Source: Pseudomonadota bacterium (GTDB lineage: Bacteria > Pseudomonadota > Gammaproteobacteria > Xanthomonadales > Xanthomonadaceae). Taken from it: a DNA stretch of 64,000 nucleotides. The translations under genes were made by a program, and so were the position numbers. The stretch lies in contig JAEWZE010000048.1 of NCBI GenBank assembly GCA_023395465.1, positions 12,744 to 76,743 on the forward strand, given 5' to 3'. The notes under the pieces are model-generated. The model was given only the letters and a program-made list of their open reading frames with translations. It was not told the DNA's origin and did no database searches. This document shows positions 1 through 64,000 of this stretch, in pieces. Each line of letters begins with the position of its first letter. The first letter of the stretch is position 1.

Positions 1-258
1 CTGCGCGGAGAGCGCCTGAAGCTCGACACCCCGGACCTGTTCTCCGGTCGAGTCTGGACCGCGGCCGACGCCCTGAGCATCGGACTGGTCGACGGCGTCT
101 CCAGCCTGGAGCAGCTTCGCCGGTCCAAGCTGGGCGATGCGCCGATCCACGAGTACCCCGTCCGCGAGTCCTTCAACGACCGCCTGGGCCTGACCGCCCT
201 TGTCCAGACCTTCGCCACCAGCCTGGCCACGGGCCTGCGCCAGACCACGATGGAGTGA
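1..258 (+). CDS. S49/SppA-type serine peptidase, C-terminal fragment (5' end outside window)
   Basis: Open from base 1 to TGA 256-258. The segment FSGRVWTAADALSIGLVDGV resembles the C-terminal region of ClpP-class S49 peptidases (from memory). Confidence 0.5.
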   Translation: MRGERLKLDTPDLFSGRVWTAADALSIGLVDGVSSLEQLRRSKLGDAPIHEYPVRESFNDRLGLTALVQTFATSLATGLRQTTME

Positions 259-608
259 ACCAGATGTCTACCGCCAACCAGATGCCCTCCCCGCCGCCCG
301 GCTTCGACCTCAGCCCCGAGGAGTTGGACGCCTTCATGGACCAGGTGATGGCCGACGAATCCGTGCCGCGCGTGCTCGAGGAGATGACCCCAGAGCAGCT
401 CGAAGCCTTCGAGCAGGCCTGCCGGGTCATCGATCTCGACATCGAGCTTCGGTCCCTGCGCGAGCAGCTGGTCGAGCAGCAGTCCGAGTCGGTCGCCCAG
501 CGCGTGACCATCGCGATGCTCCGCCGCCAGCTCACCGACGAGCAGCTGCGCAACGCCGGCCTTGAGGCCTTCCTTCGCGTCCTGCCCCCGCTGCCCAACC
601 CGGACTGA
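255..608 (+). CDS. Hypothetical acidic protein
   Basis: GTG 255 overlaps the upstream stop (GTGA); an alternative ATG is at 264. Its composition is not that of a high-GC shadow ORF. Confidence 0.5.
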   Translation: MNQMSTANQMPSPPPGFDLSPEELDAFMDQVMADESVPRVLEEMTPEQLEAFEQACRVIDLDIELRSLREQLVEQQSESVAQRVTIAMLRRQLTDEQLRNAGLEAFLRVLPPLPNPD

Positions 609-611
609 CCC

Positions 612-1208
612 ATGCGCCGCCGCCCTGCCCGCTGGAGCGATGCCCCCAACGCCAGTGACCTTGCCGCCCTCGTGCGTTGTGAGGCCGAGGCCGTGTGGGA
701 GCGCAACACCGGCGTGACCAACCAGAGCGGGACCCGCGCGATGCGCAGCCGGACGGGTGAGACCGTGCATGCCCGCGCCCAGGCCGAGATGGAGGCGTTC
801 CACAACTCGCGCCCGCGCCGCGCGGCTCCTCGCCCGCCCCAGTCCGTTGCGGTCGCTGCACCTCGCCCGGCTCCTGCTTCCCTCCCACTTCACCTCGAGG
901 GACGGCCTGCAGGTGCGCTGCCTGGCGCCGCGCCATCGCCGGGCGGGTTGCGATCCACCACGGACACTCGGGTCTCGGATCGCCGTTGCTTCGTGGCCAG
1001 CGCGGTCTATGGCCTGGACGACCCCCGCACCGATGCCCTGCGCGCCTTCCGCGATCGGAGCCTGATGCCGTCGACGGCCGGCCGCGCCCTGGTGTCTGCG
1101 TACTACCGCGCCTCGCCTTCGCTGGTGTCCGTGCTCGACCGCGTCCCTGCGCTGCGCTCACCCGCGCGCCTGGCCCTGGATCTGATCCGCGCACTCCTGC
1201 CTCGCTGA
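612..1208 (+). CDS. Hypothetical protein with a C-terminal CF[IV]A[ST]A-YG...LRxFRD...YY..SP motif domain
   Basis: The C-terminus CFVASAVYGLDDPRTDALRAFRDRSLMPSTAGRALVSAYYRASP matches a widespread C-terminal motif I recall from secreted or surface proteins. The N-terminal half is Pro/Ala/Arg-rich, so the start is uncertain. Confidence 0.45.
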   Translation: MRRRPARWSDAPNASDLAALVRCEAEAVWERNTGVTNQSGTRAMRSRTGETVHARAQAEMEAFHNSRPRRAAPRPPQSVAVAAPRPAPASLPLHLEGRPAGALPGAAPSPGGLRSTTDTRVSDRRCFVASAVYGLDDPRTDALRAFRDRSLMPSTAGRALVSAYYRASPSLVSVLDRVPALRSPARLALDLIRALLPR

Positions 1209-1285
1209 GGGTCTCGCCGGCGGCAGCGCCGACGCCTACGATCGTCGCAGGCGGTCTCGTGTTGCTGCGTCCGCAACGGGCACCG

Positions 1286-1413
1286 CTGTATCCCACGGAG
1301 TGCGGCGCTTTCACCGCTGCTCCCCCGGGAGTGCGGGATCGGCGCCGCTGTACCCGCATGAATGCGGCCCCTGTACCCCCATGAGTGCGGCGGCTGTACC
1401 CATGACCCTGCAT
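1286..1413 (+). repeat. Iteron-like array of 20-bp direct repeats (4 good copies plus 1 degenerate)
   Basis: Copies: CTGTATCCCACGGAGTGCGG 1286-1305; CTGCTCCCCCGGGAGTGCGG 1317-1336; CTGTACCCGCATGAATGCGG 1348-1367; CTGTACCCCCATGAGTGCGG 1371-1390; degenerate CTGTACCCATGACCCTGCAT 1394-1413. Start-to-start spacing is 31, 31, 23 and 23 nt. The array lies in the 270-bp gap before the gene at 1478. Confidence 0.75.
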
Positions 1414-1477
1414 TGGCTCCATCTTTCGGGCGGACCCGCGCCAGGCATCGTGGTCGTATCCCATCTGGAGCGATCGC

Positions 1478-2275
1478 ATGCCCTGCACCGTCACCTACCC
1501 CATCCGTGGCCGTTACATCTCCCGGCTTCTTCGGGGGGGCACCATCCTCGCCGGCGTGGTCCATTTCGAGCCGGACGTGCGGATCCGCGAGGGCGCGGCC
1601 CGGCTGCTGGTCCTGCGCGACGACGTGTTCGCTCTCGGCGCCCACGATCTGGATGACGGCGTGCCAGAGGGGGCGGGGTACGAGGGTGCCGGCCTTGGCC
1701 AGCTCGCGAGCTGTGCGGTGTGGCAGCGGCAGGGCGGCATCGGCATGTTCACCGTGCGATTCGTCTCCGCCTTCCCCGAGTCCAACGGCTGGTCCTTCGT
1801 GGCCGTCTCCCCCTTCCCTTTCGAGACGCGCCAGATGGACGCTGCCGGGCACGCGTGGTGGGACGCCCACGGCGGGGAGGTGGTGCCGTGCGTTGCCCCG
1901 ATCGATGCACGCGGCAAGGCCATCGGCCAGCTGCTCACCGATCACCCGATCTGGCCCGACGCCGGCGGCGCCCCGCACTCCGTTCCCCAGCTGGAGACGC
2001 GCTGGCGCGAGCCGATGCTGGAGGTGCAGCGCCTTTGCTCCCGTGTCGGCCGCGGTGAGCTGTCGCCGGCGGACTGCTCTGCCCTGCTGCGCGAGCGCCC
2101 TGAGCTGAAGGCCTGCGCCCCCGGCTCGATCGATCTGGACTACTGCCGCTTCTTGGCCACGGTGGAACGCGACTACGGCCTCGAGCTGATCGCCAGTCGT
2201 ACGGCTGAAGCCCACGCCTTGCGCGCCGCCCAGCTCAGCCAGGCCCTCGACGCTGCGCTCTTCCAGTCCGCCTGA
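1478..2275 (+). CDS. Hypothetical protein
   Basis: A 265-aa ORF with GGAG 7 nt upstream of the ATG and a balanced composition. I do not recognise a family. Confidence 0.55.
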   Translation: MPCTVTYPIRGRYISRLLRGGTILAGVVHFEPDVRIREGAARLLVLRDDVFALGAHDLDDGVPEGAGYEGAGLGQLASCAVWQRQGGIGMFTVRFVSAFPESNGWSFVAVSPFPFETRQMDAAGHAWWDAHGGEVVPCVAPIDARGKAIGQLLTDHPIWPDAGGAPHSVPQLETRWREPMLEVQRLCSRVGRGELSPADCSALLRERPELKACAPGSIDLDYCRFLATVERDYGLELIASRTAEAHALRAAQLSQALDAALFQSA

Positions 2276-2801
2276 CCGGACCCCAGCCTCACCACCCCGG
2301 GCCATACCGGACCGGGGCAGGCACCTTGCCGGGCCGAGGCCTGGCCGATCTCCCAGGAGAGCACCTGGCGCTGGCCAGCGACGCACGTGCCTTCGTCCGA
2401 AGCGGACCACGCTCTCCTTCTGCAACCTCAGCAGCTCCTCGACGTGGGCCAAGCTCACGCCGGCTAGGGCGCCAGCTCACGTCCCCCGCCTGCACCCCAA
2501 TTTCCCCGTCCAGTCCGGGCAGTGCGCATGCCCGCGCGCGTCGAGGACATCTCCCAGGACATCGCCTGGCATGCCTAGGACATCTGCCGGCGCCGACGGC
2601 TTCGCGGACGCACTGCCGGCTGCCTCGGATGGCCCAGTGACGCCGTCTGCTGCGTGCCGCAGCTCCTGGCACGCGCCTGGTGGCGCCTTTCCCTGGGCTG
2701 GTCGAGCCCTAGGCAGCCTGGCACTGAGCTGGGCCGCAAGCACTGCACCGTCCGCGTTCGACCCTGCGCCGCCAAGCTCACCGAGATCGCTGCTGCGGCC
2801 A

Positions 2802-2861
2802 GGCGCACCTGGCGCCCCTGGCGCACCTGGCGCCCCTGGCGCACCTGGCACCCCTGGTGCC
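2802..2861. repeat. 9-bp tandem repeat (GGCGCMCCT) x about 6.5
   Basis: The units GGCGCACCT/GGCGCCCCT alternate from 2802 to 2855, with a partial unit ending at 2861. The repeat reads (G-A-P)n on both strands because GGCGCC is palindromic. Confidence 0.8.
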
Positions 2862-2953
2862 GCGCGGGCCACTCGGTCGCCCAGCTTGGAGCCAGCACCG
2901 CTTCAGCTCGACATCCGGCCACCGTAAGGCGACATCGGGCCGCTGTGCTGTCC

Positions 2954-3190
2954 ATGCCGGACGGCTTTGCACCCGACCACGCCGGGCACTCGAGCTGCAG
3001 CCTGGTCGCGGCCTGGCGCCTGGTGCTCTGCCTGGTCACCGTCCTCGTGGATGCCGATCAACCACGCGCCACCGTCCAGTACGGTCTTCGCTACGTGGCT
3101 GACGCGATCTTCCGCGATGGCGGCGACGTGATGGCCCGCGCCGAAACCATGGTCACGTGCCGGCGGCTGGCCAGGGGCGGTTCGCTCTAG
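2954..3190 (+). CDS. Hypothetical small protein (weak call)
   Basis: The ATG at 2954 lies inside the longer track ORF 2654-3190. Only this distal part has GC3-rich codons and a plausible composition. Confidence 0.3.
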   Translation: MPDGFAPDHAGHSSCSLVAAWRLVLCLVTVLVDADQPRATVQYGLRYVADAIFRDGGDVMARAETMVTCRRLARGGSL

Positions 3191-3252
3191 CCCCTCCGTT
3201 CCCGGCGCGGCTGACCCACGCCATCCGCTGTGGCGGGCGGTAGGCTGGCGCC

Positions 3253-3603
3253 ATGACCCTCCCTGCCCCGCGACGTTCCACGGACCTCTTGCCGCCTGCC
3301 TACTGGTGGACGCCGGGCGAGAACTCGTTGCTGCTCTACCGCCGCTATGGCTGGGTCGCCACAGTGACGCCTGAGCGCGTGCGCATCGCTGCCGAACCAC
3401 CGCTTTACCAGGAGGCCTACTGCCCATGCCGGAGCCTGGAGCAGGGCCGTCGCTACGCGGAGAAGATCCTGGCGGTGCGCCATTGCTTCGGCAGCCCTGC
3501 GCGGGCGGCCTTCCGCGAGCGGCTGCGCACGGAGCGGGCGCGGCGCCTGCGGCCGCTTGAACCGGCTGCCCCTGATGAAGGGGACGAGATGCGGCTGCCC
3601 TGA
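3253..3603 (+). CDS. Hypothetical protein
   Basis: A 116-aa ORF with a plausible composition. Confidence 0.5.
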   Translation: MTLPAPRRSTDLLPPAYWWTPGENSLLLYRRYGWVATVTPERVRIAAEPPLYQEAYCPCRSLEQGRRYAEKILAVRHCFGSPARAAFRERLRTERARRLRPLEPAAPDEGDEMRLP

Positions 3604-3788
3604 AGGTGAAGGTGCCAGCGGCGCCCCCATTGGGGGCGCACCGCACTGTCGGAGCTTCCCTGGTCGCGTCGGCCCCTGTGCGTCGCTGGCAAAGCGAGTA
3701 TGCCCCGCGGCAGCTTGCCATGCCGACCCGTTCGTCACCCATCGGCTGCTGTGCGATCCTGCACCTTCCCATCCACACCGGCACCCGC

Positions 3789-4727
3789 ATGACCTACACC
3801 CGGAGCCCGTGTCCCGAGCTGCTCGGCGTCTCGTTCGGGCGCGTCCTGCTGGACATCGAATGCGTGTTCGTGACCTTGCACACTCGAACCTGGGACGAGG
3901 CCGGCACGACCTCGACGCGGCAGACCCAGCTGCCCATCCTCGTTGACCTGGACATGCTGTGGGAGCTGCACGACGTCTTGCCCGCATATTGCTGGGAGCT
4001 GGATCCGAGCTACGACTTCAAGGATGTGGACGGCCCCGTGCCCAGGTGGGACGCGGGCGAGGAGCCGACTCCGGAGGGTGGCTTCCTGTTCTGCACCAGC
4101 CTCTCCCTTGACAACCCGACGAGCCCCTTCGGGGCGCTGGTGCTTAGGGGCGCTAGCACGAACCTTGGCGACATGGAGTTCCTGCTGGTGTGTGACTTGT
4201 CGCACCGGGTGGCGCTCGAACTCCGCCAGGCGATCGCGTTGCTCATTGAGGCGGTTGGGAGGGAACCCTCCGAACAGTCCGACGAGGACGAGGACGAGGA
4301 GGAGGAAGGAGAACTGCCGCCCCACCTGGCCGCCGAGATCGCGCCCTTGGTCGAACAGCTGGGGCAGGAAGTCTTCGCGGCCTTCGACCGGCTGCTTCAG
4401 TCGAGGGTCGAGGAGGCCATGACCCGGCTGTCCGATGACGAGGCTGCGGCGGCTGCGGCCGTCACCGACCAGGTGGCCCCGCTGATGGGCCGGACCTTCG
4501 GCATGCAGGTCGAACTGCAGCGCCTGGCCCCCGAAGTCGCCTGCGCCCAGGTGCGCATCGTGACGGGCAAGGTGGGTTCTCCAGGCGACCCGCCTGGGGC
4601 GATCGACCTCCTGCTGCCGTTGCCCATCGTGGAGCAGCTCGCCGAGCTGATGCCCTCAACCGCCAAGCGCCTGCGTGAGCTGGACCTGCGCAATGACGAA
4701 GCAGAGGGCAAGGCGACTCGGCACTAA
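3789..4727 (+). CDS. Hypothetical protein with an acidic linker; paralogue of 4835-5620
   Basis: ATG 3789 (MTYTRS) lies within track ORF 3606-4727. Its C-terminus ...IVEQLAELMPSTAKRLRELDLRNDEAEGKATRH aligns with the C-terminus of the next gene. Confidence 0.55.
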   Translation: MTYTRSPCPELLGVSFGRVLLDIECVFVTLHTRTWDEAGTTSTRQTQLPILVDLDMLWELHDVLPAYCWELDPSYDFKDVDGPVPRWDAGEEPTPEGGFLFCTSLSLDNPTSPFGALVLRGASTNLGDMEFLLVCDLSHRVALELRQAIALLIEAVGREPSEQSDEDEDEEEEGELPPHLAAEIAPLVEQLGQEVFAAFDRLLQSRVEEAMTRLSDDEAAAAAAVTDQVAPLMGRTFGMQVELQRLAPEVACAQVRIVTGKVGSPGDPPGAIDLLLPLPIVEQLAELMPSTAKRLRELDLRNDEAEGKATRH

Positions 4728-4834
4728 GGGCAGCGCCCACAACGGACCGGGCAGTTGCCTGACATCCGCAGCAGGGTCCGACCTACAGCTTGGTGTGCGA
4801 TGCTTGCCGCCTCGACTGCGCGAAAGGAGCACAG

Positions 4835-5620
4835 ATGGCCGACGCCGATCAACCGAATGCGGAAGCGGTCGGTATCACGTTCGGCGGCTTCGATCCGAGT
4901 GGCGAGGGTGTAATGGCGGTCGTGCACGAGCGCACGCGGCTTCCCGACGGCACGTACGACCATGCCTCCCTGCCGCCCTTGCTGATTGGCGTGGCCGTGC
5001 TGCGCCAGCTGTACGAGCTGTTCCCGCAGTTGGGCGAGAAGCTCGAGCAGCGCGCCCACGTCGGCCAAGCCCTGCCGCCGCTGGCCGATCCGCTCCCACC
5101 CTCGGACTCTGGCCCGGCCTTCACTTTAACCGGTGCGCAGGCCTACTGCGCCGAGATTGGATTCACCCGCGCGCTCCAGGACATCGACGCAGTCGAGTTC
5201 GTGCTCGTGATCCGGCCCTTCGCGCCCAAGACGGCGGCGCCGCAGCCCCGTCACTTCGTTCTCCCGACCTGGGCAGTGTCCTCGCTGGAGCATGCCATTG
5301 GCCAGTTGCTGGAGCGCCACGCCTCGACTCGCTTCGGCCAAGGCCAGCCGGCCACCGCCCGGCCGGTTGCGCATTTCGATCAGCCGGTCGTCCAGCACAT
5401 TCGCGTGGACGAACTGGTCCCCGAGGTCGCGGGAGTGCGGGTTCAGTTCGACACCAAGGCTGCCGGCGCGCCTGCCGACAAGACCAGGCAGGTCGAGGTC
5501 GTGATCCCCTACGCGATCCTGGAGAGCTTCATGAAAGTCGCGCCGCAGATCCTCAAGGACCTCGAACCCCTGCGCCAAGCCCTCGAAGCTGACGGAAAGC
5601 AAGGGAAGACCAGGCACTGA
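4835..5620 (+). CDS. Hypothetical protein; paralogue of 3789-4727
   Basis: AAGGAG lies 6 nt upstream of ATG 4835. Its C-terminus is ...ILESFMKVAPQILKDLEPLRQALEADGKQGKTRH. Confidence 0.6.
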   Translation: MADADQPNAEAVGITFGGFDPSGEGVMAVVHERTRLPDGTYDHASLPPLLIGVAVLRQLYELFPQLGEKLEQRAHVGQALPPLADPLPPSDSGPAFTLTGAQAYCAEIGFTRALQDIDAVEFVLVIRPFAPKTAAPQPRHFVLPTWAVSSLEHAIGQLLERHASTRFGQGQPATARPVAHFDQPVVQHIRVDELVPEVAGVRVQFDTKAAGAPADKTRQVEVVIPYAILESFMKVAPQILKDLEPLRQALEADGKQGKTRH

Positions 5621-5708
5621 GGCCAGGGCGTCCAATCCGGACGCCGCTGCGCATCAGCGCCACCGCGCGACCCAGACCGCTTCCAGCAGACGTACCTGGA
5701 GTCCCTCA

Positions 5709-6125
5709 ATGACTGATCCGACGCGGTACTGGGCGCCCCGCAGCGTCCCCTCGAACTTGACCATGATCCTGGCCATCGACCGCGGACCGGGCGGCCCGGA
5801 TCGACGGGCGATTCCCCTTGAGTGGGAGTACCGCCTGGAGATGGCGGACAAGGTGGCCAAACTTTTCGCAGCAGCCGGCGACGACGCGCGCAACGCGCTG
5901 GAGATGTCTGCCGAGCACATGCCGGAGCTGTGGGCGATCCGCCAAGGGGAGCCGGAAGCATCGTGGCCCGCGGCCTTGATGCTCAGTGACGCGATGGTGC
6001 GCCTGCTCGGGCACATCGATTGGCAGCAGGAAGCCTCGGGCGACTTGCCCAACCCGGCATCGGCGCAGGAGATCAGGGACGAACTCGAGGAGCAGTCGTT
6101 GTGGCACCTGGTCGAGCACCTGTGA
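5709..6125 (+). CDS. Hypothetical protein
   Basis: A 138-aa ORF with a plausible composition. Confidence 0.5.
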   Translation: MTDPTRYWAPRSVPSNLTMILAIDRGPGGPDRRAIPLEWEYRLEMADKVAKLFAAAGDDARNALEMSAEHMPELWAIRQGEPEASWPAALMLSDAMVRLLGHIDWQQEASGDLPNPASAQEIRDELEEQSLWHLVEHL

Positions 6126-6189
6126 ACGTCCGCAACGGACGCCGTGCCACGGATGCGCACACGCGCAAGCAGGCGGGGCGTACGGGACG

Positions 6190-6222
6190 CTAATTTTGGC
6201 GGTGGGGCCAGCCGCCTAGAGT
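6190..6222 (+). promoter_or_regulatory. Recurrent promoter-like element (box plus -10-like hexamer)
   Basis: Box CTAATTTTG at 6190-6198 and hexamer TAGAGT at 6217-6222, 29 nt before ATG 6251. Confidence 0.4.
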
Positions 6223-6250
6223 TGAGGCAACTCAACGATCAGGCCTCGCC

Positions 6251-6637
6251 ATGCCTTCCCACGCCTCTGCTTCAGCCTCCGCCACGACGCATGCTCTGTA
6301 CCAGATGATCGAGCGACACGCTCCGGCGATCCTCGAGCGTGGGAGCCCGGACCACCGGAAGGACCAGGGCTGCGAGCCGCCCGCCGGGCTGGTGACCTAC
6401 ACCCCGGACCTTGGCGAGCACACCTGCCGGATTCGCCTGTTCATCTCCGCCGCCGACATGCAGCAGCGGATGCGCGATCACGACGAGCGCGGCAGCGAGG
6501 TGGTCGACGTGCCCACCGGGCTGCGGCTCCGGATCCAGCGCGCCAACTGCGGGGCTGGTTGCCGCTGCGCCGCGCGGGTGACGGCGATCGAGCCCGCGAG
6601 CGCCACCGGCACCGAGCCGTTCGTGGCGGCCGCCTGA
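6251..6637 (+). CDS. Hypothetical protein
   Basis: A 128-aa ORF downstream of the promoter-like box. Confidence 0.5.
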   Translation: MPSHASASASATTHALYQMIERHAPAILERGSPDHRKDQGCEPPAGLVTYTPDLGEHTCRIRLFISAADMQQRMRDHDERGSEVVDVPTGLRLRIQRANCGAGCRCAARVTAIEPASATGTEPFVAAA

Positions 6638-6660
6638 GCGCGCCTGCATCCTGTCCTTGC

Positions 6661-7107
6661 ATGATGGAGCCTACTGTGCCCGCGACCGCACCAGACGCCC
6701 GCCCGATCGACGCATGGGGCGCGGCCTATTACCGTGCCGATGGATCCTACGCAGGCCGGACCGACCTGTTCCTGCACGAGGATCGCGCCCGATCGATGGT
6801 GCAACGTTGCACCGACTTCCAGACCGCGCGCGTTCGCCTGGTGCGCTTCGTGGAAGCGCCGACCTGGCACCCGGCCAGCGAGCCGCCGGCCCCTGCGCGC
6901 CCCGCCGAGGCCTGGGAGATGGAGACCGAGAGCGCGCCTGTGCTGGTGGTGGTCGAACATAGCGATGGCACGCGCCGCCAACTGGTGGCCACCTGCCGCG
7001 TGGACGTGGAGGAGGAGCACCGCATCACCTGGCGCTCGTGCTGCGCCGATGCCTGGACCCTCGAGCGCGTGGTGGCGTGGCGCGAGCTCGACTGGCCCAC
7101 GATGTAG
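6661..7107 (+). CDS. Hypothetical protein
   Basis: ATG 6661 (MMEPTV) lies within track ORF 6559-7107. Confidence 0.5.
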   Translation: MMEPTVPATAPDARPIDAWGAAYYRADGSYAGRTDLFLHEDRARSMVQRCTDFQTARVRLVRFVEAPTWHPASEPPAPARPAEAWEMETESAPVLVVVEHSDGTRRQLVATCRVDVEEEHRITWRSCCADAWTLERVVAWRELDWPTM

Positions 7108-7284
7108 GCGCGTGCCGGCTCAAGAATGAACGGACTCGCGCCGATGTATTGACGACAGGACGCCGTGCGCCTGACTTTACGCACGGGGACGACACTATTG
7201 CGATCGCGTGCTCGCACCAGGCCGGTCTCCGCCTTGGACGGGCCCGCGAAACGCCTACACCCATTCAGGGATGCAGGGGGACAC

Positions 7285-8151
7285 ATGCCGCACAGCCAAG
7301 AAGATCTGAACCGCCTTGCCCAGTACGGCAACAGCCAGCAGGATTCACGCGCCGCGAGTACCAACATGGGTGGGGTGCTGTCCGGGCTTCCGGAACCGAT
7401 CAAGGCCCACATCGAAACCCAGGCGCGTGATCGCCGATTGCAAGGGGAAGCCCATGCCCGCCGCATGGCAGCGATCCCGGCCTCCGTGCATCGTCAGGTA
7501 GATCGCGAGATCCGCGACGACATGTGGCGGTTCTTCCGGAATTTCGTTCTGGCTCCGGTCGCCCTGTTTATCGGCATCATCTGGCTCGGCAAGCTGGGCA
7601 CACCCGATTACAGCCATATCGACCCGCTCGCCATCAGCAAGATCGAGCCCGACCCTGCACTGCATGCTCCGATGAATCCACGAGTCCAGGAACTGTCGCG
7701 GCTTTCGGTGGTGGAGATGGTGCGCAATAGTGGCGATCTCAGGGCCCTCAAGCGCGGTGAGACGCCGTCGCAGGAGCAGCTCGACTACGGCCAGGCCCTC
7801 TGGCTGAGTCACATCGCGAACCCGAACGCTTCGTTCCAGGCGGATGATGGAGTGAGGACGTTCGCATTCAGCCTGGTGGAGGGATACCTGACCCACCGCG
7901 CGATGGAGTCGGGGAACGATCAATTCTTCATCGAGCTGGGGAACGATGCCTACAGGCTTCACCCTGGCGCCATGCGGTCGAGTCTCAGGTGGCAGAAGCT
8001 CTCGCTCAGTCATCCAGACGTGCCCGTGCTGCATGCGATGGCAGACTTTTCCGGAGACTCGATAGAGGTCGAGTACGCCTTCTTTCGCGGCCTCTACTAC
8101 ATCCTGTCCTTCGTGGGCTTGGACGATAAGGCACGCAACTTCTTCGGCTAG
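7285..8151 (+). CDS. Hypothetical membrane-anchored protein (one TM segment)
   Basis: AGGGGGA precedes ATG 7285. The hydrophobic segment is FFRNFVLAPVALFIGIIWLG. GC is lower than in the flanks. Confidence 0.55.
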   Translation: MPHSQEDLNRLAQYGNSQQDSRAASTNMGGVLSGLPEPIKAHIETQARDRRLQGEAHARRMAAIPASVHRQVDREIRDDMWRFFRNFVLAPVALFIGIIWLGKLGTPDYSHIDPLAISKIEPDPALHAPMNPRVQELSRLSVVEMVRNSGDLRALKRGETPSQEQLDYGQALWLSHIANPNASFQADDGVRTFAFSLVEGYLTHRAMESGNDQFFIELGNDAYRLHPGAMRSSLRWQKLSLSHPDVPVLHAMADFSGDSIEVEYAFFRGLYYILSFVGLDDKARNFFG

Positions 8152-8159
8152 GAGCCGCT

Positions 8160-8417
8160 GTGCCCCAGGCGAGCGACCAATCCATACCTGACCTCCTGCA
8201 TCGCCTCGCTGCGATCGCGCGAGGCCATGAGCGCGAGCACGGCGCCCGGCACGCCGCTGCCCAGGAGGCGGAGGCCGCGGCCCAGCGGCTGGAATCGCTG
8301 GTGTCCGAGATGGAGTCTGCCGCGCGCACCCTTGAAGAGCTGGCAGGCGCCGGGCTGGCTGACAAGGGGCAGGTCAACCGCGTTCGAGCCGCCATCAACG
8401 CGGTCACGGGCAAGTAG
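8160..8417 (+). CDS. Hypothetical small coiled-coil protein
   Basis: GTG 8160 has AGGAG 5 nt upstream. The protein is Ala/Glu-rich and helical in character. Confidence 0.45.
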   Translation: MPQASDQSIPDLLHRLAAIARGHEREHGARHAAAQEAEAAAQRLESLVSEMESAARTLEELAGAGLADKGQVNRVRAAINAVTGK

Positions 8418-8482
8418 CAACACCCACCGGATCGCTTCTGGTCCGGAGGTCCAACGATCACAGCCCACAGGGGGGCCGCTAC

Positions 8483-9040
8483 ATGAAGAAGCTCTGCGCC
8501 ATTGCCATCGCCGCCGCTGTCGCGCTCGCCGCGCCCGCTTTCGCTCAGTCAGGCGATCCGGCGTGGCTGAAAGCCGAGACCCGCCTCAAGCTGAAGGCAG
8601 GGATGAGCCAGGCGCAGGTGGAGGAGATCCTCGGCAAGCCCGGCCGCGTGCGCCTGACCCGCCAGGCTGGAGCGTTCGGCACCGACTACGAGTACCGCAC
8701 GGCCGATGAGCGTCAGTGGCTGATCACCACGATCCTCAACGGCCAGCTCGTCCAGTATTCCGCCGCGCGGCTGACCAACCCGGACCATGACGGCGTGTAC
8801 GAAAGCTGCCAGCGTGCGGAAGCCTGGCGGCGGGTCCAGCCGAACATGACGCCCGAAGAGGTCGTGCAGGTCCTCGGCCAGCCCACCTCCAAGTCGATGG
8901 GCGGCGGCTACATGCCGACCGAGCACCTCAACGCATTCCTCTACGAGTTCAGCGAAGAGCCGGAGGATGGCGCCGGCGCCGTGATGTTCGGCGCCGATCG
9001 CGTCGTCGGCATCATGGAGCCGTTCTGCCCGCCGCGCTGA
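8483..9040 (+). CDS. Secreted protein with two SmpA/OmlA (BamE-like) repeats
   Basis: The Sec signal ends AFA-Q. The motif is duplicated: GMSQAQVEEILGKP and NMTPEEVVQVLGQP. Confidence 0.55.
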   Translation: MKKLCAIAIAAAVALAAPAFAQSGDPAWLKAETRLKLKAGMSQAQVEEILGKPGRVRLTRQAGAFGTDYEYRTADERQWLITTILNGQLVQYSAARLTNPDHDGVYESCQRAEAWRRVQPNMTPEEVVQVLGQPTSKSMGGGYMPTEHLNAFLYEFSEEPEDGAGAVMFGADRVVGIMEPFCPPR

Positions 9041-9111
9041 CCCCGCAACGCATCGATGATCGTCCGGCGCGCGGCGCCGCGGACTCCTCACGACTCGAAG
9101 AGGCACGGCAG

Positions 9112-10635
9112 TTGGATACACCGGACAAGCGCCCAACCCAGGGCACGGATGACCGCAAGATCAAGCCTGAGCTGGCCGTGGGACCGCAGATCGCTGTGGG
9201 GCTGGAGCAGACCCAGATCAACAAGTTCCACACCAAGGGTGGGACGGGCTTTGCCGCGGAGGATGCCAACGCCCTGGGCGACGCGTTCAGCGGTCGCAAG
9301 GTCGAGTATGCGGGGAGGGACTGCTCCCTCAACGGTCCTGATCGCATCGTCGACGGCATCCGGATCCAGACGAAGTATTACGAGTCCGCGACGGAGACCA
9401 TGCGGTCCGCCTTCGACAGCGAGGGCGTGTACCGGTATGCAGGCCAGCGGCTCGAAGTGCCGGCCGACCAGTACGAGGCGTGCGTGGCCAAGATGCGCAC
9501 GAAGATCGCCGATGGCAAAGTCCCCGGCGTCTCGAACCCTGCCGACGCCGAATCGATCATCCACAAGGGCCGGGTCACGTACAGGCAGGCTCGCAACATC
9601 GCGCGTGCAGGCACGATTGACGGCCTGAAGTACGACGCCAAGACCCATGCCGTCGGCGCCGGCCTGGCGTGCGGCGTGTCCTTCGCCATCAACTTCGCCC
9701 AGCTGAAGTGGAACGGAGTGGACACCCAGGCCGCCCTGAAGGAAGCCGCCCTCAATGGACTGGGCACCGGCACCCTGTCCTTCACCGCCGGCATTGCCAC
9801 CTCCCAGGTCCTTCGCACCAAGGCCGCCGCCATCGGCGTGGTGGCTGCGCGCGATGGCGTGCGGAGCGTGCAGGGCACCCGGGCGGGGAAGCTGGTGATC
9901 GAGAAGATCGCTGCCGCCAGCCTGGGGCGATCGGTCCACGGCGCGGCGGCGACCAATCATGTTGCCAAGCTGGTCCGCAGCAACGTCGTGACGTCCGTGG
10001 TCGTGACCGCCGTCATCGCCACTCCCGACCTCTATCGCGCCACGTTCTCCAAGAGGATCTCGTGGAAGCAGTTCGGCAAGAACCTGACCGTCAACGCGAC
10101 CGGCGTCGCCGGCGGCGCCGGCGGCTGGTTCACCGGCGCCGCCGCAGGAGCCGCGCTGGGCTCCGTCGTGCCCATCCTGGGAACCGCGGTGGGAGGCATT
10201 GCAGGCGGGATCGTCGGATCCCTGACCGGCGGCACCCTTGCCGCGATGGGGTCCAAGAAGGCACTCGATCGATTCGTGGATGATGACGCCGTGGCGCTGT
10301 ACCCGGTGATCCAGGAGCAGCTCTCCCAGCTCGCGTCGGACTACATGCTGGACCGACAGGAGGTCGACGCGCTGATCCAGCAGGTCGAGAAGACGATCCG
10401 GCCGGGCTTCCTGCGCGACTTGTACGCATCGAAGGACCGGCCAGGGTTCCTCGAGGCGGCATTCGAGCCCGTATGCCAAGCCCTGGTGAAACAGCGCGCA
10501 CCTGTTGCCCTGCCCGATGCCTCCGCGCTGGACATTGCAGTCGCCCAGGCGCTGGAGGATGCGCTTCAGTCAGCCCAGACGGGCGGCGAAGCCAGCGGCC
10601 AAGCCCCTGCTGTTGCGGACCTGGCGGAGTCGTAG
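9112..10635 (+). CDS. Large membrane-associated protein with a glycine-zipper region (possibly YeeR-like)
   Basis: A 507-aa ORF with N-terminal GGTGFAAEDANALGD...GPDRIVDG..IQTKYY and central GVAGGAGGWFTGAAAGAALGSVVPILGTAVGGIAGGIVGSLTGG. The YeeR likeness is from memory only. Confidence 0.6.
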   Translation: MDTPDKRPTQGTDDRKIKPELAVGPQIAVGLEQTQINKFHTKGGTGFAAEDANALGDAFSGRKVEYAGRDCSLNGPDRIVDGIRIQTKYYESATETMRSAFDSEGVYRYAGQRLEVPADQYEACVAKMRTKIADGKVPGVSNPADAESIIHKGRVTYRQARNIARAGTIDGLKYDAKTHAVGAGLACGVSFAINFAQLKWNGVDTQAALKEAALNGLGTGTLSFTAGIATSQVLRTKAAAIGVVAARDGVRSVQGTRAGKLVIEKIAAASLGRSVHGAAATNHVAKLVRSNVVTSVVVTAVIATPDLYRATFSKRISWKQFGKNLTVNATGVAGGAGGWFTGAAAGAALGSVVPILGTAVGGIAGGIVGSLTGGTLAAMGSKKALDRFVDDDAVALYPVIQEQLSQLASDYMLDRQEVDALIQQVEKTIRPGFLRDLYASKDRPGFLEAAFEPVCQALVKQRAPVALPDASALDIAVAQALEDALQSAQTGGEASGQAPAVADLAES

Positions 10636-10706
10636 CCGCCCACTCGGTTCAGGCCGGTCCGTGCCACCGGCTGACATCACGACTTGCGCGCGGCCAATCC
10701 GGCGCG

Positions 10707-10739
10707 CCTACTTTCGCAGCCGCCCGCGGCTGGTTCCAT
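10707..10739 (+). promoter_or_regulatory. Recurrent promoter-like element (relaxed box)
   Basis: Box CCTACTTTC at 10707-10715 and hexamer TTCCAT at 10734-10739, 25 nt before ATG 10764. Confidence 0.3.
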
Positions 10740-10763
10740 GGCTCCTCGACCCCGGAGCCAGCC

Positions 10764-11033
10764 ATGCACACCGCCCTCGCATCCCAGCCGTCCACACCGG
10801 ACCCCGTCATCGTCATCGTCATCGACCGCCAGCCGCCGCGGCGCACGGGCTTTGCGCTGACCGTGGGCCACGGCTACGCAGCCGAAGTCGTCCGCCCGGA
10901 CGTTCGCCTGTTCGCTATCAGCGACGATCTCGGACAGCGCATGCTCGTTTCGCTCTTTGGCCGCACGCTTACCAACGGCGGCTACTGGCACCTGCAACAC
11001 GACGAGGCGGCCATCGCTACGCACTGCAACTGA
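10764..11033 (+). CDS. Hypothetical small protein
   Basis: ATG 10764 has GGAG upstream and lies within track ORF 10473-11033. Confidence 0.4.
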   Translation: MHTALASQPSTPDPVIVIVIDRQPPRRTGFALTVGHGYAAEVVRPDVRLFAISDDLGQRMLVSLFGRTLTNGGYWHLQHDEAAIATHCN

Positions 11034-11036
11034 CCT

Positions 11037-11069
11037 GCATCTTTCGCCGGCCGCCCGGCCTGCTGTAGT
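11037..11069 (+). promoter_or_regulatory. Recurrent promoter-like element (relaxed box)
   Basis: Box GCATCTTTC at 11037-11045 and hexamer TGTAGT at 11064-11069. Confidence 0.3.
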
Positions 11070-11096
11070 AGGTCCATCTTCTCGATGGAGCCACCG

Positions 11097-11606
11097 ATGC
11101 CCAGCGCCAACGAAGCCGTTCCCTCGCGCGCCGCTGCGCCAAAGCGCTATGCCGCCGTCTCGCGGCGCCTACACACCGACGCGGTGGTCATGGAACGGCG
11201 ATACAACGCCATGCGGTCCTCGGAGCTCGGCAGCCGGGCATGGCAAGACGCGGGTATCGAGTTCCTGCGCGAGGGGCTCAAGCGCGGCTGCATGGACCAC
11301 CTCAACCTGCTGGGCGACATGCGCGGGCCACACAGCGCGCTGAGTGAGCGCGCCACGGACGAGCTGTTTGAGAATCGCGATCTGTCGGATGCCTTTATTG
11401 CGCGCCTGCGGATCGCCGCGGCGAGAGAGCCCGACCTGGACCGCGGCCTACGAAGCTGGTTCGGCGACCGCCTGTTCACCGGCCCGCTCTCCAATGCCCA
11501 CCACGCGCACCCCGACCACGACCCGACCCCTGCCCCCTCCGGTCGCAGTGCTTCCCCGGTGGCGCCGGCCAGCACCTTGCCTCAACTTTCGCTGGGCTTT
11601 GCCTAG
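11097..11606 (+). CDS. Hypothetical protein; tandem paralogue of 11663-12034
   Basis: ATG 11097 has GGAG 6 nt upstream (alternative ATG at 11085). The segment AGIEFLREGLKRGCMDHLN...SERATDELFENRDLSDAFIARLR aligns with the next gene. Confidence 0.55.
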   Translation: MPSANEAVPSRAAAPKRYAAVSRRLHTDAVVMERRYNAMRSSELGSRAWQDAGIEFLREGLKRGCMDHLNLLGDMRGPHSALSERATDELFENRDLSDAFIARLRIAAAREPDLDRGLRSWFGDRLFTGPLSNAHHAHPDHDPTPAPSGRSASPVAPASTLPQLSLGFA

Positions 11607-11614
11607 AGCAAGAT
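11582..11614 (+). promoter_or_regulatory. Recurrent promoter-like element
   Basis: Box TCAACTTTC at 11582-11590 and hexamer CAAGAT at 11609-11614, 49 nt before ATG 11663. Confidence 0.4.
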
Positions 11615-11662
11615 CGTTGCAGTACCGGACTCGGCCGGCATATCCGCGACAAGGGGGCAAGC

Positions 11663-12034
11663 ATGTACTACTGGACTGGATCACTCGAAGATGCCCGCGC
11701 GATGCACGCGCTCGACAAAGACTTGCGCGAGGCTTCGCGCCGCAGCTTCGGCGGGCCGAAGTGGATGGCTGCCGGCGTGGCATTCATTCGCGAGGGCTTG
11801 AGGCGCGACTGCCTGGCCGATCTCAACGGCCTGGCCGATAGGCTGCAATCGCGCACCCAGCTGAGCGAGCGCTCGATGGACGAACTGTTCGAGTCGGGCG
11901 ACACGACTGACGCCTTCGTCGCCCACCTGCGGCTCGAAGCGGAGCGCGACCCCGTGTTCAAGGCCCAGCTGCTCAAGGAGTTCGGTGAGGGCCTGTTCAC
12001 ACGCCCCTTGACCCAGCAGGACATGTTCGCGTGA
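11663..12034 (+). CDS. Hypothetical protein; tandem paralogue of 11097-11606
   Basis: The segment AGVAFIREGLRRDCLADLN...SERSMDELFESGDTTDAFVAHLR aligns with the previous gene. Confidence 0.55.
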   Translation: MYYWTGSLEDARAMHALDKDLREASRRSFGGPKWMAAGVAFIREGLRRDCLADLNGLADRLQSRTQLSERSMDELFESGDTTDAFVAHLRLEAERDPVFKAQLLKEFGEGLFTRPLTQQDMFA

Positions 12035-12441
12035 TGCGCCTGGAAGCGGAGCATGCGGCCACCGGGCGCGCGGCCGCGCTCGAATGGCTGTGGGACCGCG
12101 TCATCGAACATGTGGCCGCCATGCGCCTGTCCACCGGGGAGCGCTACGAGGCCTGCACCGACGATGTCATGCTGCGCGACGCCAGCGCCGCCGACTGCCT
12201 CGGCTGGCTGGACGACTGCCAGGCGCGGCTTGGGTGCGACGTCACCGCAGCCCGCGCCGAGATGATGGCCTACCTCGCCGTGCGCGACGGGATTCCTGGC
12301 GAGCCGGCGGTGGGCGCCGCGATCGCGCCCGCGCTCCTGCACGCGATGGGCCGCCTCCACCGCTTCCACCCGGTCCTAGTCGGTCTGCGCGTCGCAGCCG
12401 AAGGCAACAAGCCGCCCACCACGGACAGCGCATCACGCTGA
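12031..12441 (+). CDS. Hypothetical protein
   Basis: A GTG/ATG at 12031/12034 overlaps the upstream stop (GTGATG). Confidence 0.45.
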   Translation: MMRLEAEHAATGRAAALEWLWDRVIEHVAAMRLSTGERYEACTDDVMLRDASAADCLGWLDDCQARLGCDVTAARAEMMAYLAVRDGIPGEPAVGAAIAPALLHAMGRLHRFHPVLVGLRVAAEGNKPPTTDSASR

Positions 12442-12465
12442 TCCGGCCCCGGCGCGCGGGCCTGG

Positions 12466-12498
12466 CCAACTTTCTCGCCCTGTCTCGCGCCCTAGCCT
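12466..12498 (+). promoter_or_regulatory. Recurrent promoter-like element
   Basis: Box CCAACTTTC at 12466-12474 and hexamer TAGCCT at 12493-12498, 45 nt before ATG 12543. Confidence 0.4.
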
Positions 12499-12542
12499 GT
12501 TCCTAGAGCCGCAATCCGCGGCCTCACCACGAGGAGACCTTC

Positions 12543-12848
12543 ATGGACAAGCGAGCCGAGACCGGCTACTGGGTGATGCGCGTGCCGGTGATCTCCACCG
12601 CACACATCACGCCCGCCGTCGGCCAGGAGCTGCACGAGCTGCTGCCCGGCGAGGAGTTCTACGACACGCCCTGCATGGGCGGCGCGCACGGCTCGATGCT
12701 CTACTGCGCCGACACCGACAACCTGCCCGAGGACGCGCCCCAGTGCCTGCGCGATGTCCTGGCCTGGGCGCGCGGCGAAGGCTTCGAGTGGGTGCGACTC
12801 GATGCCGACGGCGACAGCATCGACGGCCTGCCGGAGTTCGACTGGTAA
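12543..12848 (+). CDS. Hypothetical acidic protein (conserved mobile-element type)
   Basis: GAGGAG lies 7 nt upstream. The N-terminus MRVPVISTAHITP... resembles small island-borne proteins I recall without being able to name the family. Confidence 0.55.
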   Translation: MDKRAETGYWVMRVPVISTAHITPAVGQELHELLPGEEFYDTPCMGGAHGSMLYCADTDNLPEDAPQCLRDVLAWARGEGFEWVRLDADGDSIDGLPEFDW

Positions 12849-13186
12849 TGGCCGCCCTGACCCCCTATCTGGTCGAGTACCGCGAGGAGCAAACGCAGGC
12901 CCTTGGCTTCCCATGCTGGGCCGAGGACGCCGGCCACGCGGTCGAGCAGTGCCAGGATGCCTACCCCGCCGCGGTGGTGGTGTGCGCGCTCCCGCAGACC
13001 GCCTGCCCCGGTCCGGATGGCAGCCCGGGCTTCTGGATCATTCGCAGCGCGGAGTGTCCGGACGACCTCTGGTCCAACGAGGACGGCTGGACCAGCGGCC
13101 CTGATTTCACCGTGTTCGACAGTAGCGACACCGGCCACGGTCTGCCGATCGGTGGTGAGTGGGTTCGGTTGCGCATCGCCGGGTAG
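12848..13186 (+). CDS. Hypothetical protein
   Basis: ATG 12848 overlaps the upstream TAA (TAATG). Confidence 0.5.
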   Translation: MAALTPYLVEYREEQTQALGFPCWAEDAGHAVEQCQDAYPAAVVVCALPQTACPGPDGSPGFWIIRSAECPDDLWSNEDGWTSGPDFTVFDSSDTGHGLPIGGEWVRLRIAG

Positions 13187-13438
13187 TCCGCAGTGGCCCC
13201 CCGGCCGCTAACATTGGCTGGCCCACCCATGCGCATGCCCTAATGGCCAACCCGGGCTGCCATTGATTCTGCTGCCTGGTTTGCCAGCCCATGCGTGGTC
13301 GCGGCTTGCAAGAGGGCAGGCTCGAACCCGGGCCGCCACCGAATTACGAGTTGCAGTGGATGTTGGTGTAGCTTGATGAGGCAAAGCACGCGGGCGAGCG
13401 TAACGATTAATCCGATCCACGAACACTAGGGGGAATAG

Positions 13439-13819
13439 ATGGCAAAGTGCCGGATGTGCGGCGACGTGGCAGGCTTCGCCATGGAACTGTGTGACTCGTG
13501 TCAGCGTTCCCAGGCGCACGCAGAATCCGAGCGAGCGGCGCGCGCAGTCAGAACGGAGCTAGCCGATGCCAAGTTGGAAGAAGGCGAGACCGCAGCGCGG
13601 ATCGGCAACGTGATCATTTGGCTGAGCTTGTTCGGAAGTCTGATATGCGTGTTCGGATTTGGCAGAGTTTCCGGTGCATACGGCGAGAAAGCGGTGTGGA
13701 ATGGCGTCTTGGTGACCATGTTCATCGCCGCCGGTCTTAACGGTGCCTTTTTCGGCTACCTGTTGTCCAAGGTGGGCAGCATCCTCATTCGGCTCCAGAA
13801 GCTCACCGACTCGAACTGA
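13439..13819 (+). CDS. Membrane protein with an N-terminal CxxC...CxxC zinc ribbon and two TM segments
   Basis: GGGGGA precedes the ATG. The ribbon is CRMCGDVAGFAMELCDSC, followed by two hydrophobic helices. The gene and its upstream spacer are low in GC. Confidence 0.55.
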   Translation: MAKCRMCGDVAGFAMELCDSCQRSQAHAESERAARAVRTELADAKLEEGETAARIGNVIIWLSLFGSLICVFGFGRVSGAYGEKAVWNGVLVTMFIAAGLNGAFFGYLLSKVGSILIRLQKLTDSN

Positions 13820-13916
13820 TCGTCCGAACAAACCGCCAAACCGGCGGTTCTGATTTGCTTCGACGCCCGGCATGCCCGGGCGTTCGCATGTTTGGCTGCT
13901 GCCAACGCACGACCGC

Positions 13917-13949
13917 CCAACTTTCCGGCGCCGGTCAATCTCGCATATT
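13917..13949 (+). promoter_or_regulatory. Recurrent promoter-like element
   Basis: Box CCAACTTTC at 13917-13925 and hexamer CATATT at 13944-13949, 32 nt before ATG 13981. Confidence 0.4.
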
Positions 13950-13980
13950 GGAGAGACTCCAACCAGACGAGCCAAGACCG

Positions 13981-14268
13981 ATGAACACGACCCCCGCCAG
14001 CCAGACCGATCAGCAGCGGCGCGTTGCGGCCTGCCTGCGCGCCTGCGAGGGCATGACCACCGAGCAGCTGGAGGGAATGGTCACCGAGTCCGATGACGGC
14101 GTTCTGGCGCTGGCCAACGAGGTATGCGAGGCGATCTGGGAACGGCATGGCATCGACCTGCACGGCGATGACGCAATCGAGGGCTCGGACGCGGTGGATA
14201 CGCTCTCCGAGCTCTACATCCAGCTTGAGAACGTCGTCCGCTACGCGCGCACCGTCCGCCTGCCTTGA
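13981..14268 (+). CDS. Hypothetical acidic protein
   Basis: ATG 13981 lies within track ORF 13855-14268. Confidence 0.5.
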   Translation: MNTTPASQTDQQRRVAACLRACEGMTTEQLEGMVTESDDGVLALANEVCEAIWERHGIDLHGDDAIEGSDAVDTLSELYIQLENVVRYARTVRLP

Positions 14269-14339
14269 GCGGCAAACCCGGCCGCGTGATCGACGCGCGG
14301 CCCCGACCCGGCGGCTCCGGAACACCGAAGGAAAACGCA

Positions 14340-14570
14340 ATGTCCGAGAAGCAAACCTGGTACTGCGCGCGATGCGGCAGTCACGATATTCGCCACGATG
14401 CCACCGCGCAATGGGACAGGGAAACCGAGACCTGGACTGTCCTGGACGTCCTGGACGCAACCTGGTGCCACCCTTGCCAACTGGCCCATCCCGGCAGCGA
14501 CGCTGGCGAACCTGTGTACGGCTTCCCAGCCGGCGAGCAGGCCGATCAAGCCGAACAGGAGGCTGCATGA
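14340..14570 (+). CDS. Small zinc-ribbon protein (CxxCG...CxxC), paralogue 1
   Basis: AAGGAAAA precedes ATG 14340. The motif region is YCARCGSHDIRHDATAQWDRETETW...CHPC. Confidence 0.5.
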   Translation: MSEKQTWYCARCGSHDIRHDATAQWDRETETWTVLDVLDATWCHPCQLAHPGSDAGEPVYGFPAGEQADQAEQEAA

Positions 14571-14797
14571 ACGCTACCACCCAGAGCCCGGTGTGCAACC
14601 GCTGCGGGGGACCGAATATCTGCATCGACGCGGCCGCGCGGTGGGACGAAGATGCAGGGAACTGGGTCGTCAGCTCGTATTTCGATGATGGACATTGCGA
14701 CGACTGCGAGGACGAGTGCCAGGTGGACTGGGTGTCTGTGAAAGCCAATACCGCTTCGCTGCCATCCACCCAGCCGCCCACGCCGGCCGAAACCTGA
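14567..14797 (+). CDS. Small zinc-ribbon protein (CxxCG...CxxC), paralogue 2
   Basis: ATG 14567 overlaps the upstream stop (ATGA). The motif region is VCNRCGGPNICIDAAARWDEDAGNW...CDDC. Confidence 0.5.
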   Translation: MNATTQSPVCNRCGGPNICIDAAARWDEDAGNWVVSSYFDDGHCDDCEDECQVDWVSVKANTASLPSTQPPTPAET

Positions 14798-15040
14798 ACG
14801 CGCTGGGTGTTGCATGGCACCCAACCTGCCCGTCGTGGTATCAAATCGGCACGGGCGCCAAGTCCGGCCGATTGGGGGGCCAGTTGGCCATATCAGGGGG
14901 AACAGCATGCACCGCATCACCGCATCGTCCAGGGAAACAGACGCCACGCACTTAGTACGCGGCTGATTCGTCGCGTGTCACTGCTACCGGCTGCCCGCGA
15001 GGGCGGCACGGCGTTTGCTCAACAGAAAAGGAGAATTCTC

Positions 15041-15619
15041 ATGCGCATGCTCATCTTCCTGGTCACCGTCGCCGTCCAGGTGGGGATGGTGTATTTCGCG
15101 GCTGGCCCTATTCCCCTCATCGCTTTGTGGTTGCTGGGGCTTGGCGCGTTCGCCATCGCCATGCGCAGCACCGATCCCCATGTTCGGCGCCTGTGGCGTC
15201 CTCTGTCGGTCCTGGCGGCGCTCGGCGTGATCGTTGTGCTCACCGTTCTGGTGTTCGGCGGCGGCCAGCCTCACGCGAGTTACAAGATCTTCTTGGTCGT
15301 GATGACGGTGACGATTCTGGTCCAGCTGTACCTGTTCCTGTCCTACAAGCCGGTCGCGAGGAACCACGCTCCCGTCTACACCGGCACCACCCTCTCGCCA
15401 CCGAGTTCCGGTGGGCGGGTCAGCCCCCAGATCGTTGAGAAGTGGAAGCACGAGGCCGACAAGCTGCTGGCAGAGGTTGCCGAGAAGAACCAACAGATCC
15501 GCGAGCTCAAGACCCGCGTGGCCCAGCTCGAAGAGCGAGTGGCCAGGCAGAATCGGCTGTTGGCCCAGGTAGACGATCCGTTCGCCGACGAACCCACACA
15601 GAGCCCAAAGGGAAACTGA
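15041..15619 (+). CDS. Integral membrane protein with a C-terminal coiled coil
   Basis: AAAAGGAGAA precedes ATG 15041. There are about 4 hydrophobic helices, followed by KLLAEVAEKNQQIRELKTRVAQLEERVARQNRLLAQ. Confidence 0.6.
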   Translation: MRMLIFLVTVAVQVGMVYFAAGPIPLIALWLLGLGAFAIAMRSTDPHVRRLWRPLSVLAALGVIVVLTVLVFGGGQPHASYKIFLVVMTVTILVQLYLFLSYKPVARNHAPVYTGTTLSPPSSGGRVSPQIVEKWKHEADKLLAEVAEKNQQIRELKTRVAQLEERVARQNRLLAQVDDPFADEPTQSPKGN

Positions 15620-15620
15620 C

Positions 15621-16115
15621 ATGACCACCATGCGAACTGCCCTCGCTGCCCTCCTCCTGGCGCCTGCGCTGGCCAGCGCCCAGTCTGGACCCAGCATTGT
15701 TCTCGATAGCATGAACACCGACGGGGCCGACGTCACTGGAACCTGCGGAGCCGCCCAGGTCGCCATCGACGGCATTGGGGCCGGCGAGGAACAGCACATC
15801 GATGGCTTCGAGGGTTCGATCACCATCACCGCAGGCGGCAAGACCTTGCGGGCCGACAAGGACAGTGGCGGCACGATCCCGATGGAGAACTTCGCGCAGG
15901 TCCACTGCGTTGCGACCCCCAACGGCGCCCGCCTGGTGGTCGCTGCGCACTGTGCGTCCAGCTACTGCCTTCCGATCAACTACACCGTCATCGACCCGGC
16001 CAGCGCGGAGATCGTCAGCGTTGGCGACGGCGAATGGGGATGCGACGGCGCCTGCGCCGAGAAGGCGCTGGGCACACAGCTGCCCGCCGCCATCCGGGGC
16101 ATGCAGTACAACTAG
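15621..16115 (+). CDS. Secreted Cys-containing protein
   Basis: The Sec signal ends ASA-Q. The ATG lies 2 nt after the upstream stop. Confidence 0.55.
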   Translation: MTTMRTALAALLLAPALASAQSGPSIVLDSMNTDGADVTGTCGAAQVAIDGIGAGEEQHIDGFEGSITITAGGKTLRADKDSGGTIPMENFAQVHCVATPNGARLVVAAHCASSYCLPINYTVIDPASAEIVSVGDGEWGCDGACAEKALGTQLPAAIRGMQYN

Positions 16116-16161
16116 GCGTCCACCTCGGACGGTCCGCCCGTCCAGCAAGAGCAGCTCCACA

Positions 16162-16184
16162 GGCCCGCCCCGCGCGGGCCTTTT
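16162..16184 (+). terminator. Rho-independent terminator candidate
   Basis: Stem GGCCCGC/GCGGGCC (7 bp), loop CCCGC, then TTTT. Confidence 0.5.
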
Positions 16185-16201
16185 GCTGTGCGTGCGGAGC
16201 T

Positions 16202-16234
16202 GCAAGTTTCCCGCCGCTGGCGCCTTGCCACCAT
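16202..16234 (+). promoter_or_regulatory. Recurrent promoter-like element
   Basis: Box GCAAGTTTC at 16202-16210 and hexamer CACCAT at 16229-16234. Confidence 0.4.
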
Positions 16235-16296
16235 GTCCCCATCGCGATACGCGACACCGACCGGGCGGAACCCGGCGTAAGCACAGGAGAATGGAC

Positions 16297-16647
16297 ATGG
16301 GTTGGAGCTTCGGATGGCACGACCGGCACGAGATGATCGCGCACATGCTAAATCCCATCTGCCGCACGACCGTCATCGACCACAGTGTCCACGACGACCA
16401 TGTCTGGACGCTCCACCAGGTCCGCCCGGGGTTCGGCACCGAGGCCCACCCGGAAGGCAGCTGCTTCATCCGCATGCACCTGCTGGAGATGGAGGACGGC
16501 GAATGGGGCATGAAGACCGTCTCCGAGGCGGAAGGTCCATACCTGTTTGACTGCCCACTCTCAATCCTCGACCGGAGCGACGATCAATCCGGGAACGCCG
16601 TGCGCTGGCGCGAGCGTTGTCGCCGACAGCTGGGGGTGGCGGCATGA
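16297..16647 (+). CDS. MGW-start family protein; paralogue of 27171-27722
   Basis: AGGAGA precedes ATG 16297 (alternative ATG at 16291). The segments MGWSFGWHDRHEMIAHML...VIDHSV...RWRERCR are shared with 27171. Confidence 0.55.
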   Translation: MGWSFGWHDRHEMIAHMLNPICRTTVIDHSVHDDHVWTLHQVRPGFGTEAHPEGSCFIRMHLLEMEDGEWGMKTVSEAEGPYLFDCPLSILDRSDDQSGNAVRWRERCRRQLGVAA

Positions 16648-16808
16648 GCGCCGTTACCGCGGCCGCGGCACTGCAGGACGTGCGCCACACCGACTGCGGC
16701 CTGCGCGCCGTGTGGGACCCCGACGCGGAGCTGTGGCGCTACTACCGACTCAACTGGCGCACCGACTCCTACGAGGAAACGGGCAGCACGCTGGAGTTCC
16801 AGCCTTGA
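16644..16808 (+). CDS. Hypothetical small protein
   Basis: ATG 16644 overlaps the upstream stop (ATGA). Confidence 0.35.
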   Translation: MSAVTAAAALQDVRHTDCGLRAVWDPDAELWRYYRLNWRTDSYEETGSTLEFQP

Positions 16809-16843
16809 ACGCCCTGACCACCCGAGAATCGAACGAGTACGAC

Positions 16844-17698
16844 ATGGACTACCCCGCCGCCACCTTCCTCCCGCAGCTGCTCTCCTGCCTGATCGCCTGC
16901 GACATCTACGAGGCGCAGGTGCAGGGTCGCACGGCGGCCGACATCTCGGCCAAGACTGCCTCTGAATGCGCCCGCCGCGTGGCCGATCTGCTGCCGCCGG
17001 CCGCTGGCGAGCTGACGGCCGAGGTCCTGCACGACAAGCTCCGCCTGGACGCCGACATGCCTCGCGAAACGCGCTTCGCCCTGGTGGATCGCATGCTGGA
17101 GGAATGGGCCGAGGCCCGCGCCGGCCAGCGCCCCGTCCCGCAGGCCACGCCCGCCGCCGCGTCCGCCACGGAGCCCAGACGCTACTCGCTCGACACCCTG
17201 GCCGAGATCCTGGCGCAAATCGTCCAGTTCGCGCAGGACGACTACCAGGACCAGCCGGGCGGCCCGCTCCCCGCCGACATCGCCTGGAACGTCGCCTACA
17301 CCTGCGCCTGCTTCCTCGCCCAGCACGCCGCCGCAAGGCCGGTGAGCGTCGAGACCGCGGTTGCGTACGAGGGTCTGGAAGTCGCCCGTGCGATGCCCTA
17401 CGCCGAGCGTGTGGCGCTGGCCGCCCAGCTGATCGGAACCATCGCGGCCGGCGACGACGAACCGGGCCAGCCGCTCGCACCCGAAGACCGCGCCGAGCTG
17501 ATCCGCATCCTGGCTGACGACCTGGCCGATTCGGTCCTGAGCGACAGCGATTTCGCCCGCGGCTTCGTGCTGGACACCGCGCAGCGCGGCTACCGGGCCC
17601 TGACCACCCGCACGGATGCCGAGCTGCTCCAGTGGCATGTCGATTCGTTCGACTGCGAGTTCGTCGCGTCGGACAGCACCTACCTCGAGCCGGCCTGA
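16844..17698 (+). CDS. Hypothetical protein
   Basis: ATG 16844. An alternative TTG at 16805 overlaps the upstream stop. Composition is plausible. Confidence 0.5.
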   Translation: MDYPAATFLPQLLSCLIACDIYEAQVQGRTAADISAKTASECARRVADLLPPAAGELTAEVLHDKLRLDADMPRETRFALVDRMLEEWAEARAGQRPVPQATPAAASATEPRRYSLDTLAEILAQIVQFAQDDYQDQPGGPLPADIAWNVAYTCACFLAQHAAARPVSVETAVAYEGLEVARAMPYAERVALAAQLIGTIAAGDDEPGQPLAPEDRAELIRILADDLADSVLSDSDFARGFVLDTAQRGYRALTTRTDAELLQWHVDSFDCEFVASDSTYLEPA

Positions 17699-17702
17699 TC
17701 GC

Positions 17703-17915
17703 ATGAGCGACGCGCCATCCCGCGCACCCACCCTGAAGTGGCACGCCCGCGCCGTCGGCAAGGGCTACGGCGTGGCCCGACCGATTCCCGGCCAGCCCGG
17801 ACTGTGGGAGTACCGCATCAACGCCTCGGGCACACGCCGGCTGCAGTACCGCTCCAGCGACGCTGCCCAGAAGCATGCCGACGCTCTCAATGCCTCCCCG
17901 CCGCCGACCCCCTGA
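17703..17915 (+). CDS. Hypothetical small protein
   Basis: ATG 17703 lies 5 nt after the upstream stop. Confidence 0.4.
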   Translation: MSDAPSRAPTLKWHARAVGKGYGVARPIPGQPGLWEYRINASGTRRLQYRSSDAAQKHADALNASPPPTP

Positions 17916-18032
17916 CCCATCGCGGACAATGACGCGGCCAGCCAGGCCAACATAGCCTGCTGGTTCACTGGTGCTATGTCTGTCCTTGTCGCACGCCGCG
18001 CTCGACGCCTACCGAACGCGGCCAGGGGTCGG

Positions 18033-18065
18033 CTAAGTTTCACGTTGTCTGCGCTCCCAGATCAT
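18033..18065 (+). promoter_or_regulatory. Recurrent promoter-like element
   Basis: Box CTAAGTTTC at 18033-18041 and hexamer GATCAT at 18060-18065. The hexamer overlaps ATG 18064, which favours ATG 18091 as the start. Confidence 0.4.
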
Positions 18066-18090
18066 GGACACATCCAACCGGGAACACGCC

Positions 18091-18615
18091 ATGAACAACA
18101 CCACTGCCACCACCCAACCCATTCCAATCGACGTTGCCTGCCCGCACTGTGGCTCCGACTCCATCGCCACGGACGATCTCGTCTCCACCTGCTCGCGCGT
18201 CTGCTTCGTCTTGAACGAGGACGGTCAGATCGAGGCTCAGTACACCGGCCAAAGCGATACGTACTGGGAATCCCAGCACCCAGCCTACGAGGCGACTCCC
18301 TACAAGTGCCAGGATTGCGACGAGCCGCTGACCCTGCACGACCTCGTGCCCGACTACACGCTGGCGCCATTGCCGCTCCAGGTGCGCGAATACCTGATCA
18401 ACGCGCTTGCGGACGACCTGCTGGTGACAGGCTTGTCCACCATGGAACTCGGACTCATTGCCACCGCAGGATTCCAGCCGTTCTATGCCCGCCCGGATGC
18501 TGAACTGCTCAACCGCTACGTCACGTTGCACGGCGAACAGGGCTTGCTCGATCTTGTCGGGGACGACAAGACGCTCGCCACGGTCATCGCCGCGATCCGA
18601 GGAGAGAAGGGTTGA
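18091..18615 (+). CDS. Zinc-ribbon protein (CPHCG...CQDC), larger relative of 14340/14567
   Basis: I chose ATG 18091 because ATG 18064 lies inside the predicted -10 hexamer. Confidence 0.5.
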   Translation: MNNTTATTQPIPIDVACPHCGSDSIATDDLVSTCSRVCFVLNEDGQIEAQYTGQSDTYWESQHPAYEATPYKCQDCDEPLTLHDLVPDYTLAPLPLQVREYLINALADDLLVTGLSTMELGLIATAGFQPFYARPDAELLNRYVTLHGEQGLLDLVGDDKTLATVIAAIRGEKG

Positions 18616-18953
18616 GCGAGTCACCGGCGACGATCCATGTCAATGGCCAGACCTTCGCCCGCGCGCCACGTTCGCGCGCGGGAGTGCCCCTTGTGCCTCG
18701 GCATGGCACGGCCGGCTGGTACAAGCCCAGCCGGCATGGCGTCCTGCTGATGGAGCCTGACGGCACGCCGTTCGTCTTCGCCTGCCGCAACGGCGGCGGC
18801 TTCATCGTCTCGGCCCATCTCCACAACGGCCGCACGCGCTACATGTTCGGCCTGGCCACGAGGGACGAGAACCGCCTTGGCGTCACCACGGCGCGCGCCA
18901 GCCACGAGCTGGCCCGCTCGATACTCCAGCAGGCAAGCGTCATCGCATCCTGA
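18612..18953 (+). CDS. Hypothetical protein
   Basis: TTG 18612 overlaps the upstream stop (TTGA). The ORF ends immediately before the IS-like region. Confidence 0.45.
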   Translation: MSESPATIHVNGQTFARAPRSRAGVPLVPRHGTAGWYKPSRHGVLLMEPDGTPFVFACRNGGGFIVSAHLHNGRTRYMFGLATRDENRLGVTTARASHELARSILQQASVIAS

Positions 18954-18995
18954 AACTGGCATAGCGCGTACACTGCCACCAACACGAGCCCCGAG

Positions 18996-19059
18996 CGGAC
19001 GATGCAGGGAGCCTTGAGGCTCGCCGGAGACAAGGCCGGTCGATTGCCTGCATCGTCCG
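18996..19059 (+). other. 64-nt stem-loop with two internal hairpins (candidate IS left-end structure)
   Basis: The outer 13-bp perfect inverted repeat is CGGACGATGCAGG (18996-19008) and CCTGCATCGTCCG (19047-19059). The inner hairpins are GAGCC-ttga-GGCTC and CCGG-agacaagg-CCGG. Confidence 0.5.
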
Positions 19060-19262
19060 CGATTTGATACAGCGCCGAAGCTCGCAGGGAAGCGAGCGAC
19101 CCCGCCGGCCTGAGTCAGATCGGAGCGTGATGCCGCCAGCACCATCTCGGGCGATGCGGCATAGCGAGGTGGACGCCCGGCGGCTTGCCGTAGCGCTGTC
19201 TCATCCCGTGAGTTCGCGGTGTTCCAACTTGCGGCGCCGCCGCCGTGTGATCCACTGACCTC

Positions 19263-20630
19263 GTGACCGAGTCCCCTGCCACCATCGAACGCGCGTACCG
19301 GGTTCGGCTCCGACCGACGCCTACCCAGGCGCGAACGTTGGGGCGGTTGCTGGGCGCCAAGCGGTTCGTCTGGAACTGGGCGCTGGCGCGCAAGGACTCG
19401 GCGTGGCGCGAAGACGGGACCCGGCTCAACGGTGTTGAGCTGTCGCGCGAGTTCACGGCGCTACGGCAGGCGGATGGAACCGCATGGCTGGCGAGCCTGC
19501 CGCGCGAACCGTTCAATCAGGTGTTGCGGGATTTCGACCGGGCGTTGACCAACTTCTTCGCTGGGCGCGCCAAGCGCCCCCGCCGCAAGAAGCGCGGAAC
19601 GGTTGATGCGGTCCGTTTCACCCTGGACCAGCGCCGCGCGCAGGTCGAGCGCGAACGCGGCGTGGTGCAGATCGACGGGATCGGCAAGGTCCGCTTCCGG
19701 GTGAGCGAACCGCTCGCCGGTCGCCTGCGCTCGGTGACGGTGCGCCGTGATGCCGCCGGTCGATGGTTCGCCGCGTTCACAGCAGACCAGGTGCCCCGGC
19801 CGGACTCGGTACAACCGTTCGCGCCGGTGGTGGGCGTGGACCTGGGCCTGAAGGACACCGCGGCCCTGAGCACGGGCCAGATCGTCGCGGCGCCCAAACA
19901 CCTGGCCGCGCACCAGAAGCGCCTGCGGCGCTACCAACGCCAGTACACGCGCCAGCGCGACGCCGCCGCACGCCGGCAGGGCCTGGACCCAGCCAAGCCG
20001 CTCCCGAAGGACACCAGGATCGCAGTGTCGGGCCGGATGCGCAGGACGAAGCGTCGCATCGGAACGCTCCACGCAAAGGTGGCTGACTGCCGGCGTGACC
20101 ACCAGCACCAGCTGACCGCGAGCGTGATCCGGCAAGCCGACGTGGTCGCCATCGAGGACCTGGCGGTGAAAGCGATGGCCCGCAGCATGGGGCGGCGTGC
20201 GTTCCGGCGCAGCGTCTCCGATGCCGGCCTGGGCGAGATCCGTCGGCAACTGACCTACAAGGCGGCATGGCACGGTCGCACGCTCGTGACGGTCGATCGG
20301 TTCTTCCCCAGCAGCAAGACCTGCTCGGGGTGCGGGAATGTCCACGTCGGACTGACCCTGCGCGACCGGACCTGGCGCTGCGCCAGCTGCGGGGCCGATC
20401 ACCAGCGCGACCTGAATGCAGCAACGAACATCGCCGCCGAAGGGCTGCGACTCCTGAGTACCCCGAGGAGCGGGGGAATCGACGCGCGGGGAGAGGGTGC
20501 GTGCGCGGTCGGCAGTACACCGCCGGCCGGACAGCCGACCTCGTTGAACCGCGAACTTGTCTATCGCGCGGCCAAGCCGCGCTCCCCCGGCAGGCGCGGG
20601 ATGGAGCCGCGCAAGTCGGGGGCGGGATGA
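19263..20630 (+). CDS. tnpB: TnpB (RNA-guided RuvC-like nuclease, OrfB_IS605 type)
   Basis: GTG start. Motifs seen: VGVDLGLKD, VVAIEDL, zinc ribbon CSGCG...CASCG and RDLNAATNI. The tail ...ARGEGA...SLNRE is typical of the family. Confidence 0.85.
   Translation: MTESPATIERAYRVRLRPTPTQARTLGRLLGAKRFVWNWALARKDSAWREDGTRLNGVELSREFTALRQADGTAWLASLPREPFNQVLRDFDRALTNFFAGRAKRPRRKKRGTVDAVRFTLDQRRAQVERERGVVQIDGIGKVRFRVSEPLAGRLRSVTVRRDAAGRWFAAFTADQVPRPDSVQPFAPVVGVDLGLKDTAALSTGQIVAAPKHLAAHQKRLRRYQRQYTRQRDAAARRQGLDPAKPLPKDTRIAVSGRMRRTKRRIGTLHAKVADCRRDHQHQLTASVIRQADVVAIEDLAVKAMARSMGRRAFRRSVSDAGLGEIRRQLTYKAAWHGRTLVTVDRFFPSSKTCSGCGNVHVGLTLRDRTWRCASCGADHQRDLNAATNIAAEGLRLLSTPRSGGIDARGEGACAVGSTPPAGQPTSLNRELVYRAAKPRSPGRRGMEPRKSGAG
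20566..20622 (+). ncRNA. Candidate omega-RNA (reRNA) scaffold hairpins at the tnpB 3' end
   Basis: GCGCGGC-caa-GCCGCGC at 20566-20582, then a nested hairpin CCCCCG...GCGCGG-gatggag-CCGCGC...CGGGGG at 20584-20622. In this family the omega RNA overlaps the tnpB 3' end. The RNA extent is not determined. Confidence 0.3.
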
Positions 20631-20995
20631 GACTCCGAGCGTTCGGTTTCCGTGCCGCGATCGCCGCCGGCCTGGAGTTCGACCCGGACGATTTCGGCGG
20701 CGAGGTCGGTCTGATGACTGGGCTGATCGGCTACGCGCCCGCCCTGGACGCCGAGATGCAGCGTCGCTATGGCGAACATGGCCTCCAACCCTACGGCCAG
20801 CCGTTCGTGTTCGACTACGAGATCTCCGAGCCGTTCGGTTTCAAGTTCGCCAGGATGCTTGCTGCAGACCGGGCCGCAGATGCCGCCCCCGTGATCCAGA
20901 AGCTGTTCGACGATTCGGATCCCACCTTCTGGGCCCGAGTGAAGGCCGAGTCCGAAACCGCAGAAGACGAGGCTGAGACCGCCGCGGCTGCTTGA
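20627..20995 (+). CDS. Hypothetical protein, possibly the 3' part of a gene interrupted by the IS
   Basis: ATG 20627 overlaps the tnpB stop (ATGA). The distal part (GLIGYAPALDAEMQRRYGEHGLQPYGQPFVFDYEISEPFGFKF...) looks coding. The start is uncertain. Confidence 0.4.
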   Translation: MRLRAFGFRAAIAAGLEFDPDDFGGEVGLMTGLIGYAPALDAEMQRRYGEHGLQPYGQPFVFDYEISEPFGFKFARMLAADRAADAAPVIQKLFDDSDPTFWARVKAESETAEDEAETAAAA

Positions 20996-21008
20996 GCCGC
21001 GTCATGAA

Positions 21009-21048
21009 CCGCATCGGACCCCTGACCGGGTCCGCTGCGGTTTTTTTT
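21009..21048 (+). terminator. Rho-independent terminator
   Basis: Stem CCGCA-tc-GGACCC, loop ctgacc, stem GGGTCC-gc-TGCGG, followed by T8 at 21041-21048. Confidence 0.75.
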
Positions 21049-21186
21049 CGCCCGCTGCCTGGGCTAGCAACCAGCTGGCCACGGGCTGCGGTTGGAATGC
21101 TCTGGCCCGGCGGACCCTCCGAAGATTGCTCCATCCAGCTTGGACAACGGGACTCGCGCGCGACGGACGGGCCCGGGTCAGAAGTC

Positions 21187-21219
21187 TCAACTTTCCAGAC
21201 GGCGACGCGAGAGCATCCT
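21187..21219 (+). promoter_or_regulatory. Recurrent promoter-like element
   Basis: Box TCAACTTTC at 21187-21195 and hexamer CATCCT at 21214-21219, 28 nt before ATG 21247. Confidence 0.4.
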
Positions 21220-21246
21220 TCCAAGCAAGCCTTTCAGGAGCCTCAA

Positions 21247-21489
21247 ATGAACCTCGGACCACGCGAAACCGCAACCATCCTTGCCGCCCTGCGGCTCATG
21301 CAGGAGCACCAGGTTCTCGGCACCCTGCCCGCCCGGATCCAGCACATCGCCGCGGGACACGGGCAGTTCGAAGCAATGCAGGAGCACGAGGTCCACGAAC
21401 TCGGTCTGCAGTTGGCCGGCGTCACGGTTCAGGCGCCTGCGCGCGCCCTGCCGCGCAGCCCGATCGAGCTCATGGCGGTGCAGGCATGA
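21247..21489 (+). CDS. Hypothetical small protein
   Basis: AGGAG lies 6 nt upstream of ATG 21247. Confidence 0.5.
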   Translation: MNLGPRETATILAALRLMQEHQVLGTLPARIQHIAAGHGQFEAMQEHEVHELGLQLAGVTVQAPARALPRSPIELMAVQA

Positions 21490-21680
21490 CTCCGGCGCAG
21501 GAAGAAGTCATCGCGGCCTTCCACGAGATCGCCCGGCAGTTTGGTTCCCACGGCGACGGGCGCGCCAAGCGCATGGTCACCCACCTCGAGCCGTACGTGC
21601 GCAAGATCGTGGCCGAGCAGGCTGCCGCCAAGAAGGCCACGCGCCGCCGGACCGCAGCCAAGCCGACAGCCGGGGGCTGA
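21486..21680 (+). CDS. Hypothetical small basic-tailed protein
   Basis: ATG 21486 overlaps the upstream stop (ATGA). Confidence 0.45.
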   Translation: MTPAQEEVIAAFHEIARQFGSHGDGRAKRMVTHLEPYVRKIVAEQAAAKKATRRRTAAKPTAGG

Positions 21681-21682
21681 CG

Positions 21683-23338
21683 ATGGGCAACGTCGACAGC
21701 GCGACCCGAGAGCGGCGCCAACGCATCCGCCATCTTGGCAGGCTGGCGACGCGGCTTGCAGCAACCTGGTATCGCGACCCCAACGACCTTGGAGGCCACG
21801 GGCCAATCTTCGAGGTCGGGAACCTGCAGGCCTTCCGCGCGGCGTTCGTCGAGGTCTCCTACGCCAATCCTTTTGAGGTCCTTGAGCGCGACGAGGGCAC
21901 GGTTGAGTTCAACGTGGCGGGCGTGACGCTGGCCCGCATCACCCCTGCCGGTGCGCTGGAGCTGGTGGACACCTACGCCGCGCCGCACGCCCTCGCGCCG
22001 GGCAACGTCGCCGGGCTGGCTTCCCGTGCTTACTCCTACGAGTGCTCCCGCATCAGCGCGGCCTACGCCAAGCGCACGGGGGCAAGCTTGAAGATCCGCT
22101 CCATGCGCGGCGGGTACGACCACTCGCGTCCCCGCGCGTTGGCCGGCATGGCCACCAACGCCGTCAAGGCCTTCTGTGCCCGCCTCAATCCCGACGGCTT
22201 GGCCGCGCTGCGCCATGCAGCCATGGCTACCCTGTCCCATGCCCGCCAGGCACGCCACGTCTTCGGCGAGAACGGCTGGAAGTGGGTACAGGCCATCCGC
22301 GCCTATCCCGCGCTCATGAACTGGGCCTTGGGCGATTGCATCGAAACCTCGGGCGAGATCCCGATGGCGATCGAGGGTGGCCGCCCGCTGGTGCCTGCCC
22401 TGGCGAGCACGCTCGGGTTGACCGAAGCGCAGGTGCGTCGATTCCGCGGCCTCACCCCGCAGCGTCTCGGACCCTTCCCCGGGCTGGACACCCTCCGACT
22501 GTGCGCACAGCTTCCTCCGCACCTGTGGCCATCCAGCCGCAAGCAGTGGCGTGCGGCGATCATGGCGATCGGAGCAGCGACGTTCGTCCACGATGGTCAG
22601 GTTCTGCCGCCCGACCTCGCCGCGTCCCTCTTCCGTGGCGTGCGTGGCCCCATCGAGCTGGTCGATCCGTCCCGCTCCCTGTCGACGCTGCGCGACCCGC
22701 TCATCCACCTGCGGCATGCGCCGGCCCACGGTCCCGCCATGATCGAGCGCGTGGCTGCGATGAACCTGACCCAGCTCGTGCGCCTGACTCGGGAGTGGCA
22801 TCGCCGGCACGTGCAGGCGACGGTGGCAGCGCAGGCGGTAGTGGCCGCCCAGCTCCGCGATGCGCCATCGTGGCCCGGTACCGTTGACCCCGCGGTCGCC
22901 AGCGCCTTGCCAGGGGTTGTGGTGCGCGAGCTGGTCGCACCGGAGCAGCTCGCGCAAGAGGCAGTCGATCTTGGACATTGCGTCGCCGGGTACACGACTG
23001 CCTGCTACCTCGGCCGAAGCCGGATTGTCTCGCTCACCTGCCGCGCCAACGGTGCACGCAGCACGCTGGAACTGGTGCGCGCGGGGCGCGATCCCACGCG
23101 GCTGGAGATCCGCCAGCACTATTCGCGTCAAAACAGCCTTCCTTCGCCCCAGCTCGCACGGGCGGCCGAAGTCCTACTGGGAGAGCTCAACCGTGCGCCG
23201 AGCGCCGCTTGGCCGGTGATGCACGACTGTACGCCAAGCGCGCAGTGGGAGCGCATACATGCCCACATGGGACCGTGGCTGTTGCGATACCTGGGGATCC
23301 GCGAGGCGAGCCAGGCTCCGGCCGCGCTCGCCGCCTGA
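21683..23338 (+). CDS. PcfJ-like protein
   Basis: ATG 21683 lies within track ORF 21281-23338. The C-terminal LAQEAVDLGHCVAGYTTACYLGRSRIVSL...STLEL matches the PcfJ-domain signature (from memory). Confidence 0.6.
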   Translation: MGNVDSATRERRQRIRHLGRLATRLAATWYRDPNDLGGHGPIFEVGNLQAFRAAFVEVSYANPFEVLERDEGTVEFNVAGVTLARITPAGALELVDTYAAPHALAPGNVAGLASRAYSYECSRISAAYAKRTGASLKIRSMRGGYDHSRPRALAGMATNAVKAFCARLNPDGLAALRHAAMATLSHARQARHVFGENGWKWVQAIRAYPALMNWALGDCIETSGEIPMAIEGGRPLVPALASTLGLTEAQVRRFRGLTPQRLGPFPGLDTLRLCAQLPPHLWPSSRKQWRAAIMAIGAATFVHDGQVLPPDLAASLFRGVRGPIELVDPSRSLSTLRDPLIHLRHAPAHGPAMIERVAAMNLTQLVRLTREWHRRHVQATVAAQAVVAAQLRDAPSWPGTVDPAVASALPGVVVRELVAPEQLAQEAVDLGHCVAGYTTACYLGRSRIVSLTCRANGARSTLELVRAGRDPTRLEIRQHYSRQNSLPSPQLARAAEVLLGELNRAPSAAWPVMHDCTPSAQWERIHAHMGPWLLRYLGIREASQAPAALAA

Positions 23339-23349
23339 GCGGCGCGGCG

Positions 23350-23382
23350 CGAACTTTCGCCGGCCCGCTGGTCCTGTGAACT
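23350..23382 (+). promoter_or_regulatory. Recurrent promoter-like element
   Basis: Box CGAACTTTC at 23350-23358 and hexamer TGAACT at 23377-23382. The element overlaps the candidate GTG 23376 start. Confidence 0.35.
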
Positions 23383-23981
23383 GGACCAAGGTCACACGAA
23401 CAGCCCTTGCCTTGAACACCGGACACACGCCCCTCTCCACCGCTGCGGCCCATGCACTGGTTCGCCCTCTCGCGCGCAGCCAGTGGTCTGCCGACTACTA
23501 CTGGGGGAGTATCGAGCGAGCCCTCGCGGGGTGGTCGAAGGACTACGGCCTCAACCTCGATCCTGACTTCCAGCGCGGTCGCACGTGGTCGCCCCGGCAG
23601 CAGGCTCACTACATCGAGAACGCGCTTCGGGGCGTCATCCCTCCCGAGACGATGGTGATCCAGTTCAACGCTCCGCATTGGGATGATGACGGCTACCTGG
23701 GCGAGCTGCCACGCGAAGTCCAGATCATCGACGGCCTGCAGCGCCTGACGACCGTGATCGAGTATCTCGACGGCAAGGTGTTGCCCTTTGGCAGGTCAGT
23801 GCAGGATTTCGAGGGGACACCGTTCGACGTCCGCCGGCGCACCGGCTTCCGCTTCCGCTTCGCGATGCACACCTTTGCCACCAAGCGCGAGCTGCTGCAG
23901 CACTACCTTGACCTCAACAGCGGCGGCACGCCTCACAGCGCATCGGAGATCGAGCGCGTGCAGGCAATGTTGACCGCCTGA
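23376..23981 (+). CDS. DUF262 / ParB-like nuclease-superfamily protein (stand-alone)
   Basis: Motifs seen: LDPDFQRGRTWSPRQQAHYIENALRGVIPP and IIDGLQRLTTVIEYL (DGQQR-type). The start is uncertain: GTG 23376 or TTG 23412. Confidence 0.6.
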   Translation: MNWTKVTRTALALNTGHTPLSTAAAHALVRPLARSQWSADYYWGSIERALAGWSKDYGLNLDPDFQRGRTWSPRQQAHYIENALRGVIPPETMVIQFNAPHWDDDGYLGELPREVQIIDGLQRLTTVIEYLDGKVLPFGRSVQDFEGTPFDVRRRTGFRFRFAMHTFATKRELLQHYLDLNSGGTPHSASEIERVQAMLTA

Positions 23982-24000
23982 CCGGCCGCCAAGGAAACTC

Positions 24001-24026
24001 AAAAAGAAAGGGGGCTTGCGCCCCCT
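24001..24026 (-). terminator. Rho-independent terminator for the minus-strand lipoprotein gene
   Basis: Stem AGGGGGC/GCCCCCT with loop TTGC. On the minus strand it is followed by TTTCTTTTT. Confidence 0.65.
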
Positions 24027-24052
24027 CTCTCAAACCCGCTCCACCGGCGCGC

Positions 24053-24931
24053 TTACATGCAGTCGATCGGGTGGAAGCAATTGGACGCAGCGGCCTTCTC
24101 CGCTGCCGCTTCCTCGTCGGTCTTGACCGGCACAGCGGTTGCCAATTTCTTACCTTCAGCGTCCACCAGTTCGATGCGAACCATGCTCGCATTGATTTGC
24201 GGGGCGTTGGAACTGGTGTCGGACTTGCCGATGTCATCCACGTGGAAGTAGACCTTGACGGCACTCTTGCGCGCCGCCAGCGCTGCAGATGCCGCACGCG
24301 CCTCTTGTTCATCCGGCACGTAATACTGGCTCTGGGGCCCCTTCCACTTTTCGCCATTGGTGAACTGCACATAGCAGTAGGCCTGCCTTCCGCCCCTGCC
24401 CTCGTGCTGGCTGAAGACGCGGCCCGAGCCGCCCCAGATAATCCTGGAGCTGTCGAAGAAGCCCTTGTGCTCGAAGTTGTATTCCCGATAGGGGTCGTCA
24501 CCAACGTCCGTGGTGTACGAATACAGGCGCTTGCCTTCGTACGGAGCCACACGAGAGGCGATCTCCGGCTCGAGCGATGCCATGTAGTCCTTCTTCGCAA
24601 ATGCGTCCGTCGTCCTGTCGTACTCGCGTCCGCCGAGCATCTGGGCGTACTGCGTGCGCACCCGATCCTTTGCTTCGTCGTCGCCCATGTTCCAGGAGAT
24701 ACCCAGGCAATCGGTGGCATCGCCCAGCACGGCGAACTCGCTGGCCGGCGTATCCGGATCGATCTTCGGCTGCGTGGCCGGCTTCTTGGCGCTGCTTGCG
24801 TCCGCCGCGGATCCGACGGCACTGGGGCTGTCGGTTTCGCCGTCTGCTGCAGCAGATCCGGCGGGGTCATTGTTCGAGCATGCGGCAAGCAGAAGCGCCG
24901 CCGCGAGCGGCGCAAGTGGTGCGAATTTCAT
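24053..24931 (-). CDS. Lipoprotein (low-GC cargo)
   Basis: ATG at 24931 with AAGGGGGG upstream. Signal plus lipobox MKFAPLAPLAAALLLAAC. GC is lower than the surroundings. Confidence 0.65.
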   Translation of the reverse strand: MKFAPLAPLAAALLLAACSNNDPAGSAAADGETDSPSAVGSAADASSAKKPATQPKIDPDTPASEFAVLGDATDCLGISWNMGDDEAKDRVRTQYAQMLGGREYDRTTDAFAKKDYMASLEPEIASRVAPYEGKRLYSYTTDVGDDPYREYNFEHKGFFDSSRIIWGGSGRVFSQHEGRGGRQAYCYVQFTNGEKWKGPQSQYYVPDEQEARAASAALAARKSAVKVYFHVDDIGKSDTSSNAPQINASMVRIELVDAEGKKLATAVPVKTDEEAAAEKAAASNCFHPIDCM

Positions 24932-25140
24932 TGGATCCCCCCTTTGGGATGCTTGGTCCGAAAACGGCGGCTTGGCCGTTGTTGCGTTATAGCCGCCGCT
25001 GAGTGAATCGATCAAGAACCTGACGTGCATGGCGCGGGGCACTAGCCGTTCGCTATCCCCCGCTGTTTCGGTGCTGGTTGCGATGCTCCCGGCGATGCAC
25101 CGGCGGCTACGCTGCTCCCGACGAAACCGCAACGTCCGGC

Positions 25141-25323
25141 ATGGAAAGCGCACGTAGCCAACTCGACCTCTACCGCCACGATCCCATCAGGATCGCGCTC
25201 GCCTATCGGGAAGCTGCCGAGAGCGAGCTGATCAATCCCTACTTCCAGCCTGAAGACCGACGCAAGCGCCACGACTACTATCTTGGCGAGGCACAACGCA
25301 TCGAGCGCCAAGCCTATCGCTGA
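25141..25323 (+). CDS. Hypothetical small protein
   Basis: ATG 25141 lies within track ORF 25078-25323. Confidence 0.35.
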   Translation: MESARSQLDLYRHDPIRIALAYREAAESELINPYFQPEDRRKRHDYYLGEAQRIERQAYR

Positions 25324-25329
25324 GGCGGC

Positions 25330-25362
25330 GCAACTTTCCACTCGCGCCGCGCCCCCTAGCCT
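25330..25362 (+). promoter_or_regulatory. Recurrent promoter-like element
   Basis: Box GCAACTTTC at 25330-25338 and hexamer TAGCCT at 25357-25362, 29 nt before ATG 25391. Confidence 0.4.
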
Positions 25363-25390
25363 TCACCCCTGTTCCGCCCTGAGACCTCAA

Positions 25391-25762
25391 ATGCAGCTCG
25401 AAGCCAGCCACCAGATCCGCCCCGAGATGACCATCCAATGCGTCACGATGACCCAGTGCCAGATGGTCGCGCACGGCGTGGCGATGGGCTTTGAAGTCGG
25501 CCCGGATTGGACGACGCACGGCGGCCTGCCGCGGCTCTTCCTCATCGACCCGGCCGCCACGAAGCCGTTCCTGGCCAGCGTGGGACGGATGCCCCAGACG
25601 CGGCATGAGCCGGCGCATTACGTACTCACGCTGGCGCCCGAACTGACCGGTCACGCGCAGCCGCACCAGCGCAAGTTCGCCACGAGGCTGGCGTCCGAGT
25701 ACGCCCTGATCGCCGCCGGTGCCGCCTACGCTGGAAAGCAGACGGGCTTGCTCGCCGCGTAG
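25391..25762 (+). CDS. Hypothetical protein
   Basis: ATG 25391 lies within track ORF 25283-25762. Confidence 0.5.
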   Translation: MQLEASHQIRPEMTIQCVTMTQCQMVAHGVAMGFEVGPDWTTHGGLPRLFLIDPAATKPFLASVGRMPQTRHEPAHYVLTLAPELTGHAQPHQRKFATRLASEYALIAAGAAYAGKQTGLLAA

Positions 25763-25772
25763 GACGCCCAGC

Positions 25773-25805
25773 CTAAGTTTCGTGCGGATGCGCGCATGGC
25801 TTTCT
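25773..25805 (+). promoter_or_regulatory. Recurrent promoter-like element
   Basis: Box CTAAGTTTC at 25773-25781 and a weak hexamer CTTTCT at 25800-25805. Confidence 0.35.
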
Positions 25806-25832
25806 GGCCAGACCTTCCCAGCGGACAGCGAC

Positions 25833-26042
25833 ATGACCACCTCAACCAACCTGGACACAGCACTGGCCATCGAAGTTGCGCAGATCCTTCGCGAGGCGCT
25901 GAGCGCCCTCGGCGACCTCACCGATGGCTTCCCCGAGGACGAACTGCATCGCCCACCGCTGGAGATCGACCAGGCCGCGCAGCCGATCCTGCGCAAGCTC
26001 GACGAAATCATCGCCGGCAGCCAGGGACAACCTGCGCACTGA
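25833..26042 (+). CDS. Hypothetical small acidic protein
   Basis: ATG 25833 (MTTSTN). Confidence 0.45.
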   Translation: MTTSTNLDTALAIEVAQILREALSALGDLTDGFPEDELHRPPLEIDQAAQPILRKLDEIIAGSQGQPAH

Positions 26043-26177
26043 CAGGCCCGGTTGCCGCCCCATTCGTCTTCGTTCAAGCCATACTCGCCTCAGTCCCCTC
26101 CGCACGTCGCCCTCGTCCCCGTCCATCCCCTTGGATGGCGGCGTGCGGAGCGGGGCCTTTCCAAGGAAGCCCGAGGA

Positions 26178-26369
26178 ATGACCAGCAAACAGCGCGCCGC
26201 CGCCAAGCGGCCCAAGCCCCTTCTGCGCAGCCACATCGTGATCGGCCCGGCGACCTCGGTGATCATGCCGCCCCCGACCAAGCCGAAGCCCGGTCAGAGC
26301 GTGGAGGACTTCGTAGCCAATGACGGCCAGATCGAGAAGCTGCCGTCCGCATGGGACAAGGTGGCTTGA
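26178..26369 (+). CDS. Hypothetical small basic protein
   Basis: ATG 26178 (MTSKQRAAAKRPKP...). Confidence 0.4.
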   Translation: MTSKQRAAAKRPKPLLRSHIVIGPATSVIMPPPTKPKPGQSVEDFVANDGQIEKLPSAWDKVA

Positions 26370-26541
26370 CCGCCCCGGCAACCGCGACGACACGGGCCCC
26401 GGTTGCAGCAACTGGCCCGGGATGTTCAACAGCACCATAGCTCCTGGTCGCCCACGGAGTCCGACGTTGCACGCCAACAACGCCAGCCGCATCGCCATCT
26501 CGCGCGCGGCCGCCTGCGCCAGCTACCAGAGCACTGAGCGC

Positions 26542-26718
26542 ATGGCTTCATTCAACTCCGACATGCCGGCAATACAGGCGCTAGCGATCGTCCACAACGA
26601 GGTCGCGCGCGCGTTGTTCAGGGCGCCGCGCGGCCCGGTGGTCATCCCCCTCGAACAGGCCGACCGCTGGCTGGTCCTGATCGAATCCGCTGCAGCGGAC
26701 ATCCGCTCGCAGCGCTGA
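26542..26718 (+). CDS. Hypothetical small protein
   Basis: ATG 26542 with a weak RBS. Confidence 0.3.
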   Translation: MASFNSDMPAIQALAIVHNEVARALFRAPRGPVVIPLEQADRWLVLIESAAADIRSQR

Positions 26719-26723
26719 GCCAC

Positions 26724-26960
26724 ATGCCCGGATCGAAAGCCTCGTTGCCACCTTCGCCGCGCGAGAGCGAGGCGCTTGTGGTGGAACTGCTCACTCAAGC
26801 GCTGATGCTGTGCCGCCAGGCGCGGCGCGTGGATGAGCCGACTGCCGTGCTGTTGCGACGGGCAGCCCACGCACTCCGCGCAGATGGACAGGCGATGGCG
26901 TCCACCTCGGACTCCGAGGGTGCCGCAGCCACGCCTGGCCGCGCAGGCGCCGGTCGATAG
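26724..26960 (+). CDS. Hypothetical small protein
   Basis: A 78-aa ORF beginning 6 nt after the previous stop. Confidence 0.4.
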   Translation: MPGSKASLPPSPRESEALVVELLTQALMLCRQARRVDEPTAVLLRRAAHALRADGQAMASTSDSEGAAATPGRAGAGR

Positions 26961-26974
26961 CGCGGCCCCGTGGC

Positions 26975-27007
26975 CTAATTTCTGGCCACTGGCGCGCGTG
27001 GTTACAT
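26975..27007 (+). promoter_or_regulatory. Recurrent promoter-like element (relaxed box)
   Basis: Box CTAATTTC at 26975-26982 and hexamer TTACAT at 27002-27007. Confidence 0.35.
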
Positions 27008-27046
27008 GGCTCATCGGCAGCCTGTTGCTGCCCGGGAGCCTTCCAC

Positions 27047-27169
27047 ATGCCTATCGAGATCCTCATCCTGGCCCACGCACGCGTGAAGCGTGCGCGCTGG
27101 GACATGATTGCCCTTCTACCTGCCGACAGGGCGCTGGCCGCGGCCCCGGCCGGCGTGCAGGCGCACTGA
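27047..27169 (+). CDS. Hypothetical 40-aa ORF (below the track cut-off)
   Basis: ATG 27047 has GGGAG 8 nt upstream. The product is MPIEILILAHARVKRARWDMIALLPADRALAAAPAGVQAH. Its stop lies 1 nt before ATG 27171. Confidence 0.3.
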   Translation: MPIEILILAHARVKRARWDMIALLPADRALAAAPAGVQAH

Positions 27170-27170
27170 G

Positions 27171-27722
27171 ATGGGCTGGTACTACGGATGGGATTCGCGC
27201 GAGTGCATGGTGCGCCACCTGCTAGCGCAGGAAGGCGGCAGCAGCGAGGTCATCGACCACAGCCTGGTCGGGAACAACCTCTGGATGCTCCTCCGCCGCA
27301 AGGCCGACGGTTTCCGTTTCATCGTCCTGTGCCTGATCCGGAGCAACCGCGCCGACGGCTGGGGCTACAACGACGTCGAGGAGTCATGCGGTCCCGCCGA
27401 GGTGGACTGCCCGGAGCGCCTGCTCGCGCAGAGCGACGTCATCGATGAGATGGCCATGCGCTGGCGCCAGCGCTGCCGCGACGCGCGCACCTTGCGCGCC
27501 AAGCAGCGCAGGTTCCTGGCCCAGCTGAAGGAAGGCGACCTGTTCCTCGTGGGCGATCGCATTATCGAATGCACCGGCGTGCACGAGTACAAGTCGTGCT
27601 TCCGCAAGAGGAAGCAGATCACCATCTTCGGGAAGCAGCAGGACACGCACGACGTCTATCGGTGGAAGAGCTGCTGGATCCGGCCTGTCGGCGCGACCAC
27701 CACCAGCACGCAACCTGCGTGA
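27171..27722 (+). CDS. MGW-start family protein; paralogue of 16297-16647 with a C-terminal extension
   Basis: Shares MGWYYGWDSRECMVRHLL...VIDHSL...RWRQRCR with 16297. Confidence 0.55.
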   Translation: MGWYYGWDSRECMVRHLLAQEGGSSEVIDHSLVGNNLWMLLRRKADGFRFIVLCLIRSNRADGWGYNDVEESCGPAEVDCPERLLAQSDVIDEMAMRWRQRCRDARTLRAKQRRFLAQLKEGDLFLVGDRIIECTGVHEYKSCFRKRKQITIFGKQQDTHDVYRWKSCWIRPVGATTTSTQPA

Positions 27723-27775
27723 TCCCTCCGCCGGTTGCGCCACCCCGCCGCGGCGCCGCGCCCTACCATGCACCC

Positions 27776-28036
27776 ATGGACACCACCGACTCCATGACCG
27801 GCTACCTGCCAGTGCAGACGCGCCGAGCGACGCACGGCTCGGGCTTCCGCTGGTCGCGCATGCCGCTTGAGTCCGGCTCCTGCGTCTCGGGGGTCGAGTA
27901 CCGGCTGTTCCAGGAAACGGCCGACGGGAACCTGCTACGGGAACATCTGGTGTTCACCGCCCCCAAAACCCGCGCCGCGGTCGCGGCCGGACTCGTGAAG
28001 GCCCGCAAGCGCCTGCGTGCCGAATACTGTGCCTGA
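27776..28036 (+). CDS. Hypothetical small protein
   Basis: ATG 27776 lies within track ORF 27569-28036. Confidence 0.45.
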   Translation: MDTTDSMTGYLPVQTRRATHGSGFRWSRMPLESGSCVSGVEYRLFQETADGNLLREHLVFTAPKTRAAVAAGLVKARKRLRAEYCA

Positions 28037-28070
28037 GCCCTGCTGGCGGCTTCCCGGCCCTCTGCGGTTG

Positions 28071-28448
28071 ATGAACGCCCGGTCGCGGAGCTTCTCCGCG
28101 CGTCGCGGACTCCTCGTGCTGTTGACCGTCGCAATGACCCTGGCCTGCAGTGGCCGCACCAGCGACTCGGTGCAGGTGCAGTTGCAACAGCCCGGTTACG
28201 CAGAAGAAGCCTGGCAGATGTGCCGACTCATCAATCGCGAACTCACGCCCGTCAAGCCGTGCAACGTCTCCATGGGCCGGCATCTGGACGTCACTGTGCC
28301 GCTGGATCCACCCACGCTGCGTCGACTGTGCATCGAGTTGCGCGTCCTGGCAGTGCGCCGCGAGATCGAGTTCACGCGAAGCTGGACGATCCGGTTTTAC
28401 TCCGCATTCTCTTCCCACGGCCCGATAGAGACGTGCCCGCTAAGCTGA
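28071..28448 (+). CDS. Lipoprotein
   Basis: Signal plus lipobox MNARSRSFSARRGLLVLLTVAMTLAC. Confidence 0.5.
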   Translation: MNARSRSFSARRGLLVLLTVAMTLACSGRTSDSVQVQLQQPGYAEEAWQMCRLINRELTPVKPCNVSMGRHLDVTVPLDPPTLRRLCIELRVLAVRREIEFTRSWTIRFYSAFSSHGPIETCPLS

Positions 28449-28696
28449 AACACCGCGCGCCGGTTAATGATTGTGAATACCGAGAAAGCCCGATGTCACA
28501 GTCTTGGCCTACTCCGCCTCCCCCGATCGCGCTTTCAGCCATTTGTTCACTTGCCGATGGCATCATTGCTTCCGCGTTGCTGCATCGATCTCGCTCGCAG
28601 CCCTGCGGGTGGTGATCAAGGCTCCCAGTGGCACGAGCTGCGCGGCGCTTCCGCCCGTGACCTGATCTGTGTCAAGTCGGGTCGAGCGGCGTCTGG

Positions 28697-28729
28697 CATC
28701 ATTTCGCAGCCTGCCGCTTCGGAGCACAT
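28697..28729 (+). promoter_or_regulatory. Recurrent promoter-like element (relaxed box)
   Basis: Box CATCATTTC at 28697-28705 and hexamer GCACAT at 28724-28729, 34 nt before ATG 28763. Confidence 0.3.
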
Positions 28730-28762
28730 GGCGCGCACGACATTAAGAGCCTTTCCAGGACG

Positions 28763-29092
28763 ATGAAGCTCACCACCGAACATCTCAAGAACCCTCTGGC
28801 AACGCTCGAAGCCGAGCTTCGCAACGTCAAGCGCATCGCAGACCAGACCGGTCAGCCTTGCTACGTGGGTAGCCAGCTGATCGATCGATGGATGATGCTG
28901 TTGGAGGCCGAAACCCTCGCGATGCCCAGCCCACGGGCCGTGGTCGACCATATTGTGGCAGCCGCTCGGCCTATCAATGACGGCGCGCCTGAACACGGAT
29001 GGCGCATCGAAGACGCCGTGATGCGCCGGGCGAAGAAGTGCCAGGCTCCGGAACTGCCCGAACACCTGATGGCAGCGGTAAAGTCCAAGTAG
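28763..29092 (+). CDS. Hypothetical protein (lower GC)
   Basis: A 109-aa ORF with a plausible composition. Confidence 0.5.
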   Translation: MKLTTEHLKNPLATLEAELRNVKRIADQTGQPCYVGSQLIDRWMMLLEAETLAMPSPRAVVDHIVAAARPINDGAPEHGWRIEDAVMRRAKKCQAPELPEHLMAAVKSK

Positions 29093-29139
29093 GACGCTGG
29101 AGATACCAAGCGAGCGGCCGTTAACGGGCTCGTGCAACT

Positions 29140-29174
29140 GCAACTTTCGCCGCGGTGGCGATGCGGTAGGACAT
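29140..29174 (+). promoter_or_regulatory. Recurrent promoter-like element (box present, -10 off register by 2 nt)
   Basis: Box GCAACTTTC at 29140-29148. This is the only copy without T at the fixed position; TAGGACAT ends at 29174. Confidence 0.3.
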
Positions 29175-29233
29175 GGGATAGGGCCGACTCAAGTCGATGT
29201 CGATCCCGGACCCCATCACCACCGGAGACCACC

Positions 29234-29491
29234 ATGGAAACCCGCGCTACCCGCTGGATGTTCGAGGGCGAGGAGCTGACGGTCGCGCAGATCCGCCAGC
29301 GCGTCCCGATCCTCAGCGATCGCACCATCCGCAAGCACCTGGCCGCCGGCCGCGACACCCGCCAGGCCATGCTCAATTTCGACATCTCTGCGGCCAGTGC
29401 CCGCGGTGGCCGAAAGGCCGCCCGCCGTGCCAAGGCCGACGGGCTGTACGCCACCTTCCGTTCCTCTTCACCCAGCGCCTGCCATGTCTGA
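29234..29491 (+). CDS. Hypothetical small protein (possible DNA-binding)
   Basis: ATG 29234. The segment LTVAQIRQRVPILSDRTIRKHLAAG looks HTH-like. Confidence 0.45.
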   Translation: METRATRWMFEGEELTVAQIRQRVPILSDRTIRKHLAAGRDTRQAMLNFDISAASARGGRKAARRAKADGLYATFRSSSPSACHV

Positions 29492-29927
29492 ACACCTCCT
29501 CGGGGCCGAAGCTGCGCTCCGCCAGGCCCTGCGAAACGTCGGCCAGTCCGATGCGGGCAGCCTGATCGAGCTGGCCGAGCGCCTGGAGGCGTGGTCGCGC
29601 GAGGTAGGCCGCCTGTTCGGCGACATGCAGCGCATGATGGCGGCACGTCCTGCGCTGGCTGCCGCTGCCGACCCGGTGGATCCGTCCATCGAGATCGACA
29701 GCGCCCCGATGGGCGCCGCCGAGCTGAAGGCGATCCGAGACGAGCTCGGCTGCATGCAGGAGAAGCTTGCGCGCCGCATCGGCGTCACCGCGGACACCCT
29801 CTGGCGCTGGGAGACAGGCGGCCGTCCGGTCAGCGACCACTTCACCGGCAAGCTCCGCGGCCAGCTGGCCAAGCACCGGCTTTCGACCCCAACCGATGGC
29901 ATTGCGCCTGCGGTTGCAGCGTGCTGA
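29484..29927 (+). CDS. XRE-family HTH domain protein
   Basis: ATG 29484 overlaps the upstream gene by 8 nt. The C-terminal segment ELKAIRDELGCMQEKLARRIGVTADTLWRWETGGRPVS is XRE-like. Confidence 0.6.
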   Translation: MSEHLLGAEAALRQALRNVGQSDAGSLIELAERLEAWSREVGRLFGDMQRMMAARPALAAAADPVDPSIEIDSAPMGAAELKAIRDELGCMQEKLARRIGVTADTLWRWETGGRPVSDHFTGKLRGQLAKHRLSTPTDGIAPAVAAC

Positions 29928-29978
29928 CCCTCATCCGGCAACTACGCTCTCCGACATGGACGGCACACCGTACTGACG

Positions 29979-30215
29979 ATGAACACCAAGCCTCACCCAC
30001 GCATGCACTACCGTGGAATCGGAAGCCTGATAAGCCCCCTGCAGGCCTCAGCACCGGTCGTTCAGCGCGTCGCGGATCCGCGCTCGCGCGACGCGCTCGC
30101 CATCATCGAGCGTGAGTACCCCGAGCAGGCCCGGGTCCTTGCCGAGGCTCTCGTGCGTCTGCAGAAGACCAAGCCGATCGCTCCAGCGCCCCTCCCCGCC
30201 TTCGCTAGCGCCTGA
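29979..30215 (+). CDS. Hypothetical small protein
   Basis: A 78-aa ORF. Confidence 0.4.
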   Translation: MNTKPHPRMHYRGIGSLISPLQASAPVVQRVADPRSRDALAIIEREYPEQARVLAEALVRLQKTKPIAPAPLPAFASA

Positions 30216-30245
30216 GCGCTTCGCGGCCGGCGAGACCGGATTCGC

Positions 30246-30278
30246 GCAAGTTTCGCCTCTGTATCGACCGGCTAACTT
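30246..30278 (+). promoter_or_regulatory. Recurrent promoter-like element
   Basis: Box GCAAGTTTC at 30246-30254 and hexamer TAACTT at 30273-30278. Confidence 0.4.
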
Positions 30279-30305
30279 GAGGGTCAGACCTGGATGGAGC
30301 GCGCC

Positions 30306-31133
30306 ATGATTACTGCCACGCAGATTGCCGACCTGCTCGACGGCCTCGACGTCACCGAAGCCGGGCGCGAGCGCTACACGCGCCTGGCCGCGACCGCTGG
30401 TGTCGTATTGATCTGGCACCGGCCTTGCGCCGAGTCGGCTGAGATCCTCGTCACCGGAGCGCTGGACGGCCTGCACCCGCACGCGGCCTCCGCGCCCTTG
30501 CTCATCAACCGCGCCGGCCCCCTGTTGCTGCCTACGTACGGCGATGGGCCGACGCACGCCCATCTCGAAAGCATGCAAGCCAGCGGGCTTGCCGTGCAGG
30601 TGCTCGCCAACGGCCCCACCGCCTACCCGCCCTGCTGGCAGGTGGGCATGCGGGGTCAGGCCGCCGGGTTCACCCTGACTCGCGACGGCGTCGCCTACTG
30701 CGAGGGCCTCGCGGTGGATCTTTCCTCCCTGCCTGCGCCGAACGATGCTGACCGATTCCAGGCACGGACCGTGGCATGGGTTCGCGATACCTTCGGCGCC
30801 GAGCAGTTCGCGGACATGCAGGAGCGCGGCGACCGCTTCGCCGAGGAAGCCTTGGAGTTCCTCCAGTCCATCGGCTACAGCCGCGAGTCTGTCCTGCGGG
30901 CCGTCCAGTACGTGTACGAGCGTGGCCACGGCGAGCCGCTTCAGGAGGCCGGTGGCGTCCTGCTGACGATGGCCCCGATCTGCGAGGTGCTGGGCTTCGA
31001 CATCCTCCACGCCGGCGAGGTCGAACTGGCGCGCGTGCAGACCGAGGTGCGCGCCATACGCGCCAAGCAGGCGCGCAAGCCTGCCTTCAATGCCGCTCCA
31101 GCCCCTGCGCCGCTGAAGGTGGTGAACGGCTGA
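30306..31133 (+). CDS. Protein with a C-terminal MazG-like nucleotide pyrophosphohydrolase-type domain
   Basis: ATG 30306 has GGAG 6 nt upstream (alternative ATG at 30294). The C-terminal half WVRDTFG...ERGDRFAEEALEFLQS...GEPLQEAGGVLLTMAPICEVLGFDI resembles the MazG/all-alpha NTP-PPase fold (from memory). Confidence 0.5.
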   Translation: MITATQIADLLDGLDVTEAGRERYTRLAATAGVVLIWHRPCAESAEILVTGALDGLHPHAASAPLLINRAGPLLLPTYGDGPTHAHLESMQASGLAVQVLANGPTAYPPCWQVGMRGQAAGFTLTRDGVAYCEGLAVDLSSLPAPNDADRFQARTVAWVRDTFGAEQFADMQERGDRFAEEALEFLQSIGYSRESVLRAVQYVYERGHGEPLQEAGGVLLTMAPICEVLGFDILHAGEVELARVQTEVRAIRAKQARKPAFNAAPAPAPLKVVNG

Positions 31134-31134
31134 C

Positions 31135-31167
31135 CTAACTTGGGCTGGTGCTTCGCTGGTGCACCCT
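31135..31167 (+). promoter_or_regulatory. Recurrent promoter-like element (relaxed box)
   Basis: Box CTAACTTGG at 31135-31143 and hexamer CACCCT at 31162-31167, 30 nt before ATG 31197. Confidence 0.3.
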
Positions 31168-31196
31168 GGATGGACCTTCCACGCCACTTCTGCCCC

Positions 31197-31502
31197 ATGA
31201 CCGGACCCGACCTGCTCGCGCTCTCTCCCGCTGTCCTGCCGACGGTCCCTGTCCGCCGTGGCGACGTGTTCGCCTATGGCGGCGCCACCCACCGCGCGGC
31301 GACGGTGATGGAGATCCAGCCGGGCGGCCGCGCTCTGGTCCGGATCGAAACCTTGCGTGAGGACAACCAGCCGGGCGTACGCGTGGCGAGCGAGACGACG
31401 CGGGAGCTGAAGGCCATGCCGCGCCTGGGTCGTGCCGTGCACCGGGATGGGATGTACCTGTCCGCCGCGAGCCTGGCCTATCGACATCGCGCGCCCGGGT
31501 GA
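31197..31502 (+). CDS. Hypothetical protein
   Basis: ATG 31197 lies within track ORF 31140-31502. Confidence 0.45.
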   Translation: MTGPDLLALSPAVLPTVPVRRGDVFAYGGATHRAATVMEIQPGGRALVRIETLREDNQPGVRVASETTRELKAMPRLGRAVHRDGMYLSAASLAYRHRAPG

Positions 31503-31578
31503 CATCGGCCTGCCAACCTCGCATGCACTCACGCCGGTTTCCATGCCCCGAGGCGCTTGGCGCGCCTAGATTGGCGCC

Positions 31579-32049
31579 ATGGACTCCCGTAGGCATTCAC
31601 GGACAGATCTCGCCCACTGGGACCTGCCTTCGGCCGGTGAGCCAACGGCGTCATCTGCCGACCTGGCCGCGCATGCCGGTGCCTGGGAGGATCTGCCCTT
31701 CGGCTACTGCCCACTGCACCTGGTGCGCACGCCCTCGTCCTGGCGCAACCTGCGCGCGCCCCGCTTCGAGCTGGAACTTCCGGCAACAGAGGAGATGCGC
31801 GGCGCCTGGCGGATCTTCTACCTTGGACAGCAGAAACAGCTGACGCAGTCCGCGCTGGACATTGGCGTGAGTACTCTCGCCCTTCGCTTCGACGTGTGGA
31901 TGTCGCGACGGGCCCGCGGACTGCCGATCGACTCCACCGCCCTACTACGGCTCCACGCCTCGTGCGCCCCGGCCCAGCAACGCCTGCTGCTGGACGATGT
32001 GATCAGGTGGACAGGGAGCGGCACGCTGTTGGCTTTCGTCTCCCGCTGA
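31579..32049 (+). CDS. Hypothetical protein preceding the pilus cluster
   Basis: A 156-aa ORF. Confidence 0.45.
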   Translation: MDSRRHSRTDLAHWDLPSAGEPTASSADLAAHAGAWEDLPFGYCPLHLVRTPSSWRNLRAPRFELELPATEEMRGAWRIFYLGQQKQLTQSALDIGVSTLALRFDVWMSRRARGLPIDSTALLRLHASCAPAQQRLLLDDVIRWTGSGTLLAFVSR

Positions 32050-32150
32050 CGTGGTCCACAGCCCCAACCATGGCCTGTTGGGCGTGGGTTGGCGCTCCGC
32101 GTCCCCCTGCACTGCTCGACACTTCCTGCAACGAATCAGGCATTCCTTGC

Positions 32151-32945
32151 ATGAAGCAGACCGCAGCCATTCTTCTTCTTGCCGCAGCTGGCGTCGGCTC
32201 GGCGCCCGCGATCGCGGCGGAACTACGCCCGCTCGATCCCGGCGCCCTCAAGGTGCTGGGTTTGAGTGCGGACGCCCAGGCGACGCAGCGCGAAGCCACG
32301 CAAGGCGCGCCGCGCGCCCCATCCCGGCCAGCCAGCGCTCTCGTTCCCATGGCCGCAGAACTGCCCGCGCCGGGCGCCAGCCACGTCGCGACCCCGACGC
32401 GCAGGGTCGCCTGGGCGACGATGCCAGAGCCGGCGCGTCCAGCTGTCACCACGCCTACACCCGCCCCGTCCGTCATGGTGACCACTGCTCCCCTCCCGCC
32501 GATGCCTTCTGCACCGGCGCCGGCGCCAGCCCGCGCGCGCGAATCCTCGCTGGCACTGGCGCCCTCCTCCCCACTGCCGGCCGACCTGCCTGTGAAGTCC
32601 ACCGGCAGTGGCTCGACCGATCGCGGCGTTGCGGTTGTCGAACCGGTCCCGGCTGTCGCGGTCGCCGCTACGCCGCCGCCCGCGCCCCCACCGGTGCCGA
32701 CCAAGTCTTTCGTGATCAACGCAGGCGAGATGGTGAGCGAGGTTTTCCGCCGCTGGCTGCAGTCCGACGGTAAGCAGCTGGTCTGGCAGACCGAGAGTGA
32801 CTTCCGCCTGGACGTCGGCGCGCGCTTCCAGAAGGCGGACGCCGTCGACGCCGTGCAGGCCGTGGCCGAAAACCTGGGCCGCACCCATCCCGATCTCGCC
32901 GTGCGTGCCTACGCCAACGGTGTTGTGCTCGTCACGGACAAGTAA
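32151..32945 (+). CDS. PilL-like / TcpQ-domain pilus biogenesis protein
   Basis: Sec signal, a Pro/Ala-rich linker, and a C-terminal FVINAGEMVSEVFRRWLQSDGKQLVWQTESDFRLD...ANGVVLVTD resembling the TcpQ/PilL C-terminal domain. It occupies the first position in the pil cluster. Confidence 0.55.
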   Translation: MKQTAAILLLAAAGVGSAPAIAAELRPLDPGALKVLGLSADAQATQREATQGAPRAPSRPASALVPMAAELPAPGASHVATPTRRVAWATMPEPARPAVTTPTPAPSVMVTTAPLPPMPSAPAPAPARARESSLALAPSSPLPADLPVKSTGSGSTDRGVAVVEPVPAVAVAATPPPAPPPVPTKSFVINAGEMVSEVFRRWLQSDGKQLVWQTESDFRLDVGARFQKADAVDAVQAVAENLGRTHPDLAVRAYANGVVLVTDK

Positions 32946-32947
32946 TC

Positions 32948-34603
32948 ATGCGCATCTACCGCCCCTTCCTCGTGTCGGCCCTGGCCGCAGCCCTGGCCGC
33001 GTGCGCGTCCACCCCCGCGCCGTCGCATCCGGGGCTCAATGAGATCGACAGCCGCGTCGATGGCGCGCGCGCCGACCTCGAGCAGCGCGCCGGCAGCCGC
33101 GCCGCCAGCTTCGAACGTCTGGACGAGATGTGGCTCGGCGCTACCCGTGTTGAGCGGGCAGGCCCGGCCGATCCGCCGGTCTTCAACGACCAGGTGAAGT
33201 TCCACCGCCTCTGGCCGGCGACGCTCCCGGAAGTGGCCCAGTACATCTCCAGCAACTACGGGTTGCAGGTGCAGGTCAGCGACGACGCGATCGCGGCGGC
33301 CAGCGACGCCAGTCGATCCACTGAGAGCGGCGCGCCCTCACTGTCGGCCGCCGCCGGGCCTGTCCTGCCCCCCGTCGGCGGGAACCTGCCTCCCGGTGGA
33401 ACCCCGATCGGCGCTGTCGCGTTCAACCCCGGCCAGGCCAAGGGCCTGAACATCGACTACAGCGGCAATCTGCGCGGCTTCCTTGACCATGTCACCGCAC
33501 TGAGCGGCACGTCCTGGCGCTACCGCAGCGGCCGCGTGGAGATCTTCGCTCTCGAGACGCGTGTCTTTCAGCTCGAACTGTCCCCCGGCAGCGTGTCCTT
33601 CGATGCCAGCATCACCAACCGCTCCCAGGGCGGCGGGTCTCGCGGGGGCGGCGGTGGCGCGCAGGGCACAGAGACCGAGATGGGTGGCGGCGCGAACAGC
33701 AACGTGGCCGTCGAGCTGGATCCTTTCGCCGGTGTGGTGGAGGCCATCGATGGCCTGCTGACCGAGCGCGGCACCGCCACCGCGACGCCGGCGATGGCGC
33801 AGGTCGTGGTCACCGATCGGCCTGCCGCACTTGAGCGCATCAGCGCATACGTCGAACAGGTCAACGCGATCGCTTCGCGCCAGGTCGCACTCGACGTGCG
33901 CGTGTACCTGGTGGAAGCCAAGCGCAGCAACGGCCATGCGATCAGCTGGGACATGGTCTGGAAGTCCGTCTCCAGCTCCATCGGTGTCGACCTCTCGGCC
34001 GGCAATACCCTGCCGGGCAGTTCCACTCTGGGAATGTCCGTACTCGACGCCGGCTCTCCTTTCAATGGCAGCCGCGTGCTGCTCGACGCCTTGGCGACCC
34101 AGGGCAACGTGCGCGAACTGACCTCCGCCACCCCCGTGACGCTCTCCGGCCGCCCGGTGTCCATGCAGGTCGCCGAGGAGACCGGCTACCTCGAATCGAG
34201 CCAGGTGAGCCTGGTTCCCGACGTCGGTCAGCAGGTATCCCTGACCCCGGGCAAGGTGACCAGCGGCTTCTCGATGAACCTGCTGCCCATCATGTCCGGC
34301 AGCGACACGGTGCTGATGCAGGCGATGATCAACCTGTCGAGCCTGCGCGAGCTGCGCCGGCTTGGCTCGGACTCGCAAGGCAACATGATGGAAACGCCGC
34401 TGATCGATTCGCGGCAGATCATGCAGAACGTCCGGCTCAAGTCCGGCCAGACGCTGGTGCTGACGGGCTTCGAACAGGAAACGCTGCGCTCTGACGCGGC
34501 CGGCGTAGGCCATCCCAAGTTCAGTTTGCTCGGAGGCAAGAGCAACAGCGACAAGCGCGCCACCTCGCTGGTCATCCTGATCACGCCGCGGGTGATCTCG
34601 TGA
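32948..34603 (+). CDS. pilN: Type IVb pilus secretin lipoprotein PilN
   Basis: Lipobox LAAC. The C-terminal secretin region is ...LTSATPVTLSGRPVSMQVAEE...TLVLTGFEQE...LVILITPRVI. Confidence 0.8.
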   Translation: MRIYRPFLVSALAAALAACASTPAPSHPGLNEIDSRVDGARADLEQRAGSRAASFERLDEMWLGATRVERAGPADPPVFNDQVKFHRLWPATLPEVAQYISSNYGLQVQVSDDAIAAASDASRSTESGAPSLSAAAGPVLPPVGGNLPPGGTPIGAVAFNPGQAKGLNIDYSGNLRGFLDHVTALSGTSWRYRSGRVEIFALETRVFQLELSPGSVSFDASITNRSQGGGSRGGGGGAQGTETEMGGGANSNVAVELDPFAGVVEAIDGLLTERGTATATPAMAQVVVTDRPAALERISAYVEQVNAIASRQVALDVRVYLVEAKRSNGHAISWDMVWKSVSSSIGVDLSAGNTLPGSSTLGMSVLDAGSPFNGSRVLLDALATQGNVRELTSATPVTLSGRPVSMQVAEETGYLESSQVSLVPDVGQQVSLTPGKVTSGFSMNLLPIMSGSDTVLMQAMINLSSLRELRRLGSDSQGNMMETPLIDSRQIMQNVRLKSGQTLVLTGFEQETLRSDAAGVGHPKFSLLGGKSNSDKRATSLVILITPRVIS

Positions 34604-35985
34604 GTCACACTGCTCCATCGTGGGAAGCGCGTGCCGGCAGGCGAAAGCTCGCCGCAGGCCTGTCGTGGGTGCCCATGATCGGCACCGCCAAAGAAGCGCT
34701 GCAGGCGGAGTTCAAGGCAGTACTGCGCACCTCTGGCACGTCCTATGGCGTCATCGCGCCCGGTCCCGAGCAGGGCTACACCCTCGCCGGCGCCGTTCGC
34801 GCAAATGCCTCGCGCAAGCGCGCAAAACTGTCTGGCCGCATCCCCGCCGCCATGTGGCTTGCCCACTCCGTGCAGCGGCCGACGATCTATGTCGAAGTGG
34901 TCGAAGGCGGCTACTGGGTGCTGGCGGCAAGCCCGGGCGAGATCGACCCCCGTGGCGACGTGGCCCTGTCGGGTGACGAGGCGGCCCAACTGGCCAGCCG
35001 CATCCTGTCGGAGGCCGTGGAGGCGGGCCAGGAGCCCGAGTTGGTGGTGTGGCCAACGATCGAGGCGATGCCCGCCGCGATGCCCCTGCCCGGCGCCACG
35101 CGCACCGCATCGCTCGAAGCGCTCCTGAGCGCCACCCCGCCCAAGGCCCGTGTCGGCAAGCACGTAGGCCTGCCCACGTGGGTCCCGATGGCCGCGCTGG
35201 TCGTGGTCTGTGCAACCGTGGGCTACACGGGCTTCGAGAAGATCAGCACCGCCGTGGAGAACAGCCGCCTGGCAGAGGCGGCCCGCCGGGATGCCGAGCG
35301 CCAGGAGGCCAACCGCCTGTTGGCCGAGCGCGAGCTGCAGCAGCGCCTGGCCGAGCACGCGCAGTCCCACCTGGACGCCATGCTCGATACGCCCTCCCCG
35401 ACCGATGCGGTCGACGCGTGCCTAGGCGCGACCCACCGCTTGCCCGCAATGCTCGGCGGCTGGTACTTGAGCGCGATCGACTGCGACGAGATGGGGCAGG
35501 CGCAGGGCACCTACACCCAGTCCGATTCGCTACGCGGTCGGGCGACGCAAGCCACGTTCCGCTCTGCCGCTGAGCGCCGCGGCTACAAGAGCGACTATGG
35601 CTGGTTCCAGTCCACGGCCAGCATCCAGCTGCCGGCACCGCCGCTTGCCCTGCGCAATCCGCCGCAGATCTCCTCGCTGCCCGGGACGCTACCCGCGTCC
35701 ACCGCGCTGTCTTCCCACGGCCAGCGCGTGGCGGCCATGTACGAGGGCGTGACGTTCCGCGCCGAGCGGCCGCAAGACATCGACCTGCCTGCTCTCGAGG
35801 GCCAGGAGGTCACGGCTGCGTACCGCACCAGCAAGCTGCGCATTGACGGCACGGGCTTGTGGTCAATGCCGGGAATCATCCCGGAGGGCGGAAACGTCGC
35901 GCTCTCGCGCATCACGCTGACTTCGGACGAAACCCAGCGCTGGACCTGGGTCGTGGAAGGCCAGTTCATCACCGCCATCGACTGA
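34600..35985 (+). CDS. pilO: Type IVb pilus assembly protein PilO
   Basis: GTG overlaps the pilN stop. Size, the single TM segment and the position between the secretin and PilP match R64/PAPI-1-type clusters. Confidence 0.6.
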   Translation: MSHTAPSWEARAGRRKLAAGLSWVPMIGTAKEALQAEFKAVLRTSGTSYGVIAPGPEQGYTLAGAVRANASRKRAKLSGRIPAAMWLAHSVQRPTIYVEVVEGGYWVLAASPGEIDPRGDVALSGDEAAQLASRILSEAVEAGQEPELVVWPTIEAMPAAMPLPGATRTASLEALLSATPPKARVGKHVGLPTWVPMAALVVVCATVGYTGFEKISTAVENSRLAEAARRDAERQEANRLLAERELQQRLAEHAQSHLDAMLDTPSPTDAVDACLGATHRLPAMLGGWYLSAIDCDEMGQAQGTYTQSDSLRGRATQATFRSAAERRGYKSDYGWFQSTASIQLPAPPLALRNPPQISSLPGTLPASTALSSHGQRVAAMYEGVTFRAERPQDIDLPALEGQEVTAAYRTSKLRIDGTGLWSMPGIIPEGGNVALSRITLTSDETQRWTWVVEGQFITAID

Positions 35986-35996
35986 GCAGGCAAACC

Positions 35997-36554
35997 ATGA
36001 AGAAGATCCTCACCGCCCTGGCGGTCCTGGCAATTTCCCCCGCACTGGCCAACCCGCCGCTCGCCGCGGCCACCGCGTCGGCCGAGCCAACCGCCACGCT
36101 CCCATCTCTGGCGCCCGCGCCGGACGATGCGCTTTCGCTCGCTTCGGCCGACGCCGTTACCGATGGCCGGGCACTGTTGCTGGTCGACCCCGAGGCGATC
36201 GCCGCGATGGAGGCGCGCCAGCGCCGCATCCAGGCGATGAATGATGAGCTGGCCGAGCTTTCACTGCGCCGCCAGCTGCAGGACATGCGCCGCGAGTTCT
36301 CAGGCAGCGGCGCGCTGCCCGTCAGCTTGCCGCGCCTGGTGGGCATCACGCTGCGCCGCGGCGTGCTGGTGGCCGAGTTCGCCGGGCAGATGGGCGTGTT
36401 CACCGCATTGGTGGGCGATGCCATCGCACCGGGATGGACGATCCGTGGCATCGGCGAACGCGAAGTCACGCTCACCGGGCTGGAGGATGGCCGCGCGTCG
36501 CGATACACCCTGAATGTGGGCGTCGACCAGCCCGTGCAGGCGCGTACCCGTTGA
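35997..36554 (+). CDS. pilP: Type IVb pilus protein PilP
   Basis: The signal peptide ends ALA-N. The position and size fit PilP. Confidence 0.55.
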   Translation: MKKILTALAVLAISPALANPPLAAATASAEPTATLPSLAPAPDDALSLASADAVTDGRALLLVDPEAIAAMEARQRRIQAMNDELAELSLRRQLQDMRREFSGSGALPVSLPRLVGITLRRGVLVAEFAGQMGVFTALVGDAIAPGWTIRGIGEREVTLTGLEDGRASRYTLNVGVDQPVQARTR

Positions 36555-38152
36555 TGAACGCCGTTCTCGCGCACCCGGCGCCGGTGGCGCTGCCGCCCAT
36601 TGAGTCGGCCGAGCAGATCCCGCCCTACAGCGAGAACCTGTGTCGGCCCGGCGGCCAGATTCGTCTGCGCGACGAAGACGCCAAGCTCGTTGCCCTTCTG
36701 GAAGTGGCTCACCGGCAGGTACTTGTGCTGTGGGCTGGCTCACCGTCGGAGCGACGCGCTCTCGTAGCAGCACAAGCGCGGGCGTCCACGCTGGGCTACA
36801 GGATCATGAGCGTGCGCAACGCCACGATCGAGGTGATCGCGCTGTGCAGCGAGGAGCAGGCCGCCCACGGCGAGGACAGCCTGGAGAGCACCGACGCCAC
36901 GCGCATGTTCGATGAATGGCTCGCGCGCGCCGTCGCCATGAAGGCATCCGACCTGCACATCATGCTGATGCGCACCCACGCGATGGTGCGCGTTCGCGTG
37001 GACGGCGAGCTGGTCAACCTGGCGCAGGTCCGTACCGGCGTGGCCGAGTCGGTGGCGCGAGCCATGTACACCCAGGCCGAGGTGGACAGCCGGCGCGGGC
37101 AGCCCTCGTTCAACAACGACGAGTTCCAGGATGCCGCAATCAGCCGCACCATCTCGGTGGGGGGCAAGGTCGAGGAGCTGAAGCTGCGGTGGGCCTCGGG
37201 CCCCGTGTGGCCGGACGCCTTTGACGTGTCCATCCGCATCCTCAACATCGGTCAGGAAACGCGCGAGCGCACGCTCGAGAAGCTGGGCTTCAACGCCAGC
37301 CAGCAGGCCGCGCTCGGCGATGCGCTCAAGGATCCGGCCGGCGTGATCCTGCTGTGCGGCCGGACGGGCGATGGCAAGTCGACGACGCTGGCAACGCTGG
37401 CGGACATGTGGGGCGCGCGTACCGGCGGAACCCGCCTGATGCGCACCATCGAGGACCCGCCGGAGTACCTGATCAAGGTCGCAAGGCAAATGCCTGTCTC
37501 GCGCACGGGCGGTGAGGGCGGCGCAACCGGCTTCCACCGGGCGCTGCGGGCGGCCATGCGGATGGACCCCGACTCGATTTTGGTAGGCGAGGTCAGAGAT
37601 GAGATCACGGCCGACCTGCTCCAACAGGTCATCCAGACGGGGCACAAGGCATTTGCCACCGTCCACGCCGGATCCCCGTTCACCGCGCTGTGGCGCCTGG
37701 AGGAGCTTGGCATCAAGCGCGCGCGTCTGGTGGACGAAGGGTTCATCAACGCGATCGTCCACCAGACCCTTGTCCCGGTGCTGTGCCGGCACTGCGCCCG
37801 CCCGATGTCGGATGCCAACGTGCCGCCTGACCTGCACGAGCAGCTGGCTGCCGCGCTCGATTCCGAGCAGCTTGCCGCCGTCCGCGTCCGCGGCCCTGCC
37901 TGCGAGCACTGCCACAACGGCGTCAGCGGCCGGCGCGCCATCGCCGAGATCCTCCTGCCCGACACGCGCATGCGCGTGCTGCTGCGCAAGGGCGAGGACA
38001 TGGAAGCGATCGACTACTGGCGCAGCGGCACGATGCCGCTGCATGGCGATGTCCAGGCCCGATCGCTCACCGCCCAGGCCATGGAACTGATCGGCAGTGG
38101 CCTGGTGTCTCCCTTGGACGCTGAACTGATCGTTGGGCGCCTGCACCCGTGA
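36554..38152 (+). CDS. pilQ: Type IVb pilus assembly ATPase PilQ (GspE/PilB family)
   Basis: Walker A is GRTGDGKST, the Asp box is VGEVRD, and the tetracysteine motif is CRHC...CEHC. ATG 36554 overlaps the pilP stop (TGATG). Confidence 0.85.
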   Translation: MNAVLAHPAPVALPPIESAEQIPPYSENLCRPGGQIRLRDEDAKLVALLEVAHRQVLVLWAGSPSERRALVAAQARASTLGYRIMSVRNATIEVIALCSEEQAAHGEDSLESTDATRMFDEWLARAVAMKASDLHIMLMRTHAMVRVRVDGELVNLAQVRTGVAESVARAMYTQAEVDSRRGQPSFNNDEFQDAAISRTISVGGKVEELKLRWASGPVWPDAFDVSIRILNIGQETRERTLEKLGFNASQQAALGDALKDPAGVILLCGRTGDGKSTTLATLADMWGARTGGTRLMRTIEDPPEYLIKVARQMPVSRTGGEGGATGFHRALRAAMRMDPDSILVGEVRDEITADLLQQVIQTGHKAFATVHAGSPFTALWRLEELGIKRARLVDEGFINAIVHQTLVPVLCRHCARPMSDANVPPDLHEQLAAALDSEQLAAVRVRGPACEHCHNGVSGRRAIAEILLPDTRMRVLLRKGEDMEAIDYWRSGTMPLHGDVQARSLTAQAMELIGSGLVSPLDAELIVGRLHP

Positions 38153-39243
38153 ACGCCTACACCGCCACCATGCACCCCGACGGCCTGATCGAGCGGGCCA
38201 TGCTTTCGAGCGCACGCAGCAGCCTGCTATCGAACAAGGCGCGGCTGTCTCTGTACCGCAAGCTCTCGCGATTTGCCTCGCGCGGCTACGACGTGAAGGT
38301 GCCGCTTGAGCACATGCACCGCCGAGCGGTGGAGAAGAAGCGGGCCAGCGCGACGATCCTGGCTGCCTGGATCCGTGGGATCAATGATGGCCAGCGCTTC
38401 AGTGACCTGGTCGGCTCGATGATTCCCGCCGCCGAGCGCATGGCCATCGCCTCGGGCGAGGAATCTGGTCGCCTGGACGACGGGTTTGCCATGGCTGCCT
38501 ACATCGTTGAGTCCAGCGCCAAGCTCCGTACCGCCGTCTACGCCGGACTTGCCTATCCGACCGTCCTGCTCCTGCTGTTGCTGGTCATGCTCGGCTTCAT
38601 CGCCTACCTGCTCATCCCGGTATTGGTGCAGATGTACCCGGTGGAGTTCTGGCCAATGACATCGGCCGCTCTCTACTACCTCTCCCTGGCGGTGAAGTCC
38701 TACGGCGCACCTGCGCTGGCGCTGCTGGTGGCCGGGCTCATCGTGGCAAACCTCACGCTTCCGCGCTGGACCGGGCCTGTCCGCGCAAAGCTCGATCATG
38801 CGCTGCCGCCCTGGTCGATCTATCGCGAGATCCAGTCCGGACTGCTGCTGGTCAGCCTGTCTGGCGTGGTGCGTGCCGGCGCGCCTCTGGACGATGCGCT
38901 CCGCCGCCTCAAGCGCGCTTCCTCGCCGTGGCTTGAGGCCCATATCGACCAGATGATCACCGGCATTGCCGAGGGCGAGCGTCCAGCCCTGGCGATGGAA
39001 ACCGGGCTGATGAGCGCTGCGTTGATGGACGACCTGCTCGCCTACGACCAGGCCGGAGACCTGTCCACCGCGATCCTTGGCCTTGGCCAGGACGCGGTGG
39101 ATCTGGTCGCAGAGAAGATTCGCGGCATCTGCGCCGTGACCGGTGTCCTGCTGATGATCTCGGTGGGCGCCTCCCTGGTGTGGACCTGGGGTTCGTTCGT
39201 CATGGTCTTCATGGCCATGCGCTCAGGGACCACGCCGATCTGA
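38149..39243 (+). CDS. pilR: Type IVb pilus inner-membrane platform protein PilR (GspF/PilC family)
   Basis: GTG overlaps the upstream stop. The protein is polytopic, 364 aa, and sits directly after the ATPase. Confidence 0.75.
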   Translation: MNAYTATMHPDGLIERAMLSSARSSLLSNKARLSLYRKLSRFASRGYDVKVPLEHMHRRAVEKKRASATILAAWIRGINDGQRFSDLVGSMIPAAERMAIASGEESGRLDDGFAMAAYIVESSAKLRTAVYAGLAYPTVLLLLLLVMLGFIAYLLIPVLVQMYPVEFWPMTSAALYYLSLAVKSYGAPALALLVAGLIVANLTLPRWTGPVRAKLDHALPPWSIYREIQSGLLLVSLSGVVRAGAPLDDALRRLKRASSPWLEAHIDQMITGIAEGERPALAMETGLMSAALMDDLLAYDQAGDLSTAILGLGQDAVDLVAEKIRGICAVTGVLLMISVGASLVWTWGSFVMVFMAMRSGTTPI

Positions 39244-39277
39244 CCCGCACCACCCTACATCGAAGGAACCAACTGCA

Positions 39278-39832
39278 GTGATCCACAACAAGCTCCCCTC
39301 CCGCCGCAACCAGGCCGGCCTGACGCTCATCGAACTCATGATCGGCATCGCGATCGTCCTGCTCATCACCGCCGTCACCGTCGCCATCGCCGCCAACGTC
39401 CGGTCAGACCAGAAAACCAGCGAGCTGCACACGCAGATCGTGCAGATCTCCTCGTCCTTGTCCGGCCTGGCGCCCAATGGCGATTACACCGGCATCACCG
39501 AGAAGACCCTGATCGACGCCGGCAAGGTGCCCGCTAGCTGGATCGTTGGCACCGGCGAGTCGGCCAAGCTGATGGCATCGTTCGGCGGCCCGATCACCGT
39601 AGCCGCGGGTACCGGCACTGGCCTGAACATCACGGTTTCGGACGTGCCCTCTTCCGCATGCGCCTCTGTTCTGACCAACGTGCAGCAGAACTTCACCAAG
39701 CTCACCGTCGGTTCCACCGAAGTCACCACCCGCACGCCCGCCGCTTTCGCCACGGCTTGTGCCAATGGCCCGGTCGACCTGGTGTTCGGCATGTGCGCCA
39801 GCCCGGCCGCTGACTGCTTTGCCGCTGGCTGA
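39278..39832 (+). CDS. pilS: Type IVb prepilin PilS (major pilin candidate)
   Basis: The class III signal is ...RRNQAG/LTLIELMIGIAIVLL with Glu at +5. Confidence 0.75.
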   Translation: MIHNKLPSRRNQAGLTLIELMIGIAIVLLITAVTVAIAANVRSDQKTSELHTQIVQISSSLSGLAPNGDYTGITEKTLIDAGKVPASWIVGTGESAKLMASFGGPITVAAGTGTGLNITVSDVPSSACASVLTNVQQNFTKLTVGSTEVTTRTPAAFATACANGPVDLVFGMCASPAADCFAAG

Positions 39833-39852
39833 CCGAAAGGAGTCCCCGCGCC

Positions 39853-40449
39853 ATGTTGACGACCAAGGCCCATGTTCGACGCCGCGTTGCCAGCGCCCGC
39901 ACGGCGCGGGGCCTCACCCTGATTGAATTGCTGATCGCCCTGACGATCACGCTCACGCTGATCGGCGCATCCGTTGCACTGTCGATGCAGGTTCGCGCCT
40001 CGGTGCGCAGTGGGGCGCTGTTACAGGCGACTTCGCGCATCGTCACTGCCACGCGGCAGCTGCAGCAAGGCGAGGCCTCCATCGGCTACGCCGGTATCAC
40101 CGCCGCTGGCCTCCACGCGCGCTCCAGCGCACTGGACGACTTGTTCTACCTGACCGGGACAACCGGCGAATTCCGGGCTGCCGGCGTGAGCATCGTTCTC
40201 GCCGACAGCCCTTACTACCGCACCGGCACGGGCGCGGCCGCAGGCTTGGCCGGTGACGGCTTCGCCCTGAGCTTTGCACCGTTGGAGCCGGAGGCATGCA
40301 CGGACCTGCTGCAGGCCCATGCCGGCGATGCCACCGCTGCAGTGGTGGGGTCCACCCCGGTCCTGGTCGGCGAGCAGGCCACGATCGCGCAGATCTCCGC
40401 TGCATGCGCCACGCCCGAAGCCAGCACCACCACCCTGCATTTCAACTGA
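39853..40449 (+). CDS. Prepilin-type minor pilin
   Basis: The class III signal is ...ARTARG/LTLIELLIALTITL with Glu at +5. Confidence 0.65.
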   Translation: MLTTKAHVRRRVASARTARGLTLIELLIALTITLTLIGASVALSMQVRASVRSGALLQATSRIVTATRQLQQGEASIGYAGITAAGLHARSSALDDLFYLTGTTGEFRAAGVSIVLADSPYYRTGTGAAAGLAGDGFALSFAPLEPEACTDLLQAHAGDATAAVVGSTPVLVGEQATIAQISAACATPEASTTTLHFN

Positions 40450-40453
40450 CCCG

Positions 40454-41575
40454 ATGTCGATGCCGGTGACCAACCACCAGCGCCAGGCCTGTGCGCCCAC
40501 GGCGCTGGCCGACCTTGACCGCATCATCGACCTGTACGCGTACGAGCAGGCGCCACAGGGCCATCTGGCCGGCACGACGACCGGCGGCGGCGCTGGCGCC
40601 TACTGCTACTACGGTGCCCCGACGCTCGCCCACCTGGCAGGCACTGAGATTGCCTCCTGGGTCGACGGCCTGCTCGCCCACATCAGCCGCACCAATCCAT
40701 CGGCAGAGGACTTCAGGGTGGAGTTCGATGGCCGCGCCTGGCGCGTGTGCCGCGACGTCTCGGGCGACGTGGGGACGCAGCTCAACATCCGCCGTCTCGC
40801 GCCCACCACCCCGCTCCTGGCGGAGCTGCGGCTCGGCGTGCCGCTCGTGCGCGAGCTGCTGCTGGCACCGTGGCTCAACGATGGCGGGCTGGTGGTGTTC
40901 GCAGGGCTCAACGGCCAGGGCAAGACGACGCTCGCCGCATCAACCGTGCGGTCCAGGCTGGAGCGCTACGGCGGCCGCGCGATTACCGTCGAGGATGTGC
41001 TCGAGCATCCCCTCGAAGGCACCTGGGGGCCGGGTTCGTGCCGGCAGATCCAGGTCAATTACGACACCGTTAGCCGCCAGTCCGGTTTCACCGGCGCAGT
41101 GCGCCGCGCCTACCGCAGCATGCCCGCAACGCGGCCTGCGATCCTGTACGTGGGCGAGGTTCGTGACGTTGAGACGGCGGAAGAGGTGGTCAAGGCCGCC
41201 TCCAACGGCATGCTGGTGATCACTACCGCACACGCCAGCGACGCGGGCGCGGCGATCGAGCGGATCGCAACCCTCTCGCAGGCCACGATGGGGGATGCGG
41301 CCCGCTCCGCGCTGGCGCACGCCCTGCGCCTGGTCGTCCACCAGAGCCTGACGCTCAGTCCCGAGAAGACCGGGTGGGATCGCGGTGCATTCCAACAGCA
41401 GATCCTGTTCTCCGATGGGCCAGCACACCCGACGGCGAACAATATCCGCCGCGGGGAGTTCGCGATGATGGGTCAGGTGCAACGATTCCAGCAGACCCGC
41501 CTGGCCAACGCGTCCAGGCGTGGAGCCGGAGCGGCTGAACTGCTGCGTGAGTTAGGCCAGGCTGCGGGGCATTAA
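40454..41575 (+). CDS. pilT: PilT/PilU-like P-loop ATPase
   Basis: Walker A is GLNGQGKTT, the Asp box is YVGEVRD, and the His box is ITTAHA. ATG 40454 lies within track ORF 40274-41575. Confidence 0.65.
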   Translation: MSMPVTNHQRQACAPTALADLDRIIDLYAYEQAPQGHLAGTTTGGGAGAYCYYGAPTLAHLAGTEIASWVDGLLAHISRTNPSAEDFRVEFDGRAWRVCRDVSGDVGTQLNIRRLAPTTPLLAELRLGVPLVRELLLAPWLNDGGLVVFAGLNGQGKTTLAASTVRSRLERYGGRAITVEDVLEHPLEGTWGPGSCRQIQVNYDTVSRQSGFTGAVRRAYRSMPATRPAILYVGEVRDVETAEEVVKAASNGMLVITTAHASDAGAAIERIATLSQATMGDAARSALAHALRLVVHQSLTLSPEKTGWDRGAFQQQILFSDGPAHPTANNIRRGEFAMMGQVQRFQQTRLANASRRGAGAAELLRELGQAAGH

Positions 41576-41630
41576 GCCCTTATCTCGGCGAGCATGCGAC
41601 CATGCGCGCAGACCACAGTCCTCAGGGGGG

Positions 41631-42728
41631 ATGATGAAGGCTCCACTTATTGCCACGCTCGTCGTGGGTATGTCGCTGCTCACTTCGGATGTCGGGGCAC
41701 AATCCCTCCGCGAACGGCTGGGCAGTCTTGCCCGCGGCCAGGTCGAAGAAAAGGTCAGGGAGCGCGTTGCCCACGAACTGGGCGTGGAAAATGACATCAC
41801 CTCGCCGGTTGAAGTGGAGTACGAGAGCGATCCTAAACGGCCAGGCAGGATGAGGCGCAAGGTCGGGGTCGATCCCATCAGTGGAGCTCAGGTCGCCATG
41901 ATGGGTCACAACCAGAGCCTGGCGGCGGGTCGTTTCTACCCGGAGGATCATCAATTCATCCCACCCGTGCTTGAGGGATATACGCATGTTCGGCGAGGGC
42001 AAGGCCAATGGCTGCCAGCGTCCGCACGCGGGATTTCAACGTGTGATCCACGCTACATCGTTCTGGCCAAGGCCGGGCGGACTGACCCGATCGACCAAGT
42101 ACCCAGTGACTGTTTGAGGATGGAAGGGCAGATCGTCGGGGGGCGCAAGCTGGCGAATCCAGACCAGTTTGACGCCATGAACGCGGGTGCTAGCCGCGAA
42201 GAAGCAGTCGCCTCGTATCAGGATCGAGTCGCTACGCTCAGCGCGACCGACAAGTTCTACTTTCGTGGTGGCGGCGACTGGGTCGATGTCGATGGTGGCG
42301 TCATGCTCAAGCTCTCCAGCCAGCACTTCACCAATAGCTTGGGCTTTCTGGCAGGACCTAACGTCGTGACCCGCACCTACGGGGTCGGGGTTCATCGCGT
42401 TGACCCCGGTGAACTGGCATTTTTCATCCCACTGACCGCTGCGGAGATCGCAAGCCAAGCGGGTCCGAGCTGGAATGCCAAAGACACGTACTTCAATGAG
42501 AACTGGAGTACTGTCTTCTATCGCGTGACAAGCGTCCGACCCTGCCGCGGCGACATGTACCTGATCAACGTCGTCGTGGATGAAGTCAGGTATCACTTGG
42601 GGCGCGATGCGAACTCACCGCATCGATCATGGACGCGGAGCAGCGCACACACTCTACCGACCGGGGTTCCCGAGAACGCCCGCGCAAGTGGGCATGAGAT
42701 CGTCCCTGAGCAGCACTGCAAGACATAG
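41631..42728 (+). CDS. Secreted hypothetical protein (low-GC insertion inside the pil cluster)
   Basis: The Sec signal ends VGA-Q. GC is clearly lower than in the flanking pil genes. Confidence 0.6.
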   Translation: MMKAPLIATLVVGMSLLTSDVGAQSLRERLGSLARGQVEEKVRERVAHELGVENDITSPVEVEYESDPKRPGRMRRKVGVDPISGAQVAMMGHNQSLAAGRFYPEDHQFIPPVLEGYTHVRRGQGQWLPASARGISTCDPRYIVLAKAGRTDPIDQVPSDCLRMEGQIVGGRKLANPDQFDAMNAGASREEAVASYQDRVATLSATDKFYFRGGGDWVDVDGGVMLKLSSQHFTNSLGFLAGPNVVTRTYGVGVHRVDPGELAFFIPLTAAEIASQAGPSWNAKDTYFNENWSTVFYRVTSVRPCRGDMYLINVVVDEVRYHLGRDANSPHRSWTRSSAHTLPTGVPENARASGHEIVPEQHCKT

Positions 42729-42827
42729 ATCGACGCGCTAGCCAGAAGCTTCTCGAGCCTCTACGCAAGCTGAGAGTTACCGAATGGGAATTGAAGCTTA
42801 GAGGGCGGGAAACACGCTTGCACGAAG

Positions 42828-42850
42828 AAGGGCCGCCTGATGCGGCCCTT
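42828..42850. terminator. Hairpin between convergent genes (bidirectional terminator candidate)
   Basis: A 9-bp stem AAGGGCCGC/GCGGCCCTT with loop CTGAT. The flanks are T-poor. Confidence 0.45.
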
Positions 42851-42855
42851 CCTCG

Positions 42856-43497
42856 CTACTGGTCGGGTTGTGCGGGCTGTGGGCGCTTGAACTTGATATT
42901 GCCTTCCTCATCTCGGACCACGTAACCGTTCTCGTCGTACTCGTAGTCGTCAAGGAAAATGGTCCCGTATCGGGAGACCGCCGCCGCGCGGAGGTCTTCC
43001 TTTGTCATCGGCTTAGGCTTCTCGGACTTGGAATGGAATATCCATTTCACATGTCCGGTCCTGGGATCACGCAATGGGTAGGGCGAGTCTTTCCATGAAA
43101 GTGGCTTCGCGGTGGCCGCAAGCAAGGCATTGCCGATTCCGAACACGAGCGGCACGAGGGTGACCAGGGCCCCCCCGCCCATGAAGAGCCCGATGCTGAT
43201 CGAGCTCATCCAGTTCGGCATCGGCAGGTCCAGCATCATCGCGGCCGCGGCGCACAAGATCGCGATCACGAGCGCAACGAAACCCCACGCAAAGCCTCTC
43301 AGGAAACCCTTCGGCTTCCATTCACTGTAATTGCCCGTGGACAGCATTCGCTCACGACGCGCATGCCGGAAGCAGATCCAGAACAGGAAGGCCGATGCCG
43401 TCCAGGGCAGGATAGCGAGGTGGATGCCGCGTTCGGAGCCAGCCGCTCCGACTAAAAGCAGAACAACCGCCACCAGCATGAAGGGTACTGTGCCCAA
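42856..43497 (-). CDS. Membrane protein with a soluble C-terminal domain (low-GC insertion)
   Basis: TTG at 43497 has AGGAG 6 nt upstream (alternative ATG at 43479). There are about 4 TM helices. The gene is on the minus strand inside a + strand operon. Confidence 0.55.
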   Translation of the reverse strand: MGTVPFMLVAVVLLLVGAAGSERGIHLAILPWTASAFLFWICFRHARRERMLSTGNYSEWKPKGFLRGFAWGFVALVIAILCAAAAMMLDLPMPNWMSSISIGLFMGGGALVTLVPLVFGIGNALLAATAKPLSWKDSPYPLRDPRTGHVKWIFHSKSEKPKPMTKEDLRAAAVSRYGTIFLDDYEYDENGYVVRDEEGNIKFKRPQPAQPDQ

Positions 43498-43805
43498 AAT
43501 ATTCTCCTGACATTTGCGTCCGTGTGTGCACCTGGCCCGGCACGGATGACCGGCTAACAATAGTAGCGGCAGCTACGCCATGGACTGAAGCTCGGGGGTG
43601 GCCGGAGATGGGTCGATTGCGGCGACAATCCGCTCAGGCCGATCAGCTGCGTCTTCGTGAGGGCCGACGCTACAAGGCCCTGAGTGCAACCCCCGCCACA
43701 TGCGCGGCGGTTGGCCTGCATTGGAGGGCGCGGCCCTCATAGGATCACTGGGCCGCATGCGAGGCCGCTGGCCTGGCGTGCATTTCCCCACGCCGGACCC
43801 AGTAG

Positions 43806-44567
43806 ATGCGCACCCGAGCCAAGTTGACTCTCGCCGCAGCAGGGGCATCTGCTGGCTTGTTCCTTTCCGCATGCCAACAGCTCGGCGTGCCCGCCGCGAA
43901 CGCGACGCCCACGATGGACGCTGTGGCCGAGATCGTGCAAGCCGATCTTCCGCCGGGCCTGTCGGTAGACGAGATTCGCCCAAGCCCCGTCTCCGGCCTG
44001 CTGGAGCTGCGGGTAGGCACCGACATCCTCTACGTCACGCAAGACGGGAAGACCATCGTCCGCGGGTCCATGCTCGACCGTGCCAGCAAGCGCGACCTTA
44101 CGGCCGTGCGCCGCGCAGAGGTGGTGGCGGAGATGCTCGCGGCCGTCCCCCTCGATGAGGCGCACGTGTACCCGACCAACGCCGCCAAGCCGCGCCGCAT
44201 ATTCGTCTTCACCGACCCCTCCTGCCCCTACTGCCAGCGCTTCCACGAACAGGTGCCCTCTCTCACCGCAATGGGGGTGGAGGTCGTCTACCTGGGATTC
44301 CCGCGCGAGGGCATCGGTAGCCAGCCCTATGACCAGCTCACCGCAGCCTTCTGCAGCAAAGATCCCGACGCCGCGTTCGACGCGATCATGAAGCCTGGCA
44401 CCCAGACGGATTCGGCCGGCGCCTGCCTGTCCCCGGTGGACTACCACTTCGACCTGGCCCGCCAGTTGGAGGTGAGCGGCACACCGGCGATCTTCGACGC
44501 CAGCGGCCGTCAGATCGGCGGATACCTCACCGCAGAGCAGCTGGTCGCGGCGCTGGAGGCCAAATGA
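43806..44567 (+). CDS. DsbC/DsbG-family thiol:disulfide interchange lipoprotein
   Basis: Lipobox LSAC. The thioredoxin motif is FTDPSCPYCQRFH. Confidence 0.75.
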   Translation: MRTRAKLTLAAAGASAGLFLSACQQLGVPAANATPTMDAVAEIVQADLPPGLSVDEIRPSPVSGLLELRVGTDILYVTQDGKTIVRGSMLDRASKRDLTAVRRAEVVAEMLAAVPLDEAHVYPTNAAKPRRIFVFTDPSCPYCQRFHEQVPSLTAMGVEVVYLGFPREGIGSQPYDQLTAAFCSKDPDAAFDAIMKPGTQTDSAGACLSPVDYHFDLARQLEVSGTPAIFDASGRQIGGYLTAEQLVAALEAK

Positions 44568-46087
44568 CGCGCCGCCACCGAGGCTTCAGCCTGATCGAGC
44601 TTCTCGTCGCGGTGGGTATTGCTCTGGCCGTGGTCTCCATCGGCGTCGTCTGGCTCAATGCCGAACGCCAGCGCGTGGCGCGCGGCGATGCCATCAAGGC
44701 CCAGGCCATCGAGATGGCCACGCTCGGACGCGCCCTCGACCAGTACCTGCGCGACAACGCAGCTCTCGTCCCGGAAGATGCTCCGATGCTGGTAACGCCT
44801 GAAGTGCTGGCGCAGGCAGGTCTACTTCCAGTGGACTTCGCGGTGCGCGATCGCTTCGGTTCGACGCCGGCCTCGCCACTGGGGCAGCCCTACATGCTCA
44901 TGGCGCGCAAGATCGAAGGCAGGGTGCGCGGCATTGCCCTCACAGCAAGCGGGCCCTCGCCTGCCGCGCTGGCCCGCCTGGGCATCAAAGGCACGGCGGA
45001 GGAGTTCGACGAACTCCAAGCGACCGTGTCCAGGACGATCCGCCAGCAGCATCATCTTGGCTCGGCGCTGGTTCGAGCCGGCGAAGTCAACGCCGACCGC
45101 CAGGTCTCCACCTTTGCCTACGACTTCACGCCCTTCGTTGAGACGGCGGTCCAGGCAGCGACGGTCGTCGCGCTGGCCGGATTCCCGGAGTTCGCGTCCA
45201 CCCCAGACATTCGCGTCACACTCGATCCGGATGGAGAGCCCGGCCAAGGAAATGGATCATCATCTTGTTCTGTGGTGGCCGCAGACAGGTCCTGTCCTGC
45301 AGAGACCAGTGAGGTGTTCGCTTGGGACGCCTGCGACTCACGCGCAAGCGAGGGGCCGCGGTCATTCAATGGGTCATTTGGGAACGTTGTCATCGCACCG
45401 ACGCCGCGCGAGTTCATAGAGGTCCATACCATCAATCCGGCGCCGAATGCGCCACCCAGCTTCAACTGTGCTGCCAATTATGGTGTCGCGCCCTACCTGA
45501 CCCGTTACGGATTGCACAACAGCAGTGCGTATGGAGATGAGTACCAGCGAATCTCGTTCACGGCTGCCCATACTAGTTCGATGTACGGATACGCCAAGCA
45601 TCCAATCGCAGGCCACTACGTTGTCAGCTCAACCACGATGTGGAGGGGATCGTGCACCTTGCCGCTGACCATCCCCAACAACATCTATCGAGCCACTCAT
45701 TCTTGCGCCGCGCTAGAGCAGTCGGAAGACTGGGATCGGGCGTACTACTCGCTTGGCGACGGTCAGCCCCCCGCGGATCAGTTCAACGGGCTTACCTTGG
45801 AGGGCCAACGTTTTCCCGTACCGGTAGGGTGGCGCACGGGGATGAGCGTCAAGTGGAACGGCAGCGAAATTGCACTAACGCCTGCGTGTAGGTATGGCTT
45901 GCCAGTCGACCGGCACAACGGTCCCTGGTCCGACCCTTGGTGGCGTACGGAACTTGGCGTCAGCACCTCAATCCCGCCCGTGTGTCCACCCGCCGAGCAT
46001 TCCTACAGCGGCACCTATGTGGACATGGCCTATACGCGGGTCTTCAATCCACCCCGTGCTGGCGGGGGAAAGATCTGCTGCAGCTGA
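44564..46087 (+). CDS. pilV: PilV-like tip-adhesin prepilin
   Basis: The signal is MTRRHRG/FSLIELLVAV. ATG overlaps the dsbC-like stop (ATGA). The C-terminal third is lower in GC. Confidence 0.7.
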   Translation: MTRRHRGFSLIELLVAVGIALAVVSIGVVWLNAERQRVARGDAIKAQAIEMATLGRALDQYLRDNAALVPEDAPMLVTPEVLAQAGLLPVDFAVRDRFGSTPASPLGQPYMLMARKIEGRVRGIALTASGPSPAALARLGIKGTAEEFDELQATVSRTIRQQHHLGSALVRAGEVNADRQVSTFAYDFTPFVETAVQAATVVALAGFPEFASTPDIRVTLDPDGEPGQGNGSSSCSVVAADRSCPAETSEVFAWDACDSRASEGPRSFNGSFGNVVIAPTPREFIEVHTINPAPNAPPSFNCAANYGVAPYLTRYGLHNSSAYGDEYQRISFTAAHTSSMYGYAKHPIAGHYVVSSTTMWRGSCTLPLTIPNNIYRATHSCAALEQSEDWDRAYYSLGDGQPPADQFNGLTLEGQRFPVPVGWRTGMSVKWNGSEIALTPACRYGLPVDRHNGPWSDPWWRTELGVSTSIPPVCPPAEHSYSGTYVDMAYTRVFNPPRAGGGKICCS

Positions 46088-46268
46088 TCTTCAGAGGACC
46101 GCCCGGGCCATTCACGCAAGCATGCCCATCACGGGCCCGGTTGCGCGCCTGCGAACGCGCGCGCCCTCCTAGCATTTCCTTCGCTCGACGCGCCCAGCGT
46201 CCTGACTGGACGGTGGGTGGCGCGCACGACGCACGCAATGTCGGGAACCGAGACCCACATCGCAGAAC

Positions 46269-46301
46269 GTAAGTTTCAGCGCGGTTGCGCCGTGGTGTTC
46301 T
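46269..46301 (+). promoter_or_regulatory. Recurrent promoter-like element
   Basis: Box GTAAGTTTC at 46269-46277 and hexamer TGTTCT at 46296-46301, 35 nt before ATG 46336. Confidence 0.4.
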
Positions 46302-46335
46302 GGGTCAGACCAAACCGGGAACCGAAGGATTCTTC

Positions 46336-49035
46336 ATGAAAACGCAGTACCGCTACACCACGCTCTCGATCGCCCTGGCCGCTGCTCTGTCCGCATGCGG
46401 CGGCGGTGGCGGCAATACCCGCTCCGACGCGCCGCCGCCGCCGCCGACCACCCCGCCGGCCCCGGCCGTGTGCGAGGACGAGAACGCCACCAACACCGGT
46501 GGCCTGCTGCCCTGCACCTATCGCTACAGCGGCCGTCAGGACAACCTGCTGGTGCCGGTGAATGCTGACCTGGCCCATGGTGAAGGCTTCACCGGCAAGG
46601 ACGTGAAGGTCGGCGTGTTGGACGACGCCCTGGTGCCGGCGTACGCACCGCTCGAAGGCACAGTCGCGTGGCAGCGCAACTACGTCGAGGGACAGCCGGA
46701 GACCAAGCCGGGCCACGGCACTGTCGCCGCCACGACCCTCCTCGGGCGCGCCACCGGCGATTTCGACGGCGGTATTGCGCCGGACGCGCAGCTCTACATG
46801 GCGACGGTCTGCTCGGATGTGGGCTGCGACAACACCCGCGCAGGCGAGGCGATCCGCGACATGGGCGAGCAGGGCGTCCGCATCTTCAACGCATCGTACG
46901 GTGGCAGCTCCGTCGAGAGCCTCGATGAGGCCGCTGCGCGCAGCTACGCCCGCGTCTATCGATCCCTGGTGGACGTTGACGGCCTGCTGGTGTCGAGCGC
47001 AGGCAACGATGGTGGAGCCAATCCGGGCACCATCGCGGGCATGCCTGTCGTGGATGCCGATTTCCTCGGACGCTATATCACCGCCGCCGCTGGCGCGGTT
47101 GACAGCAAGGGCAACGTCACCGAGCTGGCAGAGTTCTCCAACCAGTGTGGCTTCGCTGCCGAGTGGTGCATCACCGCGCCGGGTCTGGTGAGTCTTCCGG
47201 CGGTTCCTGGCACGGAGTACGTGTCCGGCGCGCAGGGGACGAGCATCGCCGCACCGATCGTGGCCGGCGCCGCGGCCCTCGTGCTGCAGGCCTTCCCGTG
47301 GATGAGCGCACGCAACATGCAGCAGACCATTCTGACCACCGCGACAGATCTGGGCGCGCCCGGTGTGGACGCCGTGTTTGGCTGGGGTCTGCTCAACGTC
47401 GACCGCGCCGTGCGCGGACCGGGCCAGTTCCAGGGCGCCGACTTCGTGGCCAACGTGCAGGGCGGCAACTTCGCGTTCACCAACGACATCACCGGTGACG
47501 CTGGCCTGATCAAGGAAGGTGCGGGCGGTCTCGGGCTGGTGGGCGACCACACCTATACCGGCCTGACCCGTGTCACCGCCGGCGCGCTGGCACTCACCGG
47601 CACTCTGGCGTCGGACGTGCTGGTCGAAGCGGGCGCCCGCTTCGGTGCCTATGGCGCGACCCTCGGCGGCGACTACACCGCTGAGGCCGGGTCGATCACC
47701 TCCGTGCAGGTCGGCGATCCGCTGGCAGTGACCGGCACCGCCACGCTGGCGGGCGAGCTGGCGCTGCGTGCGGCGAAGGGTGACTACACCGTCCAGGACA
47801 CCGAGACCGTCCTGACCGGCGGCACGGTCGCCGGGACGTTCGATCAGGTCACGGTGGATTCGGGCTTCTTCTACTCCGCCACCCTGTCCTACACGGACCA
47901 GTCGGTCATCGCCAACCTGACGCGCGCCAAGGCCGCGGCGAACGCCGCGCGCATGAAGTCCGCCCAGTCGGTGGTCGATGGCGCGGGCCAAGTGGACGCG
48001 CTGTTCGACTTCACCGACTCGCTGGTGCTGGCGGGCAATACCCACGGTCGCGAGGCGCTGGTCGCCGCCGCCGGCCGCCTAATGGCTTCCGACAAGGCGA
48101 CGGCGGAGCTTTCGCTGGCCAGCCTGACCGGGCAGGTGCACGGCACGGTGCGCGCCGTCGGCGTGCAAGGCGCGCTCAACACCGGCAACCTGCTGGCGCA
48201 GCGCGTGGATGCGCTCAAGGGTGATGCACAGGACGGCGTGTGGATCGAGGCCAATGGCACGGATGGCGAGCTGGCCCGGAGCGGCTACGCGACCGCCGAC
48301 TACCGCCAGAGCGGCGTGACCATGGGCCTGGACCGCAACATCGGCGACGCGGCGGTGGGTATCGCGCTGTCGAGCGGCCGCAACCGCGCCGAGATCGACG
48401 CGCTGGGCGGCTCGTACAAGGGCGACCGGCTCGGCGTGGCGGTCTACGGCCGCGCCGACTTCGGCCCGGCCTACGTGAGCGGCTCGCTGGCCTACGAGGA
48501 AGTCGACGTGGACACCCGCCGGGAGATCGTGACCGGCAACGCTTCCGAGACGGTGACTGCCAAGCGCGAGGATGCGAGCTTTCACGGCCGGCTCGAGGCG
48601 GGCTACCAGCTCGGCAACGGCTTCTCTCCGTTCGTCGCCGGCGGCCTGATCGAGCACCAGCAGGGCGCGTTCGCCGAAGACAGCCAGAGCGGCCTGGGCC
48701 TGGCCGCAGGCAAGGACAGCGCCACGGTGGGCTACGCCGACCTGGGCCTGCGCTACTTCGGCACCAGCGGCGCGTTCTCCTACGGCGGCCTGATCGCCGG
48801 CCGCACGCTGCTCACCGGCGACCGCGCCAACTTCCGTGGCTGGTTCACGGGCGCGCCGGAGGCCAGCTTCATCGTCGCCGGGCAGGCCATCCCCTCCGAC
48901 GCGCTGCGCATCGGCGGCAACGCCAGCTTCCGCGCCGCCAACGGCTGGGAGTGGTTCGGTTCGATCGGTGGTGAGCGCGCCAGCGGCCAGAGCGACAACG
49001 TGTTCGGCTCGCTGGGCGTGAAGGTCAGCTTCTAA
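46336..49035 (+). CDS. Autotransporter with an S8 (subtilisin-like) protease passenger
   Basis: Lipobox LSAC. The triad contexts are VGVLDDA, GHGTVAAT and GTSIAAP. The C-terminal beta-barrel region ends ...GSLGVKVSF. Confidence 0.8.
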   Translation: MKTQYRYTTLSIALAAALSACGGGGGNTRSDAPPPPPTTPPAPAVCEDENATNTGGLLPCTYRYSGRQDNLLVPVNADLAHGEGFTGKDVKVGVLDDALVPAYAPLEGTVAWQRNYVEGQPETKPGHGTVAATTLLGRATGDFDGGIAPDAQLYMATVCSDVGCDNTRAGEAIRDMGEQGVRIFNASYGGSSVESLDEAAARSYARVYRSLVDVDGLLVSSAGNDGGANPGTIAGMPVVDADFLGRYITAAAGAVDSKGNVTELAEFSNQCGFAAEWCITAPGLVSLPAVPGTEYVSGAQGTSIAAPIVAGAAALVLQAFPWMSARNMQQTILTTATDLGAPGVDAVFGWGLLNVDRAVRGPGQFQGADFVANVQGGNFAFTNDITGDAGLIKEGAGGLGLVGDHTYTGLTRVTAGALALTGTLASDVLVEAGARFGAYGATLGGDYTAEAGSITSVQVGDPLAVTGTATLAGELALRAAKGDYTVQDTETVLTGGTVAGTFDQVTVDSGFFYSATLSYTDQSVIANLTRAKAAANAARMKSAQSVVDGAGQVDALFDFTDSLVLAGNTHGREALVAAAGRLMASDKATAELSLASLTGQVHGTVRAVGVQGALNTGNLLAQRVDALKGDAQDGVWIEANGTDGELARSGYATADYRQSGVTMGLDRNIGDAAVGIALSSGRNRAEIDALGGSYKGDRLGVAVYGRADFGPAYVSGSLAYEEVDVDTRREIVTGNASETVTAKREDASFHGRLEAGYQLGNGFSPFVAGGLIEHQQGAFAEDSQSGLGLAAGKDSATVGYADLGLRYFGTSGAFSYGGLIAGRTLLTGDRANFRGWFTGAPEASFIVAGQAIPSDALRIGGNASFRAANGWEWFGSIGGERASGQSDNVFGSLGVKVSF

Positions 49036-49126
49036 GCTCCACCCTGCTACACCCTGCCGCCCTGCGGCGGACGCCCGGATCCCGGCCGGCGTTCGTCGTG
49101 GGGCTTTTTATTGCTCGCGCGCCGGC

Positions 49127-50038
49127 CTATGCCGCTATGCGGTGCTCGTAATACGGCCGCTGCCGGTCCTCAAGAATCGCCTGCAGATCGTCCTTGCTGC
49201 GGTCCTGCGGCGAGAGCCAGGCAACGACGTGCTCCGGCTTGATGGGGATGATGCAGCGGTCGTGTCCGGCTTCGGCTACCTCGGCCGGCGGTTCGTCCGT
49301 CACCGCCGCGAAGGTATATATCTGCGCGCCGTCCTCGTCGGTCACCTTGGTCCACAGGCACGCAACGATCATGTCTTGGCCGTCGCTGGGCTTGAACTCC
49401 AGCACCTGGTCCTGGCCATCTCGATCGACGTGCTCGAAGAACGACGACGCCAGCATCACGCCATGGTTGCGTCCGAAGACCTGGCGCCACGCCGTCTCGA
49501 GCTTGTCGCGCCTGGCGTTGTAGGTGCCTGGATACTTCCGTTCCACTTCCTCCGTCCAGCCTGGAAGGCGGCACCGGTAGCGCATCGCACGCAACACGTA
49601 ACGTCCATCCTCGAGGACCACGACCGGCGCATAGTGCCCTGGGAACACGCGACCCCGGTTGCCGGGGTCCGATTTCAGCTCGTCCAGGCGACGCTGGGCA
49701 CGCTGAAGCATGTCGTTCCCGATGCGGATGTCCTCGCGGGCCTTCTTCGTCTCGCGCTTCTGCAACGCCCGCTCTGCAGCGACCACCCTGGCCCGCTGCT
49801 TGGAAATCGTCTGCGTGAGCTGGTCGATCTCGACCTGATCCGCCTCGCGCACAGCGGCCTGTATGTCGGGCGGTGCCAGCTCCAACGCCTGGCGTTCGAA
49901 CACGCGCGGGATCTTCTTGCGCTTGCCCTTCTTGTCCGCGCTCCAGAACGTCTTGACGTACCAGTCGACATCTACCGGCCGACCCAGCACCCGCTCGAAC
50001 TTGCGCACTTCGGCGTACACCTGCGCGGAGTAGCACAT
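49127..50038 (-). CDS. SOS response-associated peptidase (SRAP/YedK family), long form
   Basis: The N-terminus is Met-Cys (MCYSAQV). Other matching segments are GVMLASSFFEH and HDRCIIPI. A coiled-coil insert is present. Confidence 0.55.
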   Translation of the reverse strand: MCYSAQVYAEVRKFERVLGRPVDVDWYVKTFWSADKKGKRKKIPRVFERQALELAPPDIQAAVREADQVEIDQLTQTISKQRARVVAAERALQKRETKKAREDIRIGNDMLQRAQRRLDELKSDPGNRGRVFPGHYAPVVVLEDGRYVLRAMRYRCRLPGWTEEVERKYPGTYNARRDKLETAWRQVFGRNHGVMLASSFFEHVDRDGQDQVLEFKPSDGQDMIVACLWTKVTDEDGAQIYTFAAVTDEPPAEVAEAGHDRCIIPIKPEHVVAWLSPQDRSKDDLQAILEDRQRPYYEHRIAA

Positions 50039-50041
50039 GGC

Positions 50042-50284
50042 TCAGTCCATCACGTCGTCGGCGATGTCATCGGGTCCGCCGTACTCGCGGTGCGCGTCGT
50101 CCACGACGGACAGGTAGGCCTCGCGCAGGTCCGGGTCCGCGTCGTCGGCGAAGGCCTGGGCTTCAAGGTCACCTGCGCGCGCGCCGAACTCGGACCAGAA
50201 CTCGCGGCGCGTACGCCCCGATCGCTCGAAGCTGCGCAGCCAGGCGGCCAGGTGGTTCAGCGCGGTCGTCTGTTCGGGGGTCAT
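50042..50284 (-). CDS. Hypothetical acidic protein upstream of SRAP
   Basis: ATG at 50284. The stop lies 3 nt before the SRAP start. Confidence 0.45.
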   Translation of the reverse strand: MTPEQTTALNHLAAWLRSFERSGRTRREFWSEFGARAGDLEAQAFADDADPDLREAYLSVVDDAHREYGGPDDIADDVMD

Positions 50285-50363
50285 GGCCGGATGGTACGCC
50301 GCCACGGCCATCGATCCCACCGTACCGGTCGCCCCGCCGCACCCGTGTTCAGCCCCTCTCCAT

Positions 50364-50396
50364 GCAATTTTCTGGCGCCTCGCGATCCCGCATCGT
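50364..50396 (+). promoter_or_regulatory. Recurrent promoter-like element
   Basis: Box GCAATTTTC at 50364-50372 and hexamer CATCGT at 50391-50396, 43 nt before ATG 50439. Confidence 0.4.
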
Positions 50397-50438
50397 GTCC
50401 TTAACAGGGCGCTGCCCTTCAACGGACGACGAGCGAGC

Positions 50439-50867
50439 ATGAGCATCATCGACAAGGGGCGGGACATCATCCGCACGGAGGGCCACCTGGTCATCGCCAC
50501 CGGCGAGCCGGTCCGGATCTCGTACACGGTGGGTCTGACGCCCCGTCTGGGCTACGAGGTCTTCGTGATCGGGCTGCCCGTTAACGTCGCGCAGCACGTC
50601 CTCAACACGCTGGCTTCCACACTGGTCGAGAGCGAGATTGCCGACCGAGTTCCGGTCGATGAGGTGGCCAACGTGCCGCTGCGCCTGTCCTTCGTGCCGC
50701 TGGACACCACGCCTGCCACCGTCGCGCGCCTGCGCATGATCCCCGCCCTCGGGTACGCACCGCAGCGCATGCGGCAACTGCTGATCCCCGACACCGAGGG
50801 CGTCTTCCCCGGCGAGGAAGGCTACTCGCTTCCGTTCGCGCAGACGCTCGATGAAACAGGCATCTGA
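50439..50867 (+). CDS. DUF4262-like protein
   Basis: The segment ISYTVGLTPRLGYEVFVIGLP resembles the DUF4262 core (from memory). Confidence 0.5.
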   Translation: MSIIDKGRDIIRTEGHLVIATGEPVRISYTVGLTPRLGYEVFVIGLPVNVAQHVLNTLASTLVESEIADRVPVDEVANVPLRLSFVPLDTTPATVARLRMIPALGYAPQRMRQLLIPDTEGVFPGEEGYSLPFAQTLDETGI

Positions 50868-50908
50868 CCACTTCCCGTCCCCTTCCACTTCCCCTTGCAG
50901 GAGTCCTC

Positions 50909-51322
50909 ATGGCCAACTACGCCGCCGTCGCGCGCAGCAACTACTTTTCCGTCAAGGACATCGACGCCTTCAGGCTGGAGATGGCCAAGGTGTCGGACAT
51001 CCACGTCGAGTGCCTGGGCGAGGGCGAGTCGCAGACCGTCGCCCTGTTCTGCCAGACCGATGACGGCTGGCCGTCGGAGTATTACCCCGACGAGGTACTC
51101 GCCGATCCGGTGAGCATCGATCTGCCGGCGATGGTCGCCTCCCACCTCGCTGAGGGGTCGGTGGCGGTGTTTCTCGAGTCGGGCAACGAGGGCCTGCGCT
51201 TTGTCGGAGGCCACGCGACGGCGGTGGACGCCGCCGGGGAGCGGGTGGATCTCAACCTCCACGACATCTTCAAGCTGGCCAGCGGCCGGCTGCGCGGGGA
51301 GGCGCTCAACCGATGGGCCTGA
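50909..51322 (+). CDS. Hypothetical protein
   Basis: AGGAG lies 7 nt upstream of the ATG. Confidence 0.5.
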   Translation: MANYAAVARSNYFSVKDIDAFRLEMAKVSDIHVECLGEGESQTVALFCQTDDGWPSEYYPDEVLADPVSIDLPAMVASHLAEGSVAVFLESGNEGLRFVGGHATAVDAAGERVDLNLHDIFKLASGRLRGEALNRWA

Positions 51323-51828
51323 GCCGCCGGGCTGTCCGGTTGCGCGCGGCTGGTATGCTCCGGCGCGTGGAAGAACGCCGGCGCCCTCCAGGCGCGTCCG
51401 CCGTCGATTTCCTGGCCGACGTGCTCGCTGACGACCAGCCGTCCCGGCGGCTGGTCGAGGCCGCGCACGCCCTCGTGGATGCCTTGGAGGGGGTGATCAC
51501 CCCTGCGGAGGCCCGCCACTTCCACGAGGCTCTGGCCAGTAAGGTCGCGCTCGTGCAGGTCACCGCGGCCCCCGCGCCTGAAGCGCCAGCGCCCAACCCG
51601 GACCCCGACGGACCCATCGCCCGCCTGCACGCCAAGCGCGATCGCCTCGAGGAGCTGCTGACCAAGGGCCGCCTGACCCGGACCGAAGCCACCGAAGCCA
51701 ACAGCCTGGTGAGCAACCTCGAAGTCCACTCCGTCATCGACGCCGCTGAGTCCGATGCCCTGCTCGCCCGCATCCACAAAGCGGCGACGCACGGCGATGC
51801 CTCGTCCTCAGTGGCCGCTGCTCCGTAG
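51313..51828 (+). CDS. Hypothetical protein
   Basis: Overlaps the upstream gene by 10 nt. An alternative ATG is at 51355. Confidence 0.4.
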   Translation: MGLSRRAVRLRAAGMLRRVEERRRPPGASAVDFLADVLADDQPSRRLVEAAHALVDALEGVITPAEARHFHEALASKVALVQVTAAPAPEAPAPNPDPDGPIARLHAKRDRLEELLTKGRLTRTEATEANSLVSNLEVHSVIDAAESDALLARIHKAATHGDASSSVAAAP

Positions 51829-52182
51829 GACGGCCCCGACCAGGGCGGCGATGCGCCTCTGGCCAACCTCGCCGGCGGTGCGGTAGGCGGTGAGCAGCGC
51901 CACTTCCTGCTCCGTCAACGTGCCGCCCAGCGTGGATCCGAAGTAGAGGGCATCCAGCGGCACACCGTGGTCGCGCGCGATCAGCGCCACACAGTGCAGG
52001 TCGGGCCGCCGCAACCCGTTGAGCCAAGCATTGGCCGTGACCCTCGAGACACCGTAGCGTCCGGCCAGGTAGGCACCCGCCCCGCGCCGTGGCTGGCCAT
52101 GCGCCGCAAGCACCTCCCGCAGCCGCTCTGCGAACGCTTCCGCCTCAGCCTTCCTGCGTGCCCTCGTGCTGCTCCTGACCAT
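51808..52182 (-). CDS. HTH (Cro/CI-like) transcriptional regulator
   Basis: ATG at 52182 has GAGGAG upstream. The HTH-like segment is YLAGRYGVSRVTANAWLNG. Confidence 0.55.
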   Translation of the reverse strand: MVRSSTRARRKAEAEAFAERLREVLAAHGQPRRGAGAYLAGRYGVSRVTANAWLNGLRRPDLHCVALIARDHGVPLDALYFGSTLGGTLTEQEVALLTAYRTAGEVGQRRIAALVGAVLRSSGH

Positions 52183-52283
52183 CGCGCCACCGCGCTCCTC
52201 GTTGCAAGGCCCCCCGACCGTAGCAGGCGGACGGTCAACGTTCGGGCATGGCGCGGGTAAAGCGTAGGCACCGCCACGCGCGG

Positions 52284-52721
52284 TCAGCTTTCGTCCCACA
52301 CCTCCACGTACAACCACTCATCGCGGTCGCAGTCCACGAAGGCATGGGCGTCGAGAAACGTCTCGCCGCGCCACTTCTCGGTCGCGACATCGCCGCCACC
52401 GATAAGCCAGCGATCGCGCGCGTCCGGCGGCTTTGGGATAAGCCGCGGAAGCAGGTCGATCGCCCTGCCGGTGTAGTGGAAGGGATAGCCGTTGCCGCCG
52501 AGGAACAGGATCGACCCGGCCTGGGCGAGATCATCGAGCCAACGCTTTCCAGGCGTGGAGGCCTGCCATTCGGCCACCAGCCCGCCGCGCGGCGCATCGA
52601 CCGGAGCAGGCTGCCTCCCACCGTCGAGCTGGCGGTGCACCGCCATGAACCATCCGAGCATTAGCGTCCCCGTGCGCTGGCGAATCCACATCGGACAGCG
52701 TAGCCGCAGCGGGCGACTCAT
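52284..52721 (-). CDS. Hypothetical protein (start uncertain)
   Basis: The distal two-thirds have a plausible composition (…GSILFLGGNGYPFHYTGRAIDLL…DEWLYVEVWDES). Candidate starts are at 52721, 52691 and 52661. Confidence 0.4.
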   Translation of the reverse strand: MSRPLRLRCPMWIRQRTGTLMLGWFMAVHRQLDGGRQPAPVDAPRGGLVAEWQASTPGKRWLDDLAQAGSILFLGGNGYPFHYTGRAIDLLPRLIPKPPDARDRWLIGGGDVATEKWRGETFLDAHAFVDCDRDEWLYVEVWDES

Positions 52722-52804
52722 CCAACGTGGACCGCAGGCTTCAGTCGCCGCCCACGCACCCCCGCCAGGTCGCGACTCGGTCACTACGCACGACGCTGAG
52801 AGCG

Positions 52805-52837
52805 CTAAGTTTCAACGATCTCGCGGGGTGTTGAGAT
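52805..52837 (+). promoter_or_regulatory. Recurrent promoter-like element
   Basis: Box CTAAGTTTC at 52805-52813 and hexamer TGAGAT at 52832-52837, 29 nt before ATG 52866. Confidence 0.4.
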
Positions 52838-52865
52838 TGACCCATACCCACCGCGAGACGAACAC

Positions 52866-53975
52866 ATGAGCAACGCCCTCTCCATCCACCTCGACTGCAC
52901 CATCAACGGCTCCTTCAAGACCTACCGCGCACAGCTCGAGCAGCGGGACGGCGGCTGGGTCGTCAACGCCCAGTACGGCGCGATCGGCAAGGCGCTCACG
53001 TCCACCACCAAGACTCCCTCGCCGGTGCCCTACTCGAAGGCGCTCGCTGCCTACAACAAGGTGGTCAAGGAAAAGCTGGCCAAGGGATACGTCGAAGTCG
53101 CCAGCTCAGGCGATCAGGGCAGCGCTGCAAACGTCGCACCCGCCGTCGTCGCCAAGGAGCGCGTGGACCTGCCGATCATGCTGCTCAACCCCATCACCGA
53201 CAGCGAAGCGCACGCGCTCGCCCACGACCCGGCCTGGTGCGCGGAGATCAAGCACGACGGCGAGCGCCGCTTGATCGTGATCGACAATGGGGATGCCTAC
53301 GGCGTGAACCGCACCGGCTTCAAGGTCGCGCTTTCGCCCGCCGTGCGCGCCGCCGCGCCGGCTGGCGACTTCCGGGGTCGCACGGTCCTCGACGGCGAGG
53401 ACATGGGCGATGACGGCGTAATCGTGTTCGACGTGCTGGCTTTCGACGGCCAGGACACTACGAGCCTGCCCCTATCCGCCCGCCTCGGCTACCGCGCCTG
53501 CGCCCGTGCGCGCCTGCCGGGTTTGGCCTACGCCACGACCGCCACCAGCGCCGCCGACAAGCTGGCCCTGCTTGACCAGGCCCGCATCACCACGCAGGAG
53601 GGCGTCGTCTGGAAGCGCCTCGATGCGCCCTACAGCGCGGGCCGACCGAACAGCGGCGGGAATGCCCTCAAGCAGAAGTTTTGGGAGGACGCGACGTTCC
53701 GCGTCGCCAGCCAAAACCCGACCAAGCGCAGCGTAGGTCTGGAAGTGCAGGACGGCCCCGGCCAGTGGCGCAACGTGGGCAACGTCACGATCCCGCCGAA
53801 CAAGTCGGTGCCCGGCGTCGGCGCGTTCGTGGACTGCTCCTACCTCTACGCCAACCTCCGCACCGGCTCCATCTACCAGCCGACGTATCTGCGAGAGCGC
53901 AACGACCTGACCGATGCGGACTGCCAGTTTGATCGGCTCAAGTTCGTGCAGGAACGCGAATCGCTCGCCGCGTAA
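52866..53975 (+). CDS. WGR-domain / ATP-dependent DNA ligase fusion
   Basis: The N-terminal WGR-like region is KTYRAQLEQRDGGWVVNAQYGAIG...KVVKEKLAKGYVEV. Ligase motifs seen: I EIKHDGER (Lys codon 53250-53252), III VLDGE, IV EGVVWK, V LKQKF. Confidence 0.75.
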   Translation: MSNALSIHLDCTINGSFKTYRAQLEQRDGGWVVNAQYGAIGKALTSTTKTPSPVPYSKALAAYNKVVKEKLAKGYVEVASSGDQGSAANVAPAVVAKERVDLPIMLLNPITDSEAHALAHDPAWCAEIKHDGERRLIVIDNGDAYGVNRTGFKVALSPAVRAAAPAGDFRGRTVLDGEDMGDDGVIVFDVLAFDGQDTTSLPLSARLGYRACARARLPGLAYATTATSAADKLALLDQARITTQEGVVWKRLDAPYSAGRPNSGGNALKQKFWEDATFRVASQNPTKRSVGLEVQDGPGQWRNVGNVTIPPNKSVPGVGAFVDCSYLYANLRTGSIYQPTYLRERNDLTDADCQFDRLKFVQERESLAA

Positions 53976-53988
53976 TTGACGCGAGGCC

Positions 53989-54021
53989 GCAATTTTCCAG
54001 GCCGCCCCGCCCTAGTTGAAT
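53989..54021 (+). promoter_or_regulatory. Recurrent promoter-like element
   Basis: Box GCAATTTTC at 53989-53997 and hexamer TTGAAT at 54016-54021. The hexamer contains the track TTG 54016, which favours ATG 54052 as the start. Confidence 0.4.
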
Positions 54022-54051
54022 AGCAACGGATCACAACCGGGAAGCAATGCC

Positions 54052-56040
54052 ATGATCGACTCCGCCGCCACCATCGCCCTCATCGACGCGCCGCCCGCCG
54101 ACGCGCACGCCGCAGCCGCCAACGCAGCCGCGATCACCGCCGAGCAGGCGACCAATGCAGACACGCAGGAGATCGAAGTCGCTTCGATCAGGGTCGATCC
54201 GGCGTTCAACCCGCGCAAGCGCTTCGATGACGCGGACATTGCGGAGTTCGCAGAGCGCATCCACACCAGCGGGTGGCTGTCGCCCCCGCTCGTGCGCCCT
54301 GACCCCTACGGCGAAGGCTTCCTGCTAGTCGCCGGTGAGCGCCGCCTGCGCGCGATCAAGCACCTGGGCTGGACGACCGTGCAGGTCACGGTGAAGTCGA
54401 TGAACGACACCGAGCATCGCAAGCTGGCTCTGGTGGAAAACCTCGACCGGCGCGAATTGAACGTCGCTGAAGAAGCGCTCGCCGCGCGGGATCATCTGGC
54501 TGCCTACGAGGGTGACCACGACGCAGCCGCCAGGGCGCTGGGGTGGCCGGTTGCCCGCCTGCGCCACCGGCTCAAGCTGCTGCACGCCTCGCCTGCTGTC
54601 ATCGACGCGCTGCTCAATGGGCGCATCCAGCTGGGCCACGCCGAGTTGCTGGCGACCCTGCCTGAGTCCAACCAGGACAAGGCGCTGCCGCGCGTCATCA
54701 GCGACGGCCTGACCGTGGCTGCGCTTCGCGAACAGATCAATGGCTTCGCCACCCCGCTGTCGAGCGCCATCTTCGACACCTCGGCCTGCGCCAACTGCCT
54801 GTTCAATACCTCCTGCCAGGGCACGCTGTTCGAGGCGCGCGTAGCCGAGGGCAACTGCACGAACAAGCCGTGCTTCACCCAAAAGACCGAGGAAGCGTTG
54901 GAGGCCAAGCGCGAGTCCATGAAGGCCGACTTCGGCGTGGTGGTGCTGGTGTCCGAGCGTGCGCCCGAGCAGTCGGTGCCGCTGGTGAAGTCCGGTCCTC
55001 GCGGCGTCGGCGCGGCGCAGTTCGATGCCTGCCGCACCTGCGAGTTCCGTGGTGCGGCGATCCACGACGCTCCCGGCCCGCGCTTGGGCACAGTCGAATC
55101 TCCGCTGTGCTTCAACACGTCCTGCCACGGCAACATGGTCAAGGCGTACCAGCAGCAGTTGGCAGAGGCCGAAGAATCCCAGGCGGCAGCTGATGCGCCC
55201 GAAGGCGCAGCCGCCCCCACGTCCACCACCAAGCCCGCCGCGTCGCAGGCTGCCGCCAAGGGGAAGGTCAAGACGGCCAAGGCGACGAAGGCCACTCCCA
55301 AGGCGCAGTCGGTCCTGCGTTCGGTGGCCGAGCAGTACGGGGCCATCGTGGCTCGCGCCGGTACTGAGGCCATCGGTCGCTCGCCGGTTCCGGCGCTCGC
55401 GCTTGCGGTGTACGCACTGTCCAAGCTGGGCGGGGTGGAGGCCAAGATCAGCGCTGGCGATTTGCGCGAGGGACTCGGCCTGCCCGACACGGTGGGCAAC
55501 TTCACCAACGCCACCGTCACCCTGGCCGCACTCGCGGCATGCGACGAGGCCGCGCTGAACAAGGCGATCCAGGGGATCAGTGCGCGCCTGCTGACGCACG
55601 AAGTCAACGACCGCCCCTTTGGTGGTCAGCTACAGCGTCGGGCGCTCCTGCCGAACCTGATCGCAGCCACGGGCGTCAACGTCGCTGACCATGTGGTCGT
55701 GGATACCGGGTTCCTCAACGCGCACACCAAGCCCGCCATCGAAGCGGTCCTGGAGGAATCCGGCTTCGCTGCGTGGATGGCTTCGCGCGAGGACGGCCCG
55801 AAGCAGTACCGCGCGATGCTGGCGGGGAAAAAGGAGGACTTGATCGCCGCCGTGCTGTCGAGCGGGTTCTCCTTCGCGGGATACGTCCCCAGCGGCCTTG
55901 ATTCCCAGGTCGCAGCGTGGCGGAAGGCCGAAGGCATGCCGCATGTGCCGCTGGCAACGCCCACCACGGACGAAGCCGCGCAGGGTGAGGCGCAGACCGA
56001 CGACTCGCAGGCCGGGCAGGAGCAAGCAGAAGCCGCCTGA
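54052..56040 (+). CDS. PRTRC-system ParB-family protein
   Basis: The ParB N-terminal domain is IEVASIRVDPAFNPRKRF...LLVAGERRLRAIKHLGW. It is the first gene of the cassette. An alternative TTG start is at 54016. Confidence 0.8.
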   Translation: MIDSAATIALIDAPPADAHAAAANAAAITAEQATNADTQEIEVASIRVDPAFNPRKRFDDADIAEFAERIHTSGWLSPPLVRPDPYGEGFLLVAGERRLRAIKHLGWTTVQVTVKSMNDTEHRKLALVENLDRRELNVAEEALAARDHLAAYEGDHDAAARALGWPVARLRHRLKLLHASPAVIDALLNGRIQLGHAELLATLPESNQDKALPRVISDGLTVAALREQINGFATPLSSAIFDTSACANCLFNTSCQGTLFEARVAEGNCTNKPCFTQKTEEALEAKRESMKADFGVVVLVSERAPEQSVPLVKSGPRGVGAAQFDACRTCEFRGAAIHDAPGPRLGTVESPLCFNTSCHGNMVKAYQQQLAEAEESQAAADAPEGAAAPTSTTKPAASQAAAKGKVKTAKATKATPKAQSVLRSVAEQYGAIVARAGTEAIGRSPVPALALAVYALSKLGGVEAKISAGDLREGLGLPDTVGNFTNATVTLAALAACDEAALNKAIQGISARLLTHEVNDRPFGGQLQRRALLPNLIAATGVNVADHVVVDTGFLNAHTKPAIEAVLEESGFAAWMASREDGPKQYRAMLAGKKEDLIAAVLSSGFSFAGYVPSGLDSQVAAWRKAEGMPHVPLATPTTDEAAQGEAQTDDSQAGQEQAEAA

Positions 56041-56055
56041 TCGACCGGGCGGCGT

Positions 56056-56088
56056 GCAAGTTTGAGGCGCGCCCCTGCCCCGCATCAT
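56056..56088 (+). promoter_or_regulatory. Recurrent promoter-like element
   Basis: Box GCAAGTTTG at 56056-56064 and hexamer CATCAT at 56083-56088, 36 nt before ATG 56124. Confidence 0.4.
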
Positions 56089-56123
56089 CGAATCGTAGTC
56101 AACACACACACCGGGAGATTCAA

Positions 56124-56669
56124 ATGGCTTTTCTCAACTCGGCCCGCAGGCTGGTCAACGAGAGCGATTCGCTCGTCGTGCGCCTGAGCGGCGACAAGGA
56201 TGGCGCGATCAAGGTGCTGATCGAGCCGCAGGTCAAGCTGCCGCAGCCGGAAACCGACGACGCGGAGTTGGCGGCGCTCCAGGCCGCGCTGGCAATGCCG
56301 CTGGTGATCCGATTCACCCCCGACACGGCCGATCTGGACGCGGCGCTGGGCGATGCTCTGCGCGGAATGGCGCAGGCCCGCGTCGCCACGGTCGGCGCGC
56401 TCGCTTCCTACGAGGAAGCGCAGGCCGAGGCACGCAACCAGGCGCAGATCGCTGCTCAGGCGAAGGCGAAGAAGCCCGCCACCAAGGCCAGCGCACCGGC
56501 GACCGCCGCCAAGGCCACCAGCGCGCCCACCACGGCCAGCGCAGCCCCGCTGCCCGCCGCTGCCGCACCGGCTGCCGACGCCGAGCCACGGGCTGCCAGC
56601 GAGGCCACCGCGCCTGCCACCGTGCAGGACAGCAGCGCCGCCGTTGACCAGCCCTCCATCTTCGACTGA
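56124..56669 (+). CDS. PRTRC-system protein E (assignment by position and size)
   Basis: 181 aa with a small N-terminal domain followed by an Ala/Pro/Lys-rich tail. It holds the second position in the cassette, as I recall for PRTRC. Confidence 0.5.
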   Translation: MAFLNSARRLVNESDSLVVRLSGDKDGAIKVLIEPQVKLPQPETDDAELAALQAALAMPLVIRFTPDTADLDAALGDALRGMAQARVATVGALASYEEAQAEARNQAQIAAQAKAKKPATKASAPATAAKATSAPTTASAAPLPAAAAPAADAEPRAASEATAPATVQDSSAAVDQPSIFD

Positions 56670-56679
56670 GGACCGGACC

Positions 56680-57078
56680 ATGACCGTCGAAATCCAGACA
56701 TTGACCCGCGTGTTCCGCTTCGGCGCGACCGAACTGGCGGACACCGACCCGACCGCTTTGCCGCAGGAAGTCCTGCGAGCCTATACCGGCGCCTACCCGT
56801 TCCTGGCGACCGCCACGGTGGGCGAGCCGGAAGTGGTGGGCGACCGCATGGTCTATCCGATCATCAAGCGCGAGGTCCAGACCAAGGGGGCGGCGCTGCG
56901 CCGCCTGACAAAGGCGCAGACCAGCCTGCTCGACCGCATCAGCGAAATCGCCAAGGCCGAGGCCACGACCGCCCCGGACAACGTGTCGCGCTGGTCGCCG
57001 CTGGCACAGGTGACGCGCGCGATTCTCAAGCGTCCGCCGACGCCGGTGGCAGACGCCATGATGGTGCCGATGCTGTGA
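56680..57078 (+). CDS. PRTRC-system protein C (candidate beta-grasp / ubiquitin-like)
   Basis: GAGGA precedes ATG 56680. The N-terminal 70 aa end ...IIKREVQTKG and are followed by a 62-aa extension. Confidence 0.55.
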   Translation: MTVEIQTLTRVFRFGATELADTDPTALPQEVLRAYTGAYPFLATATVGEPEVVGDRMVYPIIKREVQTKGAALRRLTKAQTSLLDRISEIAKAEATTAPDNVSRWSPLAQVTRAILKRPPTPVADAMMVPML

Positions 57079-58334
57079 CGTTCCTGCGCCTGCCCCGCAT
57101 CGCCGCCGCCAACGCCCAGGCCACGCAGAGCGCCGTGGCCGCTGGACTCAACGGCGTCACGCCTGAGATTCGCCAGCACGCGCTGCGCAAGGTGCGCGCC
57201 GCGATCCGCAACGGCCGGGTGCGCCCGGCCAAGGTCGAGCGGGCCTTGGAGCGTGGGGATGCGGGGCTGGCATCGCTGTTTCCGGTCGGGCAGATGCCCT
57301 CGACCCCGGCGATCCCGGCGTCCGCCCTGTCCACTGTGGGTGGCAGCGAGCGCGTGGCCAAGGCGCTGGATGATTGCAGCTGGGTGATCGAGCTGGCGAT
57401 GCGGCGCGGAGTGGACACCAGCGAGCTGGCCGAAGCCTTGTCCGGCGGCACGCTCCCCACCAACGCTGCGCACCTGCTGGTGGCGACCTGGAACCGCCTG
57501 CTCGACAGCTACCGCCCCGACTGGCTGCCTGCCGAGGTCACGGGCGACCGAGCCAAGCTGATGGCGCTGCCTGAGCCGCTGCGCCGCGAACACGCCGACC
57601 CAAGGGCGCTGTTCACCATCGAGCCGACCTCCCTCTGCCGCATGTTCGTCACCAGCGACACGCCCGAGTTCAACCTGGTGCTGCACGCCCTGCGCAAACT
57701 GGAAGAAGCCACCCACTACCCGCTCGCCGCTTTCGACCCTGACCGGGGCCGTGAGTGCTACATGGAATACTCAATGGGCGGCAGCATGCTTGACGACCTG
57801 GCGCAGATCGCGATCTGGCCCGATGGCGCGGACGAGCCGACCTTCGACACCGAAGCGGTGGCGAACCTCCTTGACGAGTTCGGGCACGAGCCTGAGTCGG
57901 CCGAGTATTTCATCGAAGCGGCGACGCACGAGCTTGTACGCGAGCGCAAGCTCAAGGCAGCGCCGAAGGTGGACCGTGACCCGGAGTTGCGCCACGCCTT
58001 GAAGGCGTCCCAGTCAAGCAACGCCAAGCTGGCACGCATCATCCTTGCGCTCGCACGCAGGATCAAAGCGCTGCCCGCGCCACCCAACGCATTCCAGCAC
58101 GACTTCTGCGGCTTCGGACTTCCCGTGCATCTGCTCTCGACATGGGACTGTGATTCCTTCCAGGATGAGCTGTCGAACGCAATCGACACCGAGTGCGGCG
58201 ACGAGGCACCCTCGATCACGTTCATGGCGGCCACGCAGTCGTTGTCCAAGATCGACGCGGCGCTGCGACGCCTGATCCCTGAAATGCTGGTGAGCGACTA
58301 CGTGTATGGCTTGATGCTGGCCGACCACGAATAA
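57075..58334 (+). CDS. PRTRC-system protein F (assignment by position and size)
   Basis: GTG overlaps the upstream stop (GTGA). The protein is 419 aa. Confidence 0.5.
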   Translation: MTFLRLPRIAAANAQATQSAVAAGLNGVTPEIRQHALRKVRAAIRNGRVRPAKVERALERGDAGLASLFPVGQMPSTPAIPASALSTVGGSERVAKALDDCSWVIELAMRRGVDTSELAEALSGGTLPTNAAHLLVATWNRLLDSYRPDWLPAEVTGDRAKLMALPEPLRREHADPRALFTIEPTSLCRMFVTSDTPEFNLVLHALRKLEEATHYPLAAFDPDRGRECYMEYSMGGSMLDDLAQIAIWPDGADEPTFDTEAVANLLDEFGHEPESAEYFIEAATHELVRERKLKAAPKVDRDPELRHALKASQSSNAKLARIILALARRIKALPAPPNAFQHDFCGFGLPVHLLSTWDCDSFQDELSNAIDTECGDEAPSITFMAATQSLSKIDAALRRLIPEMLVSDYVYGLMLADHE

Positions 58335-58363
58335 GTTTCCAGCGCTTGCGCGCTTGCTGAGAT
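58331..58363 (+). promoter_or_regulatory. Recurrent promoter-like element (internal to the PRTRC cassette)
   Basis: Box ATAAGTTTC at 58331-58339 and hexamer TGAGAT at 58358-58363, 31 nt before ATG 58394. Confidence 0.4.
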
Positions 58364-58393
58364 GGTCCTGTCGAAACACGCCGGGACCACGCA

Positions 58394-59176
58394 ATGCCTT
58401 CTCCGCTCCTCGTCGCCGCCACGCTCCGTGACACCACGCTCGCGCAGCTCCCCACGCCCTCGATGGCGCTGCTGTTCCACACCTCGGGCCAAGAGCTGGC
58501 CCTCGTCACCGCGCATGAAGTCATCCACGACGCGCACGGCTCGGCCCATATCGGCCCTGGCCGCGTGGCGCTGCCTTCGGACGAGCGCCGCGTCGCTGAC
58601 ATTCTGGCCAGCCGCAGCCGTCGCACGCGCATCGACCTGATGCCCGAGAACCTGCTGCATGCCGAGGCCGACGCGCTCGCGTGGTGGCTGCCGCCGACCC
58701 GCCGCGAAATGCTGGTCAAGGACCGCGAAGGCGTCGCCCACGCGCTCGATGTGGTGTGGCCGTCGCTGGTGGCGCTGGTGGTGCGCCGCAAGCTCTACCT
58801 GGTCGCGGTGGATGGCGATGCACGTCCGTCAGCCGATGCGGCCCTGTTCCATGCGCCCTGCGGGAACGTGTACGAGGACGGCTCGGTCTGCACGGGTTCG
58901 GCCGCACTGCCCCACGGCCAGGCCATCGCGGACCTGCCGGGATGGGAAGCCATCATCACGCACACGTACTGGACGCACGACAACACCCCGAAGGTGCTTC
59001 CGCCACCCAAGGCGCGCAAAGGCAAGCGTCCGCCGACCGACAACTACAGGGCGGCTGCCTTCTGGCTCGCTCGCGCGGGCAATGGCAAGCCCGTCACCAA
59101 ATCCGACATGGCGCCGCTGGGCATGACGCTCACCGCATGGATCGAGTCGATCATCGACGGCGAGGTTTCCCGCTGA
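58394..59176 (+). CDS. PRTRC-system protein B (E2/UBC-like by motif)
   Basis: LFHAPCGNVYEDGSVCTG resembles the E2 active-site region HPN-x-x-x-G-x-[IV]-C. The candidate catalytic Cys166 codon is 58889-58891. Confidence 0.6.
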   Translation: MPSPLLVAATLRDTTLAQLPTPSMALLFHTSGQELALVTAHEVIHDAHGSAHIGPGRVALPSDERRVADILASRSRRTRIDLMPENLLHAEADALAWWLPPTRREMLVKDREGVAHALDVVWPSLVALVVRRKLYLVAVDGDARPSADAALFHAPCGNVYEDGSVCTGSAALPHGQAIADLPGWEAIITHTYWTHDNTPKVLPPPKARKGKRPPTDNYRAAAFWLARAGNGKPVTKSDMAPLGMTLTAWIESIIDGEVSR

Positions 59177-59796
59177 TGGCCGCGCACCCGCTCGACGCCG
59201 CATTGGCCCACGCCGCGCCCCTGCGGGCCTCCCTCCACGGTGGCAATGCGCCCATCGGGGTCGGCAGCAAGGACTTCGTTGCGGCGGCCGACGGCCTCTA
59301 CGTCCGCACCGCTTCCCCGGCGCTCTCTGCCGCCGCGCTCGTCGCCCCCGCCGTGGACGCGCCCCTGCCCTACGCTCCGCTCCAGGCGAGCGTCGTCCCG
59401 GCCAACGGCCCGGTCCCATTGGCCCTGCTGCACACCTTCGCCGCGTGGGCGTCCGCCGATGCCGACCGCGAGATAGCCGCCGTCATCGAAATCTGTGGGG
59501 ACGGCTACCAGCTTCGCCGCATCGACACCGAGGACCGCAGCGCGGGCCATGTCACCTACGACGACCGGCTGGTGGACGACGACCGGCTCGTGGTGGACTT
59601 GCACTCACATGGGCGTCTGGACGCCTACTTCTCGGCGACCGATGACGCCAGCGACCGCAGCCGCCGTGGCCCGTACATCGCCTTCGTGTTCGGCCAGTGC
59701 CACGCACAGCCGCTGCAATGCTGCCGCCTCGTCGTTTCCCCGTTCCTGATCCCGCTCGACCTGAGCGACCTGGTTGCCCAAGGAGTTTTCGCATGA
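59176..59796 (+). CDS. PRTRC-system protein A (JAB/MPN metallopeptidase)
   Basis: The JAMM motif HSHGRLDAYFSATD (H-x-H-x7-S-x2-D) is encoded at 59602-59643, with an upstream Glu in EIAAVIE. The ATG overlaps the upstream TGA. Confidence 0.75.
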   Translation: MAAHPLDAALAHAAPLRASLHGGNAPIGVGSKDFVAAADGLYVRTASPALSAAALVAPAVDAPLPYAPLQASVVPANGPVPLALLHTFAAWASADADREIAAVIEICGDGYQLRRIDTEDRSAGHVTYDDRLVDDDRLVVDLHSHGRLDAYFSATDDASDRSRRGPYIAFVFGQCHAQPLQCCRLVVSPFLIPLDLSDLVAQGVFA

Positions 59797-60581
59797 GCCT
59801 TCGTTTCGACCTTCCGCAGTCCTGGCTCAATGGCAGGGTCAAGATCGCCGTCATCGGCGCGGGCGGCACCGGCTCGGACATGCTCGTGCGCCTTGCCAAG
59901 CTGCACATGCAGCTGGTGGCGCTCGGCGGAGCGGGCTTCGATGTCACTGTGTACGACGGCGACACCGTGAGCGCGAGCAACATCGGTCGCCAGCACTTCC
60001 CCCCGTGCGCGCTGGGCCTCAACAAGAGCCTGACGCTCGTGAACTCGGTCAATCTCGCCTATCAGCTCGACTGGACAGGTGTCCCGTCCAACTTCGACCT
60101 GGGTCATGACCTGCGCGATCTGCGCTACGGAACGGACCTGGTGATCTGCTGCGTGGACAAGGCCGCGTTCCGCGTGTCGCTGTGCAAGGCCATGCGCGGC
60201 CAGAACTCCGAAGTGCTGCTGCTCGACTGCGGAAACGGGCGTGACCTCGGCCAGATGGTGCTGGGCCACCTGGGCGTGCCGCGCGGGATGCGCCTGCCAA
60301 ACGTCTACGACCTGTGGCCGGAGATCGAGCGCGTGGACGACAGCGAAGCGCCGTCCTGCTCGGCACACGAATCCATGCTCAAGCAGGCGTGGCCGGTGAA
60401 TCAGGCTGTCGCCCTGCTCGCCGTCGAGCTGCTGTGGACGCTGATGCGGCAGGGCTGGACCGACTACCACGGCGCGACGTTCCAGCTCGCGCCGATGCGG
60501 ACCTCCCCGCTGATGGTGGACCCGGCCACCTGGTCCTTCATGGGCTACGAGTGCGAGTCCACGCTGGCGAAGGCCGCCTGA
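59793..60581 (+). CDS. PRTRC-system ThiF-family (E1-like) protein
   Basis: AAGGAG lies 7 nt upstream. The Rossmann motif is VIGAGGTGS, followed by DLVICCVDKAAFR. ATGA overlaps the protein A stop. Confidence 0.8.
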   Translation: MSLRFDLPQSWLNGRVKIAVIGAGGTGSDMLVRLAKLHMQLVALGGAGFDVTVYDGDTVSASNIGRQHFPPCALGLNKSLTLVNSVNLAYQLDWTGVPSNFDLGHDLRDLRYGTDLVICCVDKAAFRVSLCKAMRGQNSEVLLLDCGNGRDLGQMVLGHLGVPRGMRLPNVYDLWPEIERVDDSEAPSCSAHESMLKQAWPVNQAVALLAVELLWTLMRQGWTDYHGATFQLAPMRTSPLMVDPATWSFMGYECESTLAKAA

Positions 60582-60596
60582 CCGGACCGGGGTTGC

Positions 60597-60619
60597 GACG
60601 CCGGTTGCGCTCCGGCGTC
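60597..60619 (+). terminator. Hairpin after the PRTRC operon (no T-tract)
   Basis: An 8-bp stem GACGCCGG/CCGGCGTC with loop TTGCGCT. Confidence 0.3.
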
Positions 60620-60634
60620 ACGTACCCTGTTGCC

Positions 60635-61333
60635 ATGACGAAGCGCCTGCGTCCGACACGGACACCCACTCGACACCTGCTCGCCGCCCTGCTGCTCTGC
60701 ATGGCTGTCCCTCCCGCTGCCGCCGAAGTCACCGGACGCGCCAGCGTCGTGGACGGCGACACGCTGGAAGTTCGGGGCACGCGCATGCGCCTGCATGGCA
60801 TAGACGCACCAGAGTCGGACCAGTCCTGCCGCCGGACCGATGGCACGGCCTGGCGCTGCGGCCAGCAGTCCGCGCTGGCGCTCGACGCGATGATCGAGGC
60901 TAGGCCGGTGCGCTGCGTGCCCCGGTCCACGGATCGGTACGGCCGTACCGTGGCCGAGTGCTGGGTGGGTGGTCAGTCCATCAACCGCTGGATGGTGGCC
61001 CACGGCTGGGCGACCGCCTATCGCGAGTATTCCCAGCAGTTCGTCACAGACGAGCAGTCCGCCCGCGCGGCACGCCGGAACATCTGGTCGGGCACGTTCG
61101 AGCCGCCCGCGACGTACCGTCGAGCACGGACGACGGCAGCGCGGCGCCCTCCCGCCCAGCCGCCAAGCCCGGCATGCGTCATCAAGGGGAACATCAGCTC
61201 GTCCGGCCGCATCTACCACTCCCCCGGGCAGCGTGACTACGACAGGACCGTCATCGACGTGGCAACCGGTGAGCGCTGGTTCTGCTCACCCGTCGAGGCC
61301 CAGGCGGCCGGTTGGCGACCCGCACAGCGATAG
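60635..61333 (+). CDS. Secreted thermonuclease (SNase) family nuclease with a C-terminal Cys-containing domain
   Basis: The signal peptide ends AAA-E. The SNase core is VVDGDTLEV...RLHGIDAPE...RYGRTVAEC. The C-terminus is CVIKGNISSSGRIYHSPGQRDYDRT...FCSPVEAQAAGWRPA. Confidence 0.75.
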   Translation: MTKRLRPTRTPTRHLLAALLLCMAVPPAAAEVTGRASVVDGDTLEVRGTRMRLHGIDAPESDQSCRRTDGTAWRCGQQSALALDAMIEARPVRCVPRSTDRYGRTVAECWVGGQSINRWMVAHGWATAYREYSQQFVTDEQSARAARRNIWSGTFEPPATYRRARTTAARRPPAQPPSPACVIKGNISSSGRIYHSPGQRDYDRTVIDVATGERWFCSPVEAQAAGWRPAQR

Positions 61334-61425
61334 GCAGCCGGAATCCCGGGCTGGACCGATCCCCGCCCCACTACCGCGCACATAGAGCCGGCAATACACT
61401 CCCATCGGGGAAAGGGGAGATCATC

Positions 61426-62352
61426 GTGGGAACGATCTACAAGCTGCTGGGCATCGTCGCGCTGCTGGCGGGGGCATGGCTGCTCCATTCTTTCTACGTC
61501 GACTATCGGACCAACGCTCGCCATTACCTGCTTGCGTGGGACAGCCCCGCCGGCGTCCATGAGCGGTTTCTCGAGGCGCTCGCCAAGCGCGGTGTGCGAC
61601 CGGAGAGCACCGAAGTCCGGGCTAACCCCCGCTACTACACGGGCTTCGTCAAGCACCGTAGTGATCTGGCGAATGGCTGCAGACCGCGGGCGGGAGCTTG
61701 GTCGCTGGATAGCCCATCCCAATGGGTCTGTCGCCGCCCGTGGACCGAGCGCACCTACGTTCGGATCGTGCACCCTGCGGTGAGCTACGAAGAGGCGTTG
61801 GACAAAGCCCGGCAAGCTCATCCCCGCTCCACCTACGGCATGGTCCCATCGCAAGCATCAGCAGGCGGCTCGCCATCGCCGTCGCAGCGTGCCGCCAGTC
61901 TTTGGCTGGGCGTCATCGCCCCAGCGGCCATGATCCTCACTTCGCTCGCGCTACTCGCCTCGATTCTGGCGTCGTGGCTGCGGGCCCGCAACGAGTTCCG
62001 CCCGTCGCCGCAGCCCAGCCCGGTCTTTGCCACACAGGGCACGATGCGCCCGATGACGCTACCCGATCGGCTGAAAGACGCCTTCGGTGACGATCTGCCA
62101 GTGACTGTCGGCGAGGCGACGAAGGATTGCCCGCTGGTGGTCACGGAGCCGGTGGATTACGTCTCCGTCGAGTATGCGGTCGCGAAATACCTGATGGCGG
62201 GCAAGGAGTGGAAGAAGCTGCGCCAGAATGTGTTGCGGCTCAACGGCAGGATCGTCGACGAACTGGTCTTCGCGGTTCGCGACGGCCCGTACAGCGAGTA
62301 TGCAGAGCGTTCGTTCTACTTCGACGTCACCACCGGCTTCATGCGGCGCTGA
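61426..62352 (+). CDS. Hypothetical two-TM membrane protein
   Basis: GTG 61426 has AGGGGAG 6 nt upstream. Confidence 0.5.
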   Translation: MGTIYKLLGIVALLAGAWLLHSFYVDYRTNARHYLLAWDSPAGVHERFLEALAKRGVRPESTEVRANPRYYTGFVKHRSDLANGCRPRAGAWSLDSPSQWVCRRPWTERTYVRIVHPAVSYEEALDKARQAHPRSTYGMVPSQASAGGSPSPSQRAASLWLGVIAPAAMILTSLALLASILASWLRARNEFRPSPQPSPVFATQGTMRPMTLPDRLKDAFGDDLPVTVGEATKDCPLVVTEPVDYVSVEYAVAKYLMAGKEWKKLRQNVLRLNGRIVDELVFAVRDGPYSEYAERSFYFDVTTGFMRR

Positions 62353-62446
62353 TAAAGGCGCCTCAGTGGCGGCGCTTCGGCCCGCGTTCCACCTCGGACT
62401 CCACGGCTTCCCGCAGCGGGTCGGGCAACTGGGCGCGGGCCGCGAT

Positions 62447-62692
62447 TCAGCCCGGCGGGTCGCTGCAGGGCTCGTCGTCGCCGGGCACCAGCCCGTGCTC
62501 GCGCAGGATGCACTGGAGCTGCGACCAGACGTGGCCGTGGTCCTCAGTCGATGCCGCCTCGAGGATCCCGTCGGCGATGCCAGCGAACTCGTCGATCAGG
62601 TGCGGGCTGTCGGGTTCCTCGGCTATTCGCCGGCGCATGTGCTCGGCCAGGTCGGCAACCTTGGCGTCCAACTCGGATCGTGTGAGCTTCAT
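62447..62692 (-). CDS. Hypothetical small acidic protein
   Basis: ATG at 62692 has AAGGAGG 6 nt upstream, on the minus strand. Confidence 0.5.
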   Translation of the reverse strand: MKLTRSELDAKVADLAEHMRRRIAEEPDSPHLIDEFAGIADGILEAASTEDHGHVWSQLQCILREHGLVPGDDEPCSDPPG

Positions 62693-62745
62693 CGCGGCCT
62701 CCTTGGGCCAGGATCGTGCGCGAGCCTTTGTGAAGCCGTCGCATG

Positions 62746-62778
62746 CCAACTTTGGAAAGTGATCGGCCGGGGCATCGT
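62746..62778 (+). promoter_or_regulatory. Recurrent promoter-like element
   Basis: Box CCAACTTTG at 62746-62754 and hexamer CATCGT at 62773-62778, 33 nt before ATG 62811. Confidence 0.4.
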
Positions 62779-62810
62779 GGGGCAGACAACCCACCGCACC
62801 GGAGTATTCC

Positions 62811-63308
62811 ATGAACGCCGCCGCTCTTTCCGCCTCCGACATCACCGCCGCGATCGCGTCGGGACAGGTCCAGTTCGACGCCGAGCAGCTGACCGCCCTG
62901 CAGAGGGCGCTGCTCAATGTCAGCGTCGCCGTCCGTCGCGAGGCCCGAGCCAACTTCTCGTGGGGCCAGCGCGTAGAGTTCACCCACAACGGCAACGTCA
63001 TCACCGGCACGGTCGAGCGTGTGAACCCCAAGAGCATCGGCGTGCGCGGCGACGACGGCAAGCCGTGGCGCGTGAGTCCCGTCTATTTGCGCCAGACGGA
63101 CGTTCCCCCGCCGCCGGGTGGCCCGGTCGATCCGATGGCCGAGGCGCGGGCCAAGTTCGAGATCGGCCAGCCGGTGCGCTTCAAGGGCCGTCGTGGCGTG
63201 ATGGTCGACGCGGTCATCGATTCCTTCAATCAGACCAGCGTCACCGTGAAGACGGCCACCGGCGCAGGCTGGCGCGTCGCCCCCAATCTGCTGCAGGCGG
63301 TGGCGTGA
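62811..63308 (+). CDS. Hypothetical protein with an internal duplicated approximately 45-aa module
   Basis: Residues 49-93 (FSWGQRVEF...GKPWRVSPVYL) align with residues 116-161 (FEIGQPVRF...GAGWRVAPNLL). Confidence 0.55.
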   Translation: MNAAALSASDITAAIASGQVQFDAEQLTALQRALLNVSVAVRREARANFSWGQRVEFTHNGNVITGTVERVNPKSIGVRGDDGKPWRVSPVYLRQTDVPPPPGGPVDPMAEARAKFEIGQPVRFKGRRGVMVDAVIDSFNQTSVTVKTATGAGWRVAPNLLQAVA

Positions 63309-63634
63309 GCGCGGTTGCAGCGCCCCGGAAGGCGCCCCCGAGCAGGAACGTGGACCCCGGCCGGCCGGTGTTGGCCGATGCTGCAATCGCATGGCTGCAC
63401 GGCACTGACATCGTGCACAGCTTCATGGGCAATGGCGGCTGCGACATGGGCCGCGCGGACGTGGAAGAGCGCATTCGCGCGGTGGAGGGCTACGGGCTGT
63501 TCGTCGCGCACCCTGACAGTTTCGCGGCAGCGGTCGGCCACCACCTGGCTGTCTGGAACCCCGGCACGGCTGTCGGCTCCCCGGACGATGGGTACTGGCT
63601 GCACTTCGAGACGACCTCGGCTACGCCGCCGTGA
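63305..63634 (+). CDS. Hypothetical protein; tandem paralogue of 63631-63939
   Basis: GTG overlaps the upstream stop (GTGA). It shares ...EERIRAVEGYGLFVAHPDS...GHHLAVWNP...ETTSATPP with the next gene. Confidence 0.5.
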   Translation: MSAVAAPRKAPPSRNVDPGRPVLADAAIAWLHGTDIVHSFMGNGGCDMGRADVEERIRAVEGYGLFVAHPDSFAAAVGHHLAVWNPGTAVGSPDDGYWLHFETTSATPP

Positions 63635-63939
63635 CCCGCCGCGCCAAGCCGGTCGTTGACCGGACCAGCCCGATCGATGCTGCCACCGCTCTGAAATGGC
63701 TCAGTGGCACCGAATCGGTCCGCTACTTGCGCAACAAGGAGGTTGCGCAGGCCTCGCGCGCGGATGCGGAAGAGCGCGTGCGCCTGGTGGACGGCTACGG
63801 CCTGTTCCGCGTCCTGCCCGATAGTCCGGCAGCGAAGATCGGTCACCACCTGGCCATCTGGAATCCGGCCGCGCCGGTCGGGCAGATTGGCTTTGGCTAT
63901 TTCACCTACTACGAGACCACCGGGCCGACACCGCCCTAG
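63631..63939 (+). CDS. Hypothetical protein; tandem paralogue of 63305-63634
   Basis: GTG overlaps the upstream stop (GTGA). It shares ...EERVRLVDGYGLFRVLPDS...GHHLAIWNP...ETTGPTPP with the previous gene. Confidence 0.5.
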   Translation: MTRRAKPVVDRTSPIDAATALKWLSGTESVRYLRNKEVAQASRADAEERVRLVDGYGLFRVLPDSPAAKIGHHLAIWNPAAPVGQIGFGYFTYYETTGPTPP

Positions 63940-64000
63940 CTCGCCTTCCTGCGTCAACCGCCCCGATCCGGGCACGGTTTTCGCTCGTCTGCCCGACGCG

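Follow-up and report, generated by a model that had tools for sequence, protein, structure and literature searches.

A class of co-oriented promoter-like boxes in a conjugative element of Lysobacterales and a candidate FlhDC-like reader

The DNA analyzed here, termed the window, is a stretch of 64,000 nucleotides from a Xanthomonadaceae assembly (GCA_023395465.1, contig JAEWZE010000048.1). It is part of a MOBH-type conjugative megaplasmid or ICE of Lysobacterales (186 kb), which carries genes for MobI and TraF/H/G, a type IVb pilus cluster, and a PRTRC cassette. A short box recurs in this window, at all sites in gaps 5' of plus-strand genes, with 15-82 nt between the end of a -10-like hexamer and the best start codon (Table 1). 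None of the seven minus-strand genes in the window has a copy. Most genes in the operons preceded by a box are small genes of unknown function and the ligase, ParB, and PRTRC genes, rather than tra genes.

The core AANTTT[CG] is present 19 times on the plus strand of the window and once on the minus strand, at 5864 inside a gene. In 18 of the 19 plus-strand copies a T lies exactly 30 nt past the first A (binomial P = 8e-14 at a T frequency of 0.161), which agrees with the proposal in the initial annotation that this T is phase-locked beyond chance. AANTTT[CG]-N23-T has 18 matches, all on the plus strand, compared with 1.58 ± 1.08 in 100 dinucleotide shuffles (largest value, 4). Non-coding sequence carries 1.9 boxes per kb and coding sequence 0.054, a difference of about 35-fold; three copies touch a called CDS, being located within the final 25 nt of the preceding gene or within a minus-strand ORF that is itself doubtful. 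A scan of coding sequence and the minus strand thus gave no comparable density, and the claimed intergenic, plus-strand bias stands. All 24 sites listed in the initial annotation have the sequences and coordinates reported for them. Its count of 19 strict 9-mers was too high, since [GC][CT]AA[CGT]TTT[CG] gives 15 matches. In a weight-matrix scan, trained sites scored 18-24 and the best minus-strand chance match scored 12.5. Four of the five relaxed sites are graded marginal, 11037 scoring above this chance maximum and 31135, 10707, and 26975 below it; the fifth, 28697, is unsupported, with a score below 8. Site 29140 had correctly been described as off register, its T being located 2 nt further downstream.

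Table 1. Predicted promoters and candidate sites in the window (position, box start to end of the -10-like hexamer; score, weight-matrix scan)
Feature	Position	Strand	Score	Context
CCATCTTTC-N18-CATCGT, candidate variant absent from first list	1419..1451	+	16.9 (best non-training match)	Non-coding; before 1478-2275
CTAATTTTG-N18-TAGAGT	6190..6222	+	20.7	Gap before gene 6305-6637; predicted +1 near 6229
CCTACTTTC-N18-TTCCAT, relaxed, marginal	10707..10739	+	9.8 (minus-strand chance maximum 12.5)	
GCATCTTTC-N18-TGTAGT, relaxed, AT variant as at 1419	11037..11069	+	13.4	Favours start 11097
TCAACTTTC-N18-CAAGAT	11582..11614	+	20.6	Overlaps last 25 nt of upstream gene; before 11663-12034
CCAACTTTC-N18-TAGCCT	12466..12498	+	22.0	Before DUF5983 gene 12543-12848
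CCAACTTTC-N18-CATATT	13917..13949	+	23.7	Before 13981-14268
GCAAGTTTC-N18-CACCAT	16202..16234	+	19.0	
CTAAGTTTC-N18-GATCAT	18033..18065	+	21.4	Implies start codon 18091, not 18064
TCAACTTTC-N18-CATCCT	21187..21219	+	18.5	Before 21247-21489
CGAACTTTC-N18-TGAACT	23350..23382	+	18.8	Before GmrSD_N/DUF262-like gene
GCGAATTTC-N18-GATGCT, weak candidate absent from first list	24921..24953	+	13.9 (near chance level)	Before 25141-25323
GCAACTTTC-N18-TAGCCT	25330..25362	+	20.0	Before 25391-25762
CTAAGTTTC-N18-CTTTCT	25773..25805	+	21.5	Implies start 25832
CTAATTTCT-N18-TTACAT, relaxed, marginal	26975..27007	+	9.8	
GCAACTTTC-N20-GGACAT, off register	29140..29174	+	12.9	Before 85-aa gene and XRE-HTH gene
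GCAAGTTTC-N18-TAACTT	30246..30278	+	21.8	Favours start 30306
CTAACTTGG-N18-CACCCT, relaxed, TTG form as in sister lineage	31135..31167	+	11.3	
GTAAGTTTC-N18-TGTTCT	46269..46301	+	22.7	S8 autotransporter gene (start 46336); orthologous sites L005, L006, L088, L089
GCAATTTTC-N18-CATCGT	50364..50396	+	22.7	DUF4262 gene; orthologous sites L005, L089
CTAAGTTTC-N18-TGAGAT	52805..52837	+	19.4	ATP-dependent DNA ligase gene; orthologous sites L005, L088, L089
GCAATTTTC-N18-TTGAAT	53989..54021	+	18.2	PRTRC ParB gene (start 54052); five-relative alignment
GCAAGTTTG-N18-CATCAT	56056..56088	+	19.2	PRTRC E-C-F; orthologous sites in all relatives
ATAAGTTTC-N18-TGAGAT	58331..58363	+	22.0	PRTRC B-A-ThiF; orthologous sites in all relatives
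CCAACTTTG-N18-CATCGT	62746..62778	+	21.6	Before 62811-63308

The box, yAAnTTT(C/G), is asymmetric and almost invariant and occupies the -35 position (about -38 to -31), with its TTTSnn in exact -35 register at a 16-bp spacer. The distance between box and -10 is constant to the base pair. In the pooled sites, T/A is found at the first two positions of the hexamer, the last T (-7) is invariant or nearly so, and a TG two bases 5' of the hexamer forms a weak extended -10, TGnTAnnnT. A GG discriminator is present, and exactly 7 nt past the phase-locked T there is a pyrimidine-purine step, the predicted start, at which 19 of 32 sites have A. The information content is low in the -10 but very high in the -35 region, and no conserved information was detected in the position profile upstream of the box. 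The start codons that had been favored at 18091, 54052, 30306, and 11097 fit the predicted transcription starts, with ribosome-binding sites of the GGAG/GGGAA type. No second common motif was found in the gaps without a box, and canonical sigma-70 promoters show no excess between 10 and 30 kb (1 versus 1.7 expected).

Given that the motif is strand-specific and intergenic, and that GC hairpins are possible in some spacers, it could instead be a structured nucleic-acid signal, for example, a leader RNA, an Frpo-like single-stranded DNA promoter, or an anti-termination or processing site. However, folding of the spacers (-4.8 kcal/mol, versus -4.1 ± 0.5 kcal/mol when shuffled) is not above that of controls, the box has no complementary copy on the same strand, there is no Rfam family match, and the conserved positions correspond one for one to RNA polymerase contacts. 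We regard this interpretation as extremely improbable.

Global repressor regulons are common in plasmids, as exemplified by KorA/KorB of IncP-1 and ArdK of IncW. The box may similarly be the operator of an element-encoded repressor that covers the -35 regions, which would result in a burst of expression on entering a new cell. One site is common to many promoters across the element, and the regulated genes are co-oriented and adjoin mobI, and therefore probably also oriT. Yet the site comprises only 7-8 bp and is asymmetric and single-copy, without a repeat or clear dyad; hidden dyad symmetry around the box was marginal (4.9 versus 4.5 ± 0.19). Phase-locking to the -10 within 1 bp, moreover, is expected for contact with RNA polymerase and needless for a repressor, and we consider repression through the box very unlikely.

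Comparison with homologous elements, suggested as a check in the initial annotation, showed that the box recurs. It is present at orthologous and non-orthologous gaps of four relatives (ParB 58-66% identical), in all cases on the plus strand, with seven sites in L005, six in L006/L008, seven in L088 (1.3 expected), and 11 in L089 (0.63 expected), all of the latter reading AACTTT. Spacers diverge between these relatives while the motif stays, and this, in combination with the TG-extended -10, the GG discriminator, and the pyrimidine-purine step at +1, supports the earlier promoter reading well. Judged from these sequence features, the sites very probably represent one dedicated promoter class that drives about 19-25 co-oriented operons. 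The earlier term "one regulon" is appropriate at the level of a common cis-element.

The sister lineage L090 has TAACTTGY at the same geometry at all its equivalent sites; TAACTTG-N24-T has seven matches in L090, all on the plus strand, and no other locus among the 91 has more than one. In more distant PRTRC plasmids, the -35 boxes are of the ordinary CTTGC kind, with the same spacing in a Rhodanobacter plasmid. The -35 register of TTTSnn, the TTG of the sister lineage, and the CTTGC of distant plasmids mark the box as a derived -35 region rather than an unrelated sequence. The previous statement that it does not resemble TTGACA must be qualified accordingly. The graded series from CTTGC through TAACTTGY to AAnTTTS, the exact -35 register, and the sigma-70 type of the -10, extended -10, discriminator, and +1 step could also be accommodated by ordinary housekeeping sigma-70 promoters. 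In these, TTTSnn would be a lineage-specific weak -35 that functions at a spacer of 16 bp with assistance from the extended -10; AA would be a slight preference upstream of it, and a dedicated factor would not exist. Under drift, however, TTG, TTT, and other forms would be expected side by side, whereas in five elements essentially every promoter has T in place of the key G, and in the sister element every promoter has G. In addition, AA at -37/-36 is invariant though outside the sigma-70 hexamer, and spacing is far more rigid than the usual 16-18 nt. Use of the sites by housekeeping sigma-70 without a dedicated factor is thus unlikely. The TTT in place of the housekeeping TTG, combined with TAACTTGY at all equivalent sister sites, argues for an element-encoded reader, and the box is probably recognized by an element-specific factor.

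Alternatively, the box may be the -35 of an alternative sigma-70-family factor encoded by the host or elsewhere on the 186-kb element, with region 4 reading AAnTTTS and regions 2 and 3 reading an ordinary extended -10. A short, asymmetric box of one-monomer size exactly at -35, a box-to-hexamer spacing identical in 18 of 19 sites, and the concentration of information at -35 rather than -10 are all in line with this possibility, and a concerted TTT/TTG switch between sister lineages is expected from co-evolving sigma-promoter pairs. However, we found no Sigma70 domain in the window, 8.5 kb upstream, 7.4 kb downstream, or within 10 kb on either side of ParB in five relatives; such a factor could be encoded in the remaining 120 kb or so. 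We consider an alternative sigma factor to be a fairly unlikely explanation. AACTTT resembles the -35 of ECF sigma factors, the promoters of which read GGAACTT-N16-TCnAA / CGTC, and AACTTT(C) is a good match to this core. In this element, however, the C is replaceable by G or T and kept in just 8 of 19 sites. The -10 is 4-5 nt too distant and of the TGnTAnnnT rather than the CGT type, with no CGT-type -10 at 16-17 nt downstream of the box, and an extended -10 is read by region 3, which ECF sigma factors lack. ECF membership was rejected on these grounds, and sigma-28 because its spacing is off by 6 nt.

Phage T4 middle promoters, which combine a MotA box with a sigma-70 -10, are similar in that a short asymmetric box replaces the -35 at rigid spacing from a -10 of the TAnnnT type. 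The MotA box (TTTGCTTTA) has its centre at -30 and a distance of 11-13 bp to the -10, whereas the box described here is near -34 at a distance of 18 bp, and no MotA or AsiA homologue was found.

The gene for a candidate activator, P0063, is flanked by a ParM-like gene and traF-traH-traG, near mobI and 3.4 kb upstream of the window, and the synteny of MobI and TraF/H/G around it is as in SXT/IncC-type elements. P0063 is a single-chain FlhD-FlhC-like fusion of 419 aa. Its Pfam FlhD match has E = 0.0027, and FlhD is the only real match in the PDB; stand-alone relatives of its two halves pass Pfam thresholds (FlhC, 31 bits in P0073; FlhD, 35 bits in P0098). BLAST detected no similarity of P0063 to plasmid-borne relatives, and its structure model (pLDDT 38) was unusable. 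The earlier suggestion of an element-encoded activator or alternative sigma factor remains plausible. No sigma factor was found in the regions listed above, and the FlhD-FlhC-like gene just outside the window may be linked to the box. We tentatively name P0063 as the best candidate for the box-reading factor.

In the mechanism that we propose, RNA polymerase would use a sigma-70-type weak extended -10 and start at the pyrimidine-purine step, and an element-encoded specificity factor would read the box and render the promoters switchable as a set. P0063 would act similarly to SetCD and AcaCD, with class II-type activation from a position on or next to a poor -35 element. Taken as a whole, a dedicated promoter class with an element-encoded FlhDC-like reader is our best explanation, with about an even chance of being correct.

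At the 10-17 promoters per element on which SetCD and AcaCD act, the oriented box overlies or abuts a poor -35 (PMC4344509, PMC4207636). The SetCD regulon of SXT/R391 ICEs (Poulin-Laprade et al. 2015, PMC4344509) shares with the present system the MOBH type, mobI and traFHG beside an FlhDC-like activator gene, one oriented box that recurs, at or against a -35 without TTGACA, in about ten or more promoters, and class II-type activation, which is proposed here. A further similarity is the box 5' of mobI in the distant element L094 (GTAACTTTC-N18-CAATCT), the activator of which is 33% identical. By contrast, the SetCD box is 19-20 bp long and mostly upstream of -36 (for example, GATTTGTCACCTTTCTGCCC in the s003 promoter; PMC4344509), whereas just 7-8 bp are conserved here, on the -35 hexamer itself, and the activator is one D-C fusion. 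In both the SetCD and AcaCD systems, boxes are found at traF and mobI; here, no box precedes traF, and the only one at mobI is degenerate and off register.

In the AcaCD regulon of IncA/C plasmids (Carraro et al. 2014, PMC4207636), the activator subunits weakly match Pfam FlhC/FlhD, as observed here. It comprises 17 intergenic sites, with boxes oriented with the downstream gene in class II geometry, and induction extends to more than half of the plasmid genes, among them many without a known function. Within its length of about 28 bp, the AcaCD box contains a clear dyad, TGCCC-AAAWA-GGGCA (GCCC-N5-GGGC), and there is no such dyad here. The BisDC regulon of ICEclc has an FlhDC-analogous activator, about 9-11 promoters with a common motif across the ICE, and a ParB-like protein, comparable to the large ParB-family gene in the regulon here. 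Its motif, however, is a weak palindrome of 15-27 nt far upstream, 152 bp from the mapped PinR start, and not a -35 box (PMC9286271, PMC12409273). The box promoters probably act as one switch that controls many genes of unknown function, and the regulon would be of the same general kind as those under master activators in SXT/R391 and IncA/C elements.

Two local features were also observed. Relaxed site 31135 is at the head of an array of genes that extends into the type IVb pilus cluster, and a terminator-like hairpin is located at 16161-16181, just 5' of site 16202.

A self-trained codon model predicts approximately 90 genes in the window, 83 of them on the + strand, at a G+C content of 67.4%. 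The initial annotation had listed 24 intergenic copies of an AT-rich box, each followed by a -10-like hexamer whose last T lies, with one exception, 30 nt after the first A of the box. The sequences given for all 24 sites were correct, although the strict 9-mer [GC][CT]AA[CGT]TTT[CG], counted there as 19 copies, occurs only 15 times. The core AANTTT[CG] has 19 matches on the + strand of the whole window and a single one on the - strand, the latter inside a gene. The hexamer ends in T exactly 30 nt past the first A in 18 of these 19 core sites, which were not chosen for that T (binomial P = 8e-14). The full pattern was found 18 times, in 18/18 cases on the + strand, as compared with 1.58 +/- 1.08 in dinucleotide shuffles, and its density is 1.9 per kb outside genes versus 0.054 per kb inside genes. 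With these corrected counts, the observation is confirmed. In each case the site lies in the gap 5' of a + strand gene, with the end of the hexamer 15-82 nt from the best start codon, and none of the seven minus-strand genes of the window has a site. Minus-strand genes at 49127-50311, 51808-52661, 24053-24931 and 42856-43479, the SRAP gene among them, lack the box and break up the array; these few genes appear to stand outside the regulon.

A weight-matrix scan of the window set apart 18 strong sites with scores of 18-24 from all others, the top minus-strand chance match scoring 12.5. The weaker sites and two new candidates are listed in the table; one previously listed site, 28697, gained no support. 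Downstream start codons at 18091, 54052, 30306 and 11097, for which the geometry had been used to argue, agree with the predicted transcription starts, and by the same logic the start shifts to 25832 for the gene after site 25773 and to 46336 for the gene after site 46269. If the promoter model holds, box geometry provides a rule for correcting start codons.

Box sites of the window outside the strong group, by box start coordinate, with weight-matrix scores
Box start	Strand	Score	Status
29140	+	12.9	T 2 nt out of register
11037	+	13.4	relaxed site
31135	+	11.3	relaxed site
10707	+	9.8	relaxed site
26975	+	9.8	relaxed site
28697	+	below 8	not supported
1419	+	16.9	new candidate
24921	+	13.9	new candidate

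With the sites aligned on the box and columns numbered from the first base of the 9-mer, information is concentrated in columns 2 (C/T), 3-4 (AA), 6-8 (TTT) and 9 (C, less often G), and on the -10 side 28 (T/C), 29 (A), 33 (T) and 34-35 (GG). The first hexamer position is T or C in 18 of 19 sites and the second is A in 13 of 19, or in 25 of 50 when sites of this element and of four relatives are pooled. Among the pooled sites, columns 25-26 (-15/-14) are T in 27 and G in 34 and, together with columns 28, 29 and 33, spell TGnTAnnnT, an extended -10. A pyrimidine at column 39 (25/32 sites) and a purine at column 40 (26/32, A in 19/32) are predicted to be the usual -1/+1 step, exactly 7 nt past the -10 T. 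With +1 placed at column 40, the box would occupy -38 to -31. TTTSnn stands in the register of the -35 hexamer with a spacer of 16 bp, and nothing informative is seen in the 40 columns 5' of the box (0.17 bit or less per column). Promoters of the sigma-70 family in general have A2 and T6 in the -10 hexamer, 16-18 bp from an element at the -35 position, and start at a pyrimidine-purine step 6-8 nt past the -10. Both features are present here, the start step as a prediction only. Box, extended -10 and -1/+1 step together give the sites every sequence feature of promoters, and sequence anatomy and conservation in relatives strongly support reading them as such. They are also, as far as sequence features tell, the only recognisable promoters in the region: a scan of 10-30 kb for canonical sigma-70 promoters returned 1 site versus 1.7 expected, and gaps without a box yielded no other common word or second motif.

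Compared with three other classes of element, the sites fit none. ECF (group 4) sigma factors use promoters with a conserved AAC in the -35 and a -10 of CGT/GTC type 16-17 nt downstream. After AA, 8 of the 19 sites have C, 8 have G and 3 have T; columns 22-26 have at most 0.56 bit, and the conserved -10 lies 4-5 nt further downstream with TG and TAnnnT features. The sigma-28 (FliA) consensus is TAAAGTTT-N11-GCCGATAA; the box is similar to TAA(A)GTTT, yet it is not followed by GCCGATAA, and the hexamer begins 20 nt past TTT, not 14 nt. Frpo-type ssDNA promoters of plasmid leading regions form a long imperfect hairpin that rebuilds -35 and -10, and the same strand holds no complementary box here. 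The spacers are G+C-rich (76%) and fold no better than shuffled copies, which argues against the Frpo type and, with no enrichment of terminators in 10-30 kb, against a spacer hairpin or terminator. No RNA family matched in Rfam, no recurrent parS-like palindromes or iterons were found within the window, and a literature search for the box words returned nothing relevant.

Housekeeping sigma-70 promoters have a -35 hexamer near TTGACA, in which TTG is best conserved. That the box does not resemble TTGACA, as noted initially, holds for its sequence, the in-register hexamer being TTT(C/G)nn, whose third base is never G among the 19 core sites; yet the box stands in the exact -35 register, so that its position is that of an ordinary -35. 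Plain use of sigma-70, which this position would suit, ranks third among the readings of how the box is recognized and we consider it improbable, also in view of how the third position behaves in related elements.

The box with its phased T recurs in four other elements, always on the gene strand: 7 sites in L005 (ParB 66% identical), 6 in L006/L008 of Alterluteimonas muca MHLX1A (61%), 7 in L088 (1.3 expected; 59%) and 11 in L089 (0.63 expected; 58%), the last all AACTTT. These boxes precede orthologous genes (autotransporter, DUF4262, ligase, ParB, PRTRC-E and PRTRC-B) as well as unrelated small genes, and an alignment of the regions upstream of ParB shows conservation of the box, the final T and the start region alone. 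An alignment-based search of genome contigs gave 80 loci, with the box only in Alterluteimonas muca; an earlier search of genome contigs with a single protein as query had returned nothing. The box was not found in the sister lineage L090 (ParB 53%), in L091 (51%), in three plasmids or in 79 additional genomic loci whose identity is no higher than 45%.

L090 carries the variant (C/G)TAACTTG(T/C), equally far from a hexamer that ends in T. It occurs there in 7 exact copies, each on the + strand, and no more than once in any other of 91 loci. Variant sites in L090 include 876, 4139, 7139, 7625, 9931, 14247 and 20747, and GG often follows the variant. The TTG form occurs once in the window, at 31135, where it heads a gene array that runs into the pilus cluster. 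A Rhodanobacter plasmid has CTTGC(C/G) boxes at the same spacing before PRTRC genes, and the series CTTGC, TAACTTGY, AAnTTTS shows the box to be a derived -35 region. The change from G to T at the third hexamer position is concerted over all promoters of a lineage, a pattern that housekeeping promoters drifting independently would not yield; from this we infer an element-specific reader. Shared, element-specific control of the box promoters is likely.

No Sigma70 domain was detected in the window, in the adjoining contigs of the same element (L092 upstream, L007 downstream) or in the relatives' sequences examined. An unseen alternative sigma factor as the reader is an unlikely second choice. 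The only regulator found in the window with Pfam and NCBIfam is an XRE-type HTH protein (29484-29927), which has only loose similarity to an HTH protein in L088; its 85-aa neighbor had no PDB or family match.

Our best candidate, still a tentative one, is P0063, a protein of 419 aa encoded by the same element beside traF (L092 3829-5088, - strand), 3.4 kb upstream of the window. Residues 110-171 match Pfam FlhD weakly (E = 0.0027). Against PDB, the single sequence matched FlhD alone, at E = 0.13; a family profile matched FlhD at 0.04 and, equally well, the designed helical protein 7kl9 (0.029). An exhaustive profile search recovered full-length relatives of ~420 aa and stand-alone relatives of two kinds, ~200-250 aa matching residues 215-403 and 100-210 aa matching residues 9-197. 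P0073, a stand-alone counterpart of the C-terminal half, scores 31 bits against Pfam FlhC (cut-off 27), and P0098, a counterpart of the central part, exceeds the Pfam FlhD threshold with 35 bits. The C-terminal half of P0063 also has a conserved CxxC-N22-CxxC zinc site. The Pfam matches of P0063 and of its stand-alone half relatives identify P0063 as a single-chain FlhD-FlhC-like protein, a fusion of an FlhD-like and an FlhC-like half. Full-length homologues are rare, with only two in a collection of 5.8 billion proteins and approximately eight in a representative library, and each half occurs as a stand-alone protein in other organisms. Searches of PLSDB (tblastn) with P0063 and P0073 gave no match, and an AlphaFold model of P0063 built with 3 sequences was too poor for use (pLDDT 38).

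SetCD and AcaCD are master activators of class II type; the oriented boxes that they bind overlap or adjoin a poor -35 element, at 10-17 promoters (PMC4344509, PMC4207636). The present element similarly encodes an FlhC/FlhD-like protein, in the same neighborhood (mobI, traFHG) as setCD and acaCD in their elements, and its 19 or more sites all point toward the downstream gene, the box covering -38 to -31. The boxes themselves differ, which speaks against P0063 as the reader. The AcaCD box is ~28 bp long with a GCCC-N5-GGGC dyad, and the SetCD box is 19-20 bp long and lies mostly upstream of -36, whereas the present box spans 7-8 bp, is asymmetric and coincides with the -35 itself, with no information upstream; a dyad test around it was marginal. 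A long box of 19-28 bp reaching upstream of -36 is thus absent. Boxes would also be expected before tra operons and mobI; in this element traF has none and mobI only a degenerate one, and few tra genes are covered. A distant element, L094, whose fusion protein is 33% identical, has a clean GTAACTTTC-N18-CAATCT before a mobI-like gene. Element-wide regulons are known from SXT/R391, IncA/C and ICEclc, and the one described here is of the same kind. Its novelty lies in the shortness of the box and its place at -35, in the fusion of the activator and in a box switch specific to lineages, not in the category.

A doubtful reading is that the 7-bp box is read at -35 by an element-encoded monomeric factor replacing sigma region 4, with specificity having switched together with all promoters between the sister lineages. 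The monomeric reader would be the single-chain FlhD-FlhC fusion or an unseen protein. Such a mode would set the element apart from SetCD and AcaCD with their long dyad boxes, its logic being nearer to that of sigma appropriation by phage T4, and the AAnTTTS and TAACTTGY lineages would then have mutually orthogonal, plasmid-private regulons. Whichever factor reads it, be it an FlhDC-like master activator or another, the TTT/TTG pair of boxes would offer a natural test of DNA recognition and element privacy.

If the model of shared control holds, one cis-element explains the expression of most of a region of >60 kb of uncharacterized genes in a conjugative megaplasmid/ICE family of environmental Lysobacterales. 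The genes concerned would comprise the PRTRC ubiquitin-like cassette, the large zinc-ribbon ParB, the DNA ligase, the autotransporter protease and dozens of small genes with possible roles in establishment or anti-defense, and they could be switched together by expressing one factor and reading out one box. The motif can also serve as a marker of this element lineage in metagenomes.

Almost all genes in the first 30 kb of the window lack a family assignment, the exceptions being BamE-like, DUF5983 and GmrSD_N genes, a TnpB insertion and the XRE-type HTH gene. The remainder holds a type IVb pilus cluster, an S8 autotransporter, SRAP, DUF4262, an ATP-dependent ligase, a 662-aa PRTRC ParB and the PRTRC ubiquitin-like cassette. 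An identical ParB is encoded on a 185.8-kb contig. The short-read contig L092 extends the element 8.5 kb upstream (window position 1 is L092 8524), with MobI and an S49 peptidase on the + strand and, diverging from them, a ParM-like gene, a 178-aa gene, the 419-aa gene, TraF, TraH and TraG. L007 extends it 7.4 kb downstream and adds one further box site before a helicase gene, followed by ParA. PLSDB contains no close relatives: identities reach no more than 49% for ParB and 45% for ThiF, on plasmids without the box. PRTRC ParB proteins of 37-49% identity are found on 150-260-kb plasmids of Xanthomonas, Rhodanobacter and Ahniella, where genes for a MobH relaxase, TraD and F-type Tra proteins are also present.

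The ParB alignment showed eight invariant cysteines in two CxxC...CxxxxC pairs of the PRTRC ParB (54052-56040), C246/249/269/274 and C327/330/353/358. They lie past the ParB HTH and ahead of the C-terminal domain and suggest two zinc-ribbon-like modules, unusual among partition ParB proteins. A TnpB/IS605-family gene with OrfB_IS605 and Cas12f1-like TNB domains (19347-20630) is inserted in the co-oriented small-gene array, preceded by a 393-nt gap without a box. Small genes also form paralogous pairs, tandem or dispersed: 63350-63634 and 63631-63939, 11085-11606 and 11663-12034, and 16291-16647 and 27171-27722, the last sharing an N-terminal MGW..GW domain with a faint DUF6927 match. A 9-nt unit, CCTGGCGC(A/C), is repeated in tandem ~8 times at 2799-2870, within a stretch without genes (2276-2944); it could be a collagen-like Pro-Gly-Ala coding repeat of a missed gene, or iterons. 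The interval from the ParM-like gene to mobI contains at least eight GTGGTCACCACGTGG-like words (L092 6775-7177, 1.3-1.7 kb upstream of the window start), and similar words occur at 1400-1560 of L093, an element whose activator is only 41% identical, where the core GTGGTCACCAC is kept; these repeats probably form the ParM system's centromere or belong to oriT. L093 also encodes a tyrosine integrase and a ParE/RHH toxin-antitoxin pair (12420-14153), 6 kb beyond traG, which indicates that at least some members of the element family are integrative (ICE) rather than plasmids.

What the first reader, a model, noticed from the sequence alone, without database searches (positions are those of the whole stretch)
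54052..60581. Complete PRTRC cassette: a ParB-linked E1 / E2-like / JAB / beta-grasp system on a conjugative element
Seven tightly packed, partly overlapping + strand genes match the order and sizes I recall for the TIGRFAMs-defined ParB-Related, ThiF-Related Cassette (ParB, E, C, F, B, A, ThiF). The sequence itself shows four hallmarks. ThiF carries a Rossmann/adenylation motif (VIGAGGTGS). Protein A carries a full JAMM metalloprotease motif (HSHGRLDAYFSATD). Protein B carries an E2-like active-site stretch. Protein C is a small candidate beta-grasp protein. That is the component list of a ubiquitin-like conjugation/deconjugation pathway, here joined to a ParB-family DNA-binding protein and two proteins with no recognisable domain (E and F). 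Related bacterial E1/E2/JAB operons (CBASS Cap2/Cap3, Bil) have recently been tied to phage defence. To my knowledge the PRTRC cassette has no experimentally established function, target or link to conjugation. The cassette also holds two copies of the recurrent promoter-like box (56056 and 58331), which suggests sub-operon control.
Basis: partly seen in the sequence, partly recalled or inferred. Interest (0 to 1): 0.85.

Follow-up and report, generated by a model that had tools for sequence, protein, structure and literature searches.

The report
Divergent PRTRC ubiquitin-like conjugation cassette
Seven adjacent genes on a large mobile element encode a bacterial ubiquitin-like tagging kit (E1, E2-like enzyme, JAB protease, small tag) next to a ParB DNA-binding protein; it is a diverged member of the PRTRC family, catalogued since 2006 but still without a known function, and here the tag is made as a precursor that must be cut before it can be used.

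Summary
54052-60581 holds seven co-directional, abutting or overlapping genes in the order ParB-E-C-F-B-A-ThiF.

- **Family placement.** ParB and ThiF score above the curated NCBIfam PRTRC cut-offs. A, B, C and E match their PRTRC models below cut-off. F matches nothing.
- **Known kind.** The core equals operon type "6d" of Iyer, Burroughs and Aravind (2006). I found no experimental work on it.
- **New here, protein C.** It is a 132-aa precursor. The beta-grasp ends at Gly70, followed by a 62-aa extension with an invariant TPVADAMMVPML tail.
- **New here, JAB link.** Across 71 cassettes, 30 tags are extended and all 30 have the JAB gene. All 31 JAB-less cassettes have tags ending exactly at Gly.
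- **New here, F slot.** It is the fastest-evolving position. Here it holds a confidently modelled protein with no relative in the PDB or BFVD (predicted viral structure) libraries.

Verdict: a diverged new member of a known, functionally unsolved family. Interest is moderate.

The parts
54052..56040 (+). PRTRC-type ParB (662 aa): ParB N-terminal domain with a GERRLR motif (54334-54351), HTH domain, then two CxxC...Cx4C modules (54787-55125) and a long C-terminal region
   Evidence: TIGR03734 at 411.8 bits (cut-off 278.6); Pfam ParB_N and HTH_ParB. Eight Cys (C246, C249, C269, C274, C327, C330, C353, C358) are each conserved in 30-31 of 32 ParB homologues.
56124..56669 (+). Protein E (181 aa): N-terminal domain, Lys/Ala-rich patch, Ala/Pro-rich low-complexity linker, C-terminal ...DQPSIFD tip
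   Evidence: TIGR03741 E 3.6e-6, 26.9 bits, below the 37.95 cut-off. No Pfam hit, including PRTRC_E, at E<=1. It sits in the same position as E in all sampled cassettes. Tail pattern.
56680..57078 (+). Protein C, ubiquitin-like protein precursor (132 aa)
   Evidence: Pfam Prok_Ub E 1.2e-14 (54.2 bits, cut-off 25); TIGR03738 at 38.2 bits, below the 45.95 cut-off. Fourteen homologues of 131-135 aa.
56680..56889 (+). Beta-grasp domain of C, ending at Lys69-Gly70 (QTKG at 56878-56889)
   Evidence: K69 and G70 are conserved in 71 of 71 homologues. Canonical proteins stop exactly there, e.g. ...GAKG* in Cupriavidus.
56890..57075 (+). 62-aa C-terminal extension of C, with an invariant tail TPVADAMMVPML (57040-57075)
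   Evidence: The tail, W105 and R118 are invariant in 14 of 14 homologues even at 49% overall identity. No Pfam family at E<=1. Extensions of 43-76 aa occur in 30 of 71 sampled cassettes, always together with the JAB gene.
57075..58334 (+). F-slot protein (419 aa), orphan alpha/beta protein
   Evidence: No NCBIfam or Pfam hit for it or for 24 relatives. Only 30 representatives at E<=1e-3 among 1.84 billion proteins. AlphaFold2 pLDDT 85.3, pTM 0.76. Foldseek best E 1.2 against PDB and 0.84 against BFVD. Weak similarity to canonical F: BLASTP E 5e-5; hhalign probability 13-21%.
58394..59176 (+). Protein B, E2-like (260 aa); candidate catalytic Cys166 (58889-58891) with Asn158 eight residues upstream
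   Evidence: Pfam Prok-E2_D E 2.4e-28; TIGR03737 at 126 bits, below the 131.45 cut-off. W97, P123, P155, N158, C166, G168 and W184 are each conserved in 77-81 of 81 homologues, and all are present here.
59176..59796 (+). Protein A, JAB/JAMM metallopeptidase with an N-terminal JAB-N (DUF2016) domain (206 aa); HSHGRLDAYFSATD at 59602-59643
   Evidence: Pfam Prok-JAB (35.8 bits) and DUF2016 (25.8 bits); TIGR03735 at 92.6 bits, below the 101.8 cut-off. E99, H143, H145, S153 and D156 are each conserved in 47-49 of 49 homologues, and all are present here.
59793..60581 (+). PRTRC ThiF-family E1-like adenylating enzyme (262 aa, single domain); IGAGGTGS at 59853-59876; invariant Cys189 at 60357-60359
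   Evidence: TIGR03736 at 214.8 bits (cut-off 144.75). G22, G24, G25, G27, D55, R66, K78, D122, R127, D145 and S188-C189-S190 are invariant in 40 diverse homologues. AAGGAG sits 7 nt upstream of the ATG.
56058..56064 (+). AAGTTTG box, 66 nt upstream of the start of E
58333..58339 (+). AAGTTTC box, 61 nt upstream of the start of B
   Evidence: A box sits at the same F-B junction in Alterluteimonas (L008, position 8537).
52807..52813 (+). AAGTTTC box, 59 nt upstream of the WGR/ligase-like gene that precedes ParB
   Evidence: A box sits at the same place upstream of the WGR gene in Rhodanobacter (L003, position 8168, 61 nt upstream).
52866..53975 (+). Conserved upstream neighbour: WGR domain plus ATP-dependent-ligase-like nucleotidyltransferase (369 aa)
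   Evidence: Pfam WGR and DNA_ligase_A_M. The translation shows IKHDG, which fits the ligase KxDG motif as I recall it. It lies directly upstream of the cassette in Alterluteimonas, Rhodanobacter and Sulfuritalea, and nearby in Noviherbaspirillum.
60314..61333 (+). Conserved downstream neighbour: SNase-type thermonuclease with a C-terminal sunset domain (longest ORF given; the true start is probably later)
   Evidence: Pfam SNase E 2.3e-16; NCBIfam sunset domain. An SNase gene also flanks the cassette in Alterluteimonas, Rhodanobacter and L005.

Best explanation
**What it is.** This is a diverged (Lysobacterales-clade) PRTRC cassette, that is, operon type '6d' of Iyer, Burroughs and Aravind (2006). 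It encodes a ubiquitin-like protein conjugation and deconjugation pathway carried in the backbone of a large plasmid- or ICE-type element.

**Proposed sequence of events.**
1. Protein C is made as an inactive 132-aa precursor.
2. The JAB metallopeptidase A cuts after Gly70 and removes the 62-aa extension.
3. The single-domain E1 (ThiF) adenylates Gly70 and probably holds it as a thioester on Cys189.
4. The tag passes to Cys166 of the E2-like protein B.
5. B, possibly guided by the fast-evolving F-slot protein acting as substrate selector, attaches it to a target lysine.
6. A can also reverse the modification.

ParB, protein E and the neighbouring ligase-like, SNase and (in relatives) SSB and helicase genes suggest the pathway acts on or near the element's DNA. 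I think the likeliest role is establishment or maintenance of the element, rather than classical host phage defence.

**Shown here:** gene content, gene order, intact catalytic residues, the precursor nature of C, and the co-occurrence of extended tags with the JAB gene.

**Inferred:** every biochemical step, the role of F, the target and the biological role.

**My probabilities:** PRTRC/6d-type cassette about 0.95; real protein conjugation with JAB-dependent maturation about 0.6; a DNA-linked establishment or maintenance role about 0.35.
For: **Family placement and order.**

**Invariant residues, all present in the window.**
- E1: GxGGxG, D55, R66, K78, D122, R127, C189.
- E2-like: N158-x7-C166. 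By my recollection this is the same Asn-to-Cys spacing as in canonical E2s.
- JAMM: E99, H143, H145, S153, D156.
- Tag: K69-G70 in 71 of 71 homologues.

**Precursor tag.** Canonical tags end at ...KG*, whereas this one continues for 62 aa. In 71 cassettes from 80 genome loci, all 30 extended tags co-occur with the JAB gene, and all 31 JAB-less cassettes have tags ending at Gly (Fisher p 1.2e-11, not corrected for phylogeny). Extensions fall into at least five classes in different lineages.

**Precedent.** The Type II Bil tag carries residues after its Gly and is cleaved at that Gly by its JAB protease BilC (PMC10557695).

**E1 affinity.** The PRTRC ThiF profile scores eukaryotic ubiquitin-type E1 adenylation domains (E about 2e-10) above Cap2 (5e-7), ThiF (3e-6) and MoeB (7e-6).

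**F slot.** It evolves fastest: 40/23/24/26% identity in four relatives, against 68/56/42/45% for ThiF. It splits into at least four sequence clusters.

**DNA-metabolism context.** WGR-ligase, ParB and SNase are in the window. In relatives the neighbours include SSB, SNF2/DEAD/UvrD helicases, RdgC, DUF932, and mobH-traD 6.3 kb downstream.
Against: - No experiment on any PRTRC or 6d system was found, so every biochemical step is an inference.
- Four components score below the curated cut-offs, and F cannot be tied to PRTRC_F.
- The E1 is a minimal 262-aa ThiF/MoeB-sized protein. It lacks the separate Cys domain and the UFD of canonical E1s (by length and Pfam architecture). No E3 is recognisable.
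- JAB-less cassettes exist in 31 of 71 cases, so deconjugation is not essential to the family.
- ParB is adjacent in only 24 of 59 cassettes and is missing in a close Rhodanobacter relative. This weakens any ParB-centred mechanism.
- The JAB-extension association is confounded by phylogeny: most JAB-less loci are Bacteroidota.
- Within the window no relaxase or T4SS gene was found.
- The invariant C-terminal tail suggests the extension does more than block the Gly. I cannot explain what.
Confidence: 0.6

Rival explanations
1. It is an anti-phage or anti-MGE defence system carried as cargo. Like Bil, it would conjugate the tag to an invader protein, with the hypervariable F-slot protein as the invader-recognising part.
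For: - Related operon families are defence systems: 6C is Type II Bil, and CBASS uses Cap2/Cap3.
- The E1 gives domain-level PADLOC hits to Cap2-type E1-E2 models (E 5.5e-9).
- Fast evolution of the F slot is typical of conflict systems.
- The WGR neighbour hits the PADLOC candidate-system models WGR_XIII and HEAT-ARM_XIII.
- A ThsB_TIR gene lies 9 kb from a Flavobacterium cassette.
- The window holds a GmrSD_N-domain protein.
Against: - No PADLOC model matches B, A, C, E or F.
- In the loci I inspected, the cassette sits in element backbones beside ParB, SSB, DUF932, helicases and relaxase modules, from Bacteroidota to Proteobacteria. It does not sit in variable defence islands.
- The held papers on Bil and Bub do not list 6D among the systems shown to defend.
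Confidence: 0.2
2. It is a counter-defence or host-manipulation module expressed early after transfer. It would tag or de-tag recipient proteins, for example neutralising host ubiquitin-like immunity or DNA-repair factors, to help the incoming element establish.
For: - Neighbours such as ssb, helicases, DUF932, a Mom-like gene and PAPS-reductase are of kinds common in early-entering regions (my reading). Of these, the leading-region paper I read names only SSBs and methyltransferases as enriched, alongside anti-defence genes (PMC11541004).
- In the Rhodanobacter plasmid the cassette lies just upstream of mobH-traD.
- Protein E ends in an acidic stretch with a hydrophobic tip that recalls the SSB C-terminal tail (the resemblance is from my own knowledge).
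Against: - No oriT was mapped, so a 'leading region' position is unproven.
- Nothing shows early expression.
- I searched papers for 'leading region' and 'anti-defence' together with ThiF or ubiquitin; none of the 20 listed hits linked these genes to leading regions.
Confidence: 0.12
3. It is a sulfur-carrier or cofactor-type ThiS/MoaD-ThiF pathway, or another non-conjugating adenylation system, and the E2-like and JAB proteins have unrelated roles.
For: The E1 is the size of ThiF/MoeB and has a single domain. Half of the tags end in a free Gly, like ThiS and MoaD.
Against: - ThiF equivalog models score only 22-31 bits against cut-offs of 159-275.
- An E2-like protein with an invariant Cys is present in 81 of 81 homologues, and the JAMM peptidase is intact.
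- No thiamine or molybdopterin genes are nearby.
- There is no CxxC zinc site in the E1; only C120 and C189 are conserved.
Confidence: 0.04
4. The cassette is a decaying remnant, which would explain the sub-threshold scores and the unrecognisable F.
For: Four of the seven proteins fall below curated cut-offs and F has no family.
Against: - All ORFs are intact with translational coupling.
- GC3 is 84-86% for the five of the seven ORFs listed, like other genes in the window.
- All catalytic residues are kept.
- The same seven-gene block recurs in Alterluteimonas, and the same block (F and B left unnamed) on a Xanthomonas plasmid; metagenomes hold 14 C and 30 F-family representatives with conserved lengths.
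Confidence: 0.03

Closest known systems
Canonical PRTRC cassette (NCBIfam/TIGRFAMs TIGR03734-TIGR03742), e.g. the Cupriavidus sp. USMAA2-4 plasmid and Noviherbaspirillum; equals operon type '6d' of Iyer, Burroughs and Aravind 2006 (PMC1779556)
   Same: - Same seven positions in the same order: ParB-E-C-F-B-A-ThiF.
- Same Pfam families for C, B, A and ThiF.
- Same invariant residues.
- JAB with a JAB-N (DUF2016) domain.
- Found on plasmids and ICEs.
- No function is known for either.
   Different: - Here C is a 132-aa precursor, against 69 aa ending at Gly in the canonical form.
- F is not recognised by TIGR03742 or by Pfam alpha-hel2.
- E is not recognised by Pfam PRTRC_E.
- A, B, C and E score below the curated cut-offs.
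- The closest relatives are confined to Lysobacterales and to metagenomes.
Type II BilABCD (operon type 6C; PMC10557695)
   Same: - It has a tag, an E2, a JAB protease and an E1 in the order tag ... E2-DUB-E1.
- The tag has residues after the conserved Gly, and the JAB protease exposes the Gly.
- It has no recognisable E3.
   Different: - The Bil E1 is multidomain (IAD-AAD-CYS), with a Prok-E2_C-annotated N-terminus. Here the E1 is a 262-aa single domain.
- The Bil E2 is the CEHH type, not Prok-E2_D.
- Bil tails are at most 9 residues and not conserved. Here the extension is 62 aa with an invariant tip.
- Bil has no ParB, E or F-slot genes.
- Bil sits in defence islands and is a proven phage defence.
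Bub operons (type 6E; PMC11601596) and Type II CBASS Cap2/Cap3 (type 6A/6B)
   Same: They are bacterial E1/E2/JAB-type chemistry on mobile or defence loci. Bub also still lacks a demonstrated biological role.
   Different: - Cap2 is an E1-E2 fusion that conjugates a CD-NTase, and no separate tag is involved.
- Bub has its own E1/E2 architecture and an extra component, BubE.
- Apart from domain-level E1-E2 (Cap2-type) hits to the E1, no PADLOC model matches the cassette proteins.
- The PDB Citrobacter BubCD chain matches the PRTRC E1 profile only at E 0.008.
ThiS-ThiF and MoaD-MoeB sulfur-carrier pairs
   Same: They pair a small beta-grasp protein bearing a C-terminal Gly with a ThiF-fold adenylating enzyme of similar size.
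   Different: - They have no E2-like or JAB partner.
- The equivalog models are far below cut-off here.
- The context is different.
- The PRTRC E1 profile scores ubiquitin-type E1s higher than ThiF or MoeB.
Eukaryotic ubiquitin precursors (ubiquitin fused to ribosomal proteins L40 and S27a; from my own knowledge)
   Same: The tag is made with a sizeable C-terminal polypeptide that a protease must remove at the terminal Gly before activation.
   Different: This is an analogy only. There is no sequence relation, and the function of the extension here is unknown.

Membership tests
PRTRC cassette (NCBIfam TIGR03734-03742) | ParB-family protein of the PRTRC type | tested here: met
   TIGR03734 at 411.8 bits against a cut-off of 278.6, covering model positions 3-553 of 555.
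PRTRC cassette (NCBIfam TIGR03734-03742) | ThiF-family protein of the PRTRC type | tested here: met
   TIGR03736 at 214.8 bits against a cut-off of 144.75. 121 homologues at E<=1e-10; the sources that name them call them PRTRC ThiF.
PRTRC cassette (NCBIfam TIGR03734-03742) | Proteins A, B, C and E homologous to the PRTRC A/B/C/E models | tested here: met
   Each protein's best and only NCBIfam hit is the matching PRTRC model: A E 2.3e-26, B 1.4e-36, C 1.2e-9, E 3.6e-6. All four bit scores fall 4-29% below the curated cut-offs (92.6/101.8, 126/131.45, 38.2/45.95, 26.9/37.95). They are therefore homologous but diverged. PGAP names the Xanthomonas plasmid orthologues PRTRC E, C, A, ThiF and ParB, and leaves F and B as hypothetical.
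PRTRC cassette (NCBIfam TIGR03734-03742) | Protein F (TIGR03742; Pfam alpha-hel2) | tested here: inconclusive
   - No hit at E<=10 for the window protein, and none at E<=0.01 for 24 relatives.
- hhalign against beta-proteobacterial F: probability 13.6-21%, E 0.001-0.002.
- BLASTP E 5e-5 over 119 aa, with a shared W..DGDE.T.D.EA..L...FG motif.
- Same slot and similar size.
- TIGR03742 itself recognises only 20 of 48 F-slot proteins across cassettes.
PRTRC cassette (NCBIfam TIGR03734-03742) | Co-directional, tightly packed order ParB-E-C-F-B-A-ThiF | tested here: met
   Coordinates and overlaps. Same order as the annotated Cupriavidus cassette and as the sampled loci.
PRTRC cassette (NCBIfam TIGR03734-03742) | Carried on a plasmid or other mobile element | tested here: inconclusive
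   The window has a PilN-type IVB pilus cluster, DsbC and a TnpB gene, but no relaxase, T4SS gene, integrase or tRNA. Relatives lie on Xanthomonas and Rhodanobacter megaplasmids, one of them 6.3 kb from mobH-traD.
Operon type 6d (Iyer, Burroughs, Aravind 2006) | Small beta-grasp protein with a highly conserved Gly at the C-terminus | tested here: inconclusive
   The beta-grasp and the conserved Gly70 are present (Prok_Ub; G70 in 71 of 71). However, the Gly is internal and followed by 62 residues. It would be terminal only after processing, which is untested.
Operon type 6d (Iyer, Burroughs, Aravind 2006) | JAB peptidase with an N-terminal JAB-N domain, an E1-like protein, an E2-like protein with a conserved Cys, and a rapidly diverging alpha-helical protein | tested here: met
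   - Prok-JAB plus DUF2016.
- ThiF.
- Prok-E2_D with C166 conserved in 80 of 81.
- The F slot is the fastest-evolving position, and its model is helix-rich with a small sheet.
- The definition is read from PMC1779556.
BilABCD (Type I/II) | Multidomain E1 (IAD-AAD-CYS) and CEHH/Bil-type E2 | tested here: not met
   The E1 is 262 aa with a single ThiF domain. The E2 is Prok-E2_D. No PADLOC model other than the Cap2-type E1-E2 models hits the cassette proteins. Definition from PMC10557695.
Type II CBASS (Cap2/Cap3) | E1-E2 fusion protein with a CD-NTase and effector genes | tested here: not met
   E1 and E2 are separate genes. None of the nine ORFs scanned across 52866-61333 matched a CD-NTase family. 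The PADLOC E1-E2 hits cover only the adenylation domain.
ThiS/ThiF, MoaD/MoeB sulfur-carrier systems | ThiF/MoeB equivalog and a biosynthetic gene context | tested here: not met
   NF006395 at 30.6 bits against a cut-off of 159, and TIGR02356 at 22.1 against 275.25. No thi or moa genes nearby.

The most novel reading that the evidence does not exclude
**Licensing step.** PRTRC tags are licensed by proteolysis. In about 40% of cassettes, including this one, the ubiquitin-like protein is made with a lineage-specific 43-76-aa C-terminal domain. Here that domain ends in the invariant TPVADAMMVPML. The cassette's own JAB peptidase must remove it.

**Substrate choice.** The hypervariable F-slot protein, which here has a fold with no known relative, would be the substrate-selecting, E3-like factor.

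**Biological use.** The system would then be a ubiquitination machine used by a mobile element for its own ends. It would modify DNA-bound element or host proteins, recruited through ParB and the SSB-tail-like protein E, to secure establishment or maintenance in new hosts. That is a different use from host immunity.
Probability: 0.2. Interest if true: 0.85.

Novelty: new member of a known kind. Interest (0 to 1): 0.5.

Why it matters
- **Open question.** PRTRC/6d is one of the last widespread bacterial E1/E2/JAB/tag operon families without any experimental function. It is common on plasmids and ICEs from Bacteroidota to Proteobacteria. These elements include carriers of catabolic traits and, in other reports, resistance genes.
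- **Contrast with relatives.** The sister families Bil and CBASS Cap2/Cap3 turned out to be immune systems. A family tied to element backbones may instead reveal ubiquitin-like chemistry used for plasmid or ICE biology.
- **What this adds.** This cassette is not unique, but the comparison gives concrete, cheap tests:
  - a defined cleavage site, Gly70|Ala71;
  - a strict link between the JAB gene and extended tags;
  - named catalytic residues;
  - a candidate specificity subunit (F);
  - a candidate shared promoter box.
- **Limit.** If the cassette proves to be an ordinary family member, the value here is confirmation and sharper hypotheses, not discovery.

Tried and rejected
- **First F model.** An AlphaFold2 model of F from a 5-sequence alignment was poor (pLDDT 55), so I did not use it. 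I repeated it with 25 sequences (pLDDT 85).
- **Fold searches.** Foldseek of the good F model against PDB and BFVD found nothing, so no fold assignment is possible.
- **Linking F to PRTRC_F.** I tried NCBIfam at E<=10, a scan of 25 and then 48 F-slot proteins, and hhalign. All were negative or weak.
- **DNA similarity.** Megablast of 24 kb of the window against plasmids found no match. Distant blastn of the cassette found only short 160-465 nt hits.
- **Loci search.** The 40-sequence ThiF alignment was too diverse for the loci search, so I redid it with 15 sequences.
- **PDB by sequence.** Searches with B, A, C and ThiF found no solved relative.
- **PADLOC.** It gave no system-level match.
- **Promoters.** The sigma-70 scan found no promoter in 52700-61500.
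- **Extensions and E.** Pfam on five tag extensions and on E found nothing at E<=1.
- **Source organism.** The cluster look-up did not reveal an accession or organism for the window.
- **Literature.** Searches for functional work on PRTRC, Prok-E2_D or 6D found annotation mentions only. One preprint glosses PRTRC as 'Pilus Retraction/Contraction', which conflicts with the ParB-Related, ThiF-Related Cassette name I know for this family.
- **Rejected readings.** A sulfur-carrier pathway and gene decay; see the rival explanations.

Full report
**1. The observation**

The region 54052-60581 holds seven + strand genes with short gaps or overlaps:
- ParB 54052-56040
- E 56124-56669
- C 56680-57078
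- F 57075-58334 (GTGA overlap with C)
- B 58394-59176
- A 59176-59796 (TGATG overlap with B)
- ThiF 59793-60581 (ATGA overlap with A, AAGGAG 7 nt upstream)

An independent gene call on the same sequence in a public assembly gives the same starts. GC3 of the five of these ORFs listed by my GC3 screen is 84-86%, like other genes of this 68% G+C window.

**2. Family placement**

NCBIfam gives, for six of the seven proteins, the matching PRTRC model as the best hit.

| Protein | Bits | Cut-off | E-value |
|---|---|---|---|
| ParB | 411.8 | 278.6 | 4.3e-123 |
| ThiF | 214.8 | 144.75 | 1.1e-63 |
| B | 126 | 131.45 | 1.4e-36 |
| A | 92.6 | 101.8 | 2.3e-26 |
| C | 38.2 | 45.95 | 1.2e-9 |
| E | 26.9 | 37.95 | 3.6e-6 |

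Pfam adds Prok_Ub for C, Prok-E2_D for B, Prok-JAB plus DUF2016 for A, ThiF, and ParB_N plus HTH_ParB. F has no hit in Pfam or PADLOC, and none in NCBIfam even at E<=10.

They coincide with the residues that are invariant or nearly so in large homologue sets:
- ThiF: G22, G24, G25, G27, D55, R66, K78, D122, R127, D145 and S188-C189-S190, in 40 diverse sequences.
- B: W97, P123, P155, N158, C166, G168, W184, in 77-81 of 81.
- A: E99, H143, H145, S153, D156, in 47-49 of 49.
- C: K69-G70, in 71 of 71.

The Asn158-x7-Cys166 spacing in B equals, by my recollection, the Asn-Cys spacing of canonical E2s.

**3. What is already known**

The core (tag, alpha-helical protein, E2-like, JAB with JAB-N, E1-like) is operon type '6d' of Iyer, Burroughs and Aravind (2006). 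They already noted three things: the conserved terminal Gly, the E2-like Cys without the canonical His, and a 'rapidly diverging alpha-helical protein' (PMC1779556).

The sister types have since been studied. 6C became Type II Bil, 6E became Bub, and the Cap2/Cap3 type belongs to CBASS (PMC10557695, PMC11601596). I found no paper that tests 6d/PRTRC. 'PRTRC' occurs in 34 held papers; the five I read mention it only as annotation or a gene list. Further searches found nothing functional. No PRTRC protein has a solved structure detectable by sequence.

**4. Relatives and context**

No close DNA relative exists in the plasmid collection. Protein searches show a small clade: 14 C proteins, and 30 F-family representatives among 1.84 billion proteins. 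It includes:
- Alterluteimonas muca
- a Xanthomonas citri 220-kb plasmid
- Rhodanobacter denitrificans plasmids
- metagenome contigs

In these the block WGR/ligase-like gene - ParB - E - C - F - B - A - ThiF - (small ORF) - SNase recurs. SSB, SNF2/DEAD/UvrD helicases, an S8 autotransporter, RdgC and an M48 peptidase lie nearby.

In one Rhodanobacter plasmid ParB is missing, and the cassette is followed by ssb, a helicase, a TPR-repeat gene, traT, a hypothetical gene, mobH and traD.

The window itself carries these features:
- a PilN-type IVB pilus cluster (32948-41575)
- DsbC
- a TnpB gene
- an S8 autotransporter
- an SRAP gene
- no relaxase, T4SS gene, integrase or tRNA among the ORFs I scanned

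'Conjugative element' is therefore plausible, but it is supported by relatives, not by the window.

**5. Comparative anatomy of the family**

I fetched 80 genome loci with a ThiF profile. I annotated them with iterated local HMMs seeded from the window proteins. Four results came out.

- *Gene order.* E-C-[F slot]-B-(A)-ThiF is the order in every locus where these genes were found.
- *ParB.* It is adjacent in 24 of 59 loci that have enough upstream sequence. The one Flavobacterium locus I inspected has SSB and DUF932 there instead.
- *Protein C comes in two forms.* Of 71 cassettes among the 80 genome loci, 40 tags end exactly at the conserved ...KG, one has two extra residues, and 30 carry 43-76 more residues.
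- *Extension classes.* They look unrelated between lineages:
  - Lysobacterales: ...W...R.PTPVADAMMVPML
  - Syntrophorhabdus type: ...LPPWQELEPV
  - Gallionella/Sulfuritalea type: ...RRRDDGLTYVEP...
  - Polaromonas type: ...MPxxAFGFWG
  - others ending IPLLI or CPLLL

None of the extensions matches a Pfam family.

**6. The JAB-extension link**

All 30 extended tags sit in cassettes that have the JAB gene. In 31 cassettes no JAB gene or JAMM motif is found within 10 kb, and all 31 tags end at Gly. Ten further cassettes have the JAB gene and a tag that ends at Gly or two residues after it. The Fisher p-value is 1.2e-11, but it is not corrected for phylogeny, and most JAB-less loci are Bacteroidota.

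The simplest reading is that the JAB peptidase matures the precursor, besides any deconjugating role. Type II Bil gives a biochemical precedent: BilC cuts BilA at its conserved Gly.

In the window's clade the last 12 residues are invariant in 14 of 14 proteins, down to 49% overall identity. The extension is therefore more than a cap. I cannot say what it binds.

**7. The F slot**

Every cassette in which I could delimit the slot (all but one) has a 290-480-aa ORF between C and B, but its sequence is labile. The findings were:
- Four clusters plus three singletons at phmmer E<1e-5.
- TIGR03742 recognises 20 of 48.
- hhalign links the beta-proteobacterial, Bacteroidota and delta-type clusters at 90% probability, through the delta cluster.
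- hhalign links the window's clade to the beta- and delta-type clusters at only 12-14% (E about 0.002), and to the Bacteroidota cluster not at all (0.2%).
- There is one shared local motif.
- Within the clade F is the fastest-evolving component: 40/23/24/26% identity, against 68/56/42/45% for ThiF.

With 25 sequences AlphaFold2 gives a confident model (pLDDT 85.3, pTM 0.76). It is helix-rich with a small sheet and a conserved but poorly ordered N-terminal segment. Foldseek finds nothing in PDB or BFVD (best E 1.2 and 0.84).

Homology of this protein to PRTRC_F is therefore inconclusive. Its position and its rate of change fit a specificity or adaptor role, but that is inference.

**8. Mechanism proposed**

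*Shown:* gene set, gene order, intact active sites, precursor tag, JAB-extension association, DNA-metabolism neighbourhood.

*Inferred:*
1. A cuts C after Gly70.
2. ThiF adenylates Gly70 and may form a Cys189 thioester.
3. The tag moves to B Cys166.
4. It is conjugated to an unknown target, perhaps chosen by F.
5. A reverses the modification.

The PRTRC ThiF profile scores eukaryotic ubiquitin-type E1 adenylation domains (UBA6, UBA3, UBA1; E about 2e-10) above Cap2, ThiF and MoeB. That fits protein conjugation better than sulfur transfer.

For the biological role I favour a function tied to the element's DNA, in establishment or maintenance. The reason is the constant company of ParB or DUF932, SSB, ligase-like, nuclease and helicase genes, and the position beside mobH-traD in a relative. 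My confidence in that role is only about 0.35. Phage or MGE defence (about 0.2) and counter-defence in the recipient (about 0.12) remain open. Sulfur-carrier chemistry and gene decay are unlikely.

**9. The promoter-like box**

AAGTTTS occurs 9 times in the window (3.26 +/- 1.8 expected; 1 of 100 shuffles reaches 9). Eight copies are on the + strand; the seven I inspected lie in gaps about 14-66 nt upstream of + strand ORF starts. Three of them would split the block into WGR-ParB (52807), E-C-F (56058) and B-A-ThiF (58333).

A box is found at the same F-B junction in Alterluteimonas and upstream of the WGR gene in Rhodanobacter. No sigma-70-like promoter is detected in the region. The box is thus a real, partly conserved feature, and its function is untested.

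**10. Verdict**

This is a new, diverged member of a known family whose function is still open. It is not a new kind of system.

The added value lies in three observations that I did not find described in the papers I read:
- the precursor tag with an invariant tail
- its strict pairing with the JAB gene across the family
- the orphan, fast-evolving F-slot protein

I score interest at 0.5.

Noticed in passing
window 16204, 18035, 25775, 30248, 46271, 52807, 56058, 58333 (+ strand); 5858-5864 (- strand): A recurrent (Y)AAGTTTC/G box lies almost only on the + strand. The seven copies I inspected lie in gaps upstream of + strand ORFs. Three copies (25775, 30248, 46271) are followed about 33 nt later by GG(T/C)CAGACC. 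It may be an element-specific promoter or regulator site. It is conserved at two equivalent positions in relatives (L008 at 8537, L003 at 8168).
   Followed up: partly
window 54787-55125 (ParB aa 246-358): PRTRC-type ParB proteins carry eight conserved cysteines arranged as two CxxC...Cx4C modules (30-31 of 32 homologues). They are probably two zinc-binding modules located after the HTH domain. No Pfam domain covers them.
   Followed up: partly
window 56124-56669 (protein E) and E homologues in L001-L087: Most proteobacterial E proteins share a Lys/Ala-rich patch, an acidic low-complexity stretch and a short hydrophobic C-terminal tip (SIFD, NLFA, NIFA, DLF, SLF). This recalls the acidic C-terminal tail of SSB; the resemblance is from my own knowledge and is not tested.
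   Followed up: no
window 52866-53975: A WGR domain fused to an ATP-dependent-ligase-like nucleotidyltransferase (IKHDG in the translation) lies just upstream of ParB. It is conserved next to PRTRC cassettes in Lysobacterales and some Betaproteobacteria. It also hits the PADLOC candidate-system models WGR_XIII (E 1.8e-16) and HEAT-ARM_XIII (E 8e-11).
   Followed up: partly
window 60314-61333: An SNase-type thermonuclease carries a C-terminal 'sunset' domain. The ORF translation includes a hydrophobic, signal-like stretch (LLAALLLCMAVPPAAA) after an internal Met, so the true start is probably later than 60314. SNase genes also flank related cassettes.
   Followed up: partly
window 46285-49035: An S8 subtilase autotransporter (916 aa) is present. 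S8 peptidase genes also lie next to the cassette in the Xanthomonas plasmid pXAS220 and in Alterluteimonas.
   Followed up: no
window 32948-41575 and 43806-44567: A type IVB pilus gene cluster: PilN secretin above the NCBIfam cut-off, PilO-like protein, two T2SSE ATPases and a T2SSF platform protein. A DsbC-like disulfide isomerase lies nearby. No relaxase or T4SS gene was seen in the window.
   Followed up: partly
window 49127-50038 (-), 50283-50867 (+): An SRAP (SOS-response-associated peptidase) gene on the - strand and a DUF4262 gene lie between the autotransporter and the cassette. DUF4262 also occurs near a related cassette (L005).
   Followed up: no
window 19263-20630 and 23259-23981: An IS605-family TnpB (OrfB, Cas12f-like TNB domain) and a protein with a GmrSD_N restriction-endonuclease domain. 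Several large ORFs (3606-4727, 9112-10635, 21281-23338) have no family at all.
   Followed up: no
L009, L010 (Aquimonas): The nearest genome relatives after Alterluteimonas keep only B-A-ThiF. In L010, the one I inspected, there is no C, E or F gene upstream; unrelated genes take their place. These are truncated or rearranged cassettes.
   Followed up: partly
L088 (GCA_041307425.1 contig, 2 Mb): A PRTRC-type ThiF homologue (41% identity) stands alone among metabolic and transport genes, outside any cassette.
   Followed up: no
L092-L171 (IMG/VR contigs): 166 stretches in the viral-contig collection encode PRTRC-type ThiF relatives (up to 39% identity, mostly 29-37%). I did not check whether these are true phages or misclassified integrated elements.
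   Followed up: no
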